Shown here: positions 1 through 64,000 of the stretch, one piece after another | How the letters are laid out: the number at the start of each line of letters is the position of its first letter | Position numbering within the stretch: the first letter of the stretch is position 1 | DNA from: a virus | DNA: 64,000 bases | Reading direction: 5' to 3' (one strand) | Virus record (IMG/VR): IMGVR_UViG_3300027801_002650 | Location: 16,840-80,839 of that record | The notes under the pieces: generated by a model | Told to the model about the DNA's origin: nothing | The model's input: only the letters and a program-made list of their open reading frames with translations | Databases searched by the model: none | Translations under genes and position numbers: made by a program

Positions 1-2
1 AT

Positions 3-209
3 CACTTAGCTGAGTCAAACTCATCCTACTGGCACCACTTCAAATACTCAGGGTTGTGTACAATGTGTGCTGGTGCAGTATTTTTGCTAGGAATAGTTCA
101 TACATTTTTTCCGTTTATCGGTGACTGGTGGACAATTAGACTGTCAGAGAAAATATCAAAAATAACATATGAACAATTTGGATATAAGAAACTACAAAAA
201 AGAGACTGA
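3..209 (+). CDS. 5'-truncated small hydrophobic protein, DUF6356-like (absent from the ORF track)
   Basis: Frame 3 is open from the window edge to TGA at 207-209: HLAESNSSYWHHFKYSGLCTMCAGAVFLLGIVHTFFPFIGDWWTIRLSEKI... The H-x6/7-Y-x2-H ... G-x2-H-x3-P-F pattern resembles DUF6356 (recalled, not searched). Overlaps the next gene. Confidence 0.5.
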   Translation, partial: HLAESNSSYWHHFKYSGLCTMCAGAVFLLGIVHTFFPFIGDWWTIRLSEKISKITYEQFGYKKLQKRD

Positions 210-1125
210 GGAAATCATTCGTAAGTGGGAAAGAAAAGAGGATTTCACTTATTATACGTCAGGGTCAACAGGGGTGCCCAAGAAAATAACACATTCCTGG
301 AAATTGATGACAGCTGTTGCTGAGGAGAATTGCCTCTATAATAACTATACAAAGAATGATGTAATAGTAAACGCATGCCTTCCAGCATCCTCAATCGGAT
401 ATCCAGTTCTTTCTGTTTTACCTGCTTTGCTGACAGGATGCAGGTTGCAAACAATTGAGTTTAATCCTTATTCATATCTTGATGTGGTAAAGGAAGCAAC
501 TCATATGTTTATTCTTCCAGCAGTGTATAGAGTTATTAAAAAAACTGATAAATGGAAAAAATTTGATTGTACTGGGAAAATAGTATCTTGTGGTGCTGAC
601 ATTGTACCCGAGGGAATCAAGGAAGACGTTTTATCAAAAGGTGCTAAGAAGTTCCATCATTTATATGGATCGACAGAAGTGCCTCCTGCGATTTCCGACT
701 CAGAAGATGAAAGACAGATCGGCCAAAACCTTTCGCCTTTGATTGATTACTATGTCGAGAATGATGAACTGTTTATCAAATGGAAAAGTCAGGAATCATA
801 TTGGCAATCTGGGGACTTGGTCGATGAGAACATGAGAGTAACAGGCAGAAAGAAAAATATCCTAGCATTGAACTGTTCTCGCATACAACCTGAGACCATT
901 GAGAGATACGTACTGGATAACACCAACGTAAATAAATGCCTGCTTACAACCAAAAAAGACAAGGTATGGATGTATTTTGATGGTGACGAAGAAAATGATG
1001 TTGTTAAAGAAAGGGTACAGGAGTGGTATAAAGATTCTCCTGTCACAGTAAAAAAAGTTGGCAAAATATTAGTCAACAAAATGAATAAACTAATAAGAAC
1101 CGCACAGTACGAAGGAGTTTCATGA
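169..1125 (+). CDS. ANL-superfamily adenylate-forming enzyme (AMP-binding / acyl-CoA ligase-like), compact
   Basis: Core motifs YYTSGSTGVPK (A3), YGSTE (A5), SGDL (A7), GRKK (A8) and C-terminal NKMNKL (A10-like lysine). Confidence 0.85.
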   Translation: MNNLDIRNYKKETEEIIRKWERKEDFTYYTSGSTGVPKKITHSWKLMTAVAEENCLYNNYTKNDVIVNACLPASSIGYPVLSVLPALLTGCRLQTIEFNPYSYLDVVKEATHMFILPAVYRVIKKTDKWKKFDCTGKIVSCGADIVPEGIKEDVLSKGAKKFHHLYGSTEVPPAISDSEDERQIGQNLSPLIDYYVENDELFIKWKSQESYWQSGDLVDENMRVTGRKKNILALNCSRIQPETIERYVLDNTNVNKCLLTTKKDKVWMYFDGDEENDVVKERVQEWYKDSPVTVKKVGKILVNKMNKLIRTAQYEGVS

Positions 1126-1886
1126 TCGGTTTTATCAATATAGTCAAATGTCTTATTGAAGATTATAAGGTGGATAACGCATTTGATCTAGAACAGCTGA
1201 TTCTCTTAAAACGAGAACATAATATGCAATTCTCGAATATGGGGGAGCCACCTACAAAGTTCGTTTATTATGACGAAGACCTAAAAGAATATAATATGAT
1301 ATTCATGTATCTCAGAGAAGCAGATATGATTGAGCAATATGTTGATTCCGTTAAGGATTCAGGGCAAACCAAATTTCCAGAAGAGTATATTGTTTCAAGA
1401 TATGGCTCAATGTCAGACCTGAATGTTGCGATTAGACCTATCGACATTCCTGACACTCTTATTTCAAAGATGAGGGCAACTTTAGAGTTAGGGCACATTA
1501 GATGGTCTGACAAAAAGAGATTTGCTAGCATTGATATTTCTACCGAAGATAAGTTTGTTAAGTGGATAAATACTAATGAGATAGATAAGATTTGGACAAC
1601 CATACCAGAGGAATTGGATGGTGAAAACAAAGCAGAGCAATTTGAAATCTGGATTAGTCAAAAAGGAATAGCACTCAACGTTGAGTATCAAGTGAATGCT
1701 GATAACGATAACGTGAGATATTCTAAAGACCAAGAACAAATATCAGATGTGGTTCCTGCTGGTCTTAGTTTATACCAGGACGAACTCAAACAAGTTATTG
1801 ATCAAGCAAAAACTGCTAAATTTTCTGATGAATTCTTTTCAGCATTAACTGGCGCAGGTGCAACAGTAGACAAAACACAATTTTGA
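1122..1886 (+). CDS. hypothetical protein (254 aa)
   Basis: Long ORF with ATGA overlap upstream and TTGA overlap downstream; no motif recognised. Confidence 0.7.
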   Translation: MIGFINIVKCLIEDYKVDNAFDLEQLILLKREHNMQFSNMGEPPTKFVYYDEDLKEYNMIFMYLREADMIEQYVDSVKDSGQTKFPEEYIVSRYGSMSDLNVAIRPIDIPDTLISKMRATLELGHIRWSDKKRFASIDISTEDKFVKWINTNEIDKIWTTIPEELDGENKAEQFEIWISQKGIALNVEYQVNADNDNVRYSKDQEQISDVVPAGLSLYQDELKQVIDQAKTAKFSDEFFSALTGAGATVDKTQF

Positions 1887-2962
1887 GCAAATATTTTTGT
1901 GCATCACCTTTTACCAGAATGACCAGGTCTCCGAATGGTGACCTGAGAACCTGCGTGTATTCCCCACCTTTAGAGGGAGAATACACAAACATTCTTAGTG
2001 CTTTCAAGTCTGACGAAATGGAGACAATTCGCCAAGAGATGAGAGACGGTAAACGAAGACCTGAATGTGAGTGGTGTTATTTTTATGATGAATCCAACCA
2101 ATATTCCTGCCGACAAGACATAAACGAACGATACCCAGAACCACCATCTACACAGTTACGAGAATTAGATTTTGCTGCCTCAAACAAGTGCAACTACATT
2201 TGCGTAACTTGTGACGAGTCTGCTTCATCTGGATGGGAACAGAGAAACAAAGAATTTAGATTTGCTGCTAATGAAATCAAACATAAATTACCTGCTGACC
2301 TATCAGGGATTAGCAATCTAAAACAATTAACAATCATGGGTGGTGAGCCAACTATTGAACCTTACTACACTAATGAGTTCTGGGATTTGATCGAGAGTAA
2401 GACAGACAAGAACTTGTGGTTCCAGATGGTCACAAACTGCTCAGCATTCCCCAGCAAAAGATGGATGGATTTTCTCTCGGGTCTTGAGCATGTCAGCATA
2501 GGAATATCGTTAGACGGCATAGGAGAAGTCGGAGAGTTCTGCCGACTAGGTTGGAAAGAACGACCTTGGCGCAAAAACTTTTTGAAATGGATGAAGTTTT
2601 TTGATAGAGGATATGAGCTTGGGTCAAGGCATGACGGACCTTGGATAAATATTGTACTTAGCAATTATAATATATTATTCAGTGCTAAGACTTTGAAATA
2701 CGTTTCAGAGTTTGGTATGAGGCATCGAGTCATGCTCACAACTGCCTTTGAACCTGACTACCTCTGTCCTGCATATCTTCCCGATAAATTTAAAGAAGAA
2801 ATAGAGTTAATGGAGTATTTTGACGACAATCATCGAGACTTTGTTATTGACGTGTTAAAAACAGGTGAGTACAGCGAACCTGTGTATAAGAAGTTCCAAG
2901 ACTACACTAAATATTTAAACGCATTTGTGAAAGTACCAGAACCATGTCTACATTTTGTATGA
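1883..2962 (+). CDS. radical SAM enzyme #1, class A (N-terminal twitch/SPASM-like Cys domain)
   Basis: CNYICVTC (CxxxCxxC), MGGEP, SLDG; N-terminal FCASPF...TC...CEWC; TTG start. Confidence 0.92.
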   Translation: MSKYFCASPFTRMTRSPNGDLRTCVYSPPLEGEYTNILSAFKSDEMETIRQEMRDGKRRPECEWCYFYDESNQYSCRQDINERYPEPPSTQLRELDFAASNKCNYICVTCDESASSGWEQRNKEFRFAANEIKHKLPADLSGISNLKQLTIMGGEPTIEPYYTNEFWDLIESKTDKNLWFQMVTNCSAFPSKRWMDFLSGLEHVSIGISLDGIGEVGEFCRLGWKERPWRKNFLKWMKFFDRGYELGSRHDGPWINIVLSNYNILFSAKTLKYVSEFGMRHRVMLTTAFEPDYLCPAYLPDKFKEEIELMEYFDDNHRDFVIDVLKTGEYSEPVYKKFQDYTKYLNAFVKVPEPCLHFV

Positions 2963-4092
2963 GTCCATTCGTAAGAATGACGCAATGGTGGAATGGTAAT
3001 CTTAATACCTGCACTCATTATGGTGAAATGTCTGGTGACGGGACTGACATTGAGAAACAGGTGTTCATACCCGATGGTAAATATGATAGCCTCGCAGAAG
3101 CATTCGAGGGTGAAGAGATGGAAGACCTCAGACAGAAAATGCTGAACGGCAAGAAGCTCGAGGGATGCCGTTACTGTTATCATTTAGAATCTTTAGGACT
3201 CATGAGTTTGAGGGAGAGCATCAACTCCTGCTATGATGTTTCTGCAAGAAAAAAAGAGTTGAAGGAAATAGAGATTTATCCTTCAAACAAATGCAACTTT
3301 AGATGTACTATCTGTAACTCAGAAGCAAGCAGTGTATGGGGGAATACCACAATGCAAACTCCTGGAAGAATTCCTTCAAATCCATATATGCTTGACGGAC
3401 TTGGTGATATGAATTTGATTACTATCTCAGGTGGTGAGCCAATTATCATGCCAGATTATGATGGAGACTTCTTTGAGGGCAGGTCTACGAAAATGTTCAC
3501 GATGGCAACCAATAACTCAGTATTTCCTAGTGACCAGTTCTTTGAGTTCTTGGAAAGGTGTGAGGATATTTTAATATATCTTAGTTTGGACGGTATAGGG
3601 GAAGTTGGAGAATGGTGTCGCAAGGGTTTGAAGATGTCGAGATTTGAGAGGAATATGTACAAATGGCAACACTGGTTTGAGAATAGTAAGTTTGAGAGAA
3701 AGGGTAATCCTGATTACAAACTGCGACCACCTTACCTTACTGGTCTGAGAATAATGTATGTGATGCAACCATATAATATTCTAAATATGTATGAGACTCT
3801 AGAATGGGCAGAAGAACACGACATTATTTTAGATATGAGAAATTGCTACTCGCCAGAAAAATTGAATGTTGCCTACTTGCCCGATAGTATTAAGAATGAT
3901 ATTATGCAGGAAACAAAATTCTACAACGACGACCATAGAGAGTTCGTTGAGAAAATACTTGCATCTGCTAAATATGATGAGAGCAGGACAAGAGACTTTA
4001 TAGAGTATACAAAATACTTGATGGTGCTTGACGAAATACCTAGTCAATCATTGGAGATTTATAAAAAATGTTTGGATATAATCTCAGATTGA
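2944..4092 (+). CDS. radical SAM enzyme #2, class A
   Basis: CNFRCTIC, SGGEP, SLDGIGEVGE; N-terminal FCMSPF...TC...CRYC. Confidence 0.92.
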   Translation: MSTFCMSPFVRMTQWWNGNLNTCTHYGEMSGDGTDIEKQVFIPDGKYDSLAEAFEGEEMEDLRQKMLNGKKLEGCRYCYHLESLGLMSLRESINSCYDVSARKKELKEIEIYPSNKCNFRCTICNSEASSVWGNTTMQTPGRIPSNPYMLDGLGDMNLITISGGEPIIMPDYDGDFFEGRSTKMFTMATNNSVFPSDQFFEFLERCEDILIYLSLDGIGEVGEWCRKGLKMSRFERNMYKWQHWFENSKFERKGNPDYKLRPPYLTGLRIMYVMQPYNILNMYETLEWAEEHDIILDMRNCYSPEKLNVAYLPDSIKNDIMQETKFYNDDHREFVEKILASAKYDESRTRDFIEYTKYLMVLDEIPSQSLEIYKKCLDIISD

Positions 4093-4673
4093 ATGTCGAT
4101 GATCATGTCTGGACTAACTCCAAAGAACTGTACAGTCCAGAAAGGCATGTCATCATTGACAAATACAGAGACGGGTGCACAAGAGTTCCTTGTTGCCGGA
4201 ATGACAATATAGGATTAGAAAACTCTAGTTGGCCATTGCCTGTATTTATTATTTGGGCAAATGGTATTTATGTCAACCATCTCATGTGTTTTATGACTGA
4301 GGATGAAGCATTACGTTGGGTGCAACAGTGGATTAGAGAGGAAAAGGGTAAAAACTGTGGGAGATGGAACTTCCCCCACATCCACGCACATAACGTATTC
4401 GGCAATGATGTTTCATCTTTTTTACATCCTGTCTTTGATGGAGGCAAATTTATCGAGACAGTGACAGATGGACAGATAACAAATGAAAACTTCTGGAATG
4501 GTGGAACAATGGAAACATATCAAAATCACACCATTTTTAAAACAGATGCGGTAAACTCCTTTGATGTTATGGATCATTGGTTTGGTGTAGAAACCTACGC
4601 CAATGAGTTTATCGAATCCTTTTATGATGAACCCTGGCCAAGCGATTGGGATCTTGATTTGGTAATGAGTTAA
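4068..4673 (+). CDS. hypothetical protein (201 aa)
   Basis: ORF overlapping the upstream gene within the operon; no motif recognised. Confidence 0.65.
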   Translation: MFGYNLRLNVDDHVWTNSKELYSPERHVIIDKYRDGCTRVPCCRNDNIGLENSSWPLPVFIIWANGIYVNHLMCFMTEDEALRWVQQWIREEKGKNCGRWNFPHIHAHNVFGNDVSSFLHPVFDGGKFIETVTDGQITNENFWNGGTMETYQNHTIFKTDAVNSFDVMDHWFGVETYANEFIESFYDEPWPSDWDLDLVMS

Positions 4674-4680
4674 AAAAATT

Positions 4681-5166
4681 ATGGAATTTCAGTTTGAAGT
4701 AAGAAGCAAAATATACCCAAGCAAAACCTGGGACACCACCGACCAGTTCTGTATCGATCATGATCATTCTATACCAATGCATTATCAAAAACGCATACTT
4801 GAAATAGCATCGGAGTATGGCGTTTACAGAAAAATAGAAATGCTAAACGACGGCAAGGGCATGAAGTTGTATGCTCGTCTACCTTCCCCAACAATGTTTT
4901 CTGAATGGCTAGCCAAAAGAATAGACTATTTCTATGAGGCAAAGAACTCAGAAACAGAAGAAGACATGGAGGGAGAGATCCCTTATTTTCCAAACTCTTT
5001 TCAAAAACGATGCTGGCATTTGTCAAACTTCTCTCCCTTGATTCCCTACGATATTTTTTGGGAGAATGTGCATAAAGCATTTGACCTCGCAGAACACGAA
5101 TGCAAACTCAACTTAGACACTTTCAATGTTACAGCAAAAAAGGCATATCATGACCTTTATTCCTAA
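4681..5166 (+). CDS. hypothetical protein (161 aa)
   Basis: ORF filling the operon; no motif recognised. Confidence 0.65.
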   Translation: MEFQFEVRSKIYPSKTWDTTDQFCIDHDHSIPMHYQKRILEIASEYGVYRKIEMLNDGKGMKLYARLPSPTMFSEWLAKRIDYFYEAKNSETEEDMEGEIPYFPNSFQKRCWHLSNFSPLIPYDIFWENVHKAFDLAEHECKLNLDTFNVTAKKAYHDLYS

Positions 5167-5902
5167 AGAAGATTTTGAAAGACTGCATCATCAAAACATC
5201 ATACCAACAGATATGAAAATAAATGTAGAAGATTTTAAGTCTGAGATCAAAAATTATGACCAACACTTTTCCCAATGGGGAGACAAGTTCACAGACCTGG
5301 CTAGACTTGGATTGCCGTTGGTCAATAAAAATGGTAAACTTGGCAACAATCCCGAACCTGCTTGTTGGCCATTGGACAGATGGAACTTTGTTAACTTGGG
5401 ATACGAAGATACGGACGAAGGATTTACAGAGTTCTATAAAAATATACAGGAAAATATATTGTCTGACAAACTTGAACTTGAAATAGATTTTACTGAACCA
5501 ACAAAAGCATTGGATATGAAATCCCTTGATCCTCTGAATGACATCAAAGAATACATGGTTCGTAGTTGTATTCTTAAATGGGACACCCGTGCCCACTTCA
5601 AACCTCACTATGATACGTGGCACCCTGTTAGATGGCTGAGACTTTGGGGTACAACAGATCCCGACAGCATGTATTTAAGATTTAGAGCAGAAGACGATAA
5701 TACAGATGGCTTTTGTATGTGGAATGAAACCAACCAAGAGCATGAAATTTATAAAGCAGAAGAGAACATTGAAGCAGGTAGACTGTACCTGATGAATACG
5801 TTGAAATGGCATGACGCATTTGCCTTCAACGATAATGTACACCAGTTCTTTATAGCATTAAATATTGATTCTTATGAACACATTTTGCATGGCACCATTT
5901 AG
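5150..5902 (+). CDS. 2OG-Fe(II) oxygenase-like protein (Asp/Asn beta-hydroxylase-like double-stranded beta-helix)
   Basis: H-x-D motif (FKPHYDT) and distal His (GRLYLMNTLKWHDAF). ATG at 5150 preferred over 5126. Confidence 0.7.
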   Translation: MTFIPKEDFERLHHQNIIPTDMKINVEDFKSEIKNYDQHFSQWGDKFTDLARLGLPLVNKNGKLGNNPEPACWPLDRWNFVNLGYEDTDEGFTEFYKNIQENILSDKLELEIDFTEPTKALDMKSLDPLNDIKEYMVRSCILKWDTRAHFKPHYDTWHPVRWLRLWGTTDPDSMYLRFRAEDDNTDGFCMWNETNQEHEIYKAEENIEAGRLYLMNTLKWHDAFAFNDNVHQFFIALNIDSYEHILHGTI

Positions 5903-6941
5903 CAGGATGACTGGCGGTCCCGAAGGGACTTACCGTACCTGTTGCTATCACCCTCCTATCGAAAAAAGATACACTAATGTCCTTGATGCATTTGAGGGTG
6001 GGGAGATGCAAATCCTGAGGCAGAGAATGCTGGATGGTGAGCACATCAAAGAATGTGAATCTTGCTACTATTATGAATCCATAGGCGAACTGTCCCAGAG
6101 ACAGGTCATCAACCAAGAGCATACGTACATAAAAGAATATCATTTAGAAGGTCTTGAAATTTCCTTCAACAACAAATGTAACTTTGCATGTGTCACCTGT
6201 AAACCTGAGTCGAGTAGTATATGGGAAGATCGTGTGGGCAAGATAGACAAAATCACACCTGATTATTCCGGAGTTGATTTTAGCAAACTGAAACATCTGT
6301 CGTTTACGGGAGGTGAACCAACTATACAAAGGGAGTTCTCTCCTAAGTTTTTTGCGATGCTCGATGAGCAAGTAAAATACGATACATTATTTTTTTCAAT
6401 GAACACAAACTGCTCCAAGTTTGTTCATAGACCTTGGGTAGAGTTTATTAATAAGTTGAAGAGAGTAATGATAATGACAAGCATCGATGGGATAGGAGCT
6501 GTCGGAGAATGGGTCAGGTTAGGATTGAAGATGGATATCTGGGAAAAGAATGCTCTAAGGTGGAAAGACCTCTTGAAAGACAATAAAGAATATACTTACG
6601 GAGACATGACAAGTGGTGTCTGGTCAAATTTTGTAATGACAAACTATAACGTGTTCAACGTAGATGAAACTGAAAAATACCTTGCGTCACTTGGTATTCG
6701 GATGAGGAAAACAAATTGTTTTAGTCCAGAGTATCTTAGTCCAGAATATTTGCCTGACGAAATCAAAAAGGAATTACCTGCTAACGATTTTGTGCAGAAC
6801 ATTTTGAATGCAAATGAATATAATGAAAAACACTGCAAGGAATTCATGGTGTATACAAAATACCTTGAGACATTTGCTCCTGCACCTGAAGAAGCAAAAT
6901 TTGTCTATCGAAAATTAGAAGAATACTATGTGGCCAATTAG
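5874..6941 (+). CDS. radical SAM enzyme #3, class A
   Basis: CNFACVTC, TGGEP, SIDGIGAVGE; N-terminal FCMAPF...TCC...CESC. Start taken at MNTFC by analogy with its paralogs. Confidence 0.92.
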   Translation: MNTFCMAPFSRMTGGPEGTYRTCCYHPPIEKRYTNVLDAFEGGEMQILRQRMLDGEHIKECESCYYYESIGELSQRQVINQEHTYIKEYHLEGLEISFNNKCNFACVTCKPESSSIWEDRVGKIDKITPDYSGVDFSKLKHLSFTGGEPTIQREFSPKFFAMLDEQVKYDTLFFSMNTNCSKFVHRPWVEFINKLKRVMIMTSIDGIGAVGEWVRLGLKMDIWEKNALRWKDLLKDNKEYTYGDMTSGVWSNFVMTNYNVFNVDETEKYLASLGIRMRKTNCFSPEYLSPEYLPDEIKKELPANDFVQNILNANEYNEKHCKEFMVYTKYLETFAPAPEEAKFVYRKLEEYYVAN

Positions 6942-7881
6942 CATTGAAAAAGCAAAAAGATTGCAGATAGAAATAACAACATTCTGTAATGCTGCGTGTC
7001 CTTCGTGTGAGCGAGCCAACTATAAAGTGGGGACTATTTACAAGAGGCACCTGAACTCCATACACGTAAGTCTAAAACAACTGCAGAAATGGCTACCTTT
7101 GGAAGAAATGAAATCAATGGAAGTCTTCCATTTATGCGGTAACATAGATGAGCCAACGTTAAATCCTGAGATTTTTGAAATTTGTGAATGGCTAGAGCAG
7201 TATGCTCGAGTACATATTTCGACTAACGGAGGAACAAAGAACAAGGAATTTTGGAAAAAACTGGCGACTCTAAAAAACACGTCAGTTATCTTTGGTATCG
7301 ATGGTCTCGAAGACACGAACCATATCTATCGCAAGAATGTACGATGGGTAAAACTGCACGACAACTATAGTACTTATATAAAACACGGTGGACTAGCCTT
7401 CTGGCAGTTTATTATATTTGAACACAACAAGCACCAATTAGAGGATGCCAGAGAAAAATCTATAGAAGAAGGATTTGCATCTTTCAATACTATTCACTCT
7501 ATGCGAGAAAACCATGAGGTGGAAGCAGTTGCAAATGAAAGAGTCAAAGAAACATGCGTCAAATGTAAAGCAACATACGATAATGATGATTTGGGCGATG
7601 TAGGTTTTTATATAGACGTGAGGGGAACTGTTTGGCCTTGTTGTTGGATGGCAACAAGTTGGGTATCCAATAACGATATTGCACCAAAAACAAAACACTT
7701 TGGGCACTTCTTAGCTCATAATTTAAACTACGATACGTTGCAAGACATTATCAGTGGTGACCTGTTTACATACTTATGGGAGAACCTGGGTCAGTTCGAT
7801 ATATGTAACCAAAAATGTAAAGAAAACATAACCGATACCATTGTCTGGAATGCAGACTGGGAAAATATTATGAAAAGGTAA
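6928..7881 (+). CDS. radical SAM enzyme #4, class B (C-terminal SPASM/twitch-like)
   Basis: CNAACPSC, CGNIDEP in place of GGEP, STNG, WQFIIFEHN, C-terminal PCCW...CNQKC. Confidence 0.92.
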   Translation: MWPISIEKAKRLQIEITTFCNAACPSCERANYKVGTIYKRHLNSIHVSLKQLQKWLPLEEMKSMEVFHLCGNIDEPTLNPEIFEICEWLEQYARVHISTNGGTKNKEFWKKLATLKNTSVIFGIDGLEDTNHIYRKNVRWVKLHDNYSTYIKHGGLAFWQFIIFEHNKHQLEDAREKSIEEGFASFNTIHSMRENHEVEAVANERVKETCVKCKATYDNDDLGDVGFYIDVRGTVWPCCWMATSWVSNNDIAPKTKHFGHFLAHNLNYDTLQDIISGDLFTYLWENLGQFDICNQKCKENITDTIVWNADWENIMKR

Positions 7882-7883
7882 AT

Positions 7884-8843
7884 ATGATTTATGATGAATG
7901 GAATAATTTAGGCGAGGTCATAGTTGGTACCTCATATGAGGATTGCACTCTTGCTGGACTCGAGCAAATCGTCGATGAGACCAATGAAGATCTGGATACT
8001 CTTGCTAAAATGCTCGAGAATGAATGGTGCACTGTTCACAGACCTAAACAACCTGAGTTTGCTCAAACTAAAGAAGGTGGCGTGGAAATCCATCACCCCA
8101 TCATGCCGAGAGATTCCTTTGGATTTTTCGGGGACAAAATGATACAAACTCAAAACCTTAAAGAATCCAAGCAAGCAGAACTTGGCCTCTACGAACCTAT
8201 TGTGAACTCACATATGTTGAGTCGTAGATATGGATTATGGAGAATGCCGCACCCCTCAATCGATCCTGATCATGGGGTAGATGTATTATGGAGTGCGTCT
8301 AATCTTATGAAATGCGGGTATGATATATTGTACACCCAACCTGTGGAAAGAGATGAAACTAACGGGATTGGAACTCAAGCAGGACTGGACTGGATTGCTA
8401 CCAGACTTGGTACATATAATTTTATTGAAGTGCCGACGGGTGGTCATGTAAACAGCAAACTAACTCTTCTCAAGCCAGGTCTTCTAATGACACACAACGA
8501 AAAGTTTATTCCTAAAGAACTCAGAAAGTGGGATAAGATAATCGTTGAACAAATCAAAAAACCAAGATTCTCTGATACGTACACTCAAACATATTTGAAG
8601 AACTTTAAAAATTGGAAAGATTGGACTGGAAAACGGGACTCGATTCTAGAAATAAACTGCCTTGTTATCCGTCCTGATAAGATTATCACTACTGCCCAGA
8701 GTAAAGATAATATTAAGAAAATGGAAGACAAAGGAATTGAAGTGGTTATATGGGATCATAGACACAGATACTTTTGGGATGGTGGCGCACATGATTGCAC
8801 ACAAGATACTGCTCGCGGAGGCGAAAGAAAGAAATGGCGTTAA
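7884..8843 (+). CDS. amidinotransferase-fold (pentein) protein, glycine/inosamine-phosphate amidinotransferase-like, catalytic residues altered
   Basis: EWNNLGEVIVG, MPRD, GTQAGLDW, GGH and C-terminal WDGGAHDCTQD match the AGAT/StrB1 motif layout. Confidence 0.8.
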   Translation: MIYDEWNNLGEVIVGTSYEDCTLAGLEQIVDETNEDLDTLAKMLENEWCTVHRPKQPEFAQTKEGGVEIHHPIMPRDSFGFFGDKMIQTQNLKESKQAELGLYEPIVNSHMLSRRYGLWRMPHPSIDPDHGVDVLWSASNLMKCGYDILYTQPVERDETNGIGTQAGLDWIATRLGTYNFIEVPTGGHVNSKLTLLKPGLLMTHNEKFIPKELRKWDKIIVEQIKKPRFSDTYTQTYLKNFKNWKDWTGKRDSILEINCLVIRPDKIITTAQSKDNIKKMEDKGIEVVIWDHRHRYFWDGGAHDCTQDTARGGERKKWR

Positions 8844-9559
8844 CTGTCGATATTTATGGCGATAGTTTCTCCTGTCCCTGCTGCAAAACTGACGAAAAAG
8901 ACACCTACCTCGATATACTATCCGATCAATTTTTATTGGACAATACATCAAAGCATGGTGTTGGTGCACAATGGTGCGTTGAGAAGTTTATGGCAAGACA
9001 GTCTCATGGTGATTTTCTTTTATTCTGTCTGCCAGATGCACAAAGACTGTGGTTACAATATTTACCGGACTACATGGCTAGCCAGTCAAACAAAATATAT
9101 GCCATGATGAAGGCAAATAACATGGACTTTCCTGAAGAACTGGAAGAGTTGGCAGTTGAAGAAGCACCTAAAATATTTAAGGACTATGAAGGATACTACA
9201 ACACAGGCATGCACAGAATTTTTGAGGTCTTGGCTTCGAGTTTTATTTTGTCAAAGGCGAAACATTACAAGAAGGTTTTGATATGGCCATCGTCTGGCTC
9301 AGGTTTTCCTTTTCGTAACTATAACCACGCATTAGAAATACCTTCTAATGTACTCATGGTTCCGAAGTCCTTGACATTCATATCCCAATTCGAAATAAAT
9401 AATAAAACAAATCAGCCACATTTTGATTTTGATACTAGAAGCAATCACTTGTCACATGCAAATCACATTGTCCTTGCTAAGCAGATATCACAGTTTTTCT
9501 TGACAAACAAACACCCTGACATTATGGAATTTAAAAGATATATCTATGGAATGCAATAG
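8834..9559 (+). CDS. SGNH/GDSL-like hydrolase or acyltransferase (putative)
   Basis: N-terminal IYGDSFS, Gly block (HGVG) and C-terminal RSNHLSHANHIVLA. ATG at 8834 overlaps the upstream stop region. Confidence 0.55.
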   Translation: MALTVDIYGDSFSCPCCKTDEKDTYLDILSDQFLLDNTSKHGVGAQWCVEKFMARQSHGDFLLFCLPDAQRLWLQYLPDYMASQSNKIYAMMKANNMDFPEELEELAVEEAPKIFKDYEGYYNTGMHRIFEVLASSFILSKAKHYKKVLIWPSSGSGFPFRNYNHALEIPSNVLMVPKSLTFISQFEINNKTNQPHFDFDTRSNHLSHANHIVLAKQISQFFLTNKHPDIMEFKRYIYGMQ

Positions 9560-10583
9560 ACTAAAGGGATACTTAGATCTTAGTCAAGCAGATGGCAGAG
9601 TCACACCATGCTGTTTGTTTGATATAGCTACAGGATGGAACTCAAACATTTATACAGGTGTCGATTTTTCTGAATGGTCAAATCCTGTCAAAAAAGGTTG
9701 CTGGCCTTGTGTAGAAAATGAATCTAATGGCCATGAGTCAATGCGACAGACTGCCGTTGCAGAAGGCATACAAATTGCCCTTGACTTTACGTGTAACTTC
9801 ATGTGCCGTATTTGTCGACCTGCCTTGTCATCAAAATGGGATTCGGTCGACGAGGACTGGACTCGGTTTGATAAAGACCATTTTTACAAGGATCCAAACA
9901 GAAAACGATTCGCTAATGAGCAAGAACGATTTCTAAACCTTGTAGATCTCTCAGAAATGAAAGAAGTCCGAATCGTGGGCGGAGAACCTTTCCTTTCAAA
10001 AAAATTAGTACCATTTCTTAAAAGACTGCCCAAGTCTGCCAAAGTTGATATAAATACTAATGCTAGCATTTTCCCAGATGATGCAACAATCAAAGAACTG
10101 GAAAAGTTTGATTCTGTTCAAATAGACGCAAGCATTGATGCCGTCGGGGAGCTAGCCGAGTGTATTAGGTTTGGTACTATCTGGTCTGAGGTAGAGAAAA
10201 ATATTAACAGACACATATCACTTTGGGATACTTACATTTATACTACTATCTCAGTTTTGAATGTGAACAATCTAAATGAAGTATATGACTTTGCTGGTGG
10301 AGATGAATACCACGGAGGCAAAAGCAGAATGAATCCCTTGATTACACCAACCTTCCTACGACTTGAACAGATACCACAAAACATAAGAAAATCATGGGGC
10401 ATAAAATCACTGAGAGGCATGGGTGATTTTAACAATATTATTTGTAATGAAACTGAAGTAAAACCTGAGCATAAGAAATGTATAGACTTTATACAAACTT
10501 GCGATAAACATCAGGGAATACTTTTTCAAAATGTAAATAAAGAAATGTGGGAAATATTATGGACATTAGCATACCCAAAGTAA
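9546..10583 (+). CDS. radical SAM enzyme #5, class A
   Basis: CNFMCRIC, VGGEP, SIDA; N-terminal C...PCC...CWPC. Confidence 0.92.
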   Translation: MECNRLKGYLDLSQADGRVTPCCLFDIATGWNSNIYTGVDFSEWSNPVKKGCWPCVENESNGHESMRQTAVAEGIQIALDFTCNFMCRICRPALSSKWDSVDEDWTRFDKDHFYKDPNRKRFANEQERFLNLVDLSEMKEVRIVGGEPFLSKKLVPFLKRLPKSAKVDINTNASIFPDDATIKELEKFDSVQIDASIDAVGELAECIRFGTIWSEVEKNINRHISLWDTYIYTTISVLNVNNLNEVYDFAGGDEYHGGKSRMNPLITPTFLRLEQIPQNIRKSWGIKSLRGMGDFNNIICNETEVKPEHKKCIDFIQTCDKHQGILFQNVNKEMWEILWTLAYPK

Positions 10584-11359
10584 CAACCCGTTATACTGAT
10601 AAAATAATGCAGGAGTTGCATGATATAAGATTTTTCGATGATTCCGATGAGATGAAGAAACGTCAATCGACACTCAAAATCAAAGAAGAGTTTGTTGAAA
10701 TTCCTGTAAAAACAATCGGCATGTGGATGTCAGGTGGTGCCGACAGTTCCCTCTGTGCCTGGATGATAAACAAAAAGATTCGCGATGAAAATCTTGATAT
10801 AAAATTCCAACCAATGTCTGTTCGTAGAGGAAGACCATCAAATCCTATCTATGCTGGCAACGTTATCGATTTTATAGAGGGTGACCTAAATATTACAATG
10901 AATGATCACATCATTTATTATCCAGACATTGCAGATGAGTACCAAAGAGAAATAAAGGAGTTTAGAGACAGAGACGTTGAGAACTTCAACTCTGGATTAA
11001 TCGAGATTATGTATTCAGGAATAACCTCAAATCCCCCTGATAATGATATGAGTATTTTTGTAGACAAAAAATGTGAACCTACGAGAAACGAGTCGGCTGA
11101 GAAACCTCTAGAATCAGTTAGTGGACTAGCTCATTATATAAATCCCTTTTTTCAAATAAACAAAAAAGATATTAAAACTCTTTATGATGATTTCAAATTG
11201 ACCTACACATTATTTCCTATCACCAGAAGTTGCGAAGGTGATCCAGAAGATACTGGAAATCTTTCATATCATTGCGGAAAATGCTGGTGGTGTGAAGAAA
11301 GAATGTGGGCATTTGGATTTTTAGATAATCCTCCTCCCCAATATATTTATGATAATTGA
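10559..11359 (+). CDS. QueC-like PP-loop ATP pyrophosphatase
   Basis: PP-loop MSGGADSS and C-terminal Zn site TRSC-x13-CGKCWWCEER. Start may be 10547 or 10559. Confidence 0.8.
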   Translation: MDISIPKVTTRYTDKIMQELHDIRFFDDSDEMKKRQSTLKIKEEFVEIPVKTIGMWMSGGADSSLCAWMINKKIRDENLDIKFQPMSVRRGRPSNPIYAGNVIDFIEGDLNITMNDHIIYYPDIADEYQREIKEFRDRDVENFNSGLIEIMYSGITSNPPDNDMSIFVDKKCEPTRNESAEKPLESVSGLAHYINPFFQINKKDIKTLYDDFKLTYTLFPITRSCEGDPEDTGNLSYHCGKCWWCEERMWAFGFLDNPPPQYIYDN

Positions 11360-12773
11360 TAAAGATCCTACCAATCTACCCTCAAAAACTTTCTGTGCTT
11401 TACCTTGGATGCACGTATCCACACGACCGAATGGCCACATGCGTGTTTGCTGTACAGCAAACGCATCAGGTGTTCAGAATAAAGACTCAACAAAAAAGAC
11501 TCTCTCAGAGGCAGGTGTACTCAGAAGAGATGATGGTCTTCCAGCAAATCTAGCAACGACAAGTTTGCTTGATGCTTGGAACAACGAATACATGAGGTCA
11601 GTTCGCAAAATGATGCTTAATGGTGAAAAACCTCCCTCATGCTTGAAATGCTTTAAGGAAGAAGATGCAGGACACAGAAGCAAACGACAATGGGAAACTG
11701 CCAAGTGGGTAGGAGAACTCGGACTCGACGATATCATCGGAGAAACAAACGAGGATGGCTCCGTACCTCCAAGAGTCAGGTACATTGATTTACGTTTGGG
11801 CAGTAAGTGTCAGTTGGCTTGTGTTATGTGTTCTCCTCATGATTCTTCTAAATGGGTAAAGGAATATAAAGAAATCTACCCTGATCTAAAGAACGAACGA
11901 CTACGCGACTCACAACTCTGGGAAAAAGACTCCGGAAAGTTGGCATGGTCAGGTGGCTCGTATGCTTGGCACAAATCAAATCCTACATTCTGGGATGAGT
12001 TTTGGACTCAGGTTCCTACGCTGAAACAACTGTACTGGGCAGGTGGCGAATCATTGATTATGGATGAGCACTACATGGTGCTTGAGAAGATCATTGAAAT
12101 GGGGCATGCTAAAGATATAGAACTACGATACAACTCAAATGGTCTCGAATGGGAACCACACTTGTTTGATTTATGGAAAGAATTTAGAAATGTAATTTTT
12201 CATTTCAGCATTGACTGTCATGAGGAGAAAAACCATTTCATTCGATACCCATCTAATTGGGAACAAGTCGTGACCCAAATGGAAGCACTTGATGATTACC
12301 CGCACGGCAACTTGAGACTTACTACAGCCACGACAATCATAGCTCTCAATTTGTTTTATCTTCCCGATTTTATCAAATGGAAACTGAGCAAACAATGGAA
12401 GCTGTTAAACAAGTTTCCTGCTGGAGCAGGCATGATAGATTTACATCTTGCCTACTGGCCACCTCAATTAAACTGCAAGGTACTGCCAAAGTGGTTCAAG
12501 ATGGAGGTAACCGAAAAGTTTAATGAGTTCTATCCTTGGCTTGAAGAAAACTGGCAAAAATGCAATGGCGTAGAAAATCTGTCATTTACAGAGTGGCGTG
12601 AACTGCCATACGGCATAAAAAGACTTGAGGGACTTGTTTCATTTATGAACTCGGAGGACTGGTCTGAACGATTGCCCGAAACTGCAGAGTGGTGTTATAC
12701 CATAGCAAAAAGAAGAAAACTTGATTTTTTGAAAATCTTTCCTGACCTCGAATGGCTACAATGGTATGCTTAA
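11349..12773 (+). CDS. radical SAM enzyme #6, class A (twitch-domain type, long)
   Basis: FCALPW...VCC...CLKC; CQLACVMC; AGGES; YNSNG; FSID. Confidence 0.93.
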   Translation: MIIDKDPTNLPSKTFCALPWMHVSTRPNGHMRVCCTANASGVQNKDSTKKTLSEAGVLRRDDGLPANLATTSLLDAWNNEYMRSVRKMMLNGEKPPSCLKCFKEEDAGHRSKRQWETAKWVGELGLDDIIGETNEDGSVPPRVRYIDLRLGSKCQLACVMCSPHDSSKWVKEYKEIYPDLKNERLRDSQLWEKDSGKLAWSGGSYAWHKSNPTFWDEFWTQVPTLKQLYWAGGESLIMDEHYMVLEKIIEMGHAKDIELRYNSNGLEWEPHLFDLWKEFRNVIFHFSIDCHEEKNHFIRYPSNWEQVVTQMEALDDYPHGNLRLTTATTIIALNLFYLPDFIKWKLSKQWKLLNKFPAGAGMIDLHLAYWPPQLNCKVLPKWFKMEVTEKFNEFYPWLEENWQKCNGVENLSFTEWRELPYGIKRLEGLVSFMNSEDWSERLPETAEWCYTIAKRRKLDFLKIFPDLEWLQWYA

Positions 12774-13914
12774 TATAGAAAATATAGAAGACAAATCAAA
12801 TCGTTATCAGATCATATGGGACCTCGGACGCAGGTGCTCATATGCCTGCTCATATTGCCCTCCTCACAGAAACAATAAGTGGTCTACATTTATTGACTAT
12901 GAAAAACTATGCGACACCGTAGACAAGGTTGCTCAATATGCGTTACTGTATGATCAGTTTCGTAAAGTGCCTGCTATGAAAAAACTTAGTTTTACTGGCG
13001 GTGAGCCAACTGTTCATCCGGACTTTTTTAAATTCCTAAGATACGTAAAGACTACTTACCCCTTTTTCAGTAGAGGTCTGACTACAAATGGGTGGTTTTC
13101 GAATAGTGTTTTAGATAAAGTGATGTCCCTGACAACTGGTGGTACTCTGTCATATCATTGTGAATCAACAGATAAACAGAAAAAACAAGTAATAAGCAAT
13201 GCTATCGTATTACGAGAAAAGTACAAGGTAAACGTAATGTTTCACAAAGATTACTTTTGGGAATGCGTAGATGTTTGCGAGACAATGGAGAAAAATGGTG
13301 TAGACTACGTACCACGAATCATAGGAGATGATCATCCCGATGATAAAAAGTCCATAGAGTTAGGTTATACACAGGTGTACGAAGAAGATCAAATGAAATG
13401 GTTTAGAGATTACTGGAAACAGAAAGGACAAAATGTTGCAGAATCAGGAAACACCCAAAAAGGATTGGGACGTCCCTGTTGCGGAGGCAGATGCTTTAAG
13501 GCAGACGGCAAGGATTCTTACTTTCTCCCTGATACAAACTTTCAGGGTTGGAGCTGTATGGTTAACTGGTATTTTCTTTTCATAAACTCAGAGGCAGATC
13601 GTGTATGGACTCATCAAACTTGTGGCGTAAATCTTGATGGAAAAGTTGCTCCTCTTGGAAAGATATCCGAGTTTGACGATATACTTGACAAACTCGGCGA
13701 TTCATTGTATACTAGAAGGGTGCCAATGATTACGTGTCCGAAAACATTTTGTGGATGTGGTATGTGCATCACAAAATCAAAAGACAATGTGAAAGAGATG
13801 TTTGACAGGCATACTGTCGATGAGTTGGACTTTGAGAAAGTATCACAAAAGAAAAGCAACTGGTTCACAGACGAAACAACGAAAAGGGTTTTTGAGAAGT
13901 TAGATGCTGTGTAA
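12766..13914 (+). CDS. radical SAM enzyme #7, class C
   Basis: CSYACSYC, FTGGEPT, TTNG; C-terminal FQGWSC...TCG...CPKTFCGCGMC; extra PCCGGRC. Confidence 0.92.
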   Translation: MLNIENIEDKSNRYQIIWDLGRRCSYACSYCPPHRNNKWSTFIDYEKLCDTVDKVAQYALLYDQFRKVPAMKKLSFTGGEPTVHPDFFKFLRYVKTTYPFFSRGLTTNGWFSNSVLDKVMSLTTGGTLSYHCESTDKQKKQVISNAIVLREKYKVNVMFHKDYFWECVDVCETMEKNGVDYVPRIIGDDHPDDKKSIELGYTQVYEEDQMKWFRDYWKQKGQNVAESGNTQKGLGRPCCGGRCFKADGKDSYFLPDTNFQGWSCMVNWYFLFINSEADRVWTHQTCGVNLDGKVAPLGKISEFDDILDKLGDSLYTRRVPMITCPKTFCGCGMCITKSKDNVKEMFDRHTVDELDFEKVSQKKSNWFTDETTKRVFEKLDAV

Positions 13915-14857
13915 AATGCCTTTCACCCATTCTTTTATAGATGGGGAAACTATGAAACCTTGCTGTATGTTTGAAGGCGAGGGAGACGTACGGGAACAGT
14001 TTCTAGCAGGCATAAAACCTGAAGGATGCAAACCTTGTTTCGACAAAGAGGAACGTGGAGGAACCAGTTCGAGACAGTATTACAATCAACGATATGACTT
14101 TTTGCCTCTGGACAAAGTCAGAACCTTTGACCTGAGAATCGATGATGTATGTAATCTAAAGTGTGTTATGTGTGGACCTGATCAGTCTACCAAATGGAGA
14201 GAAGACATTGAGATATTCGATGAGTTTGTTGGTAGACCACTGTGGAACAGGAAAATACCACTGCCAGATTTATCTGATGCATTAGAAATAAGCATCCTTG
14301 GTGGAGAACCATTCTATATGAGAACTGCTGAGAACATATTGAAAAAGCAGTCCCGAGACACCCGCATTATTTTGAACACAAATGCTTGCATCGATGCAGA
14401 CAACAAACTGCTGGGCATATTAAAAGAGTTTGATGTTGTTGAAATCGTAATATCGATTGACGGGTACAAGCAAGTAAACGATTATATTCGTTTCCCATCA
14501 GAGTGGGATAAGTTTGAGTCTGGTATAGATATTATTTTTTCCCTCGACAATATTGAATATAAACCATTTAACACAACAGTCAGTTGCCTAAACCTGCCAG
14601 ACCTTGATAATATCAAAAACTACACAAAGCAATACTCAGACTACAAACACTACATAAATTATCTTACCGACCCAGACTTTTTGAGTATAAATGCTTTGCC
14701 ACCGAAAGTCATAGAATACTGTGATGTTGACGTAGACTATGAGTTCGACAAAAAGTTGAATCAAAAGATGAGAGCATACTTGAGTAAGTTAGACAAGAAA
14801 AGAAATACAAATAGCAAAAGGACATTACCATGGTGCTGGATCGACCATTCAGAATAG
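13904..14857 (+). CDS. radical SAM enzyme #8, class A
   Basis: LCKMPF...PCC...CKPC; CNLKCVMC; LGGEP; SIDG. Confidence 0.92.
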   Translation: MLCKMPFTHSFIDGETMKPCCMFEGEGDVREQFLAGIKPEGCKPCFDKEERGGTSSRQYYNQRYDFLPLDKVRTFDLRIDDVCNLKCVMCGPDQSTKWREDIEIFDEFVGRPLWNRKIPLPDLSDALEISILGGEPFYMRTAENILKKQSRDTRIILNTNACIDADNKLLGILKEFDVVEIVISIDGYKQVNDYIRFPSEWDKFESGIDIIFSLDNIEYKPFNTTVSCLNLPDLDNIKNYTKQYSDYKHYINYLTDPDFLSINALPPKVIEYCDVDVDYEFDKKLNQKMRAYLSKLDKKRNTNSKRTLPWCWIDHSE

Positions 14858-15795
14858 AGTTTGAGATAAGTTCTCTATGTAATGCTCTCTGCTCAGGTTG
14901 TCAACGAACAATGATGGACAACAGGGGAAAGTACTACTACAAAGGAAATATTACCATAGACCAAATGACAGATTGGTTTGATGAGGTTGACTTGACTAAT
15001 GCCAAAATTAAACTGTGTGGTGTGTTAGGTGACCCGATTGTCAACCCTGACTGCTATGAAATATGTTCCTATTTGATGCTAGAGAAGAAAGTCAAAAGCA
15101 TAGAAATATCTACCAATGGTGGTATGAGATCATCAAAGTTTTGGACTCAGTTAGGCGAGTTATCAGCGATGAGCGGCAATCGTTTATATGTACATTGGTC
15201 AATAGACGGAGTTACCAAAAATGATTACAGAGAAAACGTAAACATCGACAAGGTCTGGGAAAACTTTCATACTTACTATAATGCTGGTGGTAAATGCATT
15301 TGGCAGTATATACATTTTGATTACAACGCAGACGAAATCCCTCTGGCAAAACAAAAAGCAAAAGAGTTAGGTGTTGAGTTAAAGATACGTGTCAGTTGGA
15401 GAAATACTGCTGATGCAGCAAAGTTTAAATCAAGCGAAGCACTAAAGATCGACGAAGACATATACGAGACAGTTGAGACTCGAGCACGCACGGGTGACTA
15501 TGAGGCAGCAAATATTGTTTGTCGACATCAGTTAGAAAATGAGCTGTTCGTTACATCAGAAGGCAGAATATGGCCTTGCTGTCATTTACAAGATGAACAG
15601 GTTGCAGGCAAAACTGACATACTAACAAAAGTTGGTTTAAAAAATGATCTACAGCAGTCAAAATTTTACGACATTATTCAGTCTGAGTGGTATGAAAAAA
15701 CACTGGCCGAGTCGTGGGAAAAATCACACCCTCTTCACCTACCCAGGTGCTATTTATCCTGTGGAGATTTTGCGAAAAGAAAAGTTATTAAATGA
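14830..15795 (+). CDS. radical SAM enzyme #9, class B
   Basis: CNALCSGC, CGVLGDP, STNG, WQYIHFDYN, PCCH...CYLSC. Confidence 0.92.
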   Translation: MVLDRPFRIEFEISSLCNALCSGCQRTMMDNRGKYYYKGNITIDQMTDWFDEVDLTNAKIKLCGVLGDPIVNPDCYEICSYLMLEKKVKSIEISTNGGMRSSKFWTQLGELSAMSGNRLYVHWSIDGVTKNDYRENVNIDKVWENFHTYYNAGGKCIWQYIHFDYNADEIPLAKQKAKELGVELKIRVSWRNTADAAKFKSSEALKIDEDIYETVETRARTGDYEAANIVCRHQLENELFVTSEGRIWPCCHLQDEQVAGKTDILTKVGLKNDLQQSKFYDIIQSEWYEKTLAESWEKSHPLHLPRCYLSCGDFAKRKVIK

Positions 15796-16625
15796 TAGAT
15801 AGTCCCGAAAGAGAATACACATTAGACTGGTTGCAGTATGAAAGACAGCAACCAATGTACGATGAGAGCATCAATGATTTTTATGCTCGTATTTTTAAGG
15901 AAACTCCAGTTCACGCAAAAACTATTGACGTAGATTTTTTACATGCCTTTGACGAATGGTTGAGAAATCATCAGTTCAGCAGTTTTACAGGAATGGATGC
16001 ATTCCCTGTCAGGCATGTCATACAGGGTGTCACACATTACATCGACGACCTGTATCAGACATATGGTTCTTTGCAGATATTCAAAAATGATTATAAATAC
16101 CACTGGCGACTGAACAATGAAATAGAGTATGCTACTATCGATACCCTGGATAAAAGGCACCTACTTATATCAATGCCGTTTCCTTACTACGGTGATATAC
16201 ATCCTGGCATGTACACAATACTCGATGCGTGTTATGAAAAGGGAATCCCTGTGCATGTTGATGCTGCTTGGATTAGTTGCATACGCAATATTGATTTCAA
16301 TTTTGACCACCCTGCTATTCAGACTTTTGCTATCAGTTTAAGTAAAGGAGGCATAGGTGGTTGTCGAATCGGTGTGAGATATGCACGATGGACAACTGAA
16401 GGACCTATCACATTAATGAATAAGTTTAACATGAATCAACAACCACTGATGTGGATTGGAACACGTTTCATGAAGGAGTTTGGTCCAGAGTATTTTTGGA
16501 AAAAATATGAAAACAAATATAATCAAGTTCTTAAGGATTTCAAACTGCAACCATCAAAAGCAATACACCTTGCTATGAGCAACGGTAAACCTGTTGGTGT
16601 TCGATCACTGCTGAGGGCATTATGA
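15792..16625 (+). CDS. PLP-dependent fold-type I enzyme-like (decarboxylase/aminotransferase-like)
   Basis: VHVDAAW (PLP-binding Asp) followed by SLSKG (Schiff-base Lys) and RIG. Confidence 0.7.
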   Translation: MIDSPEREYTLDWLQYERQQPMYDESINDFYARIFKETPVHAKTIDVDFLHAFDEWLRNHQFSSFTGMDAFPVRHVIQGVTHYIDDLYQTYGSLQIFKNDYKYHWRLNNEIEYATIDTLDKRHLLISMPFPYYGDIHPGMYTILDACYEKGIPVHVDAAWISCIRNIDFNFDHPAIQTFAISLSKGGIGGCRIGVRYARWTTEGPITLMNKFNMNQQPLMWIGTRFMKEFGPEYFWKKYENKYNQVLKDFKLQPSKAIHLAMSNGKPVGVRSLLRAL

Positions 16626-17833
16626 GTTGTATTCTACCTTGGATCAATTTTGGTACAAATATTTACGGGCGACCGAGAGTCTGTGGTTACTCTAACATAA
16701 ATGCACAATGGAAGCATATGTTTGAGAAAAGAGGTTTACCATGGCCACCTACTAAAATTGAAGACACCCCAAAGGAAATCCTTGAAAGTGACTTTGCCAA
16801 AGAGTTCCAGACTTGGAATGGTAAGTTAGAAAAGCATGGTGTAAAAGAGCAGTGGAACAACATTTATTTTAGAGAGATTCGTGAAACATTTTTGAATGGT
16901 GAGTGGCCAGCAAACTGTGGCAGATGTAAGCATGTTGAAGAGTTGGGTGGCAAGTCAAAACGCATAGACGAAAATGATATGTGGCATGACGAAAATCTGA
17001 TCGTAGAAACAGAATATCCAAAGCACATCGATGTAAGAACTGGTACAGTCTGCAACTTTAAATGTATTCATTGTAGTCCAAATGTTAGCTCGAAATGGGT
17101 TGAGGACAAGGAAGTCGCCATAAAATATGGAACCGAATACGTAGAAAATGATAATACTTGGATAGCAAAAGATAATGACTTTTGGAATCAACTTGACATT
17201 TCTCAAATAAAAAGGTATAATTTCTTAGGTGGTGAATCGTTTTATAATAAAAGACATAACGAGTTTATCAAAAAACTGAATGAAAGCGAGTATGCGAATG
17301 AAATAGAAATCGCTTACGTCACCAATGGTTCGTTCAGATTTGAGAATATGGAAAACTTCAAAAAGGTAAGACTGAGATTGTCTGTTGACTGTGTAGAAAC
17401 AGCAGGGGAATATTTTCGTTATGGATTAAAATGGGATGATTGGTGTGAAAACATTAAAAAATTTCCGTCAAACTTTGACACATCCTTTCAATGGACTTGC
17501 AGTAATGTAAGCATGTTCTACTTAGTAGATACCTACAAGTTATTGCGCAAACAGTTTCCTGACATTAGATTTTTGTTTGAGAATCATGTAACAGAACCCT
17601 ACTATATGTCAGCACAAAATCTGCCCAGTAGCATCAAAGAAAAAATCAGTGACGAAATTGATTTTGAAATAGATCCTTTTTACGTTAATTATATGTTTAA
17701 AAAAGATGGATGGTCAGAAAAAGGTGAAACTTTTATTAACTATCTAAACGATTTAGATAAAGCAAGAAAAACCAATTGGAGAAAAAGTCTGTGTGGTCTA
17801 GAGAAAGCATTGAGTGGATTGACGTTGAGCTAA
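16622..17833 (+). CDS. radical SAM enzyme #10, class A
   Basis: SCILPW...VC...CGRC; CNFKCIHC; LGGES; VTNG. Confidence 0.92.
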   Translation: MSCILPWINFGTNIYGRPRVCGYSNINAQWKHMFEKRGLPWPPTKIEDTPKEILESDFAKEFQTWNGKLEKHGVKEQWNNIYFREIRETFLNGEWPANCGRCKHVEELGGKSKRIDENDMWHDENLIVETEYPKHIDVRTGTVCNFKCIHCSPNVSSKWVEDKEVAIKYGTEYVENDNTWIAKDNDFWNQLDISQIKRYNFLGGESFYNKRHNEFIKKLNESEYANEIEIAYVTNGSFRFENMENFKKVRLRLSVDCVETAGEYFRYGLKWDDWCENIKKFPSNFDTSFQWTCSNVSMFYLVDTYKLLRKQFPDIRFLFENHVTEPYYMSAQNLPSSIKEKISDEIDFEIDPFYVNYMFKKDGWSEKGETFINYLNDLDKARKTNWRKSLCGLEKALSGLTLS

Positions 17834-18714
17834 CGTCATTTTGTAATATAGACTGCCCAGGTTGTTTCCGGCAAGTCAAAAGGGATAAGGTTGATCATCT
17901 TCTAAACAAAAGCATGATTACTTTAGATCAGATTAAAACATGGCTGACATACAAGAACTTTCCTAACGCAAAACTGGTCAACTTTTGTGGATCGATTGAC
18001 GAACCTACCTTACATCCTGATATGTTGGCAATCTTAGACCACCTTGACGGCATAGACATTAACATATCATCGAATGGCTCAACTAAGACAGAAAAGTTTT
18101 GGGGCGAGTTAGGAAAAAGAAAAATATCTGTTTTCTTTGGTCTTGACGGCATAGACCAGGAGTCACTTGAAAAATACAGGATAGGTGCAAACTTCAAAAA
18201 AGTGCAGGCAAATTGGAGAGCATTCATTAAGGCAGGTGGCAAAGCAACGTGGCAGTTTATAGCATTTGATCACAATGAGCACTTGATGGATGACGCCAAA
18301 CGCATGGCAAAAAAAGAAGGATTTACTGACTTCAGATTGATTTATTCTCATAGAAATGAGAACCAAGAGTCTAAGAAACTACAAAGAAAAGAAGAACAGA
18401 CCATTGTATGTAAATATGGGGAGCAAAATAGAATCTTTATTAGTCACACAGGTGTGATGCTCCCTTGTTGCTTTTTGAACTCAGAGTTCCTACAGTCTTA
18501 TGCTACAAAAGAATACCATACTGACTTTCAACAACTGTTCAAAAATACAGGTGACGTGCTGAACAACAGTTTGAAATATGCTGAGCCAGACGAAATCATT
18601 GACGGGGAATTGTGGAAAGAAATCGTTTCGTCGTGGGATCACAAACCAATATCAAGGTGTGAAACTACGTGCAAGCAAGCAAAGCAAGATGTATTTCTTG
18701 GAGAGACATTATGA
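17776..18714 (+). CDS. radical SAM enzyme #11, class B
   Basis: CNIDCPGC, CGSIDEP, SSNG, WQFIAFDHN, PCCF...CETTC; TTG start uncertain. Confidence 0.92.
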   Translation: MEKKSVWSRESIEWIDVELTSFCNIDCPGCFRQVKRDKVDHLLNKSMITLDQIKTWLTYKNFPNAKLVNFCGSIDEPTLHPDMLAILDHLDGIDINISSNGSTKTEKFWGELGKRKISVFFGLDGIDQESLEKYRIGANFKKVQANWRAFIKAGGKATWQFIAFDHNEHLMDDAKRMAKKEGFTDFRLIYSHRNENQESKKLQRKEEQTIVCKYGEQNRIFISHTGVMLPCCFLNSEFLQSYATKEYHTDFQQLFKNTGDVLNNSLKYAEPDEIIDGELWKEIVSSWDHKPISRCETTCKQAKQDVFLGETL

Positions 18715-19442
18715 AGATAAGTGATTATCGTGAATATGCTAATCGTCTATCTGCATTACGAGAGAAATTGGCCGACATTGAAAAGGTCTTTTACAATGTT
18801 GAAAAAGAACAACGGGCGACGAAGTATGCTCAGGTAGGCAGGTGGATAGAGGGCAATCTGTCACAAGATTATTCACAGTCCTGGGAAGACTCAATGTCTG
18901 CTCAACAGTACGAATCTAAAAAATGGATGGTCGATGAAATAGCAAATCTTAAACCAAAGTTTGAATACTCCGAACCCTGCCACATTGAGGTTGTTGGTTC
19001 TTGGTTCGGGTGGCCATTGATGGAATACATTGATCATGCCTTTCCCAATATAAAACAGGTAGACCTGTATGATAAGGATGAACTGTGCCATCCTGTCATG
19101 GCTCAATACAAAAATCACTTTGCCCCTAAATATTCAGTCCACCAATTTGGTGATTGGTTTGAAAGAACTGATAAAAGAAGAAGGCAGGTGATCATTAATA
19201 CTTCTGGTGAACACATGTCTAACATTTCTGCGAACAAAGAAATGTTCAAAGGAAATCCTCTTATTATCATAATGTCAAATGATTATTTTGATGGAGATGG
19301 CCACACTCACTGTGTCCCTGACGTAGAGGAACTTGTGCGTCAACAAAATCTCGGGGAAACCTATTACACTGGTACACGATCAATGCAGACTTATAACAGA
19401 TTCATGGTGATTGGGAGAATGCATGCTGAAAGTACTGACTGA
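18711..19442 (+). CDS. class I SAM-dependent methyltransferase-like protein
   Basis: SKKW, glycine loop VVGSWFG, acidic DLYD, INTSGEHM, RFMVIG. ATG at 18711 gives an ATGA overlap. Confidence 0.65.
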   Translation: MKISDYREYANRLSALREKLADIEKVFYNVEKEQRATKYAQVGRWIEGNLSQDYSQSWEDSMSAQQYESKKWMVDEIANLKPKFEYSEPCHIEVVGSWFGWPLMEYIDHAFPNIKQVDLYDKDELCHPVMAQYKNHFAPKYSVHQFGDWFERTDKRRRQVIINTSGEHMSNISANKEMFKGNPLIIIMSNDYFDGDGHTHCVPDVEELVRQQNLGETYYTGTRSMQTYNRFMVIGRMHAESTD

Positions 19443-20325
19443 CAAGGGACTGAAGACAGCAACAGTCAGTCAATTAAAACAGAATACAAACTTTAAGGGA
19501 TGGGTTTGCCAACCAAATCAATACGTTATTGACGTAGAGAAATGGACAGTTAGGCAAACAGTTTGCGGACACCCTGACGAACAATCTATTGGAGAGTTTG
19601 TCCCTATCAAAGAAACCATCTGCCCCAACGACAACTGTTTTTGTGGCAATGATATAGAAATGAGAAAAGGAAAGACACACGATTTTCTTAAACTAATCAA
19701 ACATGCCCCCGATAAGATTGACCCGTACAGAGGTGAGAAGATACTCGCCATCGATAATAAAAACAGAGTCAACGTCAACTTTTATACTGAAAAGAAATGC
19801 AATTATAGTTGCTCATACTGTGAACCTGAGAATCATTCATCTACTAAATCCATTGACATCGAAAAATACAAAGAGGCATGGAATACTGTAAATCCAAAAA
19901 ATGTCTCTACCATAAATATATCTGGTGGCGAGCCAACACTCAACAAAAAATATATTGACTTTGTAAAATGGTTGAGCGAACACAATCCTTACGCACACAT
20001 ATCGACATCTACAAATGGATCTAAGTCTGCCGATTATCTTAGGCATCTTAATACATACTCTCACCTAGCGATAAGCATACATTTTGAATTTATTACAGAA
20101 TCCTACATAAAAAAGTTACATAGGTTTCTTTCACACAGAAACGAAAACAAAAAGTCAGTAAGATTAAAATGCATGTTGCATCCAGAAAAAATCCAACAAG
20201 TAAAAAGTTTTATGGACGGATTCAAGGGATATCCGGACATCCAAGTTTCGGTCACTCCTTTGTGGACACCTGGTACAAAAGATATTATGGAATATGAGGA
20301 AGAAGTATGGAATTTAGTGACATAA
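19423..20325 (+). CDS. radical SAM enzyme #12, class C with the Cys domain at the N-terminus
   Basis: CNYSCSYC, SGGEPT, STNG; N-terminal FKGWVC...VCG...CPNDNCFC. Confidence 0.9.
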   Translation: MLKVLTDKGLKTATVSQLKQNTNFKGWVCQPNQYVIDVEKWTVRQTVCGHPDEQSIGEFVPIKETICPNDNCFCGNDIEMRKGKTHDFLKLIKHAPDKIDPYRGEKILAIDNKNRVNVNFYTEKKCNYSCSYCEPENHSSTKSIDIEKYKEAWNTVNPKNVSTINISGGEPTLNKKYIDFVKWLSEHNPYAHISTSTNGSKSADYLRHLNTYSHLAISIHFEFITESYIKKLHRFLSHRNENKKSVRLKCMLHPEKIQQVKSFMDGFKGYPDIQVSVTPLWTPGTKDIMEYEEEVWNLVT

Positions 20326-21359
20326 GGCAAGTACATTTTGAACCATCACAGGGATGCAATGCTTCTTGTCCTATGTGTGACAGGAATCAAAATGGTGGGG
20401 CAGTTAATCATCACCTTACAAATGCTACGTGGACTGCTGAAGAGTTCATGAACAAGATAGACTTTGAGTTTATCAAGAAAACCAACTTCTGGTATTTTTG
20501 TGGGAACCACGGGGATCCACATATGTGTGAGGACCTACCCAGAATTTGTGCGTGGATGAAACAGAAAAATCCAGGGATTCGTTTACTTACCACAACAAAT
20601 GGTGGAGCACGTGATGTGTCTTGGTGGGAAGAACTTGCACAATACTCAGAGGTCAACTTCTCCGTCGACGGACTAGAGGACACAAATCATCTCTATCGTC
20701 AAGGTGTGAGGTGGCAAAGGGTTGAGGAAAATATGGTAGCATTTTGTGAGGCAGGTGGTTTCGCGAAATGGACATTCCTTGTCTTTCGTCACAACGAGCA
20801 TCAGGTTGAGGATGCTAGAAGATGGGCTACGGCACTTGGCGTAAAAGATTTTATTGTTAAAAAGTCAGGCAGGTATATCAACACTGCTACCCTGACTGAG
20901 AAGGATGGCCACCAAGCAGTCAACAAAAAGGGTGAAACGAAACAATACCTCGAGCAACCTTTGAATCCCAAATATCAGAACAAGGCACTGCCCCAGTACA
21001 AGGTGCTAGAGAAAAAGTATGGAACTTTTGATAAATACCTTGAGGTGTGTAAAATAGACTGTAAAGCAGAAGACAAAAAAGAAATCTATATCTCAGCAGA
21101 GGGATACACTTTTCCTTGTTGCTGGTTGGGTGGGCAACCTCTTAAGTGGTGGCGTAAACAAAAATCTGGTGATGTACATGATATGATTGGTGACTACGAC
21201 CTGATAAACATAAAGAAGACACCCCTGAAAGAGATCATAACGGGTGGGTTCTTTAACCGAGTACAGGAATCTTGGACTGGTGACAGACTCAAGACCTGTG
21301 CGTTAAAGTGTAACTCCGGACAAGATAACTACGATCCTTTTTCAGCACAATGGCAGTAA
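20307..21359 (+). CDS. radical SAM enzyme #13, class B
   Basis: CNASCPMC, CGNHGDP, TTNG, WTFLVFRHNEHQ, PCCW...CALKC. Confidence 0.93.
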   Translation: MEFSDIRQVHFEPSQGCNASCPMCDRNQNGGAVNHHLTNATWTAEEFMNKIDFEFIKKTNFWYFCGNHGDPHMCEDLPRICAWMKQKNPGIRLLTTTNGGARDVSWWEELAQYSEVNFSVDGLEDTNHLYRQGVRWQRVEENMVAFCEAGGFAKWTFLVFRHNEHQVEDARRWATALGVKDFIVKKSGRYINTATLTEKDGHQAVNKKGETKQYLEQPLNPKYQNKALPQYKVLEKKYGTFDKYLEVCKIDCKAEDKKEIYISAEGYTFPCCWLGGQPLKWWRKQKSGDVHDMIGDYDLINIKKTPLKEIITGGFFNRVQESWTGDRLKTCALKCNSGQDNYDPFSAQWQ

Positions 21360-22459
21360 AATTCTCACAAACTGACTTTACCAAAATCCCTTGGGACGAT
21401 ATTGAGATGGTGGGGCAATGGACGATGCTCCATCGCGACCTATTCAATGTGTCGTGGTTGCTTGGTAGATACTGTAACTACTCCTGCAGTTATTGCTGGC
21501 CGTATGCTTCAACCAAAAAGAAAGATTGGAGATCGGAAGACCTCGTACTGCTTACTATTGAAGAAATCAAACGACAGGCAAGAGAACGAGGATTTAACTC
21601 GTTCCACTTCTCATTCTCTGGTGGAGAACCCACCGTAGTTCCTACTCTTATTCCTCTCCTAGACAACCTCCGTGAAGATATTGGAAACTGTAACTGGCTG
21701 TCTACACACCTTACCTCTAACATTTCACGGAAAATGAAATGGTGGGAGGAATATTGCCAACTAACTAAGGACTTTCATCGAGTATCAATCACAGCATCCT
21801 ACCATAAAGAGCATATCAATACTCCTGAAAAGAGAGCAGACTTTGCTGATAAACTTGAATATCTTCAGTCACAGGATGTGCAGGTAACGGTCAACTCAGT
21901 AATGATACCCGAGAGATTTGATCACCTCTGGGAAGACGCCAACTACTTCCATGAGAGGAAAATCAACGTGACGTTGAAACCTCAGTCAGATCCCACAGCA
22001 AGTTTTGTGGTTGATGGATACACTGATGAGATGATGAATATACTTCACAATGGTTTACCTCAGCAAGATTTCACTGAAAGAAAAAGGCAGGTTGTCAGAC
22101 CTACGTCAAAGTTCCCTCGCATGAAAGCGATTGACGGCCAACATTATCAGATTGAAATGCAGGACAAGGACGGGAAAACATGGCGACTTGACCAGGCAGA
22201 GAGGTTCAACTCCTTTGGTTTTAATAAGTTCAAAGGTTGGGACTGCTCATCAGGGTATCGTAGCATAATCATACGGGAACCTGACGGGTCGATCAAAAGA
22301 AGTTATAGCTGCTCGGACGAACCTTTGGGTTATATTAACAAAGGATTTAGATTATTTGATTCTCCTATGCCTTGCATCACTGATTCGTGTGTATCGAGTG
22401 CTGACTCTAAAATACCAAAACGGAAACCCTCGTCAAACGCAGATCTATGGTCCAGCTGA
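21350..22459 (+). CDS. radical SAM enzyme #14, class C
   Basis: CNYSCSYC, FSGGEPT; C-terminal FKGWDC...YSC...PCITDSC. Confidence 0.92.
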   Translation: MAVKFSQTDFTKIPWDDIEMVGQWTMLHRDLFNVSWLLGRYCNYSCSYCWPYASTKKKDWRSEDLVLLTIEEIKRQARERGFNSFHFSFSGGEPTVVPTLIPLLDNLREDIGNCNWLSTHLTSNISRKMKWWEEYCQLTKDFHRVSITASYHKEHINTPEKRADFADKLEYLQSQDVQVTVNSVMIPERFDHLWEDANYFHERKINVTLKPQSDPTASFVVDGYTDEMMNILHNGLPQQDFTERKRQVVRPTSKFPRMKAIDGQHYQIEMQDKDGKTWRLDQAERFNSFGFNKFKGWDCSSGYRSIIIREPDGSIKRSYSCSDEPLGYINKGFRLFDSPMPCITDSCVSSADSKIPKRKPSSNADLWSS

Positions 22460-23139
22460 ACACCCTGAAGTGGGGAGATAAATACGACAATCAATATGTC
22501 AATCGACTGTACAGTCTACTTGGCAAGCACCTTGATCTGCCATTTGTCCTGAGAGTGTGGACAGACAATAAGAAAGGTATTACCAATGAGTGCGAGTTTC
22601 GTGATATCCAAGATCTACGTCCATACGACACAGAACGAATGTTCACGTATGAAAAGTTAATGCTAATAAATAATGATGAAGCAGATGTTAATGGTTGGCT
22701 AGACTTGGACATACATATCAACAAAAACATAACACATTTGGTATCTCGACCTCATCCTAACATTACTTTTATCTGGAACTATTGGAACAATTTTGCTGAT
22801 ATGAGTCTAGGACCTTATGGTAAAGGATCATCCTGTCACGTCAATAGTTCATTTGTATTTTGGGACAGGAACAAAGCGACGTGGTTACGTGAGTACACTG
22901 ATCAAAACTGGGAGAAAATTGCTTGGACATACAAAAGTCTGGATAAGTATTTGTTCTATCAGCATGTAAGAAATAATAGATTGAGTTTTTGGGGTGATAA
23001 TATATTCTCCAATTACAACGTGAATGGGGTAGAAGGATGCGTGACGTTGTTCAACACCTCCCACCTTTATAATAACAATATATCTGTAATGAAAAAACAT
23101 TATGAACTCCACGAAACAGATTTATTCATGGTTAGTTAA
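22447..23139 (+). CDS. GT-A fold glycosyltransferase-like protein
   Basis: KWGDKY...YVNRLY, WTD, DLD (DxD) and NSS motifs. Confidence 0.7.
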   Translation: MVQLNTLKWGDKYDNQYVNRLYSLLGKHLDLPFVLRVWTDNKKGITNECEFRDIQDLRPYDTERMFTYEKLMLINNDEADVNGWLDLDIHINKNITHLVSRPHPNITFIWNYWNNFADMSLGPYGKGSSCHVNSSFVFWDRNKATWLREYTDQNWEKIAWTYKSLDKYLFYQHVRNNRLSFWGDNIFSNYNVNGVEGCVTLFNTSHLYNNNISVMKKHYELHETDLFMVS

Positions 23140-23509
23140 ACACGACGAACTAACCTTTGTCGCATGCAACGAGCTGGAACTGATGAGACAACTTGAAACC
23201 ATGGGTGTAGAGGTCTGGAATATCAACTATGACATAAACTATAACACCGATGATAAAGTAATCTGTAAAGATGCTATCTTTGATGACGTAGAGTTCCACG
23301 GATGCGTGGTTCATTGGAACTGCGAAAAGACCTACCCAATAGGCAGAATCCATAGTGGCGAGTTTATCCTCAGAGGAGACAACCAAAATCACAATGGTGA
23401 CTGTAGTCCAATTAAAAACTGTGAACAACTGATTTCTCAGAATCAACTGAGTGAAGTTTATGATATGTACCAGGATGGTGCTCACACATATGTATATGGA
23501 AGAACATGA
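23102..23509 (+). CDS. small protein, possibly a minimal methyltransferase-like fold
   Basis: CKDAIFDD...VVHWNCEKTYP resembles the INTSGEHM block of the 18711 protein; weak. Confidence 0.45.
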   Translation: MNSTKQIYSWLVKHDELTFVACNELELMRQLETMGVEVWNINYDINYNTDDKVICKDAIFDDVEFHGCVVHWNCEKTYPIGRIHSGEFILRGDNQNHNGDCSPIKNCEQLISQNQLSEVYDMYQDGAHTYVYGRT

Positions 23510-24024
23510 CAATAGTCGTAATGGTTTGCACTGGCGATAAATACAATAAGAATGATGTTGCCAATATAGAATATCAATTGCACAACGTAGGGTTTGATTA
23601 TGATCGTGCTCATGTAATCACAAGAGGCGAAGGATCAGTCTACGATAAACTCAAAATGTTTGAGCAATGTAAGAAAGACGAGAACTACGTCTACTTTGAT
23701 TTAGACTTAATAATCAAAGATCCAATAGACGTGGTTAGAGATGAGTTTACTTTATTGTTTGCTTGGTGGAGACCGCCATTTCACACGCCACTTAACTCCT
23801 CAATAATGACATGGCGTGGTGACCGAAGTGATATAGCAAAAAACTTTAAACGAGAAAAATATGACAAGGGAATAGACGAATATTTTTACAAAGAAGTCGA
23901 ATATAAAATCTATGATAGAATAGCATGGTCTTGGTACTGGGACAAAAGAATGCACGATTTTCCTGTTTGTTTATTGAACCATAACGTAGAAACACCTGAA
24001 TGGACTACAGAGTATATGCCGTAA
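23506..24024 (+). CDS. GT-A fold glycosyltransferase-like protein
   Basis: GDKY, KLKMF, YFDLD and NSSIMTW; paralog of 22447. Confidence 0.7.
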   Translation: MTIVVMVCTGDKYNKNDVANIEYQLHNVGFDYDRAHVITRGEGSVYDKLKMFEQCKKDENYVYFDLDLIIKDPIDVVRDEFTLLFAWWRPPFHTPLNSSIMTWRGDRSDIAKNFKREKYDKGIDEYFYKEVEYKIYDRIAWSWYWDKRMHDFPVCLLNHNVETPEWTTEYMP

Positions 24025-24662
24025 GAATCGGGGAAGGGTACGGTCTCGAACACGAAACAAGACTCGAAAAGCAGTTAGATATTAATTGGATTCGAGACGA
24101 AGAGGAAGGAGTTGCACTCCAATGGAACAAGCTAAGAGCATTCGAGGGCGAGGATTGCCCCGTGGTGCTAATCGACATTGACTTAGAGTTCATGAACGAC
24201 TACAAAGATTTGTTTGAGTTGCCTGTTAAGAGGGGCGAGTTCCTGACTACAAAAAACTGGTACGGGCAAGATAATCCTACAGCAATACATTACAAAATCG
24301 CAGGAGGATTTTACAAGTTTTGGCCAGAAGACACCAAATATATTTTAGATACGTTCAGAAAAGATAAACAATATTGGCAAAATCACTACATCGCTGAGGG
24401 AATAACCTGCGGACCTGTCAATGGGGAAATGAATTTTGTTGAAGATTGTGTCAGAGGGAGAATCGGTGCCACCCCTCTGAAAATGAAATTTGTTCCAGAT
24501 GCGTGGCATACTAAATGGAAAGATAAACCTGAAAAGGAATATATTTACCATATGTCAAAATTATATGATAATGAATATTTATGGTTGGGAGATTTCCACC
24601 CCGATATTAAGCTGGTACACTACCAGCAGGGGAAAGATTTGCCTCATCATCAGGAACCTTAG
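24000..24662 (+). CDS. GT-A fold glycosyltransferase-like protein
   Basis: GEGY, WNKL, IDID, GGFYKF, GEMNFV and C-terminal LVHY. Confidence 0.6.
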   Translation: MDYRVYAVRIGEGYGLEHETRLEKQLDINWIRDEEEGVALQWNKLRAFEGEDCPVVLIDIDLEFMNDYKDLFELPVKRGEFLTTKNWYGQDNPTAIHYKIAGGFYKFWPEDTKYILDTFRKDKQYWQNHYIAEGITCGPVNGEMNFVEDCVRGRIGATPLKMKFVPDAWHTKWKDKPEKEYIYHMSKLYDNEYLWLGDFHPDIKLVHYQQGKDLPHHQEP

Positions 24663-25188
24663 TCATGACAGAATAATAAAGACTAAAAATCTCAAAGGGA
24701 TCCTTGGACATGCGTATCCGTGATTTGATCTTTTTATCAGCATTCTGAACTTCCTCTTTCTCAAATATGTCCAACTTGAGTTTGAAGATATCCTCGCTTG
24801 TTGCTTGCTCTATAGTACTAAGAAAGACCTTCTCAACTACTTCTTTTATAACCACCTCTTTTACTGCTTGAGGAACTGCTGCTTCCTTGTTATTTGCTTT
24901 CCATTCTTTATACTCAGTGAATTCTTGGGCAGTTTCTGCCTCCATCACGTTCCATTCTTCAGTGGAAAGAGTTATCTTTCTTTCAAGTTCAGCATCACTA
25001 CCATTTCCCCATTCCGGATCCATAAGGATTTCCTTAAAGGATTCCGAAGCATGGTCGACAATAAAAATATCATGTTCATATTCACCGTATTCATTATGGC
25101 GAACGACCTCAATCGTGCTTGGGCGATCTAACTGTTTGTCTTCTTCTGGATTCGTTACCCAGTTTACCCATCTTGGTGTGTTTTTCAT
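24607..25188 (-). CDS. hypothetical protein (193 aa), last gene of the structural block
   Basis: Charged, probably helical ORF that overlaps the upstream gene by 4 nt and the convergent GT gene by 56 nt. Confidence 0.7.
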   Translation of the reverse strand: MKNTPRWVNWVTNPEEDKQLDRPSTIEVVRHNEYGEYEHDIFIVDHASESFKEILMDPEWGNGSDAELERKITLSTEEWNVMEAETAQEFTEYKEWKANNKEAAVPQAVKEVVIKEVVEKVFLSTIEQATSEDIFKLKLDIFEKEEVQNADKKIKSRIRMSKDPFEIFSLYYSVMTKVPDDEANLSPAGSVPA

Positions 25189-26141
25189 ATTAGCTTAAAG
25201 TAATAGTTTGTTATATTTGAAGCACCACCACTTGGGGTTCGATGCGAAAAATAGTTTGGATTCGAATAATTTTGTGACGTAGACGATGATTCCTGGCGTC
25301 TGTCACTCATAGAACCTCTGTTGGTTCCATTGTTCGTACCACCCATCCTATATTGTAATCTACCACCTCCCGAAATATTTCTTTTGAGAATGGGTAGCAG
25401 TACATTTTGGATGAGACTCGAGCCAGTTGAAATATCCTGAGGATGGAAACCTTGTGATGCTCCTCCGACTGTCCATCGATGTGAAGTAGGAGAGGAAGGG
25501 GCATAAGGAGAAGGATCGCTCAAATTCCGTTTAAGATACAACCTGTATGTGGTTGATCCTGCAGAATATGTAGTATCGGTAAAAACAACTCCTTTGTCAG
25601 TCCACGTTCCCGAGCCACCATTGCTTGGTGTTCCAGTTCCTACTCTGTAAGTTCCTACCTCATGTCCAGTTCTCATTATTGAAATAGCATCATTAACGAT
25701 AGTATCTAAAAAATCTGTTTCGGTATTGATGTATTGGAACTGGTATCCACTTCCTTTATAATAAAGAAATGATTGATCAGTAATAGTAGCAGCACTTGGC
25801 ATACCAACGGCATCTAAGTTTTGTTGCCAACGACTACTTGATATTGTAGAAGTTGTAGTACTGGGATATCCTGGATAATCTGTTCCAGTTCCACCACCTG
25901 CTGTGTTCGAGTTTGATGCAGCATTTCTTCTTGTATCGGTAGTAGATCCTCCAGCAGGGTTAAATATATCTGCTTTCCCTGTTCCTGTTGAAACTCCTCC
26001 AACTGCGCCAATTCCGCCACCATTCAAATAGTTACCGAATGCTACTGCCAAATTATATTTCAGGGCACCTATCTCTGAATCCGACCACTCCTTGAATCCG
26101 TTAAGTGTGTAATCCCATTTTATTGGTCTTCGTGTCGCCAT
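25185..26141 (-). CDS. putative virion structural protein (G/S/T-rich, 318 aa)
   Basis: G/S/T/N/Y-rich composition and position directly after the fibre genes. Confidence 0.65.
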   Translation of the reverse strand: MATRRPIKWDYTLNGFKEWSDSEIGALKYNLAVAFGNYLNGGGIGAVGGVSTGTGKADIFNPAGGSTTDTRRNAASNSNTAGGGTGTDYPGYPSTTTSTISSSRWQQNLDAVGMPSAATITDQSFLYYKGSGYQFQYINTETDFLDTIVNDAISIMRTGHEVGTYRVGTGTPSNGGSGTWTDKGVVFTDTTYSAGSTTYRLYLKRNLSDPSPYAPSSPTSHRWTVGGASQGFHPQDISTGSSLIQNVLLPILKRNISGGGRLQYRMGGTNNGTNRGSMSDRRQESSSTSQNYSNPNYFSHRTPSGGASNITNYYFKLI

Positions 26142-26144
26142 ACA

Positions 26145-29100
26145 TTAAATTAGTCGATTGCCAGATGCGTCAAATACTCCGAAATCAATCCAGGTAGAGT
26201 TCCCGTCGCCATCTGTACATTGTAAAATTTTATTGGATGCTGCACTGGTTCCTGGACGAATTCTGATTGCATCGTTTGAATCATCACCAATATCAATTCT
26301 TGTTCCTGTCAGAATTATAGCAGTATCAGTCATATCAAAATTTGATGCGCCAGTATCTAAATTAATCTGCGTCGCACCATTTATTTGAAGAGAACCTGAA
26401 GTCCCGTTGATTATTGGGACAGTTATCGATGTAGTTACTCCAAGAGTATTATCTATCGTGGTAGCACCATCAATATTCATTGTGGAGTTGTGCTCAGAAT
26501 GACCATCAACATCAAGGGTAGAGTTAAGAGTCGTTGCTCCGTCTACATCAAGTGTAGAGTTAAGAGTCGTTCCTCCGTCTACATCCATTGTACTATTAAA
26601 TGTAACGGCTCCATCAGTATTTAGGGTGGAATCAAAATCAACTGATCCGTTTACCGTGAAGGAACTGTTAAAGACAACTGCACCTGTAACATTGGCAGTA
26701 CCTCTGACTTTGAACTTGGCGTCGGGAGCATTACTTATATGAGTACCAACATCGCCCAAATCATATGAATCACCGATGTATACGTTACCCGAGACACCCG
26801 AAGAACCTTTGTCGATTGTCATTATATGGTTTGAGTTCGAAACAAAAACCATATCATTTTCTGTATGCACAGAATCAGAAGCTACGCTAGCAGCATCAGT
26901 AGAAGAACCATACGGGTTAATAAAAGTATCGCCACCATTTTGTATATCCGACAAAACACCGAAACCAGCCCAGGTAGTTCCATCAGTCATCACACCTTCA
27001 AAGGCATTAATGTCTGTGTTAAATCTTACCGAACCTGCCCTGAGGCCATTTCCTGTAGTAGAAGGTCTTTGTGCAGTTGTACCTGTCGGCAACCTTACTA
27101 CACTATTAGCACTTGTATGTAATGAAATCCAACTATTCGCTGAAATCAACATTTCTTCTGTGCCATCGGTAACAAAAGTCAAATCATTGAAGACGTGACT
27201 TGCGGCATTGATTACACTTGTTGCGTTTGTGGGATTACCATAAGGATTAATAAACGTATCTGAACCATCAGACGAGTCAACAAGACCACCAGTTCCTGAC
27301 CACGTAGTTCCGTCGCCCAGTACAACTTCCATTGCATTGGTATCCATGTTGAAACGTAAGGATCCTGCGTCATAACCTCCAGCAATAGCGGAAGGTCTTT
27401 CAGCAGTTGTGCCTCGTGGAATCTGAAGTACCCCATTCGAAGTAAATGATGCCCAACCAGTCGAATCGATGATAAATCTCTTATCCCCTGCAACAGTAAC
27501 AATCACGTCGTCCAGAGTATGGACAGCATTCCCCTGTATCCCTACATGCGTTCCAGCAGGATCATGCGAAAATGGATTGACATCATTGCCATAAACACTC
27601 AAAAATGTATTATTACCTGAACCAGATCCAGTATCAACTGTACCTGACCCGAGAGGCATAAAACGTAGACTGTCTGTACTTGAATCATCCTCAAATACAC
27701 CTTCGTACACATTGAGTTCAGTATTAAATCGGATCATTCCGACTTGCATACCATCGCCCTGAGCATCAAGAGGATTTGTTGTGTCTCCACCTGCATCTGT
27801 TGATGGGAATCTTGGTTGCTCGGCAGTAGTACCCTTTGGTATTACTATACCACCATTAGAAGTGAAGTGGGCGTATCCAAGATTATCAATAAAGAATCTC
27901 TCAACTCCGTCAGTTACAAATACAATATCGTTGAGTGTATGCCCTGCAGCAGATACAACTGCTGTTGGGACTGATGGATTCCCGTATACATTTATGAAGG
28001 TATCAGATCCGTCATCGGAGTCAATCATAGAATGGAAAAGTGCCCAGTGTTTTGTAGTACCTCCACCTGCACTGGTCATTATTGATTCTAGACAGTTCAG
28101 CTCGCTGTTATATCGGAGTGATCCTTTGTAATCATCGATGTGAGGATTATCCCCTGATCCACCACTTAGATTTGGTCTCTGTCCACTATTTCCTACAGGA
28201 AGTCCGAAAGCAGCAGTATTGTCTATTCTCATGTTATCAGAGAACGAAAAATACTGATCAGAATCTGTCCATTTTAAACTATGCTCTGTATTTCCTGGCA
28301 GTACAAGACCACCCGATGAAACAGCAGCATCAGACTGTGGACCTGCCCAAGAAAGAGTTGGGGAAAAAGTACCTACGATTGCACCGATAGGAGTTCCATC
28401 TGCGTTATTAATCGAAAACTCATAGATATCGTGGATTGCCTCGACTGCGTAGAGACCTTCTAGAGTGTTTTGAATATCGTTAACATTAGTAATCCAAAGC
28501 AACTCACCTACATTTAATCCATGCGGAACCTGTGCCCCTGTTCCAGTTGTAGTCTGGATGTTTGGCATTCTAATTCTAAGATTTGCTCCGTCGGATAGAC
28601 ATACGCATTCATTTCTTAAACCATTGACCATTCCAATATTAATTAACCTGTCTTCAATAGCAAGTGAGGTCGCATCGACTGAGGACTGTTGTCCGAGTAT
28701 TGTCAGGTTACCGGAAATGGTAATATCTTTTTCAAATAATACATAGTCTTTAAAAACAGCATTAACAACTGTGTTCGTTGTAGCAGCATTGATTGTAAAT
28801 ACAGGAAAGGCAGTTCCAGTGTTACCGACGTACATCTGAATAGTATCTTCATCAGTTCCTGGAGCATTTTCCACTTTGATTACAGTATCAACGTCTCTGT
28901 CGCCAAGTTCTCCACCACCCAATGTCTTCCAACTTATCGTGTTTTCGTTCCAGTATGTAAGAGTTCCTAAAGTAAGATCATATCGAAGCATTCCTGCTTC
29001 TGGATTTATCGGTGCTTCACCTGCTGTACCACGTGGTAATAATATAGCATCTGTAGTACGACATATTAAGGATCGTATTCCTGACGGGTCGGTTATTGGA

Positions 29101-29453
29101 TCGACAAGAACATCATTAGCAGTACCATAAGTATTGGATGCCTTATCCCAAGAACCAGCGTAGAACCCTGAAGTAGTTACGGCAGTGTTCGTATTTGTTT
29201 GTTCGCCATTTGCTAAGAAAAAGTATGATACATTTGAGGTGAAATTATTACCGGTAATGTCATTGGCAACAAACGAAGCGAATTCGTCTCTAACTACCAG
29301 ACGTGAAATGAGATCTGAATAATCGACATTCGTGTTTGACGATGTCGCATTATTTACACGTGAGATAGTTTGGTTGGTTAGCACCCTCCAGTCATCAAAT
29401 GTGCTGATAGTATCTACTGTTGTTATTGGCTCTAAAGGTGTATATCCTGACAT
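26145..29453 (-). CDS. tail fibre-like virion protein (1102 aa)
   Basis: N-terminal TFDDWRVLTN fibre-attachment-like segment, five (L/I)PxGxxxxxP...GxxR(F/Y)(N/D) modules and C-terminal 12-aa beta-repeats. Confidence 0.8.
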   Translation of the reverse strand: MSGYTPLEPITTVDTISTFDDWRVLTNQTISRVNNATSSNTNVDYSDLISRLVVRDEFASFVANDITGNNFTSNVSYFFLANGEQTNTNTAVTTSGFYAGSWDKASNTYGTANDVLVDPITDPSGIRSLICRTTDAILLPRGTAGEAPINPEAGMLRYDLTLGTLTYWNENTISWKTLGGGELGDRDVDTVIKVENAPGTDEDTIQMYVGNTGTAFPVFTINAATTNTVVNAVFKDYVLFEKDITISGNLTILGQQSSVDATSLAIEDRLINIGMVNGLRNECVCLSDGANLRIRMPNIQTTTGTGAQVPHGLNVGELLWITNVNDIQNTLEGLYAVEAIHDIYEFSINNADGTPIGAIVGTFSPTLSWAGPQSDAAVSSGGLVLPGNTEHSLKWTDSDQYFSFSDNMRIDNTAAFGLPVGNSGQRPNLSGGSGDNPHIDDYKGSLRYNSELNCLESIMTSAGGGTTKHWALFHSMIDSDDGSDTFINVYGNPSVPTAVVSAAGHTLNDIVFVTDGVERFFIDNLGYAHFTSNGGIVIPKGTTAEQPRFPSTDAGGDTTNPLDAQGDGMQVGMIRFNTELNVYEGVFEDDSSTDSLRFMPLGSGTVDTGSGSGNNTFLSVYGNDVNPFSHDPAGTHVGIQGNAVHTLDDVIVTVAGDKRFIIDSTGWASFTSNGVLQIPRGTTAERPSAIAGGYDAGSLRFNMDTNAMEVVLGDGTTWSGTGGLVDSSDGSDTFINPYGNPTNATSVINAASHVFNDLTFVTDGTEEMLISANSWISLHTSANSVVRLPTGTTAQRPSTTGNGLRAGSVRFNTDINAFEGVMTDGTTWAGFGVLSDIQNGGDTFINPYGSSTDAASVASDSVHTENDMVFVSNSNHIMTIDKGSSGVSGNVYIGDSYDLGDVGTHISNAPDAKFKVRGTANVTGAVVFNSSFTVNGSVDFDSTLNTDGAVTFNSTMDVDGGTTLNSTLDVDGATTLNSTLDVDGHSEHNSTMNIDGATTIDNTLGVTTSITVPIINGTSGSLQINGATQINLDTGASNFDMTDTAIILTGTRIDIGDDSNDAIRIRPGTSAASNKILQCTDGDGNSTWIDFGVFDASGNRLI
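26518..26589. repeat. 36-bp tandem repeat (2 near-identical units) inside a degenerate 12-aa repeat tract
   Basis: gtagagttaagagtcgttgctccgtctacatcaagt / gtagagttaagagtcgttcctccgtctacatccatt; encodes MDVDGGTTLNST-LDVDGATTLNST on the - strand. Confidence 0.9.
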
Positions 29454-29460
29454 TTAATCC

Positions 29461-32298
29461 TTACCATGTTTCGTCGGTGAATGCAATTCTTCTCCAAATG
29501 TTTGTAGCTCCGTCATAGTCTGCTATGCAGTAGTAAAAATAACTTGCATCGGCAGAAATCATTCCTTCCTTGTCTGAGGAAGACCCAACTGAAGTACTGA
29601 CGCTATCTGTTCTTGCTCTTGTCAGTGATTTTACCGTCGTTGGAATATATTTAGCTGACGTCGAATCGTACGCCAGTACGTTATCCTCATTTGGGCTAGT
29701 GTTTTGGTCCACGTCAGAATGATTACTAATACTACCAATCACTTGATCTAGATCCCTGGCTTCCCATAACAAACCATTACCCTTTACGAGCACGTCACCC
29801 TCAGTGGAACCATTCAAAGCATCTACATCACCGAGATCTTGTAGATAATGATTTCCTAATTCGAGTTGTGCATCTGTAGCAGGTGCCCATAGACTTCCGT
29901 CCCATTTTAATACATTTCCTACACTTGGAGGACCTGGTGAAACATTCGTTAAATCCTCAAGTTCGTGCGTATTTTCTACAAGGGATGTTGGTTCAAAAGC
30001 AAGACCAGTCCATTGAAGAACTGCCCCTGACACTAAACCACCACCCATTGAAACATCGGATAGATCCATAATGCTGGAAGACGAAAGATCTAAGGTGTAA
30101 ATGTATTCATCTGCTGGACCCCATTTAGAGGAAGCAGTATCATATTTTAATATTTGTCCATCAGTTGCGACAGTCGTCGACACATCAGGTATGTCAGCAA
30201 GAACGTTTGGTGCTAAAGGCAAGGAATATGAAGTCCATTCCGTCCCATCGTATCTTAGAACATCGCCTACCAACTTCCCTGCTGTTATAGTATCAACGTC
30301 GTTCATAGCATCGATAGTTATCGTGCTCAGAATCTGTAAGTAGGAAGTATCGTCTGCTGGTATAAAGTTGCCTGTAGCAGTCTCATATTTTAAGAGTTGG
30401 CCGTCAGTCGGTGCATTCGTAATAATATCTATATCTGAGAGTCTGTTTAATCCGAAAGAACCAATCTCCGTCATTACGTCATTGCCTGGTTTCCATTTAT
30501 TGTCGCTTGTATCAAACCTCAGGATTTGATCATGCAAAGGTTTATCGACTAAAGGATACGGATACTCAACATCAACAAGGTCACTAAGCTCTGGCATATC
30601 GTTTGCTGCCCAAGTGCCGGCATACCATTCTTCTGCCGTCTGATCCCACCGTAAATACAGTGACTTAGAAGGCGTCGAAGACGCATTTGACGTATTTACG
30701 TCCGAAAAGACCCCCAGCTGGTAAAGGGACGGGTCATTGACATCAACCTCCGCACCCCATCTTTGTGATGCTGTATCCCATTTTAGAACGTAATTATCTG
30801 TGAGGGTAGTAGCATCTACGGGTAAATCTATGTCCGCGAGCTCATGCAGTTTGTTCGTTGATAGATCAACAAAGGTTGCTTCCACATCTCCTGGAATCCA
30901 TTGAGAAATACTTGACTCCCAACGAAGAACCTGATGATGAGATGGAGGATAAACAGAAGTATTAACATCTGCCATTTTATCAACAGTCCCAAACATCGGT
31001 GTATAATTACAGTCAAAAAACGTTCCATCATCTCTAGTAAATGTAACTGTATTTGCTTTAGCACTTGTTTGTGGATTTACGACTGCGTGGGCAGTAGAAG
31101 TATTTGCTGCTGAAGTATCTTGACCTGCCTCCCAACGATTGTTGGTAACACTCCACTGAAGTACTGATTTTTCTATGAGTCCTGCCGTATGTATATCGGC
31201 GAATCTGGTAATAGAATCAAAAAGTGGAGCAACGTTCATTGTTGATTCAGAGTTATTTTCTCTGGTAACGACAACTGTATTTGCTGGTTCGTTCAGTACG
31301 ATGCTTCTTATAGAGGTATTAGAAACTGTATTTGGTGTCCATTTATTTACTGAGGCATTATAATGTAAAAGTTGCCCATCCACTGGAGTCAAATCAGTGT
31401 TAAAATCAATCAACTCAGTAATCGAAAGGTTTTGTGCTTTCCAGACTGAGCCATCCCAGTACAATCTATCACCTGCTACTGGAGCACCAAGATTTACATC
31501 AGCAAGATCATCGATCCCTGAAGTACCGACTGGTGTAACTACCTGAGAAATCCATTTTGTTCCGTTCCAAGTAAGTACGTCATTTACGGAAGCACCTGTA
31601 AGATCAATTCCATCTAAATCCTGAAGTGTTCCTGCGGCATTCACCCATCCGTCATCTATGTCATAAAACTGAAGAAGGTTTAATTCTGTATTTAAACGAA
31701 ATTGCCCTTCGAGACCTGCGGTGTTTGATGTAATGCCCTGTGGTATTTTTATTGGTCCTATAAACTCAGTATTCCCGTATGTAAAACCATCACCATTTAA
31801 ATAAAATTGTCCTTCGACATTAGCATTTGCTTCTGCCGTAAAGTTCGTGAAAATTCTTGTTCTATCAACTTGCATAGTGGCCACGTAATTTTGAGTGCCT
31901 CCAGCATAAAATTTTATTGTCTCGTCATCGATGGTCTCATCTGTTCCATCTAATTTGATCATTGTAGAATTGTCATCGTCAGCGATATAATTGATCGTAC
32001 CTGAGATATCGCCTGTCAATATAATATTGTTACAGGTTATATCACCAGCAGCAAACTGCCCGTCCGGACCTCTCATCACAATAGTATTACCAAAGAAAAG
32101 ATTACCACCTGCTGTTCTGTGGTCAAGGTTCACCGTATTCTGATCAGTAATAGAATTATTGAACAGTTTTACTATTTGATTGAAACCTTGCCTGAACCCA
32201 TCAAGTGTATCTGCTTGGGTAATCTCGACCATAGGATCAAGAGTATTCGCTATTGCGTTATCAGCATTAGTTACTGCGTTATTTGCGTCTTCTGCCAT
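29461..32298 (-). CDS. tail fibre-like virion protein (945 aa) with about 15 LxDLxDV...G(Q/D)VLx(W/Y)DxxxW repeats
   Basis: Repeats are visible in the translation. The C-terminal YFYYCIADYDGATNIWRRIA module is typical of phage fibre ends. RBS TAAGG. Confidence 0.8.
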   Translation of the reverse strand: MAEDANNAVTNADNAIANTLDPMVEITQADTLDGFRQGFNQIVKLFNNSITDQNTVNLDHRTAGGNLFFGNTIVMRGPDGQFAAGDITCNNIILTGDISGTINYIADDDNSTMIKLDGTDETIDDETIKFYAGGTQNYVATMQVDRTRIFTNFTAEANANVEGQFYLNGDGFTYGNTEFIGPIKIPQGITSNTAGLEGQFRLNTELNLLQFYDIDDGWVNAAGTLQDLDGIDLTGASVNDVLTWNGTKWISQVVTPVGTSGIDDLADVNLGAPVAGDRLYWDGSVWKAQNLSITELIDFNTDLTPVDGQLLHYNASVNKWTPNTVSNTSIRSIVLNEPANTVVVTRENNSESTMNVAPLFDSITRFADIHTAGLIEKSVLQWSVTNNRWEAGQDTSAANTSTAHAVVNPQTSAKANTVTFTRDDGTFFDCNYTPMFGTVDKMADVNTSVYPPSHHQVLRWESSISQWIPGDVEATFVDLSTNKLHELADIDLPVDATTLTDNYVLKWDTASQRWGAEVDVNDPSLYQLGVFSDVNTSNASSTPSKSLYLRWDQTAEEWYAGTWAANDMPELSDLVDVEYPYPLVDKPLHDQILRFDTSDNKWKPGNDVMTEIGSFGLNRLSDIDIITNAPTDGQLLKYETATGNFIPADDTSYLQILSTITIDAMNDVDTITAGKLVGDVLRYDGTEWTSYSLPLAPNVLADIPDVSTTVATDGQILKYDTASSKWGPADEYIYTLDLSSSSIMDLSDVSMGGGLVSGAVLQWTGLAFEPTSLVENTHELEDLTNVSPGPPSVGNVLKWDGSLWAPATDAQLELGNHYLQDLGDVDALNGSTEGDVLVKGNGLLWEARDLDQVIGSISNHSDVDQNTSPNEDNVLAYDSTSAKYIPTTVKSLTRARTDSVSTSVGSSSDKEGMISADASYFYYCIADYDGATNIWRRIAFTDETW

Positions 32299-32305
32299 TT
32301 ATACC

Positions 32306-35300
32306 TTATGAGAATGCAAAAAATCTTAATGATTTCAAATATGGAACGGTAGTAGAGTCAGCAGATGTAAAGACAACCTTAACCTGAAAAGTAGAATAGG
32401 TGTCATAGACTATCTCATCTTTGTCTCGTATAATAAAATCCTTTGGTGTTTCCCAACCAAAGGTCGTAATTCCGTCCCCATAAACATATTTATTTTGTGT
32501 ACCTTCGAGTTTATGATACATTGCATCATAAATCTTTTCTTTACTGAATCCTGAGACTGCTCTGAAATACACATGCACGTCAGTGCCTCCTGGTCGAACT
32601 CCCTCTGCCATAACCCGTAATCCTTTAGCAGGTATGTTCGCCCCTGTAGCAAAAATCTTTGAAATGTATCTTGCCTGACAGTTACCTTTATAAGGATCAA
32701 GCTCGCTTTTTGCTCGAATAATAGCGACAGTTGAAGGAGGTGTGGAACCTGACTTCTGTAATACTGTTGCAGTTACATTTCCTGTGTATCCTGTGCCTTG
32801 ATTTGTTACGTTTACTCCAAGAACACGTCCACCTGGCCCAACGACGAGTTCGGCGACTGTAATCTCGAGTCCGTTTGCATATGTTCCACCACCCGTCAGA
32901 GCGATTGTAGCATTTGTATTTCCTGAAGCAGTTGTATCGTAATCATATCCTAGACCTGGCTCTTCAACAATAAAGTCTGAACCAACCATTGTAGCATCGT
33001 TAATAATGTTTTCAGTCGTTACCAATTTCATCTGATCCTTATCGAGGACAGGTGAAACTCTATCATCCCATGTCTGCATGCTTACGTTGATCACGAAAGT
33101 ATTAGAATCATTTGCCATAACTCTTTGCTGACCTTCTCGACCGAAAACATTAAAATTATAGTTTTCGTTTACTCTAAAGGTTGTGTACGACAGATCAGTA
33201 CCAGTTGCTACTGAGGTTGATCGGTATGTAAATCCTGGTTCAGCAATATTCCCGAAAGTCATGTATGGCGACCTGACATAAAAATTATCGTATGCCGCAT
33301 TGACAGTTGGGAAATCCTTGACGTTGAAAAATGCCGCAGAGTTAGGAGTATTATAAAACTTCGCTCTATGTAAATCTATTGTCAAAGTAGTATTATTGTC
33401 CCTGTCCCAGCGACCATGGTTGTTCGTTCTCCAGAGTCCTAGGAAGTGTTTAAATCGTGGAACTCTGTGTTCTTCGTTCAGTAGAGTCTCTCCGACTCGT
33501 GACATGTGCAGTCTGTACTCAGGATTATCCGAGTCAAAACATAAAGCATATGCCTTTCCTGGCTTACAAAAAACAGGATTGAGAAAGGTAAATGCCGTTT
33601 GAGTATCATCATTTGCACTGTCAGGAATTATTACTTGAGTAATCTCAGTTGCCTGAATCAGTACTTCTGAAAAAGGAAGTGTCTCACTCGGAGACGGAAA
33701 TCCATCAACCATAGGACGCATTGAAATTTTCAATGGTAATCCAGTATTGGCGAAAGAATCGCTATTAGCAACATAGCAGAATCCACCTGTTAGAAATAAT
33801 CCTCTTGGATAGTCCGACGGATCAACATAAAGCTCTTGAGCAAAGCACCTCTTAAAATTCGAGGAAGTCTTTTGCCTTTCGACTTCAGTATAATAAACAT
33901 TAGCATCGTTATTGTCTGCTCGTCTCTTGAGAGTTTCCCTTGTCGTAGAATTGTTCGGCAAGAAAGGTTTACCATAAAAGGTTGTTTCCGCGAACGTAGT
34001 CTCTGTTGCAGTTGCATCGGTATCATCAGCATTTGTGATACGAAATACCTTGTCAGTAGCGGTAAATCTACCTGCTGGCAGGTCATATGCTCCAGCAACG
34101 ATCCCAAATTGATCAACAGCAAGCGATGTAGGTGCTGGTTCGAACGTAAGGATCTGACCTCTTGCTCCAGAATCCTGCCCGTCAACCGTATCCACCGAAG
34201 TAGTACTAAAATCCTGATCAGAAGTTTGGATTACGTAGAGTGAAGTCTGATTTGCACTTGGTTTTGCTATAGCAACTACGATACCTACTGCAGTTTCAAG
34301 TGATACTGCTTGTCGTACCTCTTCACCTGTATTGTACAGGGCAGTCGCGATATTTTCGTCATCAAACTTGATTACCTTAGCAAATCGTATGAAGTCTTTA
34401 TCTATTCTTTCGTTATCAAAATAAACAAAAAGATTAGCATGTGCTTTCATTCCCTCAGCAGAAAAATAAACAGTTTGCTTTGGCATGTAAAAGGCAGTCG
34501 TCAAATCTCTTTCGTATGCACCGCCACCTATGCTTTCAGTAAACTGAACAGGTGCAACAGGTTGCATAATATCATCAGAAAGCAAACCGTATTGGCGAGA
34601 AGTCTTTGGTCTTTGTGTCAATCGTATAGAATGTACCCCGTACCAGTGGAACTGGTGCAAGTTCATTACAGCATTTTTATACGGCACGATCGACTTTTCA
34701 AATGCATCGTTCTCACCTACTGTATTAATAATAGTAGAAGGTCTGACAGTATCGTCCATCCAGTTGTTAAACTGAGGAGTAATACTTATCTGACCTCTGA
34801 AAGCAGATCGACCAAAAGGATTCAATGGAACCGTATTAGTATAATATGGATTCGTGAATACAGTATTGTCGTTAATTGCCTCAGCCACTATGAGAGAAGG
34901 GTAACTATCTACGTTCTTAGAAGCGATTGATGAATACTCAAGGTCGTATGTGTTAAGTATTATTTTCGGGTGTACTGTTTTCTCGTACGTATCGACACTT
35001 GCTGCGAAATCAATATTGTCTATGTCACTCTTCCCGTGCCCCTCAAAGTTATCAAAGGCAGAGAATACCGTATTTGGATGCCCGTCATTCATATTCTGGT
35101 TGGCAAAGTTTACAGCCAAATCGTAGAATGGATTTATCTCAGCATCAGCAGGCATCAACCGTATATCAGAAGGATCGGCTGAAAATGGAACTGTAGTAAC
35201 GTCTGTCAGTTCGTAATGGGATTTCCTTGGAATTGGAGCATAAGGTTTTGCAGAATCACTGCCCTCAAGTTTTTCTATGTCAAGTTCGCTGTCAATCTTT

Positions 35301-38300
35301 ATAGTATCGTTTCGCGCAGTATAATATGCTACACTAGTAGAAATACCGTACTCAATACTCGGAAACTTCTTAAACTCGCTTGTCCATATTTGTCCAGTAT
35401 TATCGATTGTCTCAGAAGCAATTGGATCAGTATTTTGTGCCGCACTTGAAATACCAAGATTATTTCTCTGTGGTCTAAAGTCAAGGCAGTTGGACATTGA
35501 ATACTGTTTACCTGTTGCAGACACATGTACTGGTAAATCGTTTCTCGCTATATTATTAGGATATGAATCAATGCAGAAGTAAGAACCACCCGAATCAACG
35601 TGACGAAAGTAATCAAAAATGATACCGATTTGACCCGTTGGTGGTTCACCAATAAGTTTTATCCCACCCCATTCGTAATAGTTATCTTCCATACCAGAAT
35701 ACATCTCGTAGTTCTGGGTTGCATACACCGTATTTGCTCCTGACAAGGATGACCCCGTAGCAGCAGCACTAAGATCCGAAGGATTCAATGCATTTGGCGT
35801 TCCACTTGCATCAACTTGGCTGTCAAGAATCGCCCGTATTCTAAAAACATCTATTGTCTGTAGACTATCAATCAATCCCACAGTTTTATTAGGATCGGTA
35901 ACTATTACAGACTGCCCTTCGAATAAGGTTTTTTGTTTTGGTACTACGGCAGTCTCAGTTTCTGCTGCGAAATACACGTCCACGTTCGATGCTGATCCAG
36001 CATCCTGTATTGTAAATGTAACTTCTTTTGCCTTTGTAGCAGAACCACCCCCCGATAACGAAACCGTATCGTACGATGATGAGAAGTTTAGAGAGTTACC
36101 GACTGGTGTCGACAAAGTATCAGATGTACCTGTGACAAATATTGCGAATAACTCCCTTGCTTTCTTTGCGTCCACATCGGCATTGTCATATTCCGTAAAT
36201 GTAAATCCAGCAGGGGCAGAAACAGAAAGCGACTTTGTTAAGCCAACTCCCCCAGTTACGTTAGTATTCGTTACCTTCCTACTTACGTACTTGGTGTTAA
36301 TAACACCATTCTCATCCCTGATTGAACTTACTTCAAACGGAAGTTCATACAAAAATTGTGATTCTTGACTCTGAGAAAGTAAAACAGAACCACCCTGTGA
36401 ATCCACTCCATTATTCGCCGAAATCTGTAATCGAGTGGGAACTGAAAGTCCGTCATGGACGCAAATTGCTTTAACATCTTTCGCCTGATAGATAAACCTG
36501 TAACCATCACCAGGTAATGGTTCGTTAGGCATCTCTGATACAACGCAAGATGTATTCTGATAATAAGTTTCAATCTTTGTTCTCTGACCTTTTAATGCTC
36601 CCGAAGTAAATTCAACAGTAACTCCGTTGTAGGCATCGTCCAGAGAAGCAGTAGGACCATTGAGCGAAATAAACGTAAGATTCGCTACAGATCCGATAGT
36701 ATTTGCTAAAGTTTGTGGTTTAATATTCCATAGTACTGTCGCATATTCGTTTTTACCTTGATCCACATTTTCTATGTTGTATGGAATAAAGTCTCTCATT
36801 CTTGCTGTCGCCATGACAGTAGAACCCAATTGAGTTTGCGATGCTGTATTTGGTGATATACAGGTATGGAGGTAGAGAACCTGGTCTAGATTCTCTGCGT
36901 CGATCGAGTTTGGTGCCCCAATACCAGAACATAAAAAGTAATTCTGTACAGGTAATCCAACTGAAATCTTATCTAAGTACTGTAACTCTCTTGGAGCACG
37001 AATAGGAAGTGTTTCTGTTCTTTGGTAATTTATAACTGTATTACCTAACTGTAATATTCCTGGCTCAATATGTAATGAGTAAGTATTTGAGTTTACAATA
37101 TTTTGAGTTGTACCATCACCGACAAGAGCATTCAATGTCATCTGTGTATCATTCGCGACTGCTACAACATTGGCACCTGCTGTTGGTGAAACAATATAAG
37201 GTTGGCCACTTAAATATTTCTCAGTTTGCTTTTCGACATATAATTGTGTGTCATTAGAAACTGCGACAATCTCGTAATCTTTATTAGATATGGAAATTTT
37301 CTTTCCAATATCAAAGTCGGCCAGAAACTGTGTATTTGTGCCAGTGATAAAACCTGTACCATTAGTTGATACGGTCCCGTTTCCGTAGTATCTCTGGTTG
37401 CTCAAATAAACAATGTCCCCGACTTTGAAATCGGACGTAAAACTTGTACCTTCACCTGAAATGACAGCTACCGACTGGGCATTTGTTGTGCCTTTAACCC
37501 CAAAGTTTTGAGATATGCTAAGAGTTTGCCGTTTAATAGATTTTCTCTCATATTCTTTCGTGTCATGCCAAATATTTACCGGATCTTCGCTAGCCCATGA
37601 CGACGCAACCACTCCATTCGCTATTCTGAATAACTCAAGGAACTTAGTATTTGCATCTCGGTCAAACGTATTTCCGACAAAGGATGATCCTCGATACTCA
37701 CGTTTGGACAGAACAAGTTTTTGTCTGAACCTTGTGGCACCAGGAGCATTGAAGTTGTATGACCCGTTAGCAGGGTCAAGGAGGGTTCTTCCTAAATCTA
37801 CACCCGACTGAGAAGGACTTGTATTTGCGTCATTCTCATCTACAATGATTTCATCAATGTAAAACCCAACAGAGTAGTCAGGGGCAGAAGAGTATTTTTC
37901 AAGGACCAAATACTGCTCAGGTACGTAGTTCAGAAACCCAGACATATAATAGACGGATTCCTGAACTGATACCAATGAAGCAACATTTGAAGCATTTGGA
38001 ATCTTGGATGGGCCAGTAGCAGAGGTTGTAGTCGCCTGCTCGCCGTCATCATCTGTTGAAACCGTAATACCATCACCAAACTGTTTGTCTGTAAAATATC
38101 TAACTATAAGAGTGTTCATGTCTGCAGCATCGCGAGGAACAACGCCAACGACATATGCTCTGGCCGTACCAGTGGTGTCAGACGCACCAGATATCACTGT
38201 ATTTTGAAATGCACTCGCAACCAAGTCGACGGAGTCGAACTGGTTTTCTAATTTAATGGATGCCAAACCTGTATCAATTACGATACCTCCTCCCGAGACT

Positions 38301-38491
38301 AGGTCTCCGTCAGAGTAAGAGGTGTTGGCTAACTTCGTGATTTGATCCTGTAAAATTGTCTGCGACTGCGTAAGTTCTCTGGCCTGTACTGCATACGATG
38401 GTCTGAATAAAACTCTGTAAAAATTATCGAGCTCTGAAAAATCGTCGTAGTAAGGACCTGAGGTAAAATTTAATGAATCTTGTACTGGCAT
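32306..38491 (-). CDS. large virion structural protein, DUF4815/VrlC-like (2061 aa)
   Basis: N-terminal PYYDDF...FYRVLFRPSYAVQARELTQSQTILQDQI, DNFEGH, C-terminal FQVKVVF...VPYLKSLR; position after gp8 as in marine T4-like phages. Confidence 0.85.
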   Translation of the reverse strand: MPVQDSLNFTSGPYYDDFSELDNFYRVLFRPSYAVQARELTQSQTILQDQITKLANTSYSDGDLVSGGGIVIDTGLASIKLENQFDSVDLVASAFQNTVISGASDTTGTARAYVVGVVPRDAADMNTLIVRYFTDKQFGDGITVSTDDDGEQATTTSATGPSKIPNASNVASLVSVQESVYYMSGFLNYVPEQYLVLEKYSSAPDYSVGFYIDEIIVDENDANTSPSQSGVDLGRTLLDPANGSYNFNAPGATRFRQKLVLSKREYRGSSFVGNTFDRDANTKFLELFRIANGVVASSWASEDPVNIWHDTKEYERKSIKRQTLSISQNFGVKGTTNAQSVAVISGEGTSFTSDFKVGDIVYLSNQRYYGNGTVSTNGTGFITGTNTQFLADFDIGKKISISNKDYEIVAVSNDTQLYVEKQTEKYLSGQPYIVSPTAGANVVAVANDTQMTLNALVGDGTTQNIVNSNTYSLHIEPGILQLGNTVINYQRTETLPIRAPRELQYLDKISVGLPVQNYFLCSGIGAPNSIDAENLDQVLYLHTCISPNTASQTQLGSTVMATARMRDFIPYNIENVDQGKNEYATVLWNIKPQTLANTIGSVANLTFISLNGPTASLDDAYNGVTVEFTSGALKGQRTKIETYYQNTSCVVSEMPNEPLPGDGYRFIYQAKDVKAICVHDGLSVPTRLQISANNGVDSQGGSVLLSQSQESQFLYELPFEVSSIRDENGVINTKYVSRKVTNTNVTGGVGLTKSLSVSAPAGFTFTEYDNADVDAKKARELFAIFVTGTSDTLSTPVGNSLNFSSSYDTVSLSGGGSATKAKEVTFTIQDAGSASNVDVYFAAETETAVVPKQKTLFEGQSVIVTDPNKTVGLIDSLQTIDVFRIRAILDSQVDASGTPNALNPSDLSAAATGSSLSGANTVYATQNYEMYSGMEDNYYEWGGIKLIGEPPTGQIGIIFDYFRHVDSGGSYFCIDSYPNNIARNDLPVHVSATGKQYSMSNCLDFRPQRNNLGISSAAQNTDPIASETIDNTGQIWTSEFKKFPSIEYGISTSVAYYTARNDTIKIDSELDIEKLEGSDSAKPYAPIPRKSHYELTDVTTVPFSADPSDIRLMPADAEINPFYDLAVNFANQNMNDGHPNTVFSAFDNFEGHGKSDIDNIDFAASVDTYEKTVHPKIILNTYDLEYSSIASKNVDSYPSLIVAEAINDNTVFTNPYYTNTVPLNPFGRSAFRGQISITPQFNNWMDDTVRPSTIINTVGENDAFEKSIVPYKNAVMNLHQFHWYGVHSIRLTQRPKTSRQYGLLSDDIMQPVAPVQFTESIGGGAYERDLTTAFYMPKQTVYFSAEGMKAHANLFVYFDNERIDKDFIRFAKVIKFDDENIATALYNTGEEVRQAVSLETAVGIVVAIAKPSANQTSLYVIQTSDQDFSTTSVDTVDGQDSGARGQILTFEPAPTSLAVDQFGIVAGAYDLPAGRFTATDKVFRITNADDTDATATETTFAETTFYGKPFLPNNSTTRETLKRRADNNDANVYYTEVERQKTSSNFKRCFAQELYVDPSDYPRGLFLTGGFCYVANSDSFANTGLPLKISMRPMVDGFPSPSETLPFSEVLIQATEITQVIIPDSANDDTQTAFTFLNPVFCKPGKAYALCFDSDNPEYRLHMSRVGETLLNEEHRVPRFKHFLGLWRTNNHGRWDRDNNTTLTIDLHRAKFYNTPNSAAFFNVKDFPTVNAAYDNFYVRSPYMTFGNIAEPGFTYRSTSVATGTDLSYTTFRVNENYNFNVFGREGQQRVMANDSNTFVINVSMQTWDDRVSPVLDKDQMKLVTTENIINDATMVGSDFIVEEPGLGYDYDTTASGNTNATIALTGGGTYANGLEITVAELVVGPGGRVLGVNVTNQGTGYTGNVTATVLQKSGSTPPSTVAIIRAKSELDPYKGNCQARYISKIFATGANIPAKGLRVMAEGVRPGGTDVHVYFRAVSGFSKEKIYDAMYHKLEGTQNKYVYGDGITTFGWETPKDFIIRDKDEIVYDTYSTFQVKVVFTSADSTTVPYLKSLRFFAFS

Positions 38492-38508
38492 ATCCGTAAC
38501 TCTTATTC

Positions 38509-38528
38509 TGGGGCAGTCACCTGCCCCA
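38509..38528 (-). other. intergenic GC-rich hairpin with a GNRA-type loop (mRNA stabiliser or weak terminator)
   Basis: - strand TGGGGCAG-GTGA-CTGCCCCA: perfect 8-bp stem 4 nt after the gp8 stop; no U-tract on the - strand. Confidence 0.65.
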
Positions 38529-38532
38529 TTGA

Positions 38533-40368
38533 TTAGAACTGAACAATTAGCTTGATATCTTCAACTTGGTCACTCGCACGTGAAACAGGCGAACGATTTT
38601 CTACATAAAGAATGTCCCCACGATACTTCAACATGTCAGGTGGATCCATGACCACACTTGAGGAAGTAGCATCATTTGCTGCGGTAACTGGGTCGGTAGC
38701 AACACCTGTAGGATCGGTAGTAGTGATACGCATGATTCGCTCTCCAACTTGGAAAGAACCAGCAACACTATCCCAACCTGTAGTGGCATTAGCACCTCGC
38801 GTAATTTCAGTAACACGGAGCATTGGGTAAATTTGAGGATCAGTTCCTGATCCAAGAGTTCCCGCAGTATTTGCATCTGCAGTATTGTTATAATCAACGA
38901 CAAACCCTTTAGCACCCGAAAGTGATCCAATGACCTGCTGGTCAGGAAGGTAATAATCGGAGGACGCACCAATTTGTGAACCAATCTTAATCTTGATGGT
39001 TTGATCAGCAAGAGTAGATGTGAACAGAGCAGCAGCATCTGCGTGCTGTATTGGATCGCGAACAAGTCCGATTTTCCGGAAGTCGTTTGAAACTGTAAAG
39101 GTGTTAGACTCAGAACCTTCGAGTCTTACGTTCAACATGACGTTGTAACCAAACAGTTCTTCTACCATATTATAACCTTGACCACCAACAGGACTTACGA
39201 GAGGTCGGAAGTCAGCAGCAGTAGTAACGGTAGCAGAAGCATTCTGTGTGATTGTCAAATCAGCTGTGTGATAACCAGATCCCACCTCTGCGATGCTGAT
39301 ATCGGTAATACTTGCAGTATTATCACCCGTAGCGTAAGCTAAGGCACCTGTTCCATCACCATTAATAGTGACAGTTGGGCCGATTTTAACATCATCACCT
39401 GCTGTAAGTGCAGCAGTAAGGTCATATGTGTATGCGGCATCAGCAACTTGTGAGCCGAGGTTTCCAGTATTCGCCTCTAATGTAAATGTAGTTCCGTTAT
39501 GAGCATCGATCTTAGCCAGGAGTCCTGGGGCAGAAGATGACTGCGAAACATAGATAGAGGAATCGACGAACGCATCCTGTGTAGGATTGGCACCACCATG
39601 ATTGGTGAAGTCAAGTACTACGTCAGGAGTTGCACCACCGAGAGTTGATGAAGAAACATCAGCACCGGAAAAGAGATAACCAGCACCATTACCGCTTGCG
39701 TTTCTCAACACAACGTCAATAGCACCATTAACTGCGTTATTCTCAATTTCCCACTGGTTTGTTCCGTCGTCAGGAATATATGTTTTCCCGTCTAAAGCAT
39801 CAACACCAAGAAGGGCGAAGTCGTCTGTTCTAACACGTCTAACTGGGACGAACGAAGTAGTAATAAACTTCAGTGCGTCGGCAGCTGTAATTGTGTAGAG
39901 GTATTTCCACTTATATCCATCAGAAGTTGTTTCTGACACACCAGCACTTGTATTAATACTGGAAGGCATAACGGTGGATTGTACCCCATGATTGTTGTAC
40001 ATACATTTGTAGACATTAAAGTCCTCAGTAACAACAAAGAAGGGTTTGCTATAAAGTGTAGCATCCTGGGAGTCAAATTGGTCATAGACTGTGCCAGTTG
40101 TCCAGTTGTAGCGATTAACTACGTGGGACACATCACCTGATATACATCTCTTTGCGAGAATCATATCATCCCAATGGCCATATTCTGTATTTTCTACAGT
40201 GTCCGTTGGGGAAGGTGGGGCAGAGTCAATATTGACACTACTTGCATCTAACCAGGGAGACACCTTACCGATGAATATGTACTGGTTAGTTCCCGAAGTC
40301 TCCGAGAATGCTTCCAGAAATTGTTCCGAGTTATGAATACGGAACTTATTCGTTACGATAGCAGGCAT
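38533..40368 (-). CDS. gp8: baseplate wedge protein, gp8-like
   Basis: MPAIVTNKFRIHN..., RYNWTTGTVYD, VYKCMYN, DGYKWKYLY and C-terminal YVENRSPVSRASDQVEDIKLIVQF; RBS AGGAGA. Confidence 0.88.
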   Translation of the reverse strand: MPAIVTNKFRIHNSEQFLEAFSETSGTNQYIFIGKVSPWLDASSVNIDSAPPSPTDTVENTEYGHWDDMILAKRCISGDVSHVVNRYNWTTGTVYDQFDSQDATLYSKPFFVVTEDFNVYKCMYNNHGVQSTVMPSSINTSAGVSETTSDGYKWKYLYTITAADALKFITTSFVPVRRVRTDDFALLGVDALDGKTYIPDDGTNQWEIENNAVNGAIDVVLRNASGNGAGYLFSGADVSSSTLGGATPDVVLDFTNHGGANPTQDAFVDSSIYVSQSSSAPGLLAKIDAHNGTTFTLEANTGNLGSQVADAAYTYDLTAALTAGDDVKIGPTVTINGDGTGALAYATGDNTASITDISIAEVGSGYHTADLTITQNASATVTTAADFRPLVSPVGGQGYNMVEELFGYNVMLNVRLEGSESNTFTVSNDFRKIGLVRDPIQHADAAALFTSTLADQTIKIKIGSQIGASSDYYLPDQQVIGSLSGAKGFVVDYNNTADANTAGTLGSGTDPQIYPMLRVTEITRGANATTGWDSVAGSFQVGERIMRITTTDPTGVATDPVTAANDATSSSVVMDPPDMLKYRGDILYVENRSPVSRASDQVEDIKLIVQF

Positions 40369-40417
40369 TTTATTCTCCTGTAAGTTTTAAAAAGTAATAA
40401 AGCATCAATAGCTTTTT

Positions 40418-40428
40418 TATTTAGGTTT
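40418..40428 (-). promoter_or_regulatory. candidate T4-type late promoter (AAACCTAAATA) upstream of gp8
   Basis: Variant of the TATAAATA late -10 box in an intergenic gap; the same 11-mer lies upstream of gp25. Confidence 0.55.
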
Positions 40429-40429
40429 A

Positions 40430-43400
40430 TCAATCAAGAGTCGAAACTCCGTCATGGGTATCAAACCTGATAAAGTCTTCAAAAACAATATCAGCAATCG
40501 TACGTGGATTACTAAGACTGTCTAAAATAATCTCAGATTTTGTGGCACGAATCGGTTCATCACTAAGAATGGTATGACCCTGTTGAGTCAATAACCAATC
40601 ATCTTGTTGAACCATATCGTACTTTTCTGTCAGCACAAAGTCATGCAAGGAATCATATCCCGCAATGATCGAATCACCATATCCGGTGAATAATTCCAGA
40701 TCTAAGTCAAATCCCGTTTCTGTAGTAATAAAGAAAGGAGATCCGCCCAATTCTGCGTCAAGGATCAATGTGTTGTATGTTCCCTCAGCAAGTATAAACT
40801 CATCCAGTTCTGTAGCAAGACCTCCTTCACCATCATAAACTTCTGTTATGATTGGGGTGTCGTCTTCCTCAGCTAAAATGAACTGCAGGGGTTCTTCTAT
40901 TAATAGGCCATGAAGTTGAACATCATCACCTTGGATGAATATTCTTCCCTGCCCATATTGTATTACGGCGTAAGACGTCTCAATGTGTCTCGTACCTTCT
41001 GTCGTGGCATCAACTAGAAAACTAAGATTTGCTATATCCCCTGTATCTGGGGGAATACCTACGTCAGAGAGTATACTTCCACCAAGGTCTGCGGTGATAG
41101 TGTTTGCGTATAGCTCAAAAATCTCAGTTGTGAGAGGTATCTCGTTAAGTTGGAGCACATGCTTTTCGACGTCTATAACATGACTTCGAATGTCTGTAGA
41201 ATGGATACTCCAATCGTAATCTATACTCGTTATTATCTGCGAGTTAGAGTTATTTAGGGCTGACGTTCCTCCGTTGAATTGGTCCCCTGTCGCAGTTATA
41301 TTGAACTGAATGACGGGTGTTATTTCAAAAGGAGCGAATTGAAACGGAACAAGATTCGTTACGTCAATCGTTACACCAGCATATGTAAAATCATACTCAG
41401 TTTTTAGCGATGTCGTATTTCCAGCAAAGGTATACGCTCCATTAACACTGATTGGTTGTGGAGGCACTAAAAATGGATCTATGTAATCAATTTCAATAGT
41501 CGATACATCACCAGCAAACAATGCAAATTGGTTGCTAAAGTCTGGCGTATCTTTTCCTAGACCCGAAGGTTTCCCTACGGTGAAATGGGTAGTATTAGCC
41601 CCACTCAAAAACAATGCATGAGAATTCATGATGGTGCTATCTACCAGAAAATTATTGGGCACACTTGAATATATACCTTTAATAGATTGCTGCATAAATC
41701 CATCATTTCGTCCGTTACCGAACGTCCAGATCTGAGTTGTATTCGCTGTGACACGTTTTAGATTCGGATCACGCACTCCTTCGATTGCTATGTTATTGGC
41801 ATCATCAACATACACAAAGGAACTTTCTTCTAAAGATTTCCAACCCATTGGATCAAGGCCAAATCCACTTCTATTATCATAACTGTTTCCTCCGATTTCT
41901 CTACCGGAAAGGGTTCGATTATGGGTTGCAACCAAAGCAACTTTCATACCATGCTCATAGAAAGTTGAAAACGATCCAGTATTAGATGAGGATCGCAATG
42001 TCTCTGGACCAGAGGCACCAACAGTAAATCCTTCAGGAACAGCTGTCGTGACCGTATTTACGGTCAACGGATGTGCTGAACTACTCAGTTCTGTTGTCTC
42101 TCCTGACTCGAGTTCGGAAAGATAGAAACGGAACTGGTTATTCAAAGGATCGTCGGTGCCTTCAATCCAACCTGTTTCAGGATCATCTGTTCTGAATTCG
42201 TTGATCCCTGCTCCACAATGTCTACCATTATAAGATATAGTTATTGAGTACCATTTATCGAGTCTTGTTCTATATCGATTTGGCCAATTATAAGGTACCG
42301 TGTCCGTTGGATCTATCTCTAGTCGCGTAATAAAAGTATTTGCACCATCGGGATCACCGTAAGTAAAAACCATGAATCGGTTGTTGATACCAAATCGAAA
42401 TCCAGGACCTTCATTGTCATTTGCCTGTGACCAAATCCACATTGGATCCCAATTATTACTATCTTGATTCCCTCTGTTATGTCCATCTAGGGATTGAAAG
42501 GTTTCAATATTAAACATAGCAGTTACTGTCCACTCATTATTAGCAGCAGAAATGTCACTGTCTTGTTGTTTAGCAAGTGGGTAACTGTCGTAGGTGTTTA
42601 TCCTTAGACCATTGGTATCATTTCTTCTGTGTACAAGTGCTGTATCTCCGATCGGTGTCCAGATTGTTTCATACGGGGTAACTCCATAATAGTTTGGTCC
42701 TCGATCTGTAACAGAGTATGGAAATACATCAGCGCATCCGACAATATCATAATCAAAGATTAATGACTCGAAACTCAGATCCAATGATACTGTAATTTGT
42801 GGAGTTATGAACGAGGTTAAATCCCAATGAATCACGTTTTCACCCAAATCGGATGTAGCAATTGTCCAGGCGTATACTATTCCCAAATGGAATTCATGTT
42901 CAGGTTCGGCAAATTCTGAGCCACCGATCAAGTTCCCAACAAGTATTGGATCATGTACTTCATGTATTGGAAGAACGATCGTGGATGCATCTATTGGAAG
43001 TTGGACATCCAATTCAAATTCATTTTGTCTATGGTACTGCGAATGTGTAATAATCTGTTGCCGTGGAACAAAGAGATAAAATTCTTCTTCCCACTCATGG
43101 GATTCTCTTACGATCAAGTCCTGCTCAGGCATATAGAGAATAGGTTCGTAGTATGAGTAAATGGTCGCAGTATTATATTCTACAATAAACTCAAAAGTCA
43201 ATGACCTTTCGTGCAGAGACGTTACAACACAGGCACCGATATCCTTTGGAGCAAATCCATCAACATCAGCAGGTGTGCCTCCATCCAGTATTTCTCTTAA
43301 ATCTGAGTCTTTAGAATAGGAACGATAGACAGGTGACTGAGGAAAGTTCCACCAGATTGTTCCAGCATTGAAAGGAACAAGGTGGTTATGAATTTCTCGA

Positions 43401-46400
43401 GATACTGTAACAGAAGCATCGTAGAAAATCGGATCAGACATTTCTAGTTGAGGTTCGCTATAGACTACTATAGATGTTAAATCAATTAAAAGAACATCTG
43501 CTCTGTCAGGTGGAGCAATATATGGTGGAGGAACCTCCAAATACAATTCTATTTCAATATGCCTTGGGAAAGTCTGAGGCATCCACCAGCGTGCTTGCTC
43601 GTCATTGATATGGTCACCATCTTCGTAAACCAAAAAGTTTCCGTCCTCAGTATAGAAATAGTAAGGAACGTTTTGTGCAGGTTTACGATTTGGCTCCCAC
43701 ATAACTGGAGTCAAATTCATAGGTTGAATGTCCCCAAAATCCAACTCGTAAGCAGGATAATCCTGGATAACACTCCATCCACGAGTATCTCGCCGGAGGT
43801 CACTTCCTTCTTGATTATACTCAGAGAACTGTCTGTCAACTAAATCCCAATTGTATACAAGATTTCTGATTGACTCTGGGATTTCTTCGTTTAGAATGTA
43901 ACCATTGTCCTCAAACGTAACAGCACTATTAGGATTATCATCTAACAAACAATGCCACCCACCAGATTCTGTTTCTAATCCGTAAGGGATGAGAGTATGA
44001 TCAATAACCCTTTGTTCTCCAGCAACGTATGCTAACGTGTCGGGCATTGATTGGGAATGATGATATTCTATTTCTACTGCCTCAGGATGCACGGAAAACT
44101 GTACATTGGCCTGCATATTATACTCTAACTGAGGACTATGAGTAGGGGTAAAGACACTAAAGGTCGTCGACGCATCATAGAAGCAGTAAATCTCTTTGTG
44201 ATACTCTACTGGAATATCACCGCATTCATCCTCTATTGCCAAGTACTCAAGTTGAAATCCTTGTGATTCTGTTACCATCCTTGAAGAAAAGTTACCAATA
44301 ACGTCTGTGTTTGCTACCTTCTGTTCGCTTGATTCTGTTATTAGTAGTTCCCCTGTAGTATTATACCCTATGTCAATTCCAATTTTTTCTGCTGAAGTGG
44401 TTACAAAGTCTGGGTAGTATGTTGAATGGTATTCGGGAGGTGTCATTATCAGTCTCTCGTACAACATCTGACTACTTGCTACGCTAGCAGTTTCCTGAAT
44501 CAAAAGTCCACACTGTCTTCCAAGTGGCAATTTAACAGCAGTACTGGTAGCACTGATAACCATTAATATGTCTATTTCAACAGCCGTAGGAATGGCAATG
44601 ATTTCCCCAATTTCAACATTAAAATCACCCAAGTCATTGAGAATAAACATTTCCATATTGATTGGTTTTACCACCTCAGGATTCAGCCAACCTTCGTCTG
44701 CCGCAACATGGACAGGCAAGTAATGATACTCAGTTGGTACTAATGGATTTCCGTGGCCACGTATTTCTATTTCGACATTCATCGAAGGAGTGGCATAAAG
44801 ATTCAGTGTTGGATAAATCTCTGGCTGAGTGGATCCTGATATGTGTAGTACGCTAGGTATTTGAGTATTGATGAAATCGTTATTGTGGTAAACAATAGTT
44901 GGTTCGGAAAAAGCAAACCAGTCTCTGTGAGTATGGACTGACCCGTTAGCACCTGCTTGCTGCCAATCAGCACTAAACTCTTCCGATAACATATTTCCAT
45001 CGTCTTCAAAGACTATCTGAAGATTTCCAGTTGGATCTTGATTCTGTTGCTCAGCGAAGAATACGAAACTATTGAAATCTGGCAAATCGGCTATGACTCT
45101 ATCATACCTAACCCTGTAAGGTTCTGGGATTGTAGTTGGATTGTCTCTCCAGTCCCTGTAGACTGTTCCGTCGTAATCAGATGGATGGCGTTCCTTATCA
45201 AAAAGAGGATTGTAAAAATTTTGAGTCGTTACGTCTATGGGGAGATCGAAGTCTATCTCGTTTTGCATCTCTGCATAAATCCTACCATCCAGTGCCCAGT
45301 AAGGATAATCAAAATTAATCGGATTCCAAACTGCCCCAGGAGTTGTATCTTCAATCTTGAGATAGAATGGAGCAGAAATCTCACCACCGAAAGTCATCTG
45401 TATTTCTTGTCTATAGAAACTTGCATTTCGTGTGATAAATGACCCAGATAATTCCTCTTCTATATGAAACTGAGGAGGATTAGTATCGGTCATTGTTGCT
45501 TCAAATGGCCCATAATGTGTGAAGTTGTACGTTGCTACATTTGCATCTCCATCAAGGTAGATGGCATTGCCCACGAACTGATCATAAACATTGTTGTCAC
45601 CACCGAAATTAAGAACTGCCCCACCGAGGTGAGTCACTGTGTATTCGTTGTTTGTGCCTGTAGGCGTAACCTTGTACTCGGAATAAACAAAATCTGTATT
45701 TAGGTGATCGAGAGAACCTGTATTAGCAGGTTGAATAGCAAAAAGTGATGCTGTAACATTTCTGTATTGGTGATCACCTGAGAAAATGCCTCCGGGGATA
45801 AATGTAGTCTCAGGAAGTTTTACTGTTAAACTGCCAAGAGAAGAAATCTCTGCTTTAAAATCTAACTGTTTCCCGTCGATCAATGTACCCTTGATACAGA
45901 CAATCTCTCCGATGTTAAAACCTGCTCCGTTCATATTATCAAAACGATAGAAGTTTCCAGGACCATCAATATTTGAACTGACAGTCATAATTCCATTAGA
46001 GGTGCCTGTAAATTTATGAGGTACGATGTCTGAGATAATAATTTTTTCAATCTCAGGACCTGTGTAATCAACTCCAGCATTATCCTTGATTCGAACAGTC
46101 TTAGCTGCTTCTGCTCCCTCGTAATATGAAATAGTAGTTTCAAATCCTGAGTTAAATCTATCAGTCGGGCCACCGAAATCAATCTTATGACCAGCAACAT
46201 ATACTGCCTCGTGTCTATTTAAACCCAAAGGTGTCATCGAATAGACAGCAGGATTTGCCAATGGAACTGATTCTATAGGGGAATCCTCGACCGTATACAC
46301 GTAAGTAGGACTTGAGCCACTTCCAATATTGAAGTTTGTATCGCCCCAAGGTGTAGTAGCAAATCCCATGTTCTTAATGAAAATAGTATCAGCAGTTTTG

Positions 46401-49400
46401 CCAAGATACATACCAAAACCAACACCATACATACTGCTAGAATCTGACAACCCAACCCGTAACCATTGACCAGGAGATATGCTGTTAAAATCAACAAACA
46501 TCATTATTCCCGGTGTTGAGATACTGGTAACATCTCTTAAACGTACATCAGCAATATGAGTCACACCATCAATAGTAAACTCCCCGTAGTTGTATCCTGG
46601 GAAAACATCAACTGTCATTAATGGGGCAGAGGGAGTTTGGGGAATGAACCAATTTTGTGGATATGACAGTGCTGAAGCAGTTGTATTTGAAGTCTGTATC
46701 GTTATAAGTGTTTCGGCAAGGAAATCAAATCCGTCGAACTCAAGAACCTGTGGTACTGTCTGTCGGATAATCGCGTTATGTATGCCTCCTCCGTAGATAT
46801 CCGATGGGCCACCCCAATCTAATACGGGACCTGATACACGAGCAACATTATAATTACTAGAACCTTCGTGAGTAAAGGTATAAACTGAAGGAACCTCAAA
46901 ACTCGGATTTCCACCTGACACAACTGTGAGGTTTTCGATCGAAGGATTTACAAGTCCTATCTCATTAATTTCTGCAGTAAAGTTTGCTCTGTTCAATAGA
47001 TTATTGGAAGCATCCTTGAGATTTACCCGTCCTTCAAAAGTATTAATGTCCCCACGTCGGAGACTTCCGCCATTGATTATATCACCGGAAATGTATGTGA
47101 CAACGAACCTGTCAGGTGTTAACATGTAATCAAGTCGATAAATACCGATCTCACCCGTATCTTTTTCTATGTAATAATTCACACCACTTGGTGTTGCAGG
47201 ATTAAATCCTGCTGCATCAGCTGATGCATATCCGTTTTGAAACCACAGGTAAGAGAAAGGAAGAGGAGGAGAAAAGACGAACACTTCATGGCTGAAGGGA
47301 CTTGAGAACACTGCGGCAGGAAGCATCTGACCACGAAACTCTTCGTAAGCAGATTCAACTGCCACTGCCAAATCATCGACACCATCGTCAATTAAGAAAC
47401 TGTAACCACTATGTTGATAATGTGGTTCAAATGCGTCGAACTCAATGTCAAATTTTTGCCCTACTGAAACACCCGTTATAGGATCTGAACTAAAATCTCC
47501 TCCGTTTACTATGAGGTCTGAAGAGTTGGATTGAGTTGCTACAATAGTAACACTATTGGCTGTCAGACCATAGTATGTCTCTGGAAGAAATGTCAAATCC
47601 TGAGCAGAATCTTCTGTGATCAAATCGTGTTTGTCTTCTTCTGTCAGAAGGTTGTTACCTTCTAGATCTATTCTATACCACGCACCCTCTGCTGAATCAT
47701 CGGGCACTTGATAGTAGTACCCACCTCTATAATCGTTTAGAGACTCATCGATCCATTTGATTTCTCCCAAGTCACGCAGGTATCTAAACTCTTTCCAATC
47801 AACTCTGGCACCATGCTGAAACTGTTTGTATGCAATAGCATCAGGGAACTCACCGTAAATGTAATCAGGTCCTGTAGTCTGGAACTGGTCTTCCATCAAC
47901 AATCCCTCAGGTCTCAGAATTGCATTCTCCGTAATAAATCGGGGCATCTGAGCGGTAAGTTCAGGATTATTGTATGTTTTTCCTGGTGTAATTACCCAAG
48001 TAACTGGCTGACCATTGGCGTAAAATAATCCGTCATGTAGTATTGGCTCATGAAGAATTTGAAGATTATAAAGTCTAGCATCCAAATCAGCATACTGATC
48101 TTCAGTATTTGCTTGCCAAGGAGAAATTGCGAAAGGAGCAACAGCACCATTTGCTGCTGTGTATAAGAACTCTTTCTCAAGATTAAAGAATGGTCGATCC
48201 AGAAATGGACCACCGAATGGCCCATTTGTATGTGAGTTAGCATCGAGGAGATAGTTGATATCGTGCTTAGCACCGTAATCACCACCCGAAAACATCTGAG
48301 CATTCACGTTTATGGTGATAATCATTTCACCGAAGAGTTGCTCACCAGCAACATGGAGAAGACGTTTTACCAGATCCCGATAGGTTGATAGCTCGAACCC
48401 TGACCGAATACTGTAGGAGAAATCCTGCCAGTAATAGGAGTCTTGAAGAACCTGCGGTGACGATAAGATACCGTTATACCCCTTCCACTCACCCTCGTAT
48501 TTAATAGTACCTGAAAGGATTGGAATAAGGTTCGCATTTAGTGCACCGAATGTTATGACATCGGATGCTGGTAAAAAGTCCTGACTAAAATCAGATCCTG
48601 GATCTCTTACCAGCATCTGGAAAATGGAATTGGTTGCGAGGTATGGAACATTAATAACCCCATCCGTTCCTTGCTTTCTGAAATCTTCGATCAATATACC
48701 ATCAAAACTCAACAGCAGGGTACCATTCGCATCTATAACTCGTAATGTTTGGTTAGCTAAGAATGGATCAGCGACGTCTTCCTCAAATAAAACCTTGAGA
48801 ACAAGAGAATCACCTTCTGCGAGCATCCTGTCTTCCTCATCAGGATCGTCTTCCATCATAACATAAAAGGTATCGTCGGCAGCAAGTGTCCAATCTTCTT
48901 GAGTAAAATACGATATGGATGATCTATCAAGCACACCAACAAGTTCTGCTCTTATTTCGCCGAATGCTGCGTTTCCATGAACATATGTCTTTAGTCCTCC
49001 AGGAATACTGGTCGTTCGGACTGTTTCCATTGCAGCAACCCTCGAGATCGGATAATCCGGATCCGTGGGTGACCAGCCATTAGCAAACACCATTGTGGAT
49101 TCGTCAGTAGTAATCTGCATTGTATTGTATGCAGAAACAGTGTACTTACCACCATCGCCACCGTAATCAACTTCTTCCTGAGTATTTGCTGTCCACGTAG
49201 GATAAACAGCTGTATTTGACCGTCCCTTAACTAAAGCAGAAGGAAGGTCAAAAAATTCAACACCCGTAGATATAACTGTAATTGACTGAATACCACCAAA
49301 GATTTCGTCTGTATAAACAGCAGCATCTTCGATTCTCATATCCTTGAACTGTACGTTTGCTGTAACAGAACCACCGTAGGTTGTATCATCTACCCTCTCA

Positions 49401-51067
49401 ACAACCGTACCATCTTCTAACGTAAAGGAGTTGATCGAATGGATTGGGTGAAGGGACTTGATTCCTGAAGGATCTGCGTGGGTTGTATCGTACATCCTAA
49501 CACGGAGCATCGAGTTCTTGCCCTCTTCCTGTGCAAGGACAAATGCATTCTCAGTACCACCCGAGTGAGTAAAGGAAATATTCTGCCCTTTTATAAGAGG
49601 ATAATCTGGGAATGAAGTTCCGTTTTGATAATTACTATCACCATTAGCAAATACCTGCGGTATGGTAATAGTAAAGTAAAGTGCCGTGGCTAATGCTTCT
49701 CGAGTATTGTACTGAAAAATTGAGTTGGCATTTAAATTAAATCCAATGTACGGATAAATCTGTTGGTATGAATGGTACATAACGTATTCATCAGCCAACA
49801 CACCAACGATTGCTTTCTGATTCTTACCACCAGTATATGCTGGAAAAACCTCTACTTCATCGCCGACTTGATAACCCGTCCCTTGCTTCTCAACTCCCAT
49901 AAAGTCAATAGCAAAGTTATTTGATACTCTTATAATATCTGCTGTAGAAGTTACCCCTCCAGCACTCTCAAATGTAACTGTTTGGCCAGGAGAGTAATGG
50001 GAACCAGCAGCATATATCTCAACCTCAGAAACACCACCTCTAACTTCTGCTGTAAGATTTCTCTCAGGTCGGTCTGCAAAATCCTCATCCTCGATAAAGG
50101 TCGCGGGAAGAACTTCGATTGTTTCACCAACTAGAAAATCGAAGAGAGTTGGATTACCGGGAACTCCAGGAGAAGTTTCATCTACCCAATCTGGTAAACC
50201 CGACAGCTCTAAAACGTTGACTTCTTTGTTTTTTACTTGGTTTTTGTAGGAGTTGATTACGAGTGCTTCCACTCCGGAAGTCTTACCCCTGATACGCAAG
50301 CCAGTAAAATCAGATAAGGTAAATCCGTTTGGTATTCCAGCAAGGAAGGTAACAATTGGTGCTCTCCATCGACCATCAGAAGCACGAAGCAACAGAGTTC
50401 CAGGGAAGAATACATCAATATCCTCTCCATACACTAACTTGAATAACCATTGCAAGGTCTTATCAACACCCTTACGGTTGTTGAATGTACGAATCATCTT
50501 GGCAAGTTGCCGTTCGTTTACGTACCTAGCATTCTCCAACTCCGGAAAGTTGGCAAGTAAGGTATCTCTATATGTTTCGTTGAAGAATTTGAGGTCGGTG
50601 GTATCTACGTCCTGTAGATCCATCATGTAGGATGCCGCAAGAATGGCATTATAGGAGACGTCCTTTATACCAGCAGTATAATCTGCCCCTGGGGACTTAG
50701 ACCAAAATCCAACATCAAAGCGATCTTTGTGTTGTTCGACTAGGTCGTCCCATGAAAGACCTTCAGTGAAGATTCTTTCATCATACAGCATTTTCTGACG
50801 AGACTTGTACTGTACATAAATAGTACGACCCTCGTTAATTATTGCTTTGATCAACCCTTTAGCAGCAGATCTTTCCCCGAAGACCAATTGGTCAACGAAA
50901 AATAGTTCTGAAACATCCCTGTCGAGGTCGATACGTACGAGTTCTAACCACTCATAATATGCCTCGAGGAATCCCTGGAAATTTTGTCCAGAGTCTGCAC
51001 GAATAAATTCGGGCAGTTGTTCCTTGATCTGTGCTGAAACGTCTACGTCGTGTATTAATCCTGGCAC
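40430..51067 (-). CDS. gp7: baseplate wedge initiator, gp7-like, greatly extended (3545 aa)
   Basis: QLPEFIR...FLEAYYEW, KG...LFKLVYGE, LLRASDGRW, LQDSYYWQDFSY and HVAG motifs; sits between gp6 and gp8; GTG start. Confidence 0.82.
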   Translation of the reverse strand: MPGLIHDVDVSAQIKEQLPEFIRADSGQNFQGFLEAYYEWLELVRIDLDRDVSELFFVDQLVFGERSAAKGLIKAIINEGRTIYVQYKSRQKMLYDERIFTEGLSWDDLVEQHKDRFDVGFWSKSPGADYTAGIKDVSYNAILAASYMMDLQDVDTTDLKFFNETYRDTLLANFPELENARYVNERQLAKMIRTFNNRKGVDKTLQWLFKLVYGEDIDVFFPGTLLLRASDGRWRAPIVTFLAGIPNGFTLSDFTGLRIRGKTSGVEALVINSYKNQVKNKEVNVLELSGLPDWVDETSPGVPGNPTLFDFLVGETIEVLPATFIEDEDFADRPERNLTAEVRGGVSEVEIYAAGSHYSPGQTVTFESAGGVTSTADIIRVSNNFAIDFMGVEKQGTGYQVGDEVEVFPAYTGGKNQKAIVGVLADEYVMYHSYQQIYPYIGFNLNANSIFQYNTREALATALYFTITIPQVFANGDSNYQNGTSFPDYPLIKGQNISFTHSGGTENAFVLAQEEGKNSMLRVRMYDTTHADPSGIKSLHPIHSINSFTLEDGTVVERVDDTTYGGSVTANVQFKDMRIEDAAVYTDEIFGGIQSITVISTGVEFFDLPSALVKGRSNTAVYPTWTANTQEEVDYGGDGGKYTVSAYNTMQITTDESTMVFANGWSPTDPDYPISRVAAMETVRTTSIPGGLKTYVHGNAAFGEIRAELVGVLDRSSISYFTQEDWTLAADDTFYVMMEDDPDEEDRMLAEGDSLVLKVLFEEDVADPFLANQTLRVIDANGTLLLSFDGILIEDFRKQGTDGVINVPYLATNSIFQMLVRDPGSDFSQDFLPASDVITFGALNANLIPILSGTIKYEGEWKGYNGILSSPQVLQDSYYWQDFSYSIRSGFELSTYRDLVKRLLHVAGEQLFGEMIITINVNAQMFSGGDYGAKHDINYLLDANSHTNGPFGGPFLDRPFFNLEKEFLYTAANGAVAPFAISPWQANTEDQYADLDARLYNLQILHEPILHDGLFYANGQPVTWVITPGKTYNNPELTAQMPRFITENAILRPEGLLMEDQFQTTGPDYIYGEFPDAIAYKQFQHGARVDWKEFRYLRDLGEIKWIDESLNDYRGGYYYQVPDDSAEGAWYRIDLEGNNLLTEEDKHDLITEDSAQDLTFLPETYYGLTANSVTIVATQSNSSDLIVNGGDFSSDPITGVSVGQKFDIEFDAFEPHYQHSGYSFLIDDGVDDLAVAVESAYEEFRGQMLPAAVFSSPFSHEVFVFSPPLPFSYLWFQNGYASADAAGFNPATPSGVNYYIEKDTGEIGIYRLDYMLTPDRFVVTYISGDIINGGSLRRGDINTFEGRVNLKDASNNLLNRANFTAEINEIGLVNPSIENLTVVSGGNPSFEVPSVYTFTHEGSSNYNVARVSGPVLDWGGPSDIYGGGIHNAIIRQTVPQVLEFDGFDFLAETLITIQTSNTTASALSYPQNWFIPQTPSAPLMTVDVFPGYNYGEFTIDGVTHIADVRLRDVTSISTPGIMMFVDFNSISPGQWLRVGLSDSSSMYGVGFGMYLGKTADTIFIKNMGFATTPWGDTNFNIGSGSSPTYVYTVEDSPIESVPLANPAVYSMTPLGLNRHEAVYVAGHKIDFGGPTDRFNSGFETTISYYEGAEAAKTVRIKDNAGVDYTGPEIEKIIISDIVPHKFTGTSNGIMTVSSNIDGPGNFYRFDNMNGAGFNIGEIVCIKGTLIDGKQLDFKAEISSLGSLTVKLPETTFIPGGIFSGDHQYRNVTASLFAIQPANTGSLDHLNTDFVYSEYKVTPTGTNNEYTVTHLGGAVLNFGGDNNVYDQFVGNAIYLDGDANVATYNFTHYGPFEATMTDTNPPQFHIEEELSGSFITRNASFYRQEIQMTFGGEISAPFYLKIEDTTPGAVWNPINFDYPYWALDGRIYAEMQNEIDFDLPIDVTTQNFYNPLFDKERHPSDYDGTVYRDWRDNPTTIPEPYRVRYDRVIADLPDFNSFVFFAEQQNQDPTGNLQIVFEDDGNMLSEEFSADWQQAGANGSVHTHRDWFAFSEPTIVYHNNDFINTQIPSVLHISGSTQPEIYPTLNLYATPSMNVEIEIRGHGNPLVPTEYHYLPVHVAADEGWLNPEVVKPINMEMFILNDLGDFNVEIGEIIAIPTAVEIDILMVISATSTAVKLPLGRQCGLLIQETASVASSQMLYERLIMTPPEYHSTYYPDFVTTSAEKIGIDIGYNTTGELLITESSEQKVANTDVIGNFSSRMVTESQGFQLEYLAIEDECGDIPVEYHKEIYCFYDASTTFSVFTPTHSPQLEYNMQANVQFSVHPEAVEIEYHHSQSMPDTLAYVAGEQRVIDHTLIPYGLETESGGWHCLLDDNPNSAVTFEDNGYILNEEIPESIRNLVYNWDLVDRQFSEYNQEGSDLRRDTRGWSVIQDYPAYELDFGDIQPMNLTPVMWEPNRKPAQNVPYYFYTEDGNFLVYEDGDHINDEQARWWMPQTFPRHIEIELYLEVPPPYIAPPDRADVLLIDLTSIVVYSEPQLEMSDPIFYDASVTVSREIHNHLVPFNAGTIWWNFPQSPVYRSYSKDSDLREILDGGTPADVDGFAPKDIGACVVTSLHERSLTFEFIVEYNTATIYSYYEPILYMPEQDLIVRESHEWEEEFYLFVPRQQIITHSQYHRQNEFELDVQLPIDASTIVLPIHEVHDPILVGNLIGGSEFAEPEHEFHLGIVYAWTIATSDLGENVIHWDLTSFITPQITVSLDLSFESLIFDYDIVGCADVFPYSVTDRGPNYYGVTPYETIWTPIGDTALVHRRNDTNGLRINTYDSYPLAKQQDSDISAANNEWTVTAMFNIETFQSLDGHNRGNQDSNNWDPMWIWSQANDNEGPGFRFGINNRFMVFTYGDPDGANTFITRLEIDPTDTVPYNWPNRYRTRLDKWYSITISYNGRHCGAGINEFRTDDPETGWIEGTDDPLNNQFRFYLSELESGETTELSSSAHPLTVNTVTTAVPEGFTVGASGPETLRSSSNTGSFSTFYEHGMKVALVATHNRTLSGREIGGNSYDNRSGFGLDPMGWKSLEESSFVYVDDANNIAIEGVRDPNLKRVTANTTQIWTFGNGRNDGFMQQSIKGIYSSVPNNFLVDSTIMNSHALFLSGANTTHFTVGKPSGLGKDTPDFSNQFALFAGDVSTIEIDYIDPFLVPPQPISVNGAYTFAGNTTSLKTEYDFTYAGVTIDVTNLVPFQFAPFEITPVIQFNITATGDQFNGGTSALNNSNSQIITSIDYDWSIHSTDIRSHVIDVEKHVLQLNEIPLTTEIFELYANTITADLGGSILSDVGIPPDTGDIANLSFLVDATTEGTRHIETSYAVIQYGQGRIFIQGDDVQLHGLLIEEPLQFILAEEDDTPIITEVYDGEGGLATELDEFILAEGTYNTLILDAELGGSPFFITTETGFDLDLELFTGYGDSIIAGYDSLHDFVLTEKYDMVQQDDWLLTQQGHTILSDEPIRATKSEIILDSLSNPRTIADIVFEDFIRFDTHDGVSTLD

Positions 51068-51079
51068 ACCAGATATATC

Positions 51080-52954
51080 CTATGAATTTTGTGACGATGA
51101 TACTGTTGAAGTGTTCCGTGTTGGGTCATTCCCATCCCGATCAACTACAGCATGCATAGTTATTTTTATGTCCTCGTCCAAGATGGCGAGGATCTGGTCA
51201 CGCACTGGGGTAATATCGTTAATTGCAGGACGAACAAAGACATCCAGTTTATCATTATCAAAAGAAAGAGGGCTAAACCCCTGTATCTCTATCTTACCTG
51301 AATCATAATGAACCTTACCTACGTTGGATTTTACAATAGTTTTTTCCAAAGAATTTGGATCGACATAAATAACTCTCAGTCTACCTTGTACAGTATTTTC
51401 AAGATGTAGATCCTCAAATTGACAATTAGCAACTTCAGATCCTGCATCGTTTTCGTGCGAGAATTTTGTTGAGGTTAGTGTGCCGACGTAAGATTGATTA
51501 GGTAAATATAAAGTATTATTCGTTTTCAAATCTAAGTTGTTCTCAGATACGATTGAAGGTATGAATGTTTTTCTAAGTCTGACCGACGTCAAGTTATTTC
51601 TAATGGAAAGGTCTTGTCCGTCTATTTCTGCAATCAAACTTGAATACCTGAATATTCGATCGAAAGTTAACAACTCACCTTTGCTGAAATTCTTAATATA
51701 GGTTGCTACATTCTGAGCTATAATTTCTTGTGGAGTAGGAGTAGCATCAGGATTATAGTACATGTCTATTGTAAGTTCAACAAAGGTATAATCTGGATCA
51801 ATGACGTTTATCCTTATAGCAACAAGATTCCTCTCAGTTAGTTGAAGTCGAATATTTGTTTTTTCGACGTATGAATAGAATGCTCTATTCTGAGGTTTGA
51901 CTGCTATGTAAACATCACCGTATTTTGGAGGGTCATTGTCTTCCCCTCCCCATCCTGTTAGGGAATCTAAGTTCGGTACGAGGACTCTGGTGTATGCCAA
52001 GTAATCCTGGAGAGTAACGCACCTGCCTTGAGCAGCAAAATATTTAGGTGCATTGTATTTTATTTCAGCAACTGCTTCGCGAGGTTTGCCTCCACTCGAT
52101 GCCTGTACTGTTGTAATGATTGCTTCGCTCTGTCCTCCTATTGTGCCTGTGGGAACAAAGTCAAATGCTTTATTGGATGCTTCGCCATTCGTAGAAATGT
52201 AATCAAACAAAACGACGTTGCCGTCTTCGATTTTACGTCCGAGGGTATTATTACCAAATGTGACTTCGTATCTTGCACCATCTATCTCGTCAAGATAATA
52301 GACATTTGATGTGCCAAAGAGCTCAGTTACGTTGTTAGCAATGTGCCAGGTGGATGAGGTATCGTCTAATTGGCTTGACTGAATAACCACGTCAAGAGTA
52401 TTTACGTCTGCCGTTATGTTTTTAACAAGAAACTGTTGATCGGGATTCGTCTCATCATTAATATATGAATGACGAATCGGAGTTCCTTCACGGATTTCTA
52501 TGTTGTTGGCAAAATAGTCACCAGTCCTACTTGGTTTTACAGTAATTGTCTCAGTGGTAACGTAGAAATAAGATTCTCCGTTAACTGTTGTAGAAAATTC
52601 TGTGTACTCTTCTAGGATTAATGGATCAGCAGTTGGTGTATCGGGAATGATCTGAACATTAATAACTGCCATCGGGGCAACCGCAGATCTAGGGGTATAG
52701 CCTATTGCCTTTGCTTTTGAGACAACGTTGTTTCTTAACTGAGCAGATTGCAAAAAGGATTCGTTAGATAGTTGATTGACATAGTACGCATTGTAAAATG
52801 TGTTATACGCCAACATATCTGCCATCAAACTGAGGTTTGATCCCTCAAAGTCAAAATCGGCAAATTGATTCTTGGATTTAACGAATTGCATTAGATTCGA
52901 TTTAATATTATCGAAATCTAAATCGGAAACCTGTAAAGCAGTGTTTACTGCCAT
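51080..52954 (-). CDS. gp6: baseplate wedge subunit gp6
   Basis: LDFDNIKSNL, FDFEGSNL, LAYNTFY, NESFLQSAQLR, GYTPRS, FGNNTLG, QGRCVTLQDY, WGGEDNDPPKYG. Confidence 0.93.
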   Translation of the reverse strand: MAVNTALQVSDLDFDNIKSNLMQFVKSKNQFADFDFEGSNLSLMADMLAYNTFYNAYYVNQLSNESFLQSAQLRNNVVSKAKAIGYTPRSAVAPMAVINVQIIPDTPTADPLILEEYTEFSTTVNGESYFYVTTETITVKPSRTGDYFANNIEIREGTPIRHSYINDETNPDQQFLVKNITADVNTLDVVIQSSQLDDTSSTWHIANNVTELFGTSNVYYLDEIDGARYEVTFGNNTLGRKIEDGNVVLFDYISTNGEASNKAFDFVPTGTIGGQSEAIITTVQASSGGKPREAVAEIKYNAPKYFAAQGRCVTLQDYLAYTRVLVPNLDSLTGWGGEDNDPPKYGDVYIAVKPQNRAFYSYVEKTNIRLQLTERNLVAIRINVIDPDYTFVELTIDMYYNPDATPTPQEIIAQNVATYIKNFSKGELLTFDRIFRYSSLIAEIDGQDLSIRNNLTSVRLRKTFIPSIVSENNLDLKTNNTLYLPNQSYVGTLTSTKFSHENDAGSEVANCQFEDLHLENTVQGRLRVIYVDPNSLEKTIVKSNVGKVHYDSGKIEIQGFSPLSFDNDKLDVFVRPAINDITPVRDQILAILDEDIKITMHAVVDRDGNDPTRNTSTVSSSQNS

Positions 52955-53352
52955 TATCTACCTCTCTGCAAAACTTGTGAAACTTCAACTTCCTGTGTAG
53001 TATCTAGTATTACGCACGTCACAAAAATATCATAACGATGCTTTTCTTCGTCAGGAATGACCTGGACGGACTTAACACTTACCCGTGGTTCTTGCGTCGC
53101 AACAGCAGAACGAATACGGTTTTCCATTCTACTGGCCGTAAGGTTCGTCATTGGTTCAAACAGCATTTCCTTTAAACCAGCACCAAGATCAGGTCTAAAC
53201 AACCTTTCATAAGGACCAGTTGATAATATATTTAAGATCGATGCTTGAACTGCCTGCTCGTTTGTTATTTCGTCGACATCCTTAGTTACAGGATTCCTTT
53301 TCATAGACAAGGAAATATCAGAAAACGTCGTGGGTATTGGTTCAGTAGCCAT
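52954..53352 (-). CDS. gp25: baseplate wedge subunit / sheath initiator gp25
   Basis: NPVTKD, AVQASILNI, ERLFRPDLG, LFE and EPRV motifs; directly upstream of gp6. Confidence 0.93.
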   Translation of the reverse strand: MATEPIPTTFSDISLSMKRNPVTKDVDEITNEQAVQASILNILSTGPYERLFRPDLGAGLKEMLFEPMTNLTASRMENRIRSAVATQEPRVSVKSVQVIPDEEKHRYDIFVTCVILDTTQEVEVSQVLQRGR

Positions 53353-53356
53353 ACAG

Positions 53357-53367
53357 TATTTAGGTTT
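53357..53367 (-). promoter_or_regulatory. candidate T4-type late promoter (AAACCTAAATA) upstream of gp25
   Basis: Fills most of an 18-nt intergenic gap, 4 nt before the ATG; identical to the motif at 40418-40428. Confidence 0.55.
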
Positions 53368-53370
53368 CGT

Positions 53371-56300
53371 CTATGCTACGTCTTCCACTAAAGGAATATT
53401 TTTAGTAATAGCAACAATCTCTCCTGAACTTGCCGGCACCAAAGGATCTGTGACATCAAGGAAAGCAAAGTTTCGACTCTCGCCAGCACCATTTTTAGAG
53501 AACACCATGTAGTACATTGCCTCAATTGGAAGGGCAACATCGGCGACAGGTCTTGAAATCTCTCCAAGATCATCGTCGGATATTGGGGTAACTCCATGAT
53601 TTATTATTCCTGTGTTGGCCGCATGTGCAGTAAAAGCACTTGAGTCTAGTGGAACTGCCAATGCTGTATCCGTAAATAAATCTATTATTTGAGCATTTGC
53701 TGTGCTAACTGAAGCATAATAATCATTATTATTTAGTTCCGTTGTTCCTGCCACAGCAGAGAAGGATATCAATTCCCCTGTCTTAACACCATGTACCTCT
53801 TCTTCCATTGAGATTTGTGTAGAGGTTCCAAGAGAAACAGCACCAACAAACCCCTGTGCATTTGATTTTCTGCCAGTAACATCCACTCTTGTAAAATCCT
53901 CAGTACCATAGTAGATTGTATAATTATCAACAAAGGATTCATCTAACGCAGGAGTAATATCAAATGTACCTGTAATAAAGTTTGGCGTATTCGTAATATC
54001 CTCGAAATGTATTCCCTCAGGTGCGAATCGTGGAAAATATCCATTATCATTAATCGCAATGTTGTAGGAAGTTCGTTGTACTACCTTTTGCCCTGGGACA
54101 TTCTGTTTATCACGAGCAGAGTAAATCATGAAGTGAGTTACCGTCTTATCGAGGTCTGTCAATGGAACTGATGTCGTGAGTAAACCATTCTGGTCAATGG
54201 AACGATAGTTTACGTCTGTCCCAATCTGCGCACCGACTTGCGAGACGGTATTGGTTGCCAGATTGTACTCGCCAAAGAAAACTCTATAAACATCATCGAT
54301 ACCAAACTGAGACACGTGCCCATCACCTCTTTCAATTTTAATATCACCTGCGATCTTATATCTATCTGGTTCTGAATCTGTAAACGCAGCAGACTTAGCA
54401 CCCACCCTTGGTGCTGTAATCTTCCCAAGATCATATTGAACAACAGGAGACAAACCATTTTGGTTCTCAGAATATACCAGCATAGTTTCCATCCTACCGA
54501 AGTCATCAATATCAAGTTGCTCACCAGTAATTGAGACAGTCTGTATTCCTCCACCAGCAGGCAAAATCACAGACCTCCAAGGATCTGTAGTCAAGTCACT
54601 ACCATTTGAATCCCCAAAGAATATTCTATATCCTAATACCGATGAGGTATCCTCAGGTCCAGACTGATCTTTATCCTCAATAGTAAATGATAGATTAGTA
54701 AGAAATGCCTCGTTGATAGAAACAGAGGAAACAACCTCATCTACGATTACTTCAGGTTGTGCAGGCAACGTTGTCGAAATAGGAATGACATGCTCAGCAT
54801 CGGATTCTCTTGACGTATAAAAAGTAACATTCCCAAATTTATTTAAAATACTACAGAATGAAACAAGTAATACGTGAGTAGTACCCTTAGGTATTGTATT
54901 TGCTCCGACTTCAACATCCTTGGCAAGTGGAATATCATTTGTTACTGATTGTTCAAAATCTAATCCCTTTGCCAACCATGAATGTATTTCTTGTGATCGA
55001 ATGTATGTAATATTTTCAAACTCATCTTTTTCTGCCTTTGCCCAATAAAGAGTGTATCCTATTACTTCCCCATTTCTTTCTTCTTCGGCAGTCAACCTCT
55101 CGACCTCAAATTTCCAGAAAAACTTTAGCTTATCTGATCCTGCTCTCATTTGATTAGAGTTAAATCCTAATGCTGCAGCATCTAGCAAGTTGTCAGTTAC
55201 TACTCCTGTTTGGGTTGAGTTTGGATCACGAAGTGCTTGATTAGCATCTAGAGCAGCATTTTCGGCATCAGTTTCTGATACATAACCACCACTTCCCTGT
55301 AAACCTGTTCCAGCATTTTCAAACTTATCAGTTCCGCCTTCAGATAAATCCAAAGTAGTAACCAATCCATCATCTATATCATTTGGAAGCACCATTAAAT
55401 CTTTGGAAATATCACTATTTCGATTCATATCTTCAGAGAACATTGAATCAAAATGACCACCTCTTCGAAGGGTTTCAGACAACTGTTCTTTAATTTCACT
55501 CTGGAACCCAGTTAGGGATTTCTCCAACAACCCACCATATTTTTGTCTGGCATCCTCGAAATTCTTAAATGCTTGGTTGGTGTTTAGGAACTTCATAAAT
55601 GCCCCGAAGTCTGATTCAGCACCAAGCAGCATAACTGCGAATGAATACTTCAAGTGTTTTGGTGGTGCTCCATCTGCTGTCTTCAGTTCGTTCAATTTTT
55701 GCTGGAGACCTGCCTTTCCATTAGCACTAAAAGTCACTCCGTAGATACCGGAGTCTGCAAGTTTCGCCAGTGCCTTTAGCCACTCGAGAAAGTTTACTAT
55801 TCCCGTCTCGAGGTCTTTTAAAAACCCTATCACATCATCAAGTAACTGCACTATCTCAGAAAGGGCATTCGCTCCACCTTTTGCTAATCCTCGTAAGAAC
55901 TGAGTAAACCCCAAAATGGTATTTCTAACAGCGAAGGCAAAGTCTGGGAAGAACTCGGCGACTGTAATCTTTTGAGCAAAGTCTGGAGCCACCGAAGGTG
56001 GAAAATCATATCCACTAAAATCACCCAACTCAGTATTAAATGTACCGAGAACACATGCCTTAGAATCTGCCCCAGTCATTTGTCGATTAACATCAATATT
56101 TCCTTCTCCATCCTCAACTGCTACATAAACCAATTCACCTAGCTGAAAAGGTTGTCCCTCGATTGGTTCGTATTTACCCTGACCCTGTGAATTTGTATAA
56201 GGCATTACTTGAAGTCGTTGAGCACTGTACGCTGATTTTGTATTCGATGAAAATTCTAATTCTCCTGTGCCCGAAGCAGTAGGAACATTATAAGCACTTT

Positions 56301-58035
56301 GGGTGTCTTGTCCTATGATCTTTTCGTTCTTCGCCATTGTGTCAGTCAAAGTTGAATAAGGATTGTAAACATTTCCTCTGTCGTCGACAGCAACTACGTC
56401 TTCCCTTTCAGTTCTTTCGTTCTTTAACACGATGACTGTATTTTTACTTTGCTCACCAATCAGCAAAGTTCCATCTTCAATCTTGTAAAAGGTTTCCTGT
56501 ACCTGTGATTTTGGAAAGAAAGGATTATTGAGTGCTGCTGCTGAGAGTGGTTTTGATGCTACAACCTGACATATGTTTCTTATATGTATCGACCTTACTT
56601 TTGTATGTTCGTTAAATGCCATTGTCAATCGAGCAGTCAGGTCTCCGAAATATTTGTCGAATCCATTAAACACGCGACCCAAAAGTTCTAGAGTCTCAAT
56701 AGGTATGCCATCGATGGTTGCTGCACCAGCATAGAAAATAGCACCTGAGTATTTTGAAAATCCACTATCTAACTCAGCATCGAGCGATGATTCATAATCA
56801 ACTGATTTAAAGAAACCAAAGTCATCGCCTTGGAATGGAGCACCCTTTGTGTCTCCAGCATTAAATCCGAACAGTTTTGGACGACCGAATTTATCTCTCT
56901 TTGGTCTTCCTGGCTCGCCATAAACTTCTTCTACATCGCTTTCTATTGACGCCAGAGAAGCATTTACAGCATCAAGTTTTGCCTGTATAGCACCTTTGTT
57001 CTGGGCAGCAGCATTACTTAAGATTGCTTCGAACTGTAATTTCTGTGAATGGGCAAAGAAGTAATTTTGGGGATTTTTTATTCTCTCTTCTTTTCTATCT
57101 TGTTTAGTCTCACCAGTATGAAGTTCAAAAAGTGGTGCACCAGGTCTGTTGAAATCCCCCTTGTCATCAAAGGCAGACGCCATTGCGTCAAGTGTATCAC
57201 TAGGGGATAACTGTGTTAATCCAAGTGACTCTGATCTTTTGCCAATGTACGCTAAACCAGTATCCATAAGGTAACGTGCCGATCTGGCAGTCGTGCCCAG
57301 AACTCCATCATCGTTTCCGCTATCGTCGTCTGTGATATTTCCTAGATCTGATTTGCCTGATCTTTCTGCAATGATCCTGGATGCTTTAGATCCATACTTT
57401 GCTACAAATCCTTCGACGATAAAAACATCATCCTTGATCTCATTGTATATGTATCGCAATAGAATATTTTTCTTTTCAGCAGGAGTAATTTTAAGAGCTG
57501 TCTTTGTGCTAATTTTTGCTACGTATTCTGTTGCTGCGATTTCATAAGGTTTTAGAAACTGCTCACTTATATACTTCGGTCTTCGAGCACGTTCTGCGTC
57601 TCTTACCTTTTGTGAATCTGGAAGGGCACTATTAATTTTGTATGCCATCTGAAGCATTTCATATGCTACCGATGTATCTTCTATTTCCATCACGTCTTGT
57701 AACAACTGCCCAGGATAACGGAACTCAGCATCTGCCTTAAACTTAGCAACCTTTTCCAGATCAGTGTTACCTGAGTGAATCACCATGTAATAAATCCCTA
57801 CGTTGAATAGGGAGTTGACATAGTCTTCGATCGCCTGACACAAAACCTGAATAGCAATGAAAAAAGGATTTGCCAAACCTGTGAGCAGAAGTTGCAGGAA
57901 GGCAACATTAGATTGTGCCAACTGCGCAAGTTGCTTTACAACCTTAATACAGCTATCTATATCTTTTAGAAAACTGTTTACTGCCTTTTTGTTGTTCGTC
58001 GCAAAGGTAAGACTACTCCATTTATCATCAGCCAC
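53371..58035 (-). CDS. large hypothetical, probably virion protein (1554 aa): duplicated helical segments, Fn3/Ig-like repeats, FCCH-like C-terminal module
   Basis: Located in the baseplate cluster. Repeated Yx(I/L/V)(Y/F)(W/F/Y)(G/A) strands; HGVKTGELISFSAVAGTTELN resembles the FCCH-like module of phage structural proteins. Confidence 0.7.
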   Translation of the reverse strand: MADDKWSSLTFATNNKKAVNSFLKDIDSCIKVVKQLAQLAQSNVAFLQLLLTGLANPFFIAIQVLCQAIEDYVNSLFNVGIYYMVIHSGNTDLEKVAKFKADAEFRYPGQLLQDVMEIEDTSVAYEMLQMAYKINSALPDSQKVRDAERARRPKYISEQFLKPYEIAATEYVAKISTKTALKITPAEKKNILLRYIYNEIKDDVFIVEGFVAKYGSKASRIIAERSGKSDLGNITDDDSGNDDGVLGTTARSARYLMDTGLAYIGKRSESLGLTQLSPSDTLDAMASAFDDKGDFNRPGAPLFELHTGETKQDRKEERIKNPQNYFFAHSQKLQFEAILSNAAAQNKGAIQAKLDAVNASLASIESDVEEVYGEPGRPKRDKFGRPKLFGFNAGDTKGAPFQGDDFGFFKSVDYESSLDAELDSGFSKYSGAIFYAGAATIDGIPIETLELLGRVFNGFDKYFGDLTARLTMAFNEHTKVRSIHIRNICQVVASKPLSAAALNNPFFPKSQVQETFYKIEDGTLLIGEQSKNTVIVLKNERTEREDVVAVDDRGNVYNPYSTLTDTMAKNEKIIGQDTQSAYNVPTASGTGELEFSSNTKSAYSAQRLQVMPYTNSQGQGKYEPIEGQPFQLGELVYVAVEDGEGNIDVNRQMTGADSKACVLGTFNTELGDFSGYDFPPSVAPDFAQKITVAEFFPDFAFAVRNTILGFTQFLRGLAKGGANALSEIVQLLDDVIGFLKDLETGIVNFLEWLKALAKLADSGIYGVTFSANGKAGLQQKLNELKTADGAPPKHLKYSFAVMLLGAESDFGAFMKFLNTNQAFKNFEDARQKYGGLLEKSLTGFQSEIKEQLSETLRRGGHFDSMFSEDMNRNSDISKDLMVLPNDIDDGLVTTLDLSEGGTDKFENAGTGLQGSGGYVSETDAENAALDANQALRDPNSTQTGVVTDNLLDAAALGFNSNQMRAGSDKLKFFWKFEVERLTAEEERNGEVIGYTLYWAKAEKDEFENITYIRSQEIHSWLAKGLDFEQSVTNDIPLAKDVEVGANTIPKGTTHVLLVSFCSILNKFGNVTFYTSRESDAEHVIPISTTLPAQPEVIVDEVVSSVSINEAFLTNLSFTIEDKDQSGPEDTSSVLGYRIFFGDSNGSDLTTDPWRSVILPAGGGIQTVSITGEQLDIDDFGRMETMLVYSENQNGLSPVVQYDLGKITAPRVGAKSAAFTDSEPDRYKIAGDIKIERGDGHVSQFGIDDVYRVFFGEYNLATNTVSQVGAQIGTDVNYRSIDQNGLLTTSVPLTDLDKTVTHFMIYSARDKQNVPGQKVVQRTSYNIAINDNGYFPRFAPEGIHFEDITNTPNFITGTFDITPALDESFVDNYTIYYGTEDFTRVDVTGRKSNAQGFVGAVSLGTSTQISMEEEVHGVKTGELISFSAVAGTTELNNNDYYASVSTANAQIIDLFTDTALAVPLDSSAFTAHAANTGIINHGVTPISDDDLGEISRPVADVALPIEAMYYMVFSKNGAGESRNFAFLDVTDPLVPASSGEIVAITKNIPLVEDVA

Positions 58036-58264
58036 TGTGTTTTTCTTTCTGTATTTCTTTTAATTGTTCAAGTTCTTCTATGCTGTCGCGCAAAGAAGTT
58101 GCAGTTTCTTGAAGTAATTCTGCACTCTCCTGATGCATTTTCCAATGCTCAGGGTGAATCCAGTTATTTTCTTTGAAAGGTTTATCGTCTACGTCTTTGA
58201 GTGCTTGAGGGTATTCCCGCTCAACTGGCGTAGAGTTTATATTTCTTTCTGTTTCTTCTGACAT
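58028..58264 (-). CDS. small hypothetical protein with C-terminal coiled coil
   Basis: ORF bridging two large genes with overlaps at both ends; start likely at ATG 58264 or 58267. Confidence 0.55.
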   Translation of the reverse strand: MSEETERNINSTPVEREYPQALKDVDDKPFKENNWIHPEHWKMHQESAELLQETATSLRDSIEELEQLKEIQKEKHSG

Positions 58265-61208
58265 CATCGTAGATGAGGCCAAGATTCTTAATCGCATTGC
58301 TTGCCTGTTTGAGAGTTCCTATAGCATCACCAGTCAATACCTCTGAAAAGTTATACAGTTCTTCTGAATAACCTTGAGCAGACTGTCCGTGTCCTATAGG
58401 AAAGTTATCTGTGTTTGACGTTGGGTAACCTATACGATTATGGACTGAAAGTTTCCATTCGTCTGTTGCTTGTTTTAGCTGACTTATTGTATCATATAAA
58501 GTTGCCGTGTCATCAGCAAAGGTAAAGGTGAATCCATTTTTATTAGCAAGGGTGTTAGTAAAAGAACTCATTTGGTTCTTAAAATCAGTCTCCCATGCTC
58601 TTAAAATTACCATCTTATCAAATACAAATCTATAGATTGCCCTGTCTTGATCTATACTGGAATCACCAGCATAATGTCCATAGTTATACGTAGTAAGTCC
58701 AACTTTATTATTAGATGAACCAGGTCCCGATGTTTCAGTGTAATATAAATCCCAATGACCATCGGCATGTATATCATAAACAGTAGAACCACCTGCCGAT
58801 TCAACAAACTGTGCTTGTAAAATCCATCTGCCATAAAGTGTCTGCGCAGCTGCTTCAAAATCGTTACTATCAAAAACCTTCGCTAGACCATTCACCTCAC
58901 TTCTCCACTCTTCAGCATTCCAAAGAAGTTTATGCAAATAGTTTCCTGTTGCTACATTATTTACGTCAACCTCTGCGTCGACGACGTAGCTTCCTACGAC
59001 TTCCCAAACTCTTTCTCCATAGAAATTGGTCATCTTGATGTAGTAGGTTCCTGGCTCATGGGTGAATGTGGTCGGATAAGTTGTCCCATTAGTATTAATA
59101 ATCGTCTGCGAAATTGTATCAGTGTAATCATTATATGCTCCGTTGCCAATATTAAAATAAGGCAACTTCGTAGGACTTCCGCCTCCTGCTATTGCATCTC
59201 TTGTCCAAGCAGGTGTCGTGACCGTAGTTGTTCCTGGAGAGCCCCAAGACATATACGAGTTAACCAACGTAGTTCCGTTGTCATTATCAGGACTTGATAG
59301 AAATCTCATGTCTCCCGTGTTTGCCCCATTTAAATCGTACTTCAAATTTCTCAGCCTATCCAAGCCATGTTGAAGGGCATCATTTGCTGTAGAAGTTTTG
59401 ACGTTCTGTATATCAAGCAACTTAGAACCATTCGCGGGATCCGTGGCATATCCAGGCAACGTTAGGTGTGAAAATGTGTCTCCTGGATCTGCTGTGTTGT
59501 ATCCACCGAGAAGTGGGTTCGGTACATATCTCCATCTTGCTTCTGCGAAGACGCAAAACTCAACAGCACCTATTCCGTTGTTAATAGACTCATCCCAGTA
59601 AGCACTCGTGCCTGCGTAAGGAGCACTATCACGAGGAAAATCTTCTACGCCAGCAGGTTGAAATGGATTAAATTCAATGTACGGATATTGATCATCTGGT
59701 CTTCCTGGAGAACCAGCAGTTACATCATCAAAAAATTGTTCCTGTTCATTGCCGGACTTTTGAGTGTTAGATCTAAACTCATCAGGTCGAGTCGCTGCTA
59801 CAATAGACAACTCTGTATTCGCTGCCCATCCTAAAAATGGTAGGAACGAATCATTGTCCATTTTAGTAATTGACTGTGATGGCAGTCCATCCATGTGTCT
59901 GTTGTTTGCCACGAACCAATCAAAATTCATCTGTAGTCCACGACCTGTAATGATAGCAAGTAACCCTGTTGTATGAGCAGGATTAGCATCGTCGTGGTCA
60001 CGCCATCGTCTCAATGGCAGGGTCTTCCCGAATGTAGGTGGGTATATTTTTGTTACATCACCGACCACATAATTTTTTCCGTCTCTTGTATTTGCTGTTC
60101 CACCGATCGAACTATGATGTAATGTTAATTGTGCCGGAAACTCTGTTCCTTCGGCCACGGAATAACTTGATAGGTTCATAGTCCCGTATTGTTGTGACCA
60201 AGAATTTTGCTCATATCCAGCAATGGTATCGACAACTTCATCTGTGAGAATGGCACCAGCTTCAGTTACTGTCCAACGAAATTGCGAGTTAACAACCCCG
60301 ACAGATCCAAAAGCACCCGATGATAGACCCTGAACCTTATTCGATATTTCAAACCCTGTGTCTCCTCTTTCAATTTTTTCCCTACCAACAATATCAACTG
60401 TCATTGTAGTAGTATTGACTGCTGTGACTGAGTCAAGCACCATTGTCATATCACCACTCAAAATAGTTTCAGTGGTTGTGAATGTGGCATCATTTGAAAC
60501 TGAGTTGACCTTAATATTATGTATCAGTTCTGGCGCATAAATATCACAGACAGTAACTCCATTGTTAGACATGCGAAAATCAAATCTAGTATCGGTCGCA
60601 GAATCAGGTCCCAGATAATCTCCATCCTCTGGCTTAAATGCTATATCACCATTAATAAGATTTTGGGGTAAGTATGATGAAGGATCCACGAATACACTTA
60701 TATCCTCATCTATATTGAAAAACTTGTGAGTGTCATAGTCTTGGGCGAGGTAGTAATCTCCTACGTAGTTAGAGAATGTATTCCCGCTGATCACTGCTTT
60801 CGATCCTACGTTGTTACTTAGTTCAACTTCTGACGTGCCATCTAAGGTTACAAGAAGGACTGAAAACCTTGAGGTCGTAGACGGTGCTACATTAGAATAA
60901 GTAATAAAATCATTGAATGTTCCTAGTTCATATTGCATCGTCCAGAGAGGATCATATCCCATCAGTATAGTTCTCAAATCACCCAACTTTTTACATGTTG
61001 AATGTAAGTTCCCGGCACCATTGGCACCTGGGTGCATGAATGCTTTACCTGAAGTATGCCGATAATTATCCGTGTCCGGATCCATCATAACTTCACGTAT
61101 TGATTCAACATCCTTCAGTAGTCGAGTTCGTGTGGTGACTGCGTTTTGCGGTGCATCGATGAGAGACTGATCTGACTCCTGTGCACGTTCGTCTTTAATT
61201 GATCCCAT
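58221..61208 (-). CDS. large hypothetical, probably virion protein (995 aa)
   Basis: Long ORF in the baseplate cluster with T/G/N/D-rich beta-like core and helical termini; no family recognised. Confidence 0.7.
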   Translation of the reverse strand: MGSIKDERAQESDQSLIDAPQNAVTTRTRLLKDVESIREVMMDPDTDNYRHTSGKAFMHPGANGAGNLHSTCKKLGDLRTILMGYDPLWTMQYELGTFNDFITYSNVAPSTTSRFSVLLVTLDGTSEVELSNNVGSKAVISGNTFSNYVGDYYLAQDYDTHKFFNIDEDISVFVDPSSYLPQNLINGDIAFKPEDGDYLGPDSATDTRFDFRMSNNGVTVCDIYAPELIHNIKVNSVSNDATFTTTETILSGDMTMVLDSVTAVNTTTMTVDIVGREKIERGDTGFEISNKVQGLSSGAFGSVGVVNSQFRWTVTEAGAILTDEVVDTIAGYEQNSWSQQYGTMNLSSYSVAEGTEFPAQLTLHHSSIGGTANTRDGKNYVVGDVTKIYPPTFGKTLPLRRWRDHDDANPAHTTGLLAIITGRGLQMNFDWFVANNRHMDGLPSQSITKMDNDSFLPFLGWAANTELSIVAATRPDEFRSNTQKSGNEQEQFFDDVTAGSPGRPDDQYPYIEFNPFQPAGVEDFPRDSAPYAGTSAYWDESINNGIGAVEFCVFAEARWRYVPNPLLGGYNTADPGDTFSHLTLPGYATDPANGSKLLDIQNVKTSTANDALQHGLDRLRNLKYDLNGANTGDMRFLSSPDNDNGTTLVNSYMSWGSPGTTTVTTPAWTRDAIAGGGSPTKLPYFNIGNGAYNDYTDTISQTIINTNGTTYPTTFTHEPGTYYIKMTNFYGERVWEVVGSYVVDAEVDVNNVATGNYLHKLLWNAEEWRSEVNGLAKVFDSNDFEAAAQTLYGRWILQAQFVESAGGSTVYDIHADGHWDLYYTETSGPGSSNNKVGLTTYNYGHYAGDSSIDQDRAIYRFVFDKMVILRAWETDFKNQMSSFTNTLANKNGFTFTFADDTATLYDTISQLKQATDEWKLSVHNRIGYPTSNTDNFPIGHGQSAQGYSEELYNFSEVLTGDAIGTLKQASNAIKNLGLIYDDVRRNRKKYKLYAS

Positions 61209-61214
61209 AATATT

Positions 61215-61691
61215 TTATATTGGTGGTCCAGAAAATGGAATTGGGGGAGCACCAGGAATTACCCCAGTGATCACCGTAGTTGCACAATAAACATGTATCG
61301 CATTCGTCAATCCCATAATGAATAAAGATCCTGTTGGAACTGGTACTGCGAATACTGCTTCAAGTGATGATTGTAAAGATCCTATATTTGCTGCTGCCGG
61401 ACCTACCTGAAATGTAGTTTGGACAGACATCCATGCAGTATTTATTGCCGTTGCAACATTCATTGCGGCAATCGAACCTGCTGGAACTGGTACTGCCATC
61501 GATGTCTGTAACTGTGTAAGTCCAGCAGAAAAAGCAGGCATAGCTATGAAAGGCAATCCCATCATATTTTGTACGCCCAAGGCATACGTTTGAAATGCCA
61601 GCATAATCGTTTGTGCTGTTAACGAACCTGAGGGTGATGGAACATTTAGTGGTTGCAAACCACTTTGTAATGCAGAAGGCACTAGTGCCAT
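61215..61691 (-). CDS. hydrophobic A/P/G-rich protein (158 aa) directly downstream of gp5
   Basis: TAATG coupling to gp5; almost no charged residues; internal repeat AVPVP(A/T)GS. Confidence 0.7.
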   Translation of the reverse strand: MALVPSALQSGLQPLNVPSPSGSLTAQTIMLAFQTYALGVQNMMGLPFIAMPAFSAGLTQLQTSMAVPVPAGSIAAMNVATAINTAWMSVQTTFQVGPAAANIGSLQSSLEAVFAVPVPTGSLFIMGLTNAIHVYCATTVITGVIPGAPPIPFSGPPI

Positions 61692-63637
61692 TATCCTCCG
61701 AATATAACTTTTTTAGATAGCAGTGTCATAACTTTCGCTGCTGTCGTAGGTGGTCCTGTTGGTCCTGCTGGTGATAGATGTATATGTGCAGCATACTCAG
61801 TGGCAAACTGGTCACCAAGTACAGCAGGTGAAGCACCGACTCCACCGATAAATGCCATCTTAGAATCTATCAGCATCAGTTTAGCATTGATCATTGCCAT
61901 TGCTCCGTAATCAAGTATCGCCAACCCTGTTTTATGAAAGGTTGATAGTGTAGCAGTTGTATCTATAAACGTAGGTGTCTGCATCACAATAGCCTGTGTG
62001 GCAACAGGATTCAATTTAAAGAATGTCAATCCATTCATGTTTGTGGGCATATCAACCATATCTGGTATTGGCGCAGGTTTTACGATAAACTCAATAGCAC
62101 CAAGTTTCGGGTTTCCTGTATTCACCTTGAGGACGATGTTACCCATCATCGACTCTATCTCTTTTCCATTCCAGTCAGTGCCAGGAGTTCGGTTATTTCC
62201 TATAAACTCATTCGTATAGAACTCCTTGCTGTATCCACCTTTGATTAGAAATCCACCTTTAGGTGACCAGTTAATATTACCACTCGAGGAACCTGATATA
62301 TCAGAAGCACCTGAGAATAAAATATTCCTGGTATTTAAATAAAACTGACCGATTGTATTTTTAGGTTTATCTGGATCAGGTACAGCAGACCAAAGCAATT
62401 TACCATTCGGGCCAGTTATTGAATACTGATCTGCCTGCGTTCCAAAAAACTTATCACCCTTCATCATTATACCTTTAGAGTTCAACACGGTAAATCCACC
62501 AATATTCATGTGCATGTTACCCGAGGTTGTTTCCATATTAATCTCTGCAGACCCAGTTCCCTTAATAACGACCTCTGACCCCGTAGCATTTAAATGAATA
62601 CCTTGACCCGTTATCGCTTTGAACCCTACCACTCCTTCGTACGAGTTACTGGAGGTTGTCTCAAATCTATCGCCGTGTGTTCGTTCGATTCGTATGCCTG
62701 TTGGGCCAAACTCTGTAAACGTACCTGTGCGATGTTGCCACAAAAGTCTCTCTGCCTGTGGCGTATCATCTCTTTCTATTAAGTGGCCTGATTCCGTCTC
62801 TATTACGTGATTGTAAGGGTAACGTGCTTTGTAGAACTGAGGTGGTTCTTGGAAACTGTTGGGTAAATTTTTACCCATTTGACTTTGTGATTTTGCCAAC
62901 TCAAACTGCCCGAGTACCTTTCGCCCACCTTCACGGAAGTACACCTGAGACTTTTCTACGTTTGATCCATCTGATAATTTCTTTGATTCAAACTCATCCT
63001 GTCTAAACGCATGAGAACCACGTATATCATCATACCCAAGTGCCGTCCTTGGAATCGTGGGCATTTGGATAAGTCGTTTACTGGGATAAGGTGTCGGATC
63101 AAGTTCCCATATTTTGAATGTATTATTCTTCAACGTGACTGTCCCAGCAGCATCTACTGCTTGACCCTTTTGGGCAAAGACAAATGACCCAGGTCGACGA
63201 GGGATAGATCCTTCTATATCAGGTTGTCCTGTCTTGTTATTCTTTGCGAAAGCACCATTCTCTGCACTTAGTTCGTACATTGACGAGACGTTACGCCAAC
63301 GATTGTCCATGAATGGGCCACCTTTTTTATCGCCACCCTTCTTAGGAATACCAGGGAGAGTTCCCATCATTACAGGTTCCTGGCCATCTGATCCATCTCT
63401 AAAGAATCCAACACAGTGAGTTCCTTCTACGGGACCTGTTGGAGACCAACCTACACCTGTTTGAGATGCTGAGTTAATTGGGGACATCGGAATCGCCCAC
63501 GGCAACATTTCTGTTGGCATTTTAACCATGTCGGGGGAATGGTATCCCATAATACGAACCTGACAGCGACCCAACTTCATAGGATCGTGCCGATTTTCAA
63601 CTACTCCTGTCCACCAATTCCATTCAGGATACATCAT
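61691..63637 (-). CDS. gp5: baseplate central spike gp5-like (OB-fold plus beta-helix, no lysozyme domain recognised)
   Basis: WWTGVVENRHDPMKLGRCQVRIMGYH, LPWA, GFFRDG...QEPVMMG, YPYNHVIETESGHLIERDDTP, HRTGTF; C-terminal HIHLSPAGPTGPP. Confidence 0.9.
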   Translation of the reverse strand: MMYPEWNWWTGVVENRHDPMKLGRCQVRIMGYHSPDMVKMPTEMLPWAIPMSPINSASQTGVGWSPTGPVEGTHCVGFFRDGSDGQEPVMMGTLPGIPKKGGDKKGGPFMDNRWRNVSSMYELSAENGAFAKNNKTGQPDIEGSIPRRPGSFVFAQKGQAVDAAGTVTLKNNTFKIWELDPTPYPSKRLIQMPTIPRTALGYDDIRGSHAFRQDEFESKKLSDGSNVEKSQVYFREGGRKVLGQFELAKSQSQMGKNLPNSFQEPPQFYKARYPYNHVIETESGHLIERDDTPQAERLLWQHRTGTFTEFGPTGIRIERTHGDRFETTSSNSYEGVVGFKAITGQGIHLNATGSEVVIKGTGSAEINMETTSGNMHMNIGGFTVLNSKGIMMKGDKFFGTQADQYSITGPNGKLLWSAVPDPDKPKNTIGQFYLNTRNILFSGASDISGSSSGNINWSPKGGFLIKGGYSKEFYTNEFIGNNRTPGTDWNGKEIESMMGNIVLKVNTGNPKLGAIEFIVKPAPIPDMVDMPTNMNGLTFFKLNPVATQAIVMQTPTFIDTTATLSTFHKTGLAILDYGAMAMINAKLMLIDSKMAFIGGVGASPAVLGDQFATEYAAHIHLSPAGPTGPPTTAAKVMTLLSKKVIFGG

Positions 63638-63999
63638 TAAAATACCTTTTTCTTGTTGTTAGCATCAGCAAGTTTCTGTGCACTTGATTGTTGTTCTTTG
63701 ACACGAGGACCCGAAGGTGGTTTTGATTGTTCAGCAGCATAAGAAAATATCTTGTACACCATTGGATCTACCCCTGTCTCATCACTAGCAATATTCTTTG
63801 CTCTACCAGGAACTGAACTTGGAGTAAATGATTCGTTAGCAGACAATGGTTTTAGTGTGACAGGATGAAGTTGTTGCATTGTGTTGGGTTCTTCAATAAT
63901 TCGATTCAGAGATAGGTCATAGGAATCCTTCGAACACTCCAACTTCATTTTATAATCCCCTTTGTAAAACTGGTGATGTATTCGAGTAACCAAATATCC
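63637..63999 (-). CDS. 3' end of a probable baseplate hub/tail protein (runs off the window edge)
   Basis: Frame is open to the edge: GYLVTRIHHQF...YKMKLECSKDS resembles the C-terminal motif of hub proteins that precede gp5. Confidence 0.6.
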   Translation of the reverse strand, partial: GYLVTRIHHQFYKGDYKMKLECSKDSYDLSLNRIIEEPNTMQQLHPVTLKPLSANESFTPSSVPGRAKNIASDETGVDPMVYKIFSYAAEQSKPPSGPRVKEQQSSAQKLADANNKKKVF

Positions 64000-64000
64000 A

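Follow-up and report, generated by a model that had tools for sequence, protein, structure and literature searches.

A phage radical SAM island with a putative sugar-tailoring role located beside the fibre genes

Radical SAM (rSAM) enzymes have been mentioned in multi-gene modules of T4-like phages since 2010, without a function being assigned. The Campylobacter phages CP220 and CPt10 (Timms et al., 2010, PMC2853527) and a T4-like environmental genome with 12 radical SAM genes (Nishimura et al., 2017, PMC5332604) are T4-like phages with 11-12 such genes, in which a swappable central module holds five radical SAMs and a putative amidinotransferase, and only a general metabolic or Fe-S role has been proposed. 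In pelagimyophages and cyanomyophages, a hypervariable "host recognition cluster" located between the VrlC/fibre genes and the neck genes carries glycosyltransferases and "radical SAM cassettes" (Zaragoza-Solas et al., 2020, PMC7029224), for which the paper gives no function, and the genome announcement of the cultured Pelagibacter phage Mosig EXVC030M does not mention the radical SAM genes of its island. Outside phages, twitch/SPASM radical SAM enzymes such as BtrN, BlsE and DesII, together with partner enzymes such as StrB1 and TobZ/NodU, belong to aminoglycoside and nucleoside-antibiotic pathways, whereas GT8-type systems such as GlyE, acting on the serine-rich adhesin PsrP, and glycogenin represent protein O-glycosylation. 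The NCBIfam family NF033640 (N_Twi_rSAM, twitch domain-containing radical SAM protein) is catalogued but has no characterised member, thus membership gives no function.

Here we describe an island of this kind in an uncultured marine T4-like myovirus (IMG/VR record IMGVR_UViG_3300027801_002650), analysed in a window of 64,000 nt (positions 16,840 to 80,839 of the record). The operon starts 4.5 kb left of the window, comprises 35 genes and 29,139 bp, and sits antisense between the neck gene gp13 and the fibre genes. It occupies the same genome position as the host recognition cluster but is much larger than the island of Mosig (14 against 4 radical SAMs), adding ANL, halogenase-family, amidinotransferase and PP-loop genes, and its TerL is only about 54% identical to those of Mosig and cyanophages. 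No detectable sequence match was found between two of its radical SAMs (W14 and W23) and the Campylobacter and environmental phages above in the phage collection, and the hosts differ.

Gene content of the island

The initial annotation had described 14 radical SAM enzymes among 29 co-oriented ORFs, interleaved with a set of tailoring genes, continuing off the left edge and converging on the fibre genes, and this observation is confirmed. Among the 28 complete + strand ORFs at 169-24662, which together with one ORF crossing the left edge give the 29, fourteen carry one CxxxCxxC and hit PF04055 at E-values of 1e-13 to 3e-5, 11 of them above the gathering score, and a six-frame search of the whole contig finds exactly these 14. 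The three below the Pfam cut-off (W08, W12 and W16) score 194, 161 and 181 bits on NF033640. The enzymes fall into three architectures: seven with an N-terminal twitch domain (class A, NF033640 type), four with a C-terminal SPASM domain (class B) and three others (class C). Six of the class A enzymes exceed the curated NF033640 cut-off and a seventh falls just under it, and all seven have a 4-5 Cys domain before the CxxxCxxC core; the other seven radical SAMs are not members of the family, and none of 14 model genomes has a member over the cut-off. At its right end the operon converges on fibre and baseplate genes. At the left it runs off the window edge with seven more genes, namely a carbamoyltransferase possessing both NodU/CmcH-family domains, an unknown protein, an Asp/Asn hydroxylase-like protein, a nitroreductase, an unknown protein, a Trp-halogenase-family protein and the small membrane protein U7. 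The features of the window are as follows.

1..209 (+): U7, a 74-aa small membrane protein (DUF6356-like) whose ORF begins 16 nt left of the window; the only predicted membrane protein of the operon
169..1125 (+): W01, a short ANL (adenylate-forming) enzyme
1122..1886 (+): W02, unknown, without a homologue in the loci retrieved
1883..2962 (+): W03, class A radical SAM (NF033640, 186 bits)
2944..4092 (+): W04, class A radical SAM (NF033640, 183 bits)
4068..5166 (+): W05 (4068-4673) and W06 (4681-5166), two unknown proteins without a family hit
5126..5902 (+): W07, a putative 2OG/Fe(II) oxygenase of the Asp/Arg-hydroxylase type
5865..6941 (+): W08, class A radical SAM (NF033640, 194 bits)
6928..7881 (+): W09, class B radical SAM (PF04055 and PF13186 hits)
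7884..8843 (+): W10, an amidinotransferase homologue of StrB1/AGAT type with three catalytic residues replaced
8795..9559 (+): W11, unknown, with a GDS(F) motif
9546..10583 (+): W12, class A-like radical SAM (NF033640, 161 bits against a cut-off of 170)
10547..11359 (+): W13, a PP-loop ATP pyrophosphatase with a QueC-like C-terminal Cys cluster
11349..12773 (+): W14, the hallmark class A radical SAM (474 aa; NF033640, 392 bits; model pLDDT 89)
12766..13914 (+): W15, class C radical SAM
13904..14857 (+): W16, class A radical SAM (NF033640, 181 bits)
14830..15795 (+): W17, class B radical SAM
15792..16625 (+): W18, a putative PLP-dependent fold-type-I enzyme
16622..17833 (+): W19, class A radical SAM (NF033640, 252 bits), containing a perfect sigma-70 consensus at 17193-17221
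17776..18714 (+): W20, class B radical SAM
18669..19442 (+): W21, a class I methyltransferase-like protein (GGWYGT motif)
19411..20325 (+): W22, class C radical SAM
20307..21359 (+): W23, class B radical SAM, the partner most often co-occurring with W14 and leading the terminal module
21350..22459 (+): W24, class C radical SAM
22447..23139 (+): W25, GT-A-like (GT8-like), with KWGDKYG and DLD motifs
23102..23509 (+): W26, a small conserved protein, always part of the terminal module
23506..24024 (+): W27, GT-A-like, a paralog of W28
24000..24662 (+): W28, GT-A-like, facing R193 and R318
24607..25188 (-): R193, a small acidic protein between W28 and R318
25185..26141 (-): R318, a Ser/Thr/Gly-rich protein of unknown family, next-to-last gene (before R193) of the fibre operon and the candidate acceptor

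The accessory enzymes proposed by the initial annotation were checked one by one, with uneven outcomes. The ANL ligase W01 is confirmed (PF00501, 5e-15), being N-terminally short but retaining the SGTTG-like, YGSTE, SGD and GRxK motifs, and the amidinotransferase family of W10 is confirmed by a profile comparison against StrB1 (1bwd, 9.5e-80), its best solved match, although in this phage three catalytic residues are replaced. W13 possesses the PP-loop SGGADSS and a C-terminal CxxCxxC, but its Pfam QueC hit is only 23 bits. The PLP assignment of W18 is weak (E 6e-5 to 6e-3 to fold-type-I aminotransferases, with a conserved SLSK lysine), whereas the language-model neighbours of W21 are class I methyltransferases and the protein is 31% identical to an annotated methyltransferase of Mosig. 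The 2OG oxygenase call for W07 rests only on an invariant HxD...H motif and 27% identity to the Asp_Arg_Hydrox protein of Mosig (Mosig_81), with no Pfam or PDB hit, and the SGNH-like call for W11 is unconfirmed, since only a GDS motif is present and searches of Pfam, NCBIfam, PHROGs and PDB profiles gave nothing. W25, W27 and W28 carry a DxD motif, and W27 and W28 are paralogs (hhalign 94.6%). At TM about 0.4, the W28 model matches GT8/GT24 folds, including GlyE, glycogenin and LgtC (GT8) and the UGGT catalytic domain, as well as nucleotidyltransferase folds, and the nearest clusters of W25 are "nucleotide-diphospho-sugar transferase"/GT8. However, this GT-A assignment rests on a medium-confidence model (pLDDT 66) and on language-model neighbours: sequence identity to the GlyE and glycogenin folds is about 10-12%, there is no Pfam GT8 hit, and no operon protein reaches a curated glycosyltransferase family cut-off.

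Conservation, modularity and genomic context

The island is not a one-off. Close relatives of W14 occur in more than 130 viral contigs, more than 2,900 metagenome protein clusters match this enzyme, and the set recurs in hundreds of viral contigs. Two complete relatives carry 14 and 16 radical SAM genes, and relatives examined here carry 10-21. Given also the phages with 11-12 such genes reported in 2010 and 2017 (PMC2853527, PMC5332604), the statement of the initial annotation that bacterial pathways typically use one to a few radical SAMs, taken as a sign that this island is exceptional, overstates its rarity. The genes are intact and under purifying selection, dN being 0.09-0.49 with saturated dS, and omega 0.09-0.24 where it could be computed. 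The first gene carries the same CTAAATA box as gp13, gp18, gp8 and R132, and five of the 20 copies of this box lie in the 1.4% of the contig that is intergenic. On the other hand, the perfect sigma-70 consensus inside W19 suggests that part of the operon may also be expressed early.

The new finding concerns R318. Starting from the R318 family alone, 39 of 45 viral loci were found to have W28, W27 or W25 homologues convergent on it within about 0.5-3.5 kb, the other six having 1.1 kb or less of downstream sequence or no recognisable gene; many of these loci are near-duplicates, giving about ten distinct layouts. Upstream of R318 there are three different contexts (gp6-gp8-VrlC-like, gp14-gp15, and unknown), and in one lineage the W14 array is inverted relative to the R318-GT unit. 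The same pairing exists in a mini-version in Mosig, where Mosig_92 matches W28, Mosig_94 matches W27 (1.5e-48) and Mosig_97 matches the R318 profile (2.3e-11), in convergent order and accompanied by a nitroreductase, four MoaA-annotated radical SAMs, a carbamoyltransferase and a methyltransferase. In contrast, the radical SAM array itself is optional and not tied to the fibres. Twelve of 33 R318 + GT loci have no radical SAM gene within 10 kb, so the array may serve another end, and in one complete relative (G002) it lies about 35 kb from the baseplate genes and is followed directly by FolE and a bona fide QueC (5.7e-52), then gp32. Moreover, G002 and another relative (G001) have the W25-W27 block but no detectable R318.

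A tentative sugar-tailoring pathway and its alternatives

The interpretation put forward in the initial annotation, a dedicated and apparently uncharacterised modification system most parsimoniously producing decorated glycans or post-translational modifications on virion proteins, is supported in part. The first half holds, as no enzyme maps to a characterised pathway, and the second gains one real piece of support from the coupling of the GT-A-like end block with R318 across genome contexts, whereas product and target remain unproven. Our preferred reading, held only tentatively, is that the operon encodes a cytoplasmic tailoring pathway working on a sugar or sugar-like unit taken from host metabolism and ending in transfer by GT-A-type glycosyltransferases. 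In this view, the radical SAM enzymes would carry out C-H-based edits such as oxidation, epimerisation, deoxygenation or C-C/C-methyl chemistry, while helper enzymes would add or alter substituents, namely methyl, carbamoyl, an amino group via PLP, an amide via the PP-loop enzyme, an acyl group via the ANL enzyme, a hydroxyl, and perhaps halogen or redox steps. The terminal module, consisting of W23, W25, W26, W21, W27 and W28, is the conserved core. What the analysis shows directly is the gene content, the family assignments, the conservation, the modularity and the R318-GT linkage; the substrate class, the order of steps and the acceptor, including the presence of R318 in the virion, are inferred.

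Several lines favour this reading besides the GT-A-like genes, the R318 linkage, the CTAAATA box that the first gene shares with structural genes, and the purifying selection on the genes. The helper enzymes belong to families that typically act on sugars or cyclitols, the amidinotransferase family being closest to the inosamine-phosphate amidinotransferase StrB1; the equivalent island of Mosig has an ArnB/DegT-type sugar aminotransferase and an epimerase, and another relative (G004) has a DegT-like gene inside its island. All operon proteins but U7 are predicted soluble, and no flippase, polymerase or lipid-carrier transferase was found, so the product is made and probably used in the cytoplasm. 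However, no sugar-activating enzyme (PF00483) occurs in this contig or in four relatives, the radical SAM array is not itself bound to the fibres, the solved structures closest to W14 include peptide maturases, the sigma-70 consensus inside W19 suggests some early expression, and gene adjacency could reflect shared regulation or cassette inheritance rather than an enzyme-substrate relation. The combination of an auxiliary-cluster radical SAM with an amidinotransferase, a carbamoyltransferase and a PLP enzyme recalls antibiotic pathways, and BlsE and DesII are among the fold matches of W14, but here the auxiliary domain is N-terminal rather than C-terminal, the structural similarity is generic (TM 0.3 or less on the query), and there is no scaffold synthase such as a 2-deoxy-scyllo-inosose synthase. 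The GlyE-PsrP comparison is likewise limited to the predicted fold of W28 and the 24% Ser+Thr content of R318, without evidence that R318 is glycosylated.

Among the alternatives, remodelling of the host surface, in which LPS or capsule precursors would be modified on the cytoplasmic face of the membrane, changing receptors to block superinfection or aid release, is unlikely but the strongest rival. GT8, the closest fold class, is mainly an LPS-core family, the Asp/Asn-hydroxylase family also includes lipid A hydroxylases, such a role has been proposed for glycosyltransferases in the same genome position (PMC7029224), and sigma-70-like promoters inside the operon would allow early expression; yet the 35 genes include no membrane-anchored or lipid-carrier enzyme, flippase or polymerase, the first gene has the late-type box shared with structural genes, and the recurrent pairing of the GT block with R318 across contexts is left unexplained. 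Somewhat less likely is a direct, RiPP-like radical modification (cross-linking, epimerisation or methylation) of a phage protein or small precursor peptide, with the GT-like genes as a separate function. Most characterised SPASM enzymes are peptide maturases, the best Foldseek hits of the W14 model are SkfB (4e-7) and CteB, and a hydroxylase, a halogenase-family protein and a nitroreductase occur in some RiPP clusters, but these structural matches have low TM (0.25-0.34), are to generic radical SAM enzymes and do not discriminate. Moreover, there is no precursor-like small ORF in an operon without free intergenic space (32 of 34 junctions overlap), no PqqD/RRE domain hit, leader peptidase or exporter was found, and the N-terminal domain is a 4-Cys twitch-type cluster domain and not a peptide-recognition element.

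A free small molecule, such as an aminocyclitol-, aminoglycoside- or nucleoside-like antibiotic or signal made during infection, is doubtful to a similar degree. The StrB1-type amidinotransferase, NodU/TobZ-type carbamoyltransferase, PLP enzyme, twitch radical SAMs, halogenase-family protein and ANL enzyme together resemble natural-product tailoring sets, and a three-gene version in cyanophage S-SCSM2R has been read as "antibiotic synthesis genes" (PMC12801897). However, no scaffold-forming enzyme, exporter or resistance gene was found, the amidinotransferase is catalytically degenerate in this phage, and the pathway ends in three transferase-like proteins coupled to a phage protein gene. Hypermodification of DNA or nucleotides to evade restriction is the least likely, despite the QueC-like features of W13, the FolE and QueC genes following the island in G002, and the participation of radical SAM and PLP enzymes in thymidine hypermodification. 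Neither TGT/DpdA (PF01702) nor a thymidylate-synthase-type hydroxymethylase (PF00303) was found over cut-off in this contig or in four relatives, two of them complete, although a divergent DpdA could escape PF01702; fourteen radical SAM enzymes far exceed any known DNA-modification route, and the GT block is linked to a protein gene. None of these targets is excluded. If the preferred reading is true, the most likely acceptor is the phage's own Ser/Thr-rich protein R318, and possibly neighbouring fibre proteins, making glycosylation of the phage particle a testable idea: the particle would then carry an unusual glycan, and the swapping of radical SAM cassettes between phages would vary this decoration.

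Gene content and enzyme families of the island

The window covers bases 16840-80839 of an 80.8-kb IMG/VR viral contig judged about 50% complete. The left flank of this contig (L001) encodes portal, tail sheath, large terminase, gp15, gp14 and a gp13-like adaptor on the minus strand, and window 24607-64000 encodes fibre and baseplate proteins, also on the minus strand, including gp6- and gp8-like wedges, a VrlC-like 2061-aa protein and a 3545-aa giant. Portal and TerL are only 52-55% identical to those of cyanomyoviruses, and TerL is equally distant from that of Pelagibacter phage Mosig, hence the contig is assigned to an uncultured marine T4-like (Kyanoviridae-like) phage of unknown host. Near-identical DNA occurs in marine metagenomes of about ten independent studies (eleven are listed, one of which may be the source sample of the window itself). 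Features discussed in this part are as follows.

Contig 12363-13739, outside the window: carbamoyltransferase, first gene of the operon
L001 15608-16840 (+), just left of the window: Trp-halogenase-family protein
Window 169-24662 (+): 28 complete ORFs of the island (W01 to W28)
Window 7884-8843 (+): W10, amidinotransferase homologue
Window 13685-13713 (+): 11/12 match to the sigma-70 consensus, inside coding sequence
Window 17193-17221 (+): perfect 12/12 sigma-70 consensus, inside the radical SAM gene W19
Window 23102-23509 (+): W26, small protein of the terminal module
Window 32306-38491 (-): 2061-aa protein, 23-26% identical to the annotated VrlC of Mosig
Window 40430-51067 (-): separate 3545-aa ORF that follows the gp8-like gene
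Contig 12331-12358 (L001), window 40418-40424 and 53357-53363 (-), and L001 6045-6051 (-): CTAAATA boxes 4-50 nt upstream of gp13, the first island gene, gp8, gene R132 and gp18

The initial annotation had described 14 radical SAM enzymes within a co-oriented gene cluster that continues off the left edge and converges on the fibre genes, and this observation holds. Fourteen of the 28 complete ORFs carry a single CxxxCxxC motif and match PF04055, the other 14 carry none, and a six-frame search of the whole contig finds exactly these 14. Eleven of them reach 29.5 bits or more on PF04055, that is, at or above the gathering score, while W08, W12 and W16 score 24.8-27.2 bits but 161-194 bits on the subfamily model NF033640 (N_Twi_rSAM). 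The operon starts outside the window at contig 12363, 35 nt from the divergent gp13-like gene, with seven more genes: a carbamoyltransferase, an unknown, an Asp/Asn-hydroxylase-like protein, a nitroreductase, an unknown, a Trp-halogenase-family protein and a 74-aa membrane protein (U7). In all there are 35 co-oriented genes in 29,139 bp, with 32 of 34 junctions overlapping. All operon proteins except U7 are predicted to be soluble, and no export machinery was found among them. Against their best orthologues the proteins have dN of 0.09-0.49 while synonymous sites are saturated, for which reason dN/dS by NG86 could be computed for only a minority of pairs, giving omega of 0.09-0.24. These are maintained genes and not decaying copies.

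All-against-all BLAST and NCBIfam divide the radical SAM proteins into three classes, whose paralogs are 20-40% identical and therefore old. Class A (W03, W04, W08, W12, W14, W16 and W19) belongs to or sits next to NF033640. Six of the seven exceed the curated cut-off of 170 bits (W03 186, W04 183, W08 194, W14 392, W16 181 and W19 252 bits), whereas W12 scores 161 bits and falls under it. In all seven the pattern C-x17-C(C)-x20-62-C-x2-C, with four to five Cys, lies before the radical SAM core as a twitch-type domain, and in a 26-sequence alignment C34, C98 and C101 are invariant and C16 nearly so. Class B (W09, W17, W20 and W23) has C-terminal SPASM-type cysteines, six or more in each; on PF13186, with a gathering score of 21.5 bits, W09 (22.6) and W23 (22.3) are over, and W17 (20.8) and W20 (19.1) are under. 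Class C consists of W15, W22 and W24. A confident model of W14 (pLDDT 89) matches only generic radical SAM structures, namely SkfB, CteB, viperin, MoaA, anSME, BlsE and DesII, at TM 0.25-0.34 on the query. No solved enzyme is close, and this fold search cannot separate a peptide from a small-molecule substrate.

Among the accessory enzymes, W10 belongs to a clear amidinotransferase family, since a profile built from W10 and 13 relatives matches StrB1 (1bwd) at 9.5e-80, HsvA at 1.7e-58, SxtG at 1.2e-54 and AGAT at 4e-54. However, W10 itself has lost the nucleophile Cys (GGAHDC instead of GGxHC), the Asp of HxD (GGHVN) and a further Asp (WSASN), and also has a deletion of about 22 residues. All 13 relatives keep the catalytic Cys and the HxD and most keep the further acidic residue, so that W10 is a homologue that is probably inactive as an amidinotransferase, or repurposed, in this phage. 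The carbamoyltransferase has both the Carbam_trans_N and Carbam_trans_C domains (6e-29 and 1.8e-39). The Trp-halogenase-family protein matches PF04820 at 2.3e-60, but its N-terminus reads GGSTAG at the flavin site, where GxGxxG is expected, and no WxWxIP motif was found; about 29%-identical "tryptophan halogenase" genes occur in 81 phage records, including S-RIM44, S-PM2, HTVC008M and Campylobacter phages. W13 is a PP-loop ATPase with a QueC-like Cys tail, matching only the last 50 residues of QueC, W18 is weakly PLP-fold-I-like, W21 is methyltransferase-like, W01 is a short ANL enzyme, and W07 has an HxD...H motif and resembles the Asp/Arg-hydroxylase-domain protein of Mosig. The SGNH-like call that the initial annotation had made, here W11, is not supported beyond a GDS motif. 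W26, always found between the GT-like and methyltransferase-like genes, shares an N(C/S)E(K/H)-type motif with W21 and may be a shortened methyltransferase-like paralog. PDB profile searches found nothing significant for W21, W07, W11 and the fibre-module protein R318, and PHROGs returned nothing for ten unknown proteins.

W25, W27 and W28 share a (K/R)xGDKYG...DxD pattern, with DLD/DID invariant in the three families, and W27 and W28 are paralogs. Fold and language-model searches place them among GT8-like nucleotide-sugar transferases at modest confidence: the W28 model has a pLDDT of only 66, and its matches to GlyE, UGGT, glycogenin and PntC have a Foldseek probability of 0.99 but TM of 0.37-0.45. 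None of the three hits a Pfam, NCBIfam or PHROG model, and none of the 120 best-scoring W25-family clusters, of 614 found, carries a precomputed Pfam domain.

Distribution, mosaicism and linkage to the R318 family

W14 has 134 related viral loci and more than 2,900 metagenome protein clusters, but in isolated phages only distant matches of about 27-29% identity. Megablast of the island against isolated phages found no match, tblastn found none there for W23 or R318, and W10 matched only one marine single-virus fragment. The four apparently bacterial hits are MAG contigs that look like phage. Gene content around W14 is mosaic: a W23-like SPASM enzyme accompanies it in 56 of 80 loci and W21 in about 40, while other genes come and go. 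Different segments of the island also have their best orthologues in different contigs (W01-W13 in loci L003 and L011, W15-W19 in L082, W21-W28 in L021 and W14 in L002), a pattern that indicates cassette exchange. The complete relatives G001 and G002 have 14 and 16 radical SAM matches, and the relatives G003 and G004 have 21 and 10. Such sets have been noted in the literature without explanation. Phages CP220 and CPt10 have 11-12 radical SAM genes and a module of five radical SAM genes plus an amidinotransferase (PMC2853527), a T4-like environmental genome has 12 (PMC5332604), pelagimyophage host recognition clusters contain "radical SAM cassettes" (PMC7029224), and cyanophage S-SCSM2R has three "antibiotic synthesis genes" (PMC12801897).

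Conservation of the neighbourhood beside fibre genes, which had been proposed beforehand as a check, gave a divided answer. The radical SAM array is not tied to the fibres, since only 10 of 84 W14-anchored loci show structural genes within 10 kb. In G002 the array (68-91 kb) is followed by the GT block, then GTP cyclohydrolase I (FolE), a bona fide QueC (5.7e-52) and gp32 (locus L086, G002:C1 91000-110999, at 8229-10719), whereas gp8 and gp14 lie at 128 and 145 kb. The terminal module W23-W25-W26-W21-W27 is present at the end of the array in G001, G002 and G005 (another genome compared).

In contrast, the linkage does hold for R318, the gene that faces the module here, which encodes a protein of no recognised family with 24% Ser+Thr and 14% Gly. 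A single-sequence search for R318 loci found none, but a search of viral contigs with an R318 alignment alone gave 45 loci at 27-54% identity. In 39 of them homologues of W28, W27 or W25 lie just downstream on the opposite strand, and the remaining six have 1.1 kb or less of downstream sequence or no recognisable gene. Upstream of R318 the context varies (gp6-gp8-VrlC-like, gp14-gp15, or unknown genes), 12 of 33 long loci have the GT block without any radical SAM gene, and in one lineage the W14 array is inverted relative to the R318-GT unit. Many of these loci are near-duplicates, and we count about ten distinct layouts. The cultured phage Mosig shows the same design in miniature: a nitroreductase, four radical SAM genes, an ArnB-type aminotransferase, a carbamoyltransferase, a methyltransferase, and a W28-like and a W27-like gene (Mosig_92 and Mosig_94) converge on an epimerase and on Mosig_97, which matches the R318 profile at 2.3e-11 and lies next to VrlC.

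Promoter-like sequences and RNA-library contigs

CTAAATA, a T4-late-promoter-like box, occurs 20 times in the contig, and five copies fall in the 1.4% that is intergenic. Each of these sits on the coding strand just upstream of gp18, gp13, the first island gene, gp8 or R132, and the gap between gp13 and the island holds the box on both strands as an inverted repeat. TATAAATA itself is not enriched, and only the CTAAATA variant in intergenic gaps is. On the other hand, a perfect TTGACA-17-TATAAT lies inside W19 and an 11/12 site lies elsewhere on the operon strand, with promoter-like sites numbering 83 against 61 +/- 7 in shuffles. Parts of the island may be transcribed early by host polymerase. 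Metatranscriptome contigs from two studies cover pieces of the island at 99% identity or more, and the longest on the window (1,700 nt, run X18, window 25132-26829) covers R318 and the start of the 1102-aa fibre gene; however, since these are assembled contigs from RNA libraries that may contain DNA, they indicate presence only and show neither transcription nor timing.

A possible sugar-tailoring pathway and its alternatives

The most economical explanation is a cytoplasmic pathway that edits a host-derived sugar or sugar-like unit by radical and conventional tailoring steps, after which GT-A-like enzymes would transfer it, with the R318-family protein of the fibre module as the best candidate acceptor. 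We regard sugar-type chemistry as somewhat more likely than not, but the full statement including the acceptor remains tentative. The gene content, its conservation and mosaicism, and the pairing of R318 with the GT-like genes are directly observed, while the substrate class, the tailoring and transfer reactions, cluster binding by the twitch-type domain and the acceptor role of R318 are inferred. The initial annotation had taken the island as a dedicated, apparently uncharacterised modification system most parsimoniously yielding glycans or post-translational modifications on virion proteins, and this interpretation is supported in part, through the R318-GT linkage and not through the radical SAM array.

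Four alternatives are less likely but remain possible. Host-envelope remodelling is considered unlikely, though the most plausible of the four. Direct modification of peptides or proteins is less likely still: none of the Pfam families expected of a RiPP cluster (RRE/PqqD domain, leader peptidase or exporter) was hit in the operon, which also has no free intergenic space and no small Cys/Gly-rich ORF that could encode a precursor. A free metabolite is slightly less likely again, and DNA modification is the least likely. A 7-deazaguanine system would combine a DpdA/TGT transglycosylase with FolE, QueD, QueE and QueC, yet PF01702 is absent from this contig and from four relatives (although divergent DpdA could be missed), and no TGT/DpdA was detectable in G002, where FolE and a true QueC sit beside the island. 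Neither a sugar-1-phosphate nucleotidyltransferase nor a ThyA-type enzyme was found in the same five.

A more far-reaching hypothesis, which we hold to be unlikely but not excluded, is that marine T4-like phages glycosylate a fibre-module protein of the R318 family with a sugar rebuilt by radical chemistry. The swappable radical SAM cassettes would then act as a combinatorial engine varying this virion glycan between phage strains, affecting host range or evasion of host defence, and the N-terminal-twitch radical SAM proteins would be a new functional class of sugar-editing radical enzymes, expanded mainly in viruses.

Islands of this type are already known from passing mentions and are uncharacterised; the present one adds a large example, a degenerate amidinotransferase and the R318-GT linkage. 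Radical SAM enzymes perform some of the hardest reactions in biology, yet no member of the family that dominates this abundant type of island has a known substrate. The pairing of GT-like genes with the R318 family, also present as Mosig_92 and Mosig_94 with Mosig_97, turns a long-noticed curiosity into a testable idea of virion glycosylation in a cultured Pelagibacter phage. If the product decorates virions, it would be a new layer of phage-host recognition in the ocean's most abundant phage groups, and a source of new sugar chemistry.

Follow-up and report, generated by a model that had tools for sequence, protein, structure and literature searches.

Enrichment of the tripeptide Ala-Asn-Thr in a subset of the virion proteins of a T4-like phage and its relatives

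Enzyme and virion genes of the window

The window, by which we mean the whole stretch of 64,000 nucleotides analysed here from an uncultured T4-like phage, carries an enzyme island on its plus strand and a block of virion genes on its minus strand (Table 1). The island extends upstream of the window, where a carbamoyltransferase, one Asp_Arg_Hydrox protein (just upstream of the boundary), a nitroreductase and a Trp-halogenase are encoded. None of the plus-strand ORFs matches a glycosyltransferase family, although an initial annotation, made from the letters and translations alone, had spoken of neighbouring glycosyltransferases. In the virion block, the 945-aa fibre-like ORF gave no match in Pfam or in a sequence search of the PDB. 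The 3545-aa giant protein, also without a Pfam match, is labelled gp7 by synteny with S-SM2. A megablast comparison of the structural block with cultured phages returned no match.

Table 1. Features of the window with the positions of the ANT and SNT tripeptides and, for ANT, observed counts against those expected from composition
Feature	Coordinates	Strand	ANT (aa)	ANT (DNA positions)	SNT (aa)	ANT observed/expected	Remarks
Enzyme island	169..24662	+					AMP-binding enzyme, about 15 radical SAM/SPASM paralogs, weak QueC-like ORF, many unassigned ORFs
1102-aa fibre-like ORF	26145..29453	-	none		2 sites		A/N/T-rich; outside the enriched set
945-aa fibre-like ORF	29461..32298	-	17, 339, 398, 415	32242-32250, 31276-31284, 31099-31107, 31048-31056	191, 326	4/0.56	
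2061-aa DUF4815/VrlC-like protein	32306..38491	-	55, 222, 280, 596, 919, 1581	38321-38329, 37820-37828, 37646-37654, 36698-36706, 35729-35737, 33743-33751	468, 1796	6/0.98	
gp8 baseplate wedge protein, 611 aa	38533..40368	-	299, 499	39466-39474, 38866-38874	421	2/0.36	Pfam Phage-Gp8
3545-aa giant protein	40430..51067	-	627, 986, 1781, 2252, 2909, 3108, 3157, 3321		617, 1460, 3028	8/0.93	gp7 position (gp6-gp8 interval)
gp6-like (624 aa) and gp25 (132 aa) baseplate wedge	51080..53352	-	none		none		
1554-aa virion ORF	53371..58035	-	1045, 1473		597	2/0.52	No Pfam match
995-aa virion ORF	58221..61208	-	372, 463, 629		480, 931	3/0.50	No Pfam match

Counts, conservation and consensus of the motif

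The tripeptide Ala-Asn-Thr (ANT) occurs exactly 25 times in six minus-strand virion ORFs totalling 9,711 aa. The manual count of the initial annotation (about 25 in about 9,700 aa) was accurate down to the individual ORFs, and its estimate that composition would yield only a handful agrees with the 3.85 computed from per-protein composition, a 6.5-fold excess (Poisson p = 7e-13). The enrichment persists when each protein is shuffled separately (300 shuffles; mean 3.9, maximum 10). ANT ranks first among the 8000 tripeptides in these ORFs (Bonferroni p = 5.6e-9), and it stays in excess of the 12.1 occurrences expected from a first-order Markov model (p = 8e-4). The related SNT, of which about a dozen had been announced for the structural block, is found 11 times in the six ORFs, where 4.1 would be expected (p = 3e-3, rank 23); taken alone, this enrichment is weak.

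A, N and T are abundant in these proteins, and in relatives tandem repeats account for some of the ANT; both points would fit an artefact of statistics or composition, whether from internal repeats, from local A/N/T richness or from a word at the DNA level. We consider such an origin extremely improbable. Only one of the six A/N/T orders is enriched, the other five lying close to expectation (ATN 4, NAT 2, NTA 8, TAN 7, TNA 5), so local composition is not the cause. Compared with one another, the 25 sites show no greater flank similarity than random sites do, as the initial annotation had noted in describing the contexts as non-homologous; this comparison and the permutation control rule out local composition and internal repeats. 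A methylation site, a promoter or a Chi-like word at the DNA level is likewise ruled out: the word GC.AAYAC occurs 25 times in sense frame 0, once in each of the other sense frames and three times in antisense, and the sites are encoded by 13 different synonymous 9-mers with near-background codon use. Finally, the excess is repeated in dozens of divergent contigs.

The enrichment is protein-specific, as a subset of the virion proteins carries ANT: the other eight minus-strand ORFs (the 1102-aa ORF, gp6, gp25, a gp5-like ORF and others) contain none, against 9.8 expected at the 6.5-fold rate (P = 6e-5). The plus-strand enzymes also contain no ANT, as had been noted, but with 0.98 expected (P(0) = 0.38) this absence is not significant and tells us nothing; for [AS]NT the count is 0 against 2.5 (P = 0.08).

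Comparison with the related contig L004 revealed retention of ANT at 13 of 20 sites (5.7 expected; P = 5e-4), including five of six in the VrlC-like protein (62% identity; tripeptide baseline 0.27), three of four in the 945-aa ORF (55% identity) and three of eight in the giant protein, where two further sites have become SNT. Residue 499 of gp8 begins an ANT in G001/L008 as well, at 36% identity. In an ortholog set at 55-86% identity, 26 of 28 sites retain the motif Asn, compared with 56% of other Asn (p = 8e-5); the motif Thr is likewise retained at 26 of 28, compared with 55% of other Thr (p = 4e-5). These alignments argue for purifying selection on ANT. The Ala exchanges with Ser or Gly, and ANT and SNT are therefore interchangeable. 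Across 25 VrlC orthologs we found 88 distinct ANT columns, nearly all of them lineage-specific, while each protein carries 4-12 ANT in enriched lineages and 0-2 in the others; the density is thus kept while the positions turn over.

Pooled over 227,000 aa, the residue before Asn-Thr is preferentially A (5.2-fold), then S (2.3-fold) and G (1.6-fold), and the residue after Ala-Asn is T (5.2-fold), then V and G (2.8-fold each); these preferences are absent from non-enriched lineages. No extended consensus surrounds ANT among 381 non-redundant sites. We read ANT as the most favoured form of a short linear motif with Asn at its centre, [A>S>G]-N-[T>V,G>N,S]. Such a spectrum could also reflect a structural habit, in which this phage lineage favours an unmodified small residue-Asn-Thr/Val/Gly for turns, strand ends, helix C-caps or inter-subunit contacts in its outer tail proteins. 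We regard this explanation as possible, and nearly as likely as the surface tag discussed below. The order T > V ~ G at the +1 position matches isosteric and turn preferences, Val and Gly as second choices fitting steric demands as well as those of an enzyme, and ANG is likewise above expectation in the six ORFs (3.6-fold).

Distribution among phages and relation to the enzyme island

Most of 80 related contigs show an ANT excess of 3-8-fold, and the complete genomes of the cultured phages DLP_6 (Stenotrophomonas), Cr30 (Caulobacter) and phiM12 (Sinorhizobium) one of 3-4-fold. In whole genomes the excess is limited to the virion blocks and, there, to a subset of the virion proteins. Cyanophages, HTVC008M and Melnitz have none. 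The value for T4 is weak and non-significant (1.9-fold), the excess of pelagiphage Mosig is not clear (8 against 4.2 expected), and Ochrobactrum phage OC reaches only 1.6-1.8-fold. In a gp8 tree built with FastTree the enriched genomes form essentially one large group. The trait is that of a large clade of T4-like phages other than cyanophages, and not of this phage alone. The sister contigs L086 (1.2-fold) and L091 (5.0-fold) were rejected as a natural gain/loss pair, as the two fragments cover different proteins; some of the apparently non-enriched fragments of the survey are consequently artefacts of coverage. Another short motif, [ST]-G-S, does not discriminate, being at 0.9-fold here and 1.2-2.0-fold in enriched and non-enriched genomes alike.

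The initial annotation had proposed that ANT links the two halves of the window, as a sequon of the adjoining radical SAM/SPASM maturases, of an Asn/Asp beta-hydroxylase-like oxygenase or of glycosyltransferases. SPASM radical SAM and Asp_Arg_Hydrox enzymes modify peptides and proteins, the two gene blocks are adjacent, and one Asp_Arg_Hydrox gene lies close by. We nevertheless judge this proposal very unlikely in view of the distribution of the enzymes, scored among relatives other than the closest ones, L001-L007, which are short contigs. An equal excess in phages without such an island, which that annotation had itself named as evidence against its idea, is what DLP_6, Cr30 and phiM12 display: these three enriched complete genomes contain neither radical SAM nor Asp_Arg_Hydrox genes. 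Radical SAM genes are also absent from the enriched contigs G005 and G006 (70-80% complete), G001 has a single one, and neither G001 nor G005 has Asp_Arg_Hydrox. Mosig, conversely, possesses a related island (carbamoyltransferase, MoaA-like radical SAM proteins, nitroreductase and three Asp_Arg_Hydrox hits) without clear enrichment. A dependence of ANT on the number of radical SAM genes or on Asp_Arg_Hydrox is thereby ruled out, and the island of this window has no detectable glycosyltransferase to offer instead. The ANT enrichment is independent of the radical-SAM island, which consequently requires a separate explanation.

Structural location and possible roles

Exposure was approached through proxies, pLDDT and DSSP strings of predicted structures, the AF2 model of the VrlC-like protein covering residues 1-1000. 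In this model and that of gp8, five of the seven ANT sites fall in loops with pLDDT<50 (P = 1e-3): ANT 222, 280 and 596 of VrlC, and both sites of gp8, directly after strands. By secondary structure, one of the seven sites lies at the C-end of a long helix (ANT55 of VrlC), one in a short helix and five in loops. ANT919 is in a loop that precedes a strand. Across VrlC homologs, 79 distinct ANT columns include 7 in strand, 33 in coil and 30 in insertions. The low-pLDDT loops match the rest of the proteins in conservation and may therefore be ordered in the assembly.

Several of these features are compatible with the structural habit. The helix-end position of ANT55 and the S468-N469 pair, a two-residue hairpin turn in the VrlC model, are places where it would be expected, loops ordered in the assembly would suit it, and so would the weak value for T4. 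In fibres it could take the form of polar layers in the core, as the N(d)-T motif does in trimeric coiled coils. The fibres of the relatives G001 and G003 contain tandem, Pro/Gly-poor L-ANT-N-x-Y-I-A repeats with a period of 18-27 residues, and these look structural; such periodicity is seen in the relatives' fibres only, the 25 sites of the window being singletons. However, the modelled sites share no single context (loops, helix end, hairpin, 3-10 turn), and I, V or L stands at N-3, as the canonical [IVL]-x-x-N-T rule (the N@d heptad rule) would have it, in only 4 of 25 sites, against about 20% by chance for the three residues together (a rough estimate). The turnover of positions at constant density also argues against a structural role, as do the same-fold orthologs of cyanophages, pelagiphages and Melnitz, with 0-2 ANT per VrlC, and the A/N/T-rich fibre and baseplate proteins of the same virion that have no ANT.

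The motif could alternatively be bound without being modified, by an assembly chaperone, by virion neighbours or by a host-surface or environmental ligand. A short linear motif that is situated in loops, these being conserved like the rest, that is maintained within lineages and that is confined to a subset of distal tail proteins would have the properties expected of such a recognition site. We consider this unlikely: the analysis pointed to no candidate partner, a tripeptide gives little binding specificity, and positional turnover would be odd for fixed subunit contacts.

Our tentative preference is to see [A>S>G]-N-[T>V,G] as a surface tag centred on the Asn, one that may serve as the acceptor for a clade-wide modifying enzyme. 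ANT would mark the distal tail through loops of certain outer proteins of the baseplate and fibres, and its Asn would most plausibly be the acceptor or recognition site of a factor conserved in the clade, rather than of the adjoining radical-SAM island; conserved glycosyltransferases of the phages, attaching sugars to the Asn, would be one example of such a factor. The acceptor motif first proposed for this DNA thus survives as a real, selected, Asn-centred motif in loops of outer virion proteins, and has lost its connexion to the neighbouring enzymes. Both a chemical modification of the Asn and the enzyme responsible for it are matters that we infer. The more specific proposal, that in this large and mostly uncultured clade, which includes Cr30, phiM12 and DLP_6, the Asn in [A/S/G]-N-[T/V/G] loops of distal baseplate and fibre proteins bears a phage-made modification, seems to us somewhat doubtful. 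To our knowledge, it would represent the first system of N-linked virion glycosylation, or of another Asn modification, in bacteriophages.

Two glycosyltransferases are candidates by their distribution. A GT-A-like protein (phrog_1574) is present in all seven near-complete enriched genomes and a GT1 protein (phrog_2170) in six of them, whereas neither occurs in G007, HTVC008M, Mosig, Melnitz, S-SM2 or T4. Phylogeny confounds this association, because the enriched genomes form that one large group of the gp8 tree, and phage OC carries both genes with its low ANT ratio. The contig of this phage, at 80.8 kb about 50% complete, has neither of them. In DLP_6 and phiM12 the GT-A-like gene adjoins the replication genes gp45/gp46, which suggests an early function, such as modification of DNA or of the host.

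A tripeptide that ranks first, is conserved and lies in loops in the tail proteins of dozens of divergent phages strongly signals an as yet unexplained selection acting at the phage surface, and its presence in three laboratory-grown phages, Cr30, phiM12 and DLP_6, makes them accessible representatives of the trait. Should it prove to be a modification site, the motif would point to a widespread means by which phages cover the apparatus that recognises their hosts, with consequences for host range, for stability and for how defence or immune systems recognise them. As a structural feature, it would amount to a design rule particular to the lineage and of use in modelling giant baseplate proteins.

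Comparison with known systems

Polar N(d)-T core layers are documented in the coiled coils of trimeric autotransporter adhesins (PMC13580157, citing Hartmann et al. 2009). The likeness is that Asn-Thr recurs in fibrous trimeric surface proteins and that the L-ANT-N-x-Y-I-A repeats of the relatives resemble such periodic motifs; the sites of the window differ from the layers described there in being isolated and mostly in predicted loops of beta-rich proteins.

The bacterial systems of the cytoplasmic N-glycosyltransferase (HMW1C/NGT) and of PglB share with the present motif an Asn acceptor in surface proteins, with many sites per adhesin. Their sequons are N-X-S/T and D/E-X-N-X-S/T. Here, unlike in those sequons, the hydroxy residue is at +1 and not at +2: the conserved Thr directly follows the Asn, and T and S at N+2 are only 1.5-fold enriched each in the pooled data. 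Searches of the genomes aimed at other families brought up no NGT or PglB homologue.

Freeman et al. are said to have described, in 2023, mycobacteriophage virions glycosylated by phage-encoded glycosyltransferases, with O-glycosylation of the capsid and tail-tube proteins of siphoviruses. As in that case, the enzyme proposed here to decorate exposed proteins of the virion is a glycosyltransferase encoded by the phage; the differences are that the motif is centred on Asn, that it is located in T4-like myoviruses, in distal proteins of the baseplate and fibres, and that the enzyme link is only correlative.

A further parallel is offered by the major capsid proteins of chloroviruses (PBCV-1 Vp54, with NTGT, NTET, NTAT and NIPG, and the NY-2A and CVM-1 variants), whose N-glycans are attached by virus-encoded machinery to Asn in these four sites, in NVAT and NVGY and in similar ones (PMC9614988). 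In both cases virion proteins of DNA viruses carry an Asn followed by Thr, Val/Ile or Gly instead of an N-X-S/T sequon, and viruses of both groups encode sugar enzymes of their own. The chlorovirus sites, unlike the putative acceptors of these phages, have been demonstrated chemically, and they belong to a eukaryotic host and to unrelated proteins and enzymes. The chlorovirus NTXT pattern does not extend to our sites: ANTxT occurs at 3 of 25 against about 2 by chance (a rough figure, Thr making up 7-10% of the proteins), and T at +3 is 1.3-fold enriched in the pooled data. The +1 spectrum of the chlorovirus sites (T, V/I, G), on the other hand, resembles that after Ala-Asn in these phages (T 5.2, V 2.8, G 2.8). 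If the Asn is indeed modified, the two non-canonical sequons would be convergent.

A protein-level excess of Ala-Asn-Thr

In a large clade of T4-like phages, selection maintains an ordered tripeptide centred on Asn within loops of particular distal tail proteins, and this is independent of the radical-SAM island found in the window. The hand count of Ala-Asn-Thr (ANT) in the initial annotation was exact: 4, 6, 2, 8, 2 and 3 sites in the 945-aa fibre, the 2061-aa DUF4815/VrlC-like protein, gp8, the 3545-aa protein in gp7 position and the 1554- and 995-aa ORFs, i.e. 25 in 9,711 aa, against 3.85 expected from per-protein composition. The excess persists after composition-matched shuffling (300 per-protein shuffles; mean 3.9, maximum 10), and ANT is the most enriched of all 8000 tripeptides in the six ORFs (Poisson 7e-13; Bonferroni 5.6e-9), the second-ranked one, NTV, being non-significant once corrected. 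Patches rich in A, N and T were ruled out as an explanation because only the ANT order is enriched (ATN 4, NAT 2, NTA 8, TAN 7 and TNA 5, against the same 3.85). AN (1.81x) and NT (1.74x) are the top two dipeptides, and ANT remains in excess under a first-order Markov model (25 vs 12.1 expected, p 8e-4); a statistical or compositional artefact of any kind is extremely improbable.

The signal acts at the protein level. Of the DNA word GC.AAYAC, 25 copies lie in the coding frame, one in each of the two remaining sense frames and three on the antisense strand, and the sites are encoded by 13 different 9-mers with codon use near background. Sequences flanking the 25 sites show no more mutual similarity than those around random sites. 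Ser-Asn-Thr (SNT), put at about a dozen, was found 11 times against 4.1 expected (p 3e-3), a weak signal on its own; the reported absence of ANT from the enzymes is true (0) but carries no weight, as 0.98 was expected. Enrichment is protein-specific: the eight other minus-strand ORFs, including the A/N/T-rich 1102-aa fibre-like ORF, gp6 and gp5, contain no ANT, where a 6.5x enrichment would give about 9.8 (P 6e-5). The 1102-aa ORF has the block's highest A, N and T content, with 13 N-x-T, and may represent a different class of fibre protein, e.g. a distal, fast-evolving receptor binder.

The 80.8-kb IMG/VR viral contig, of which the window covers bases 16840-80839, is estimated to be ~50% complete. 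Its T4-type baseplate and fibre module occupies the minus strand from ~24.6 kb of the window onward; the remaining large minus-strand ORFs of this module had no match in Pfam, and gp8 is only 30-36% identical to its counterparts in cultured phages (Ochrobactrum phage OC, Pelagibacter phage HTVC008M, cyanophages). The enzyme island measures ~29 kb with its upstream part, and its radical-SAM array is unusually large for a phage. In the island enzymes PCC is found nine times against 0.25 expected, probably as a motif common to radical-SAM paralogues. Amid the radical SAM genes, a 270-aa ORF weakly matches QueC at its C terminus (E 5e-5), a hint that some of the island may use a nucleoside/deazapurine-like substrate, not proteins.

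Features of the window and of related phages (window coordinates unless stated)
Feature	Location	Strand	Content
Enzyme island	169-24662	+	AMP-binding enzyme, ~15 radical SAM genes (SPASM domains in many), unassigned ORFs (a dozen over the whole ~29-kb island)
Island continuation upstream of window	L220:12363-16840 (from contig position 12363)		carbamoyltransferase, Asp/Asn beta-hydroxylase-like, nitroreductase, tryptophan-halogenase-like protein
QueC-matching ORF	10547-11359	+	270 aa
Fibre-like ORF	26145-29453	-	1102 aa
Identified baseplate/fibre parts		-	gp5-like (Gp5_OB), gp25, gp6-like, gp8 (Phage-Gp8), DUF4815/VrlC-like 2061-aa protein
Island of Pelagibacter phage Mosig (MT647606.1)	L100:29700-41458		carbamoyltransferase, three MoaA-like radical SAM, two nitroreductases, methyltransferase, aminotransferase, Asp_Arg_Hydrox
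GT-A-like protein, related genome G001	151630-152478 (L018:11630-12478)		phrog_1574 (function unassigned)
GT1 glycosyltransferase, G001	91469-92488 (L015:11469-12488)		phrog_2170
Repeat fibre, related contig G003	contig 9388-12486 (spans L116/L067)	+	1032 aa, 35 ANT
Repeat fibres, G001	22978-24864 (L012); 42321-43493 (L008:19477-20649)

Distribution of the motif and its relation to enzyme genes

The motif had been proposed as a possible sequon of the neighbouring enzymes, which would tie the enzyme half of the window to the structural half. This proposal fails, since an equal excess is seen in phages without such an island. The ANT-enriched genomes G005 and G006 (70-80% complete) have no radical SAM genes, G001 has one and G004 two, and neither a radical SAM gene nor Asp_Arg_Hydrox occurs in DLP_6, Cr30 or phiM12, whose genomes are complete. 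Mosig has only 8 ANT against 4.2 expected, despite a related island adjoining its structural genes; the Mosig island, smaller than that of the window and carried by a cultured pelagiphage, is a possible model for it. The supposed neighbouring glycosyltransferases are not detectable, Pfam and PHROGs giving no match to such a family for any island ORF. The radical-SAM island does not track the motif, and we consider a sequon of the adjoining enzymes very improbable.

In a survey of 80 IMG/VR loci centred on homologues of gp8, in which ORFs of 300 aa or more were scored, ~65 had an ANT excess of 3-8.8x, many with p<1e-6; ~16 were at <=1.3x, some merely lacking the enriched proteins. Where genomes are whole or nearly so, only the structural block shows the excess, non-structural genes being at expectation, and ANT ranks first or second among tripeptides in five genomes or contigs (G000, G001, G003, G004, G006) and in DLP_6. 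It is present in three cultured phages, Stenotrophomonas phage DLP_6 (27 vs 6.3 expected), Caulobacter phage Cr30 (NC_025422.1; 19 vs 4.4) and Sinorhizobium phage phiM12 (16 vs 5.2), was not found in cyanophages S-SM2 and ACG-2014f, HTVC008M or Methylophilales phage Melnitz, and is weak or non-significant in Mosig, OC and T4. The favoured first residue varies by lineage: in Cr30 (ORFs of at least 450 aa) SNT comes top (27 vs 6.1, p 4e-10) and ANT third. In a gp8 tree (FastTree, with a midpoint root that gives no direction of change) the non-enriched phages group as a clade of 13 rows (cyanophage, pelagiphage, Melnitz), the other 82 rows being mostly enriched.

When the gene content of near-complete enriched genomes was set against that of non-enriched genomes, just two families outside the structural genes followed the excess, a GT-A-like protein (weak Pfam GT21 match; 7/7 enriched genomes) and a GT1-family glycosyltransferase (6/7); both are absent from the non-enriched genome G007, HTVC008M, Mosig, Melnitz, S-SM2 and T4. 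The PDB match of the former to 2c0n_A 'A197', which we take to be the STIV A197 glycosyltransferase, is non-significant (E 0.6). Some enriched genomes also share a GDP-mannose dehydratase and a KDO-8-P-synthase-like gene. The glycosyltransferase association is nevertheless weak evidence, because phylogeny confounds it, OC carries both genes with ANT at only 1.6-1.8x, replication genes surround the GT-A-like gene in DLP_6 and phiM12 (where it adjoins the sliding-clamp and gp46 genes), and neither gene is on the half-genome contig of the window phage.

Conservation, structural context and possible role

The same excess occurs in seven close relatives (L001-L007, short contigs; gp8 identity 76-95%). 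Compared with orthologues in one of them, L004 (55-86% identity by protein), ANT is retained at 13 of 20 sites, where the retention rate of all other tripeptides would predict 5.7 (P 5e-4). Both the Asn and the Thr of [A/S]NT are retained in 26 of 28 cases, compared with 56% for other Asn (p 8e-5) and 55% for other Thr (p 4e-5). The first residue is less constrained, with exchanges among A, S and G; the initial grouping of A and S is upheld, because ANT and SNT interchange in both directions at orthologous sites. Alignment of 25 VrlC orthologues revealed 88 different ANT columns, nearly all lineage-private and only one widely shared, with 4-12 ANT per protein in enriched lineages and 0-2 in non-enriched ones; density is kept while positions turn over.

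Part of the excess in relatives comes from periodic fibre repeats, L-ANT-N-x-Y-I-A, whose tandem unit (L-ANT-N-[AS]-[YW]-I-A-[TS]-K-A-D-S-T-T-V) recurs every 18, 20 or 27 residues (18-27 overall) and defines a family of fibre repeats not described before. In its C-terminal part, the 390-aa G001 fibre matches cyanophage P-SCSP1u fibre gp28 (8i4m, E 1e-8). The repeats are probably structural and resemble the N(d)-T layers known from coiled coils (PMC13580157). The canonical N@d rule of coiled coils ([IVL]-x-x-N-T) fits only 4 of the 25 window sites.

In AlphaFold2 models of VrlC residues 1-1000 (mean pLDDT 70.7) and gp8 (79.1), built from 62- and 68-sequence alignments, five of seven ANT sites lie in segments with pLDDT<50, a class that makes up 14.5% of residues (P 1e-3, from few sites; A280 at a segment edge); one is at the end of a long helix and one in a confident loop preceding a strand. 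S468-N469 of the VrlC model is a two-residue hairpin turn, and SNT421 of gp8 falls in a 3-10 turn. Among 62 VrlC homologues, 79 distinct ANT columns were found: 30 in insertions and 49 mapping to the model as 33 coil, 9 helix and 7 strand (strand being 38% of it). The low-confidence loops are as conserved as the remainder among close relatives and may therefore be ordered in the assembled baseplate. ANT has no single structural context. A lineage-specific structural habit is nearly as likely as the role that we favour.

ANT behaves as a short linear motif. In the pooled enriched loci (227,000 aa), the first position of xNT prefers A (5.2x), S (2.3x) and G (1.6x), and A-N-x prefers T (5.2x), V (2.8x), G (2.8x), N (2.3x) and S (2.2x), none of these preferences being seen in non-enriched loci. 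No consensus extends beyond the motif in 381 non-redundant sites, although Pro and charged residues are mildly depleted beside it. A non-catalytic binding motif seems unlikely. We tentatively favour a surface tag, in which ANT would be an acceptor or recognition site at Asn, because of the absence of wider context, the loop location, the conserved N-T, the positional turnover at constant density and the lineage and protein specificity. To our knowledge this bias has not been described, and phage-related literature searches gave no description of it. The link to neighbouring enzymes that first made the motif attractive is absent; the signal itself is robust, widespread and directly testable in cultured phages. 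A documented precedent exists in chloroviruses, which place virus-made N-glycans on Asn directly before T, V, I or G (PMC9614988).
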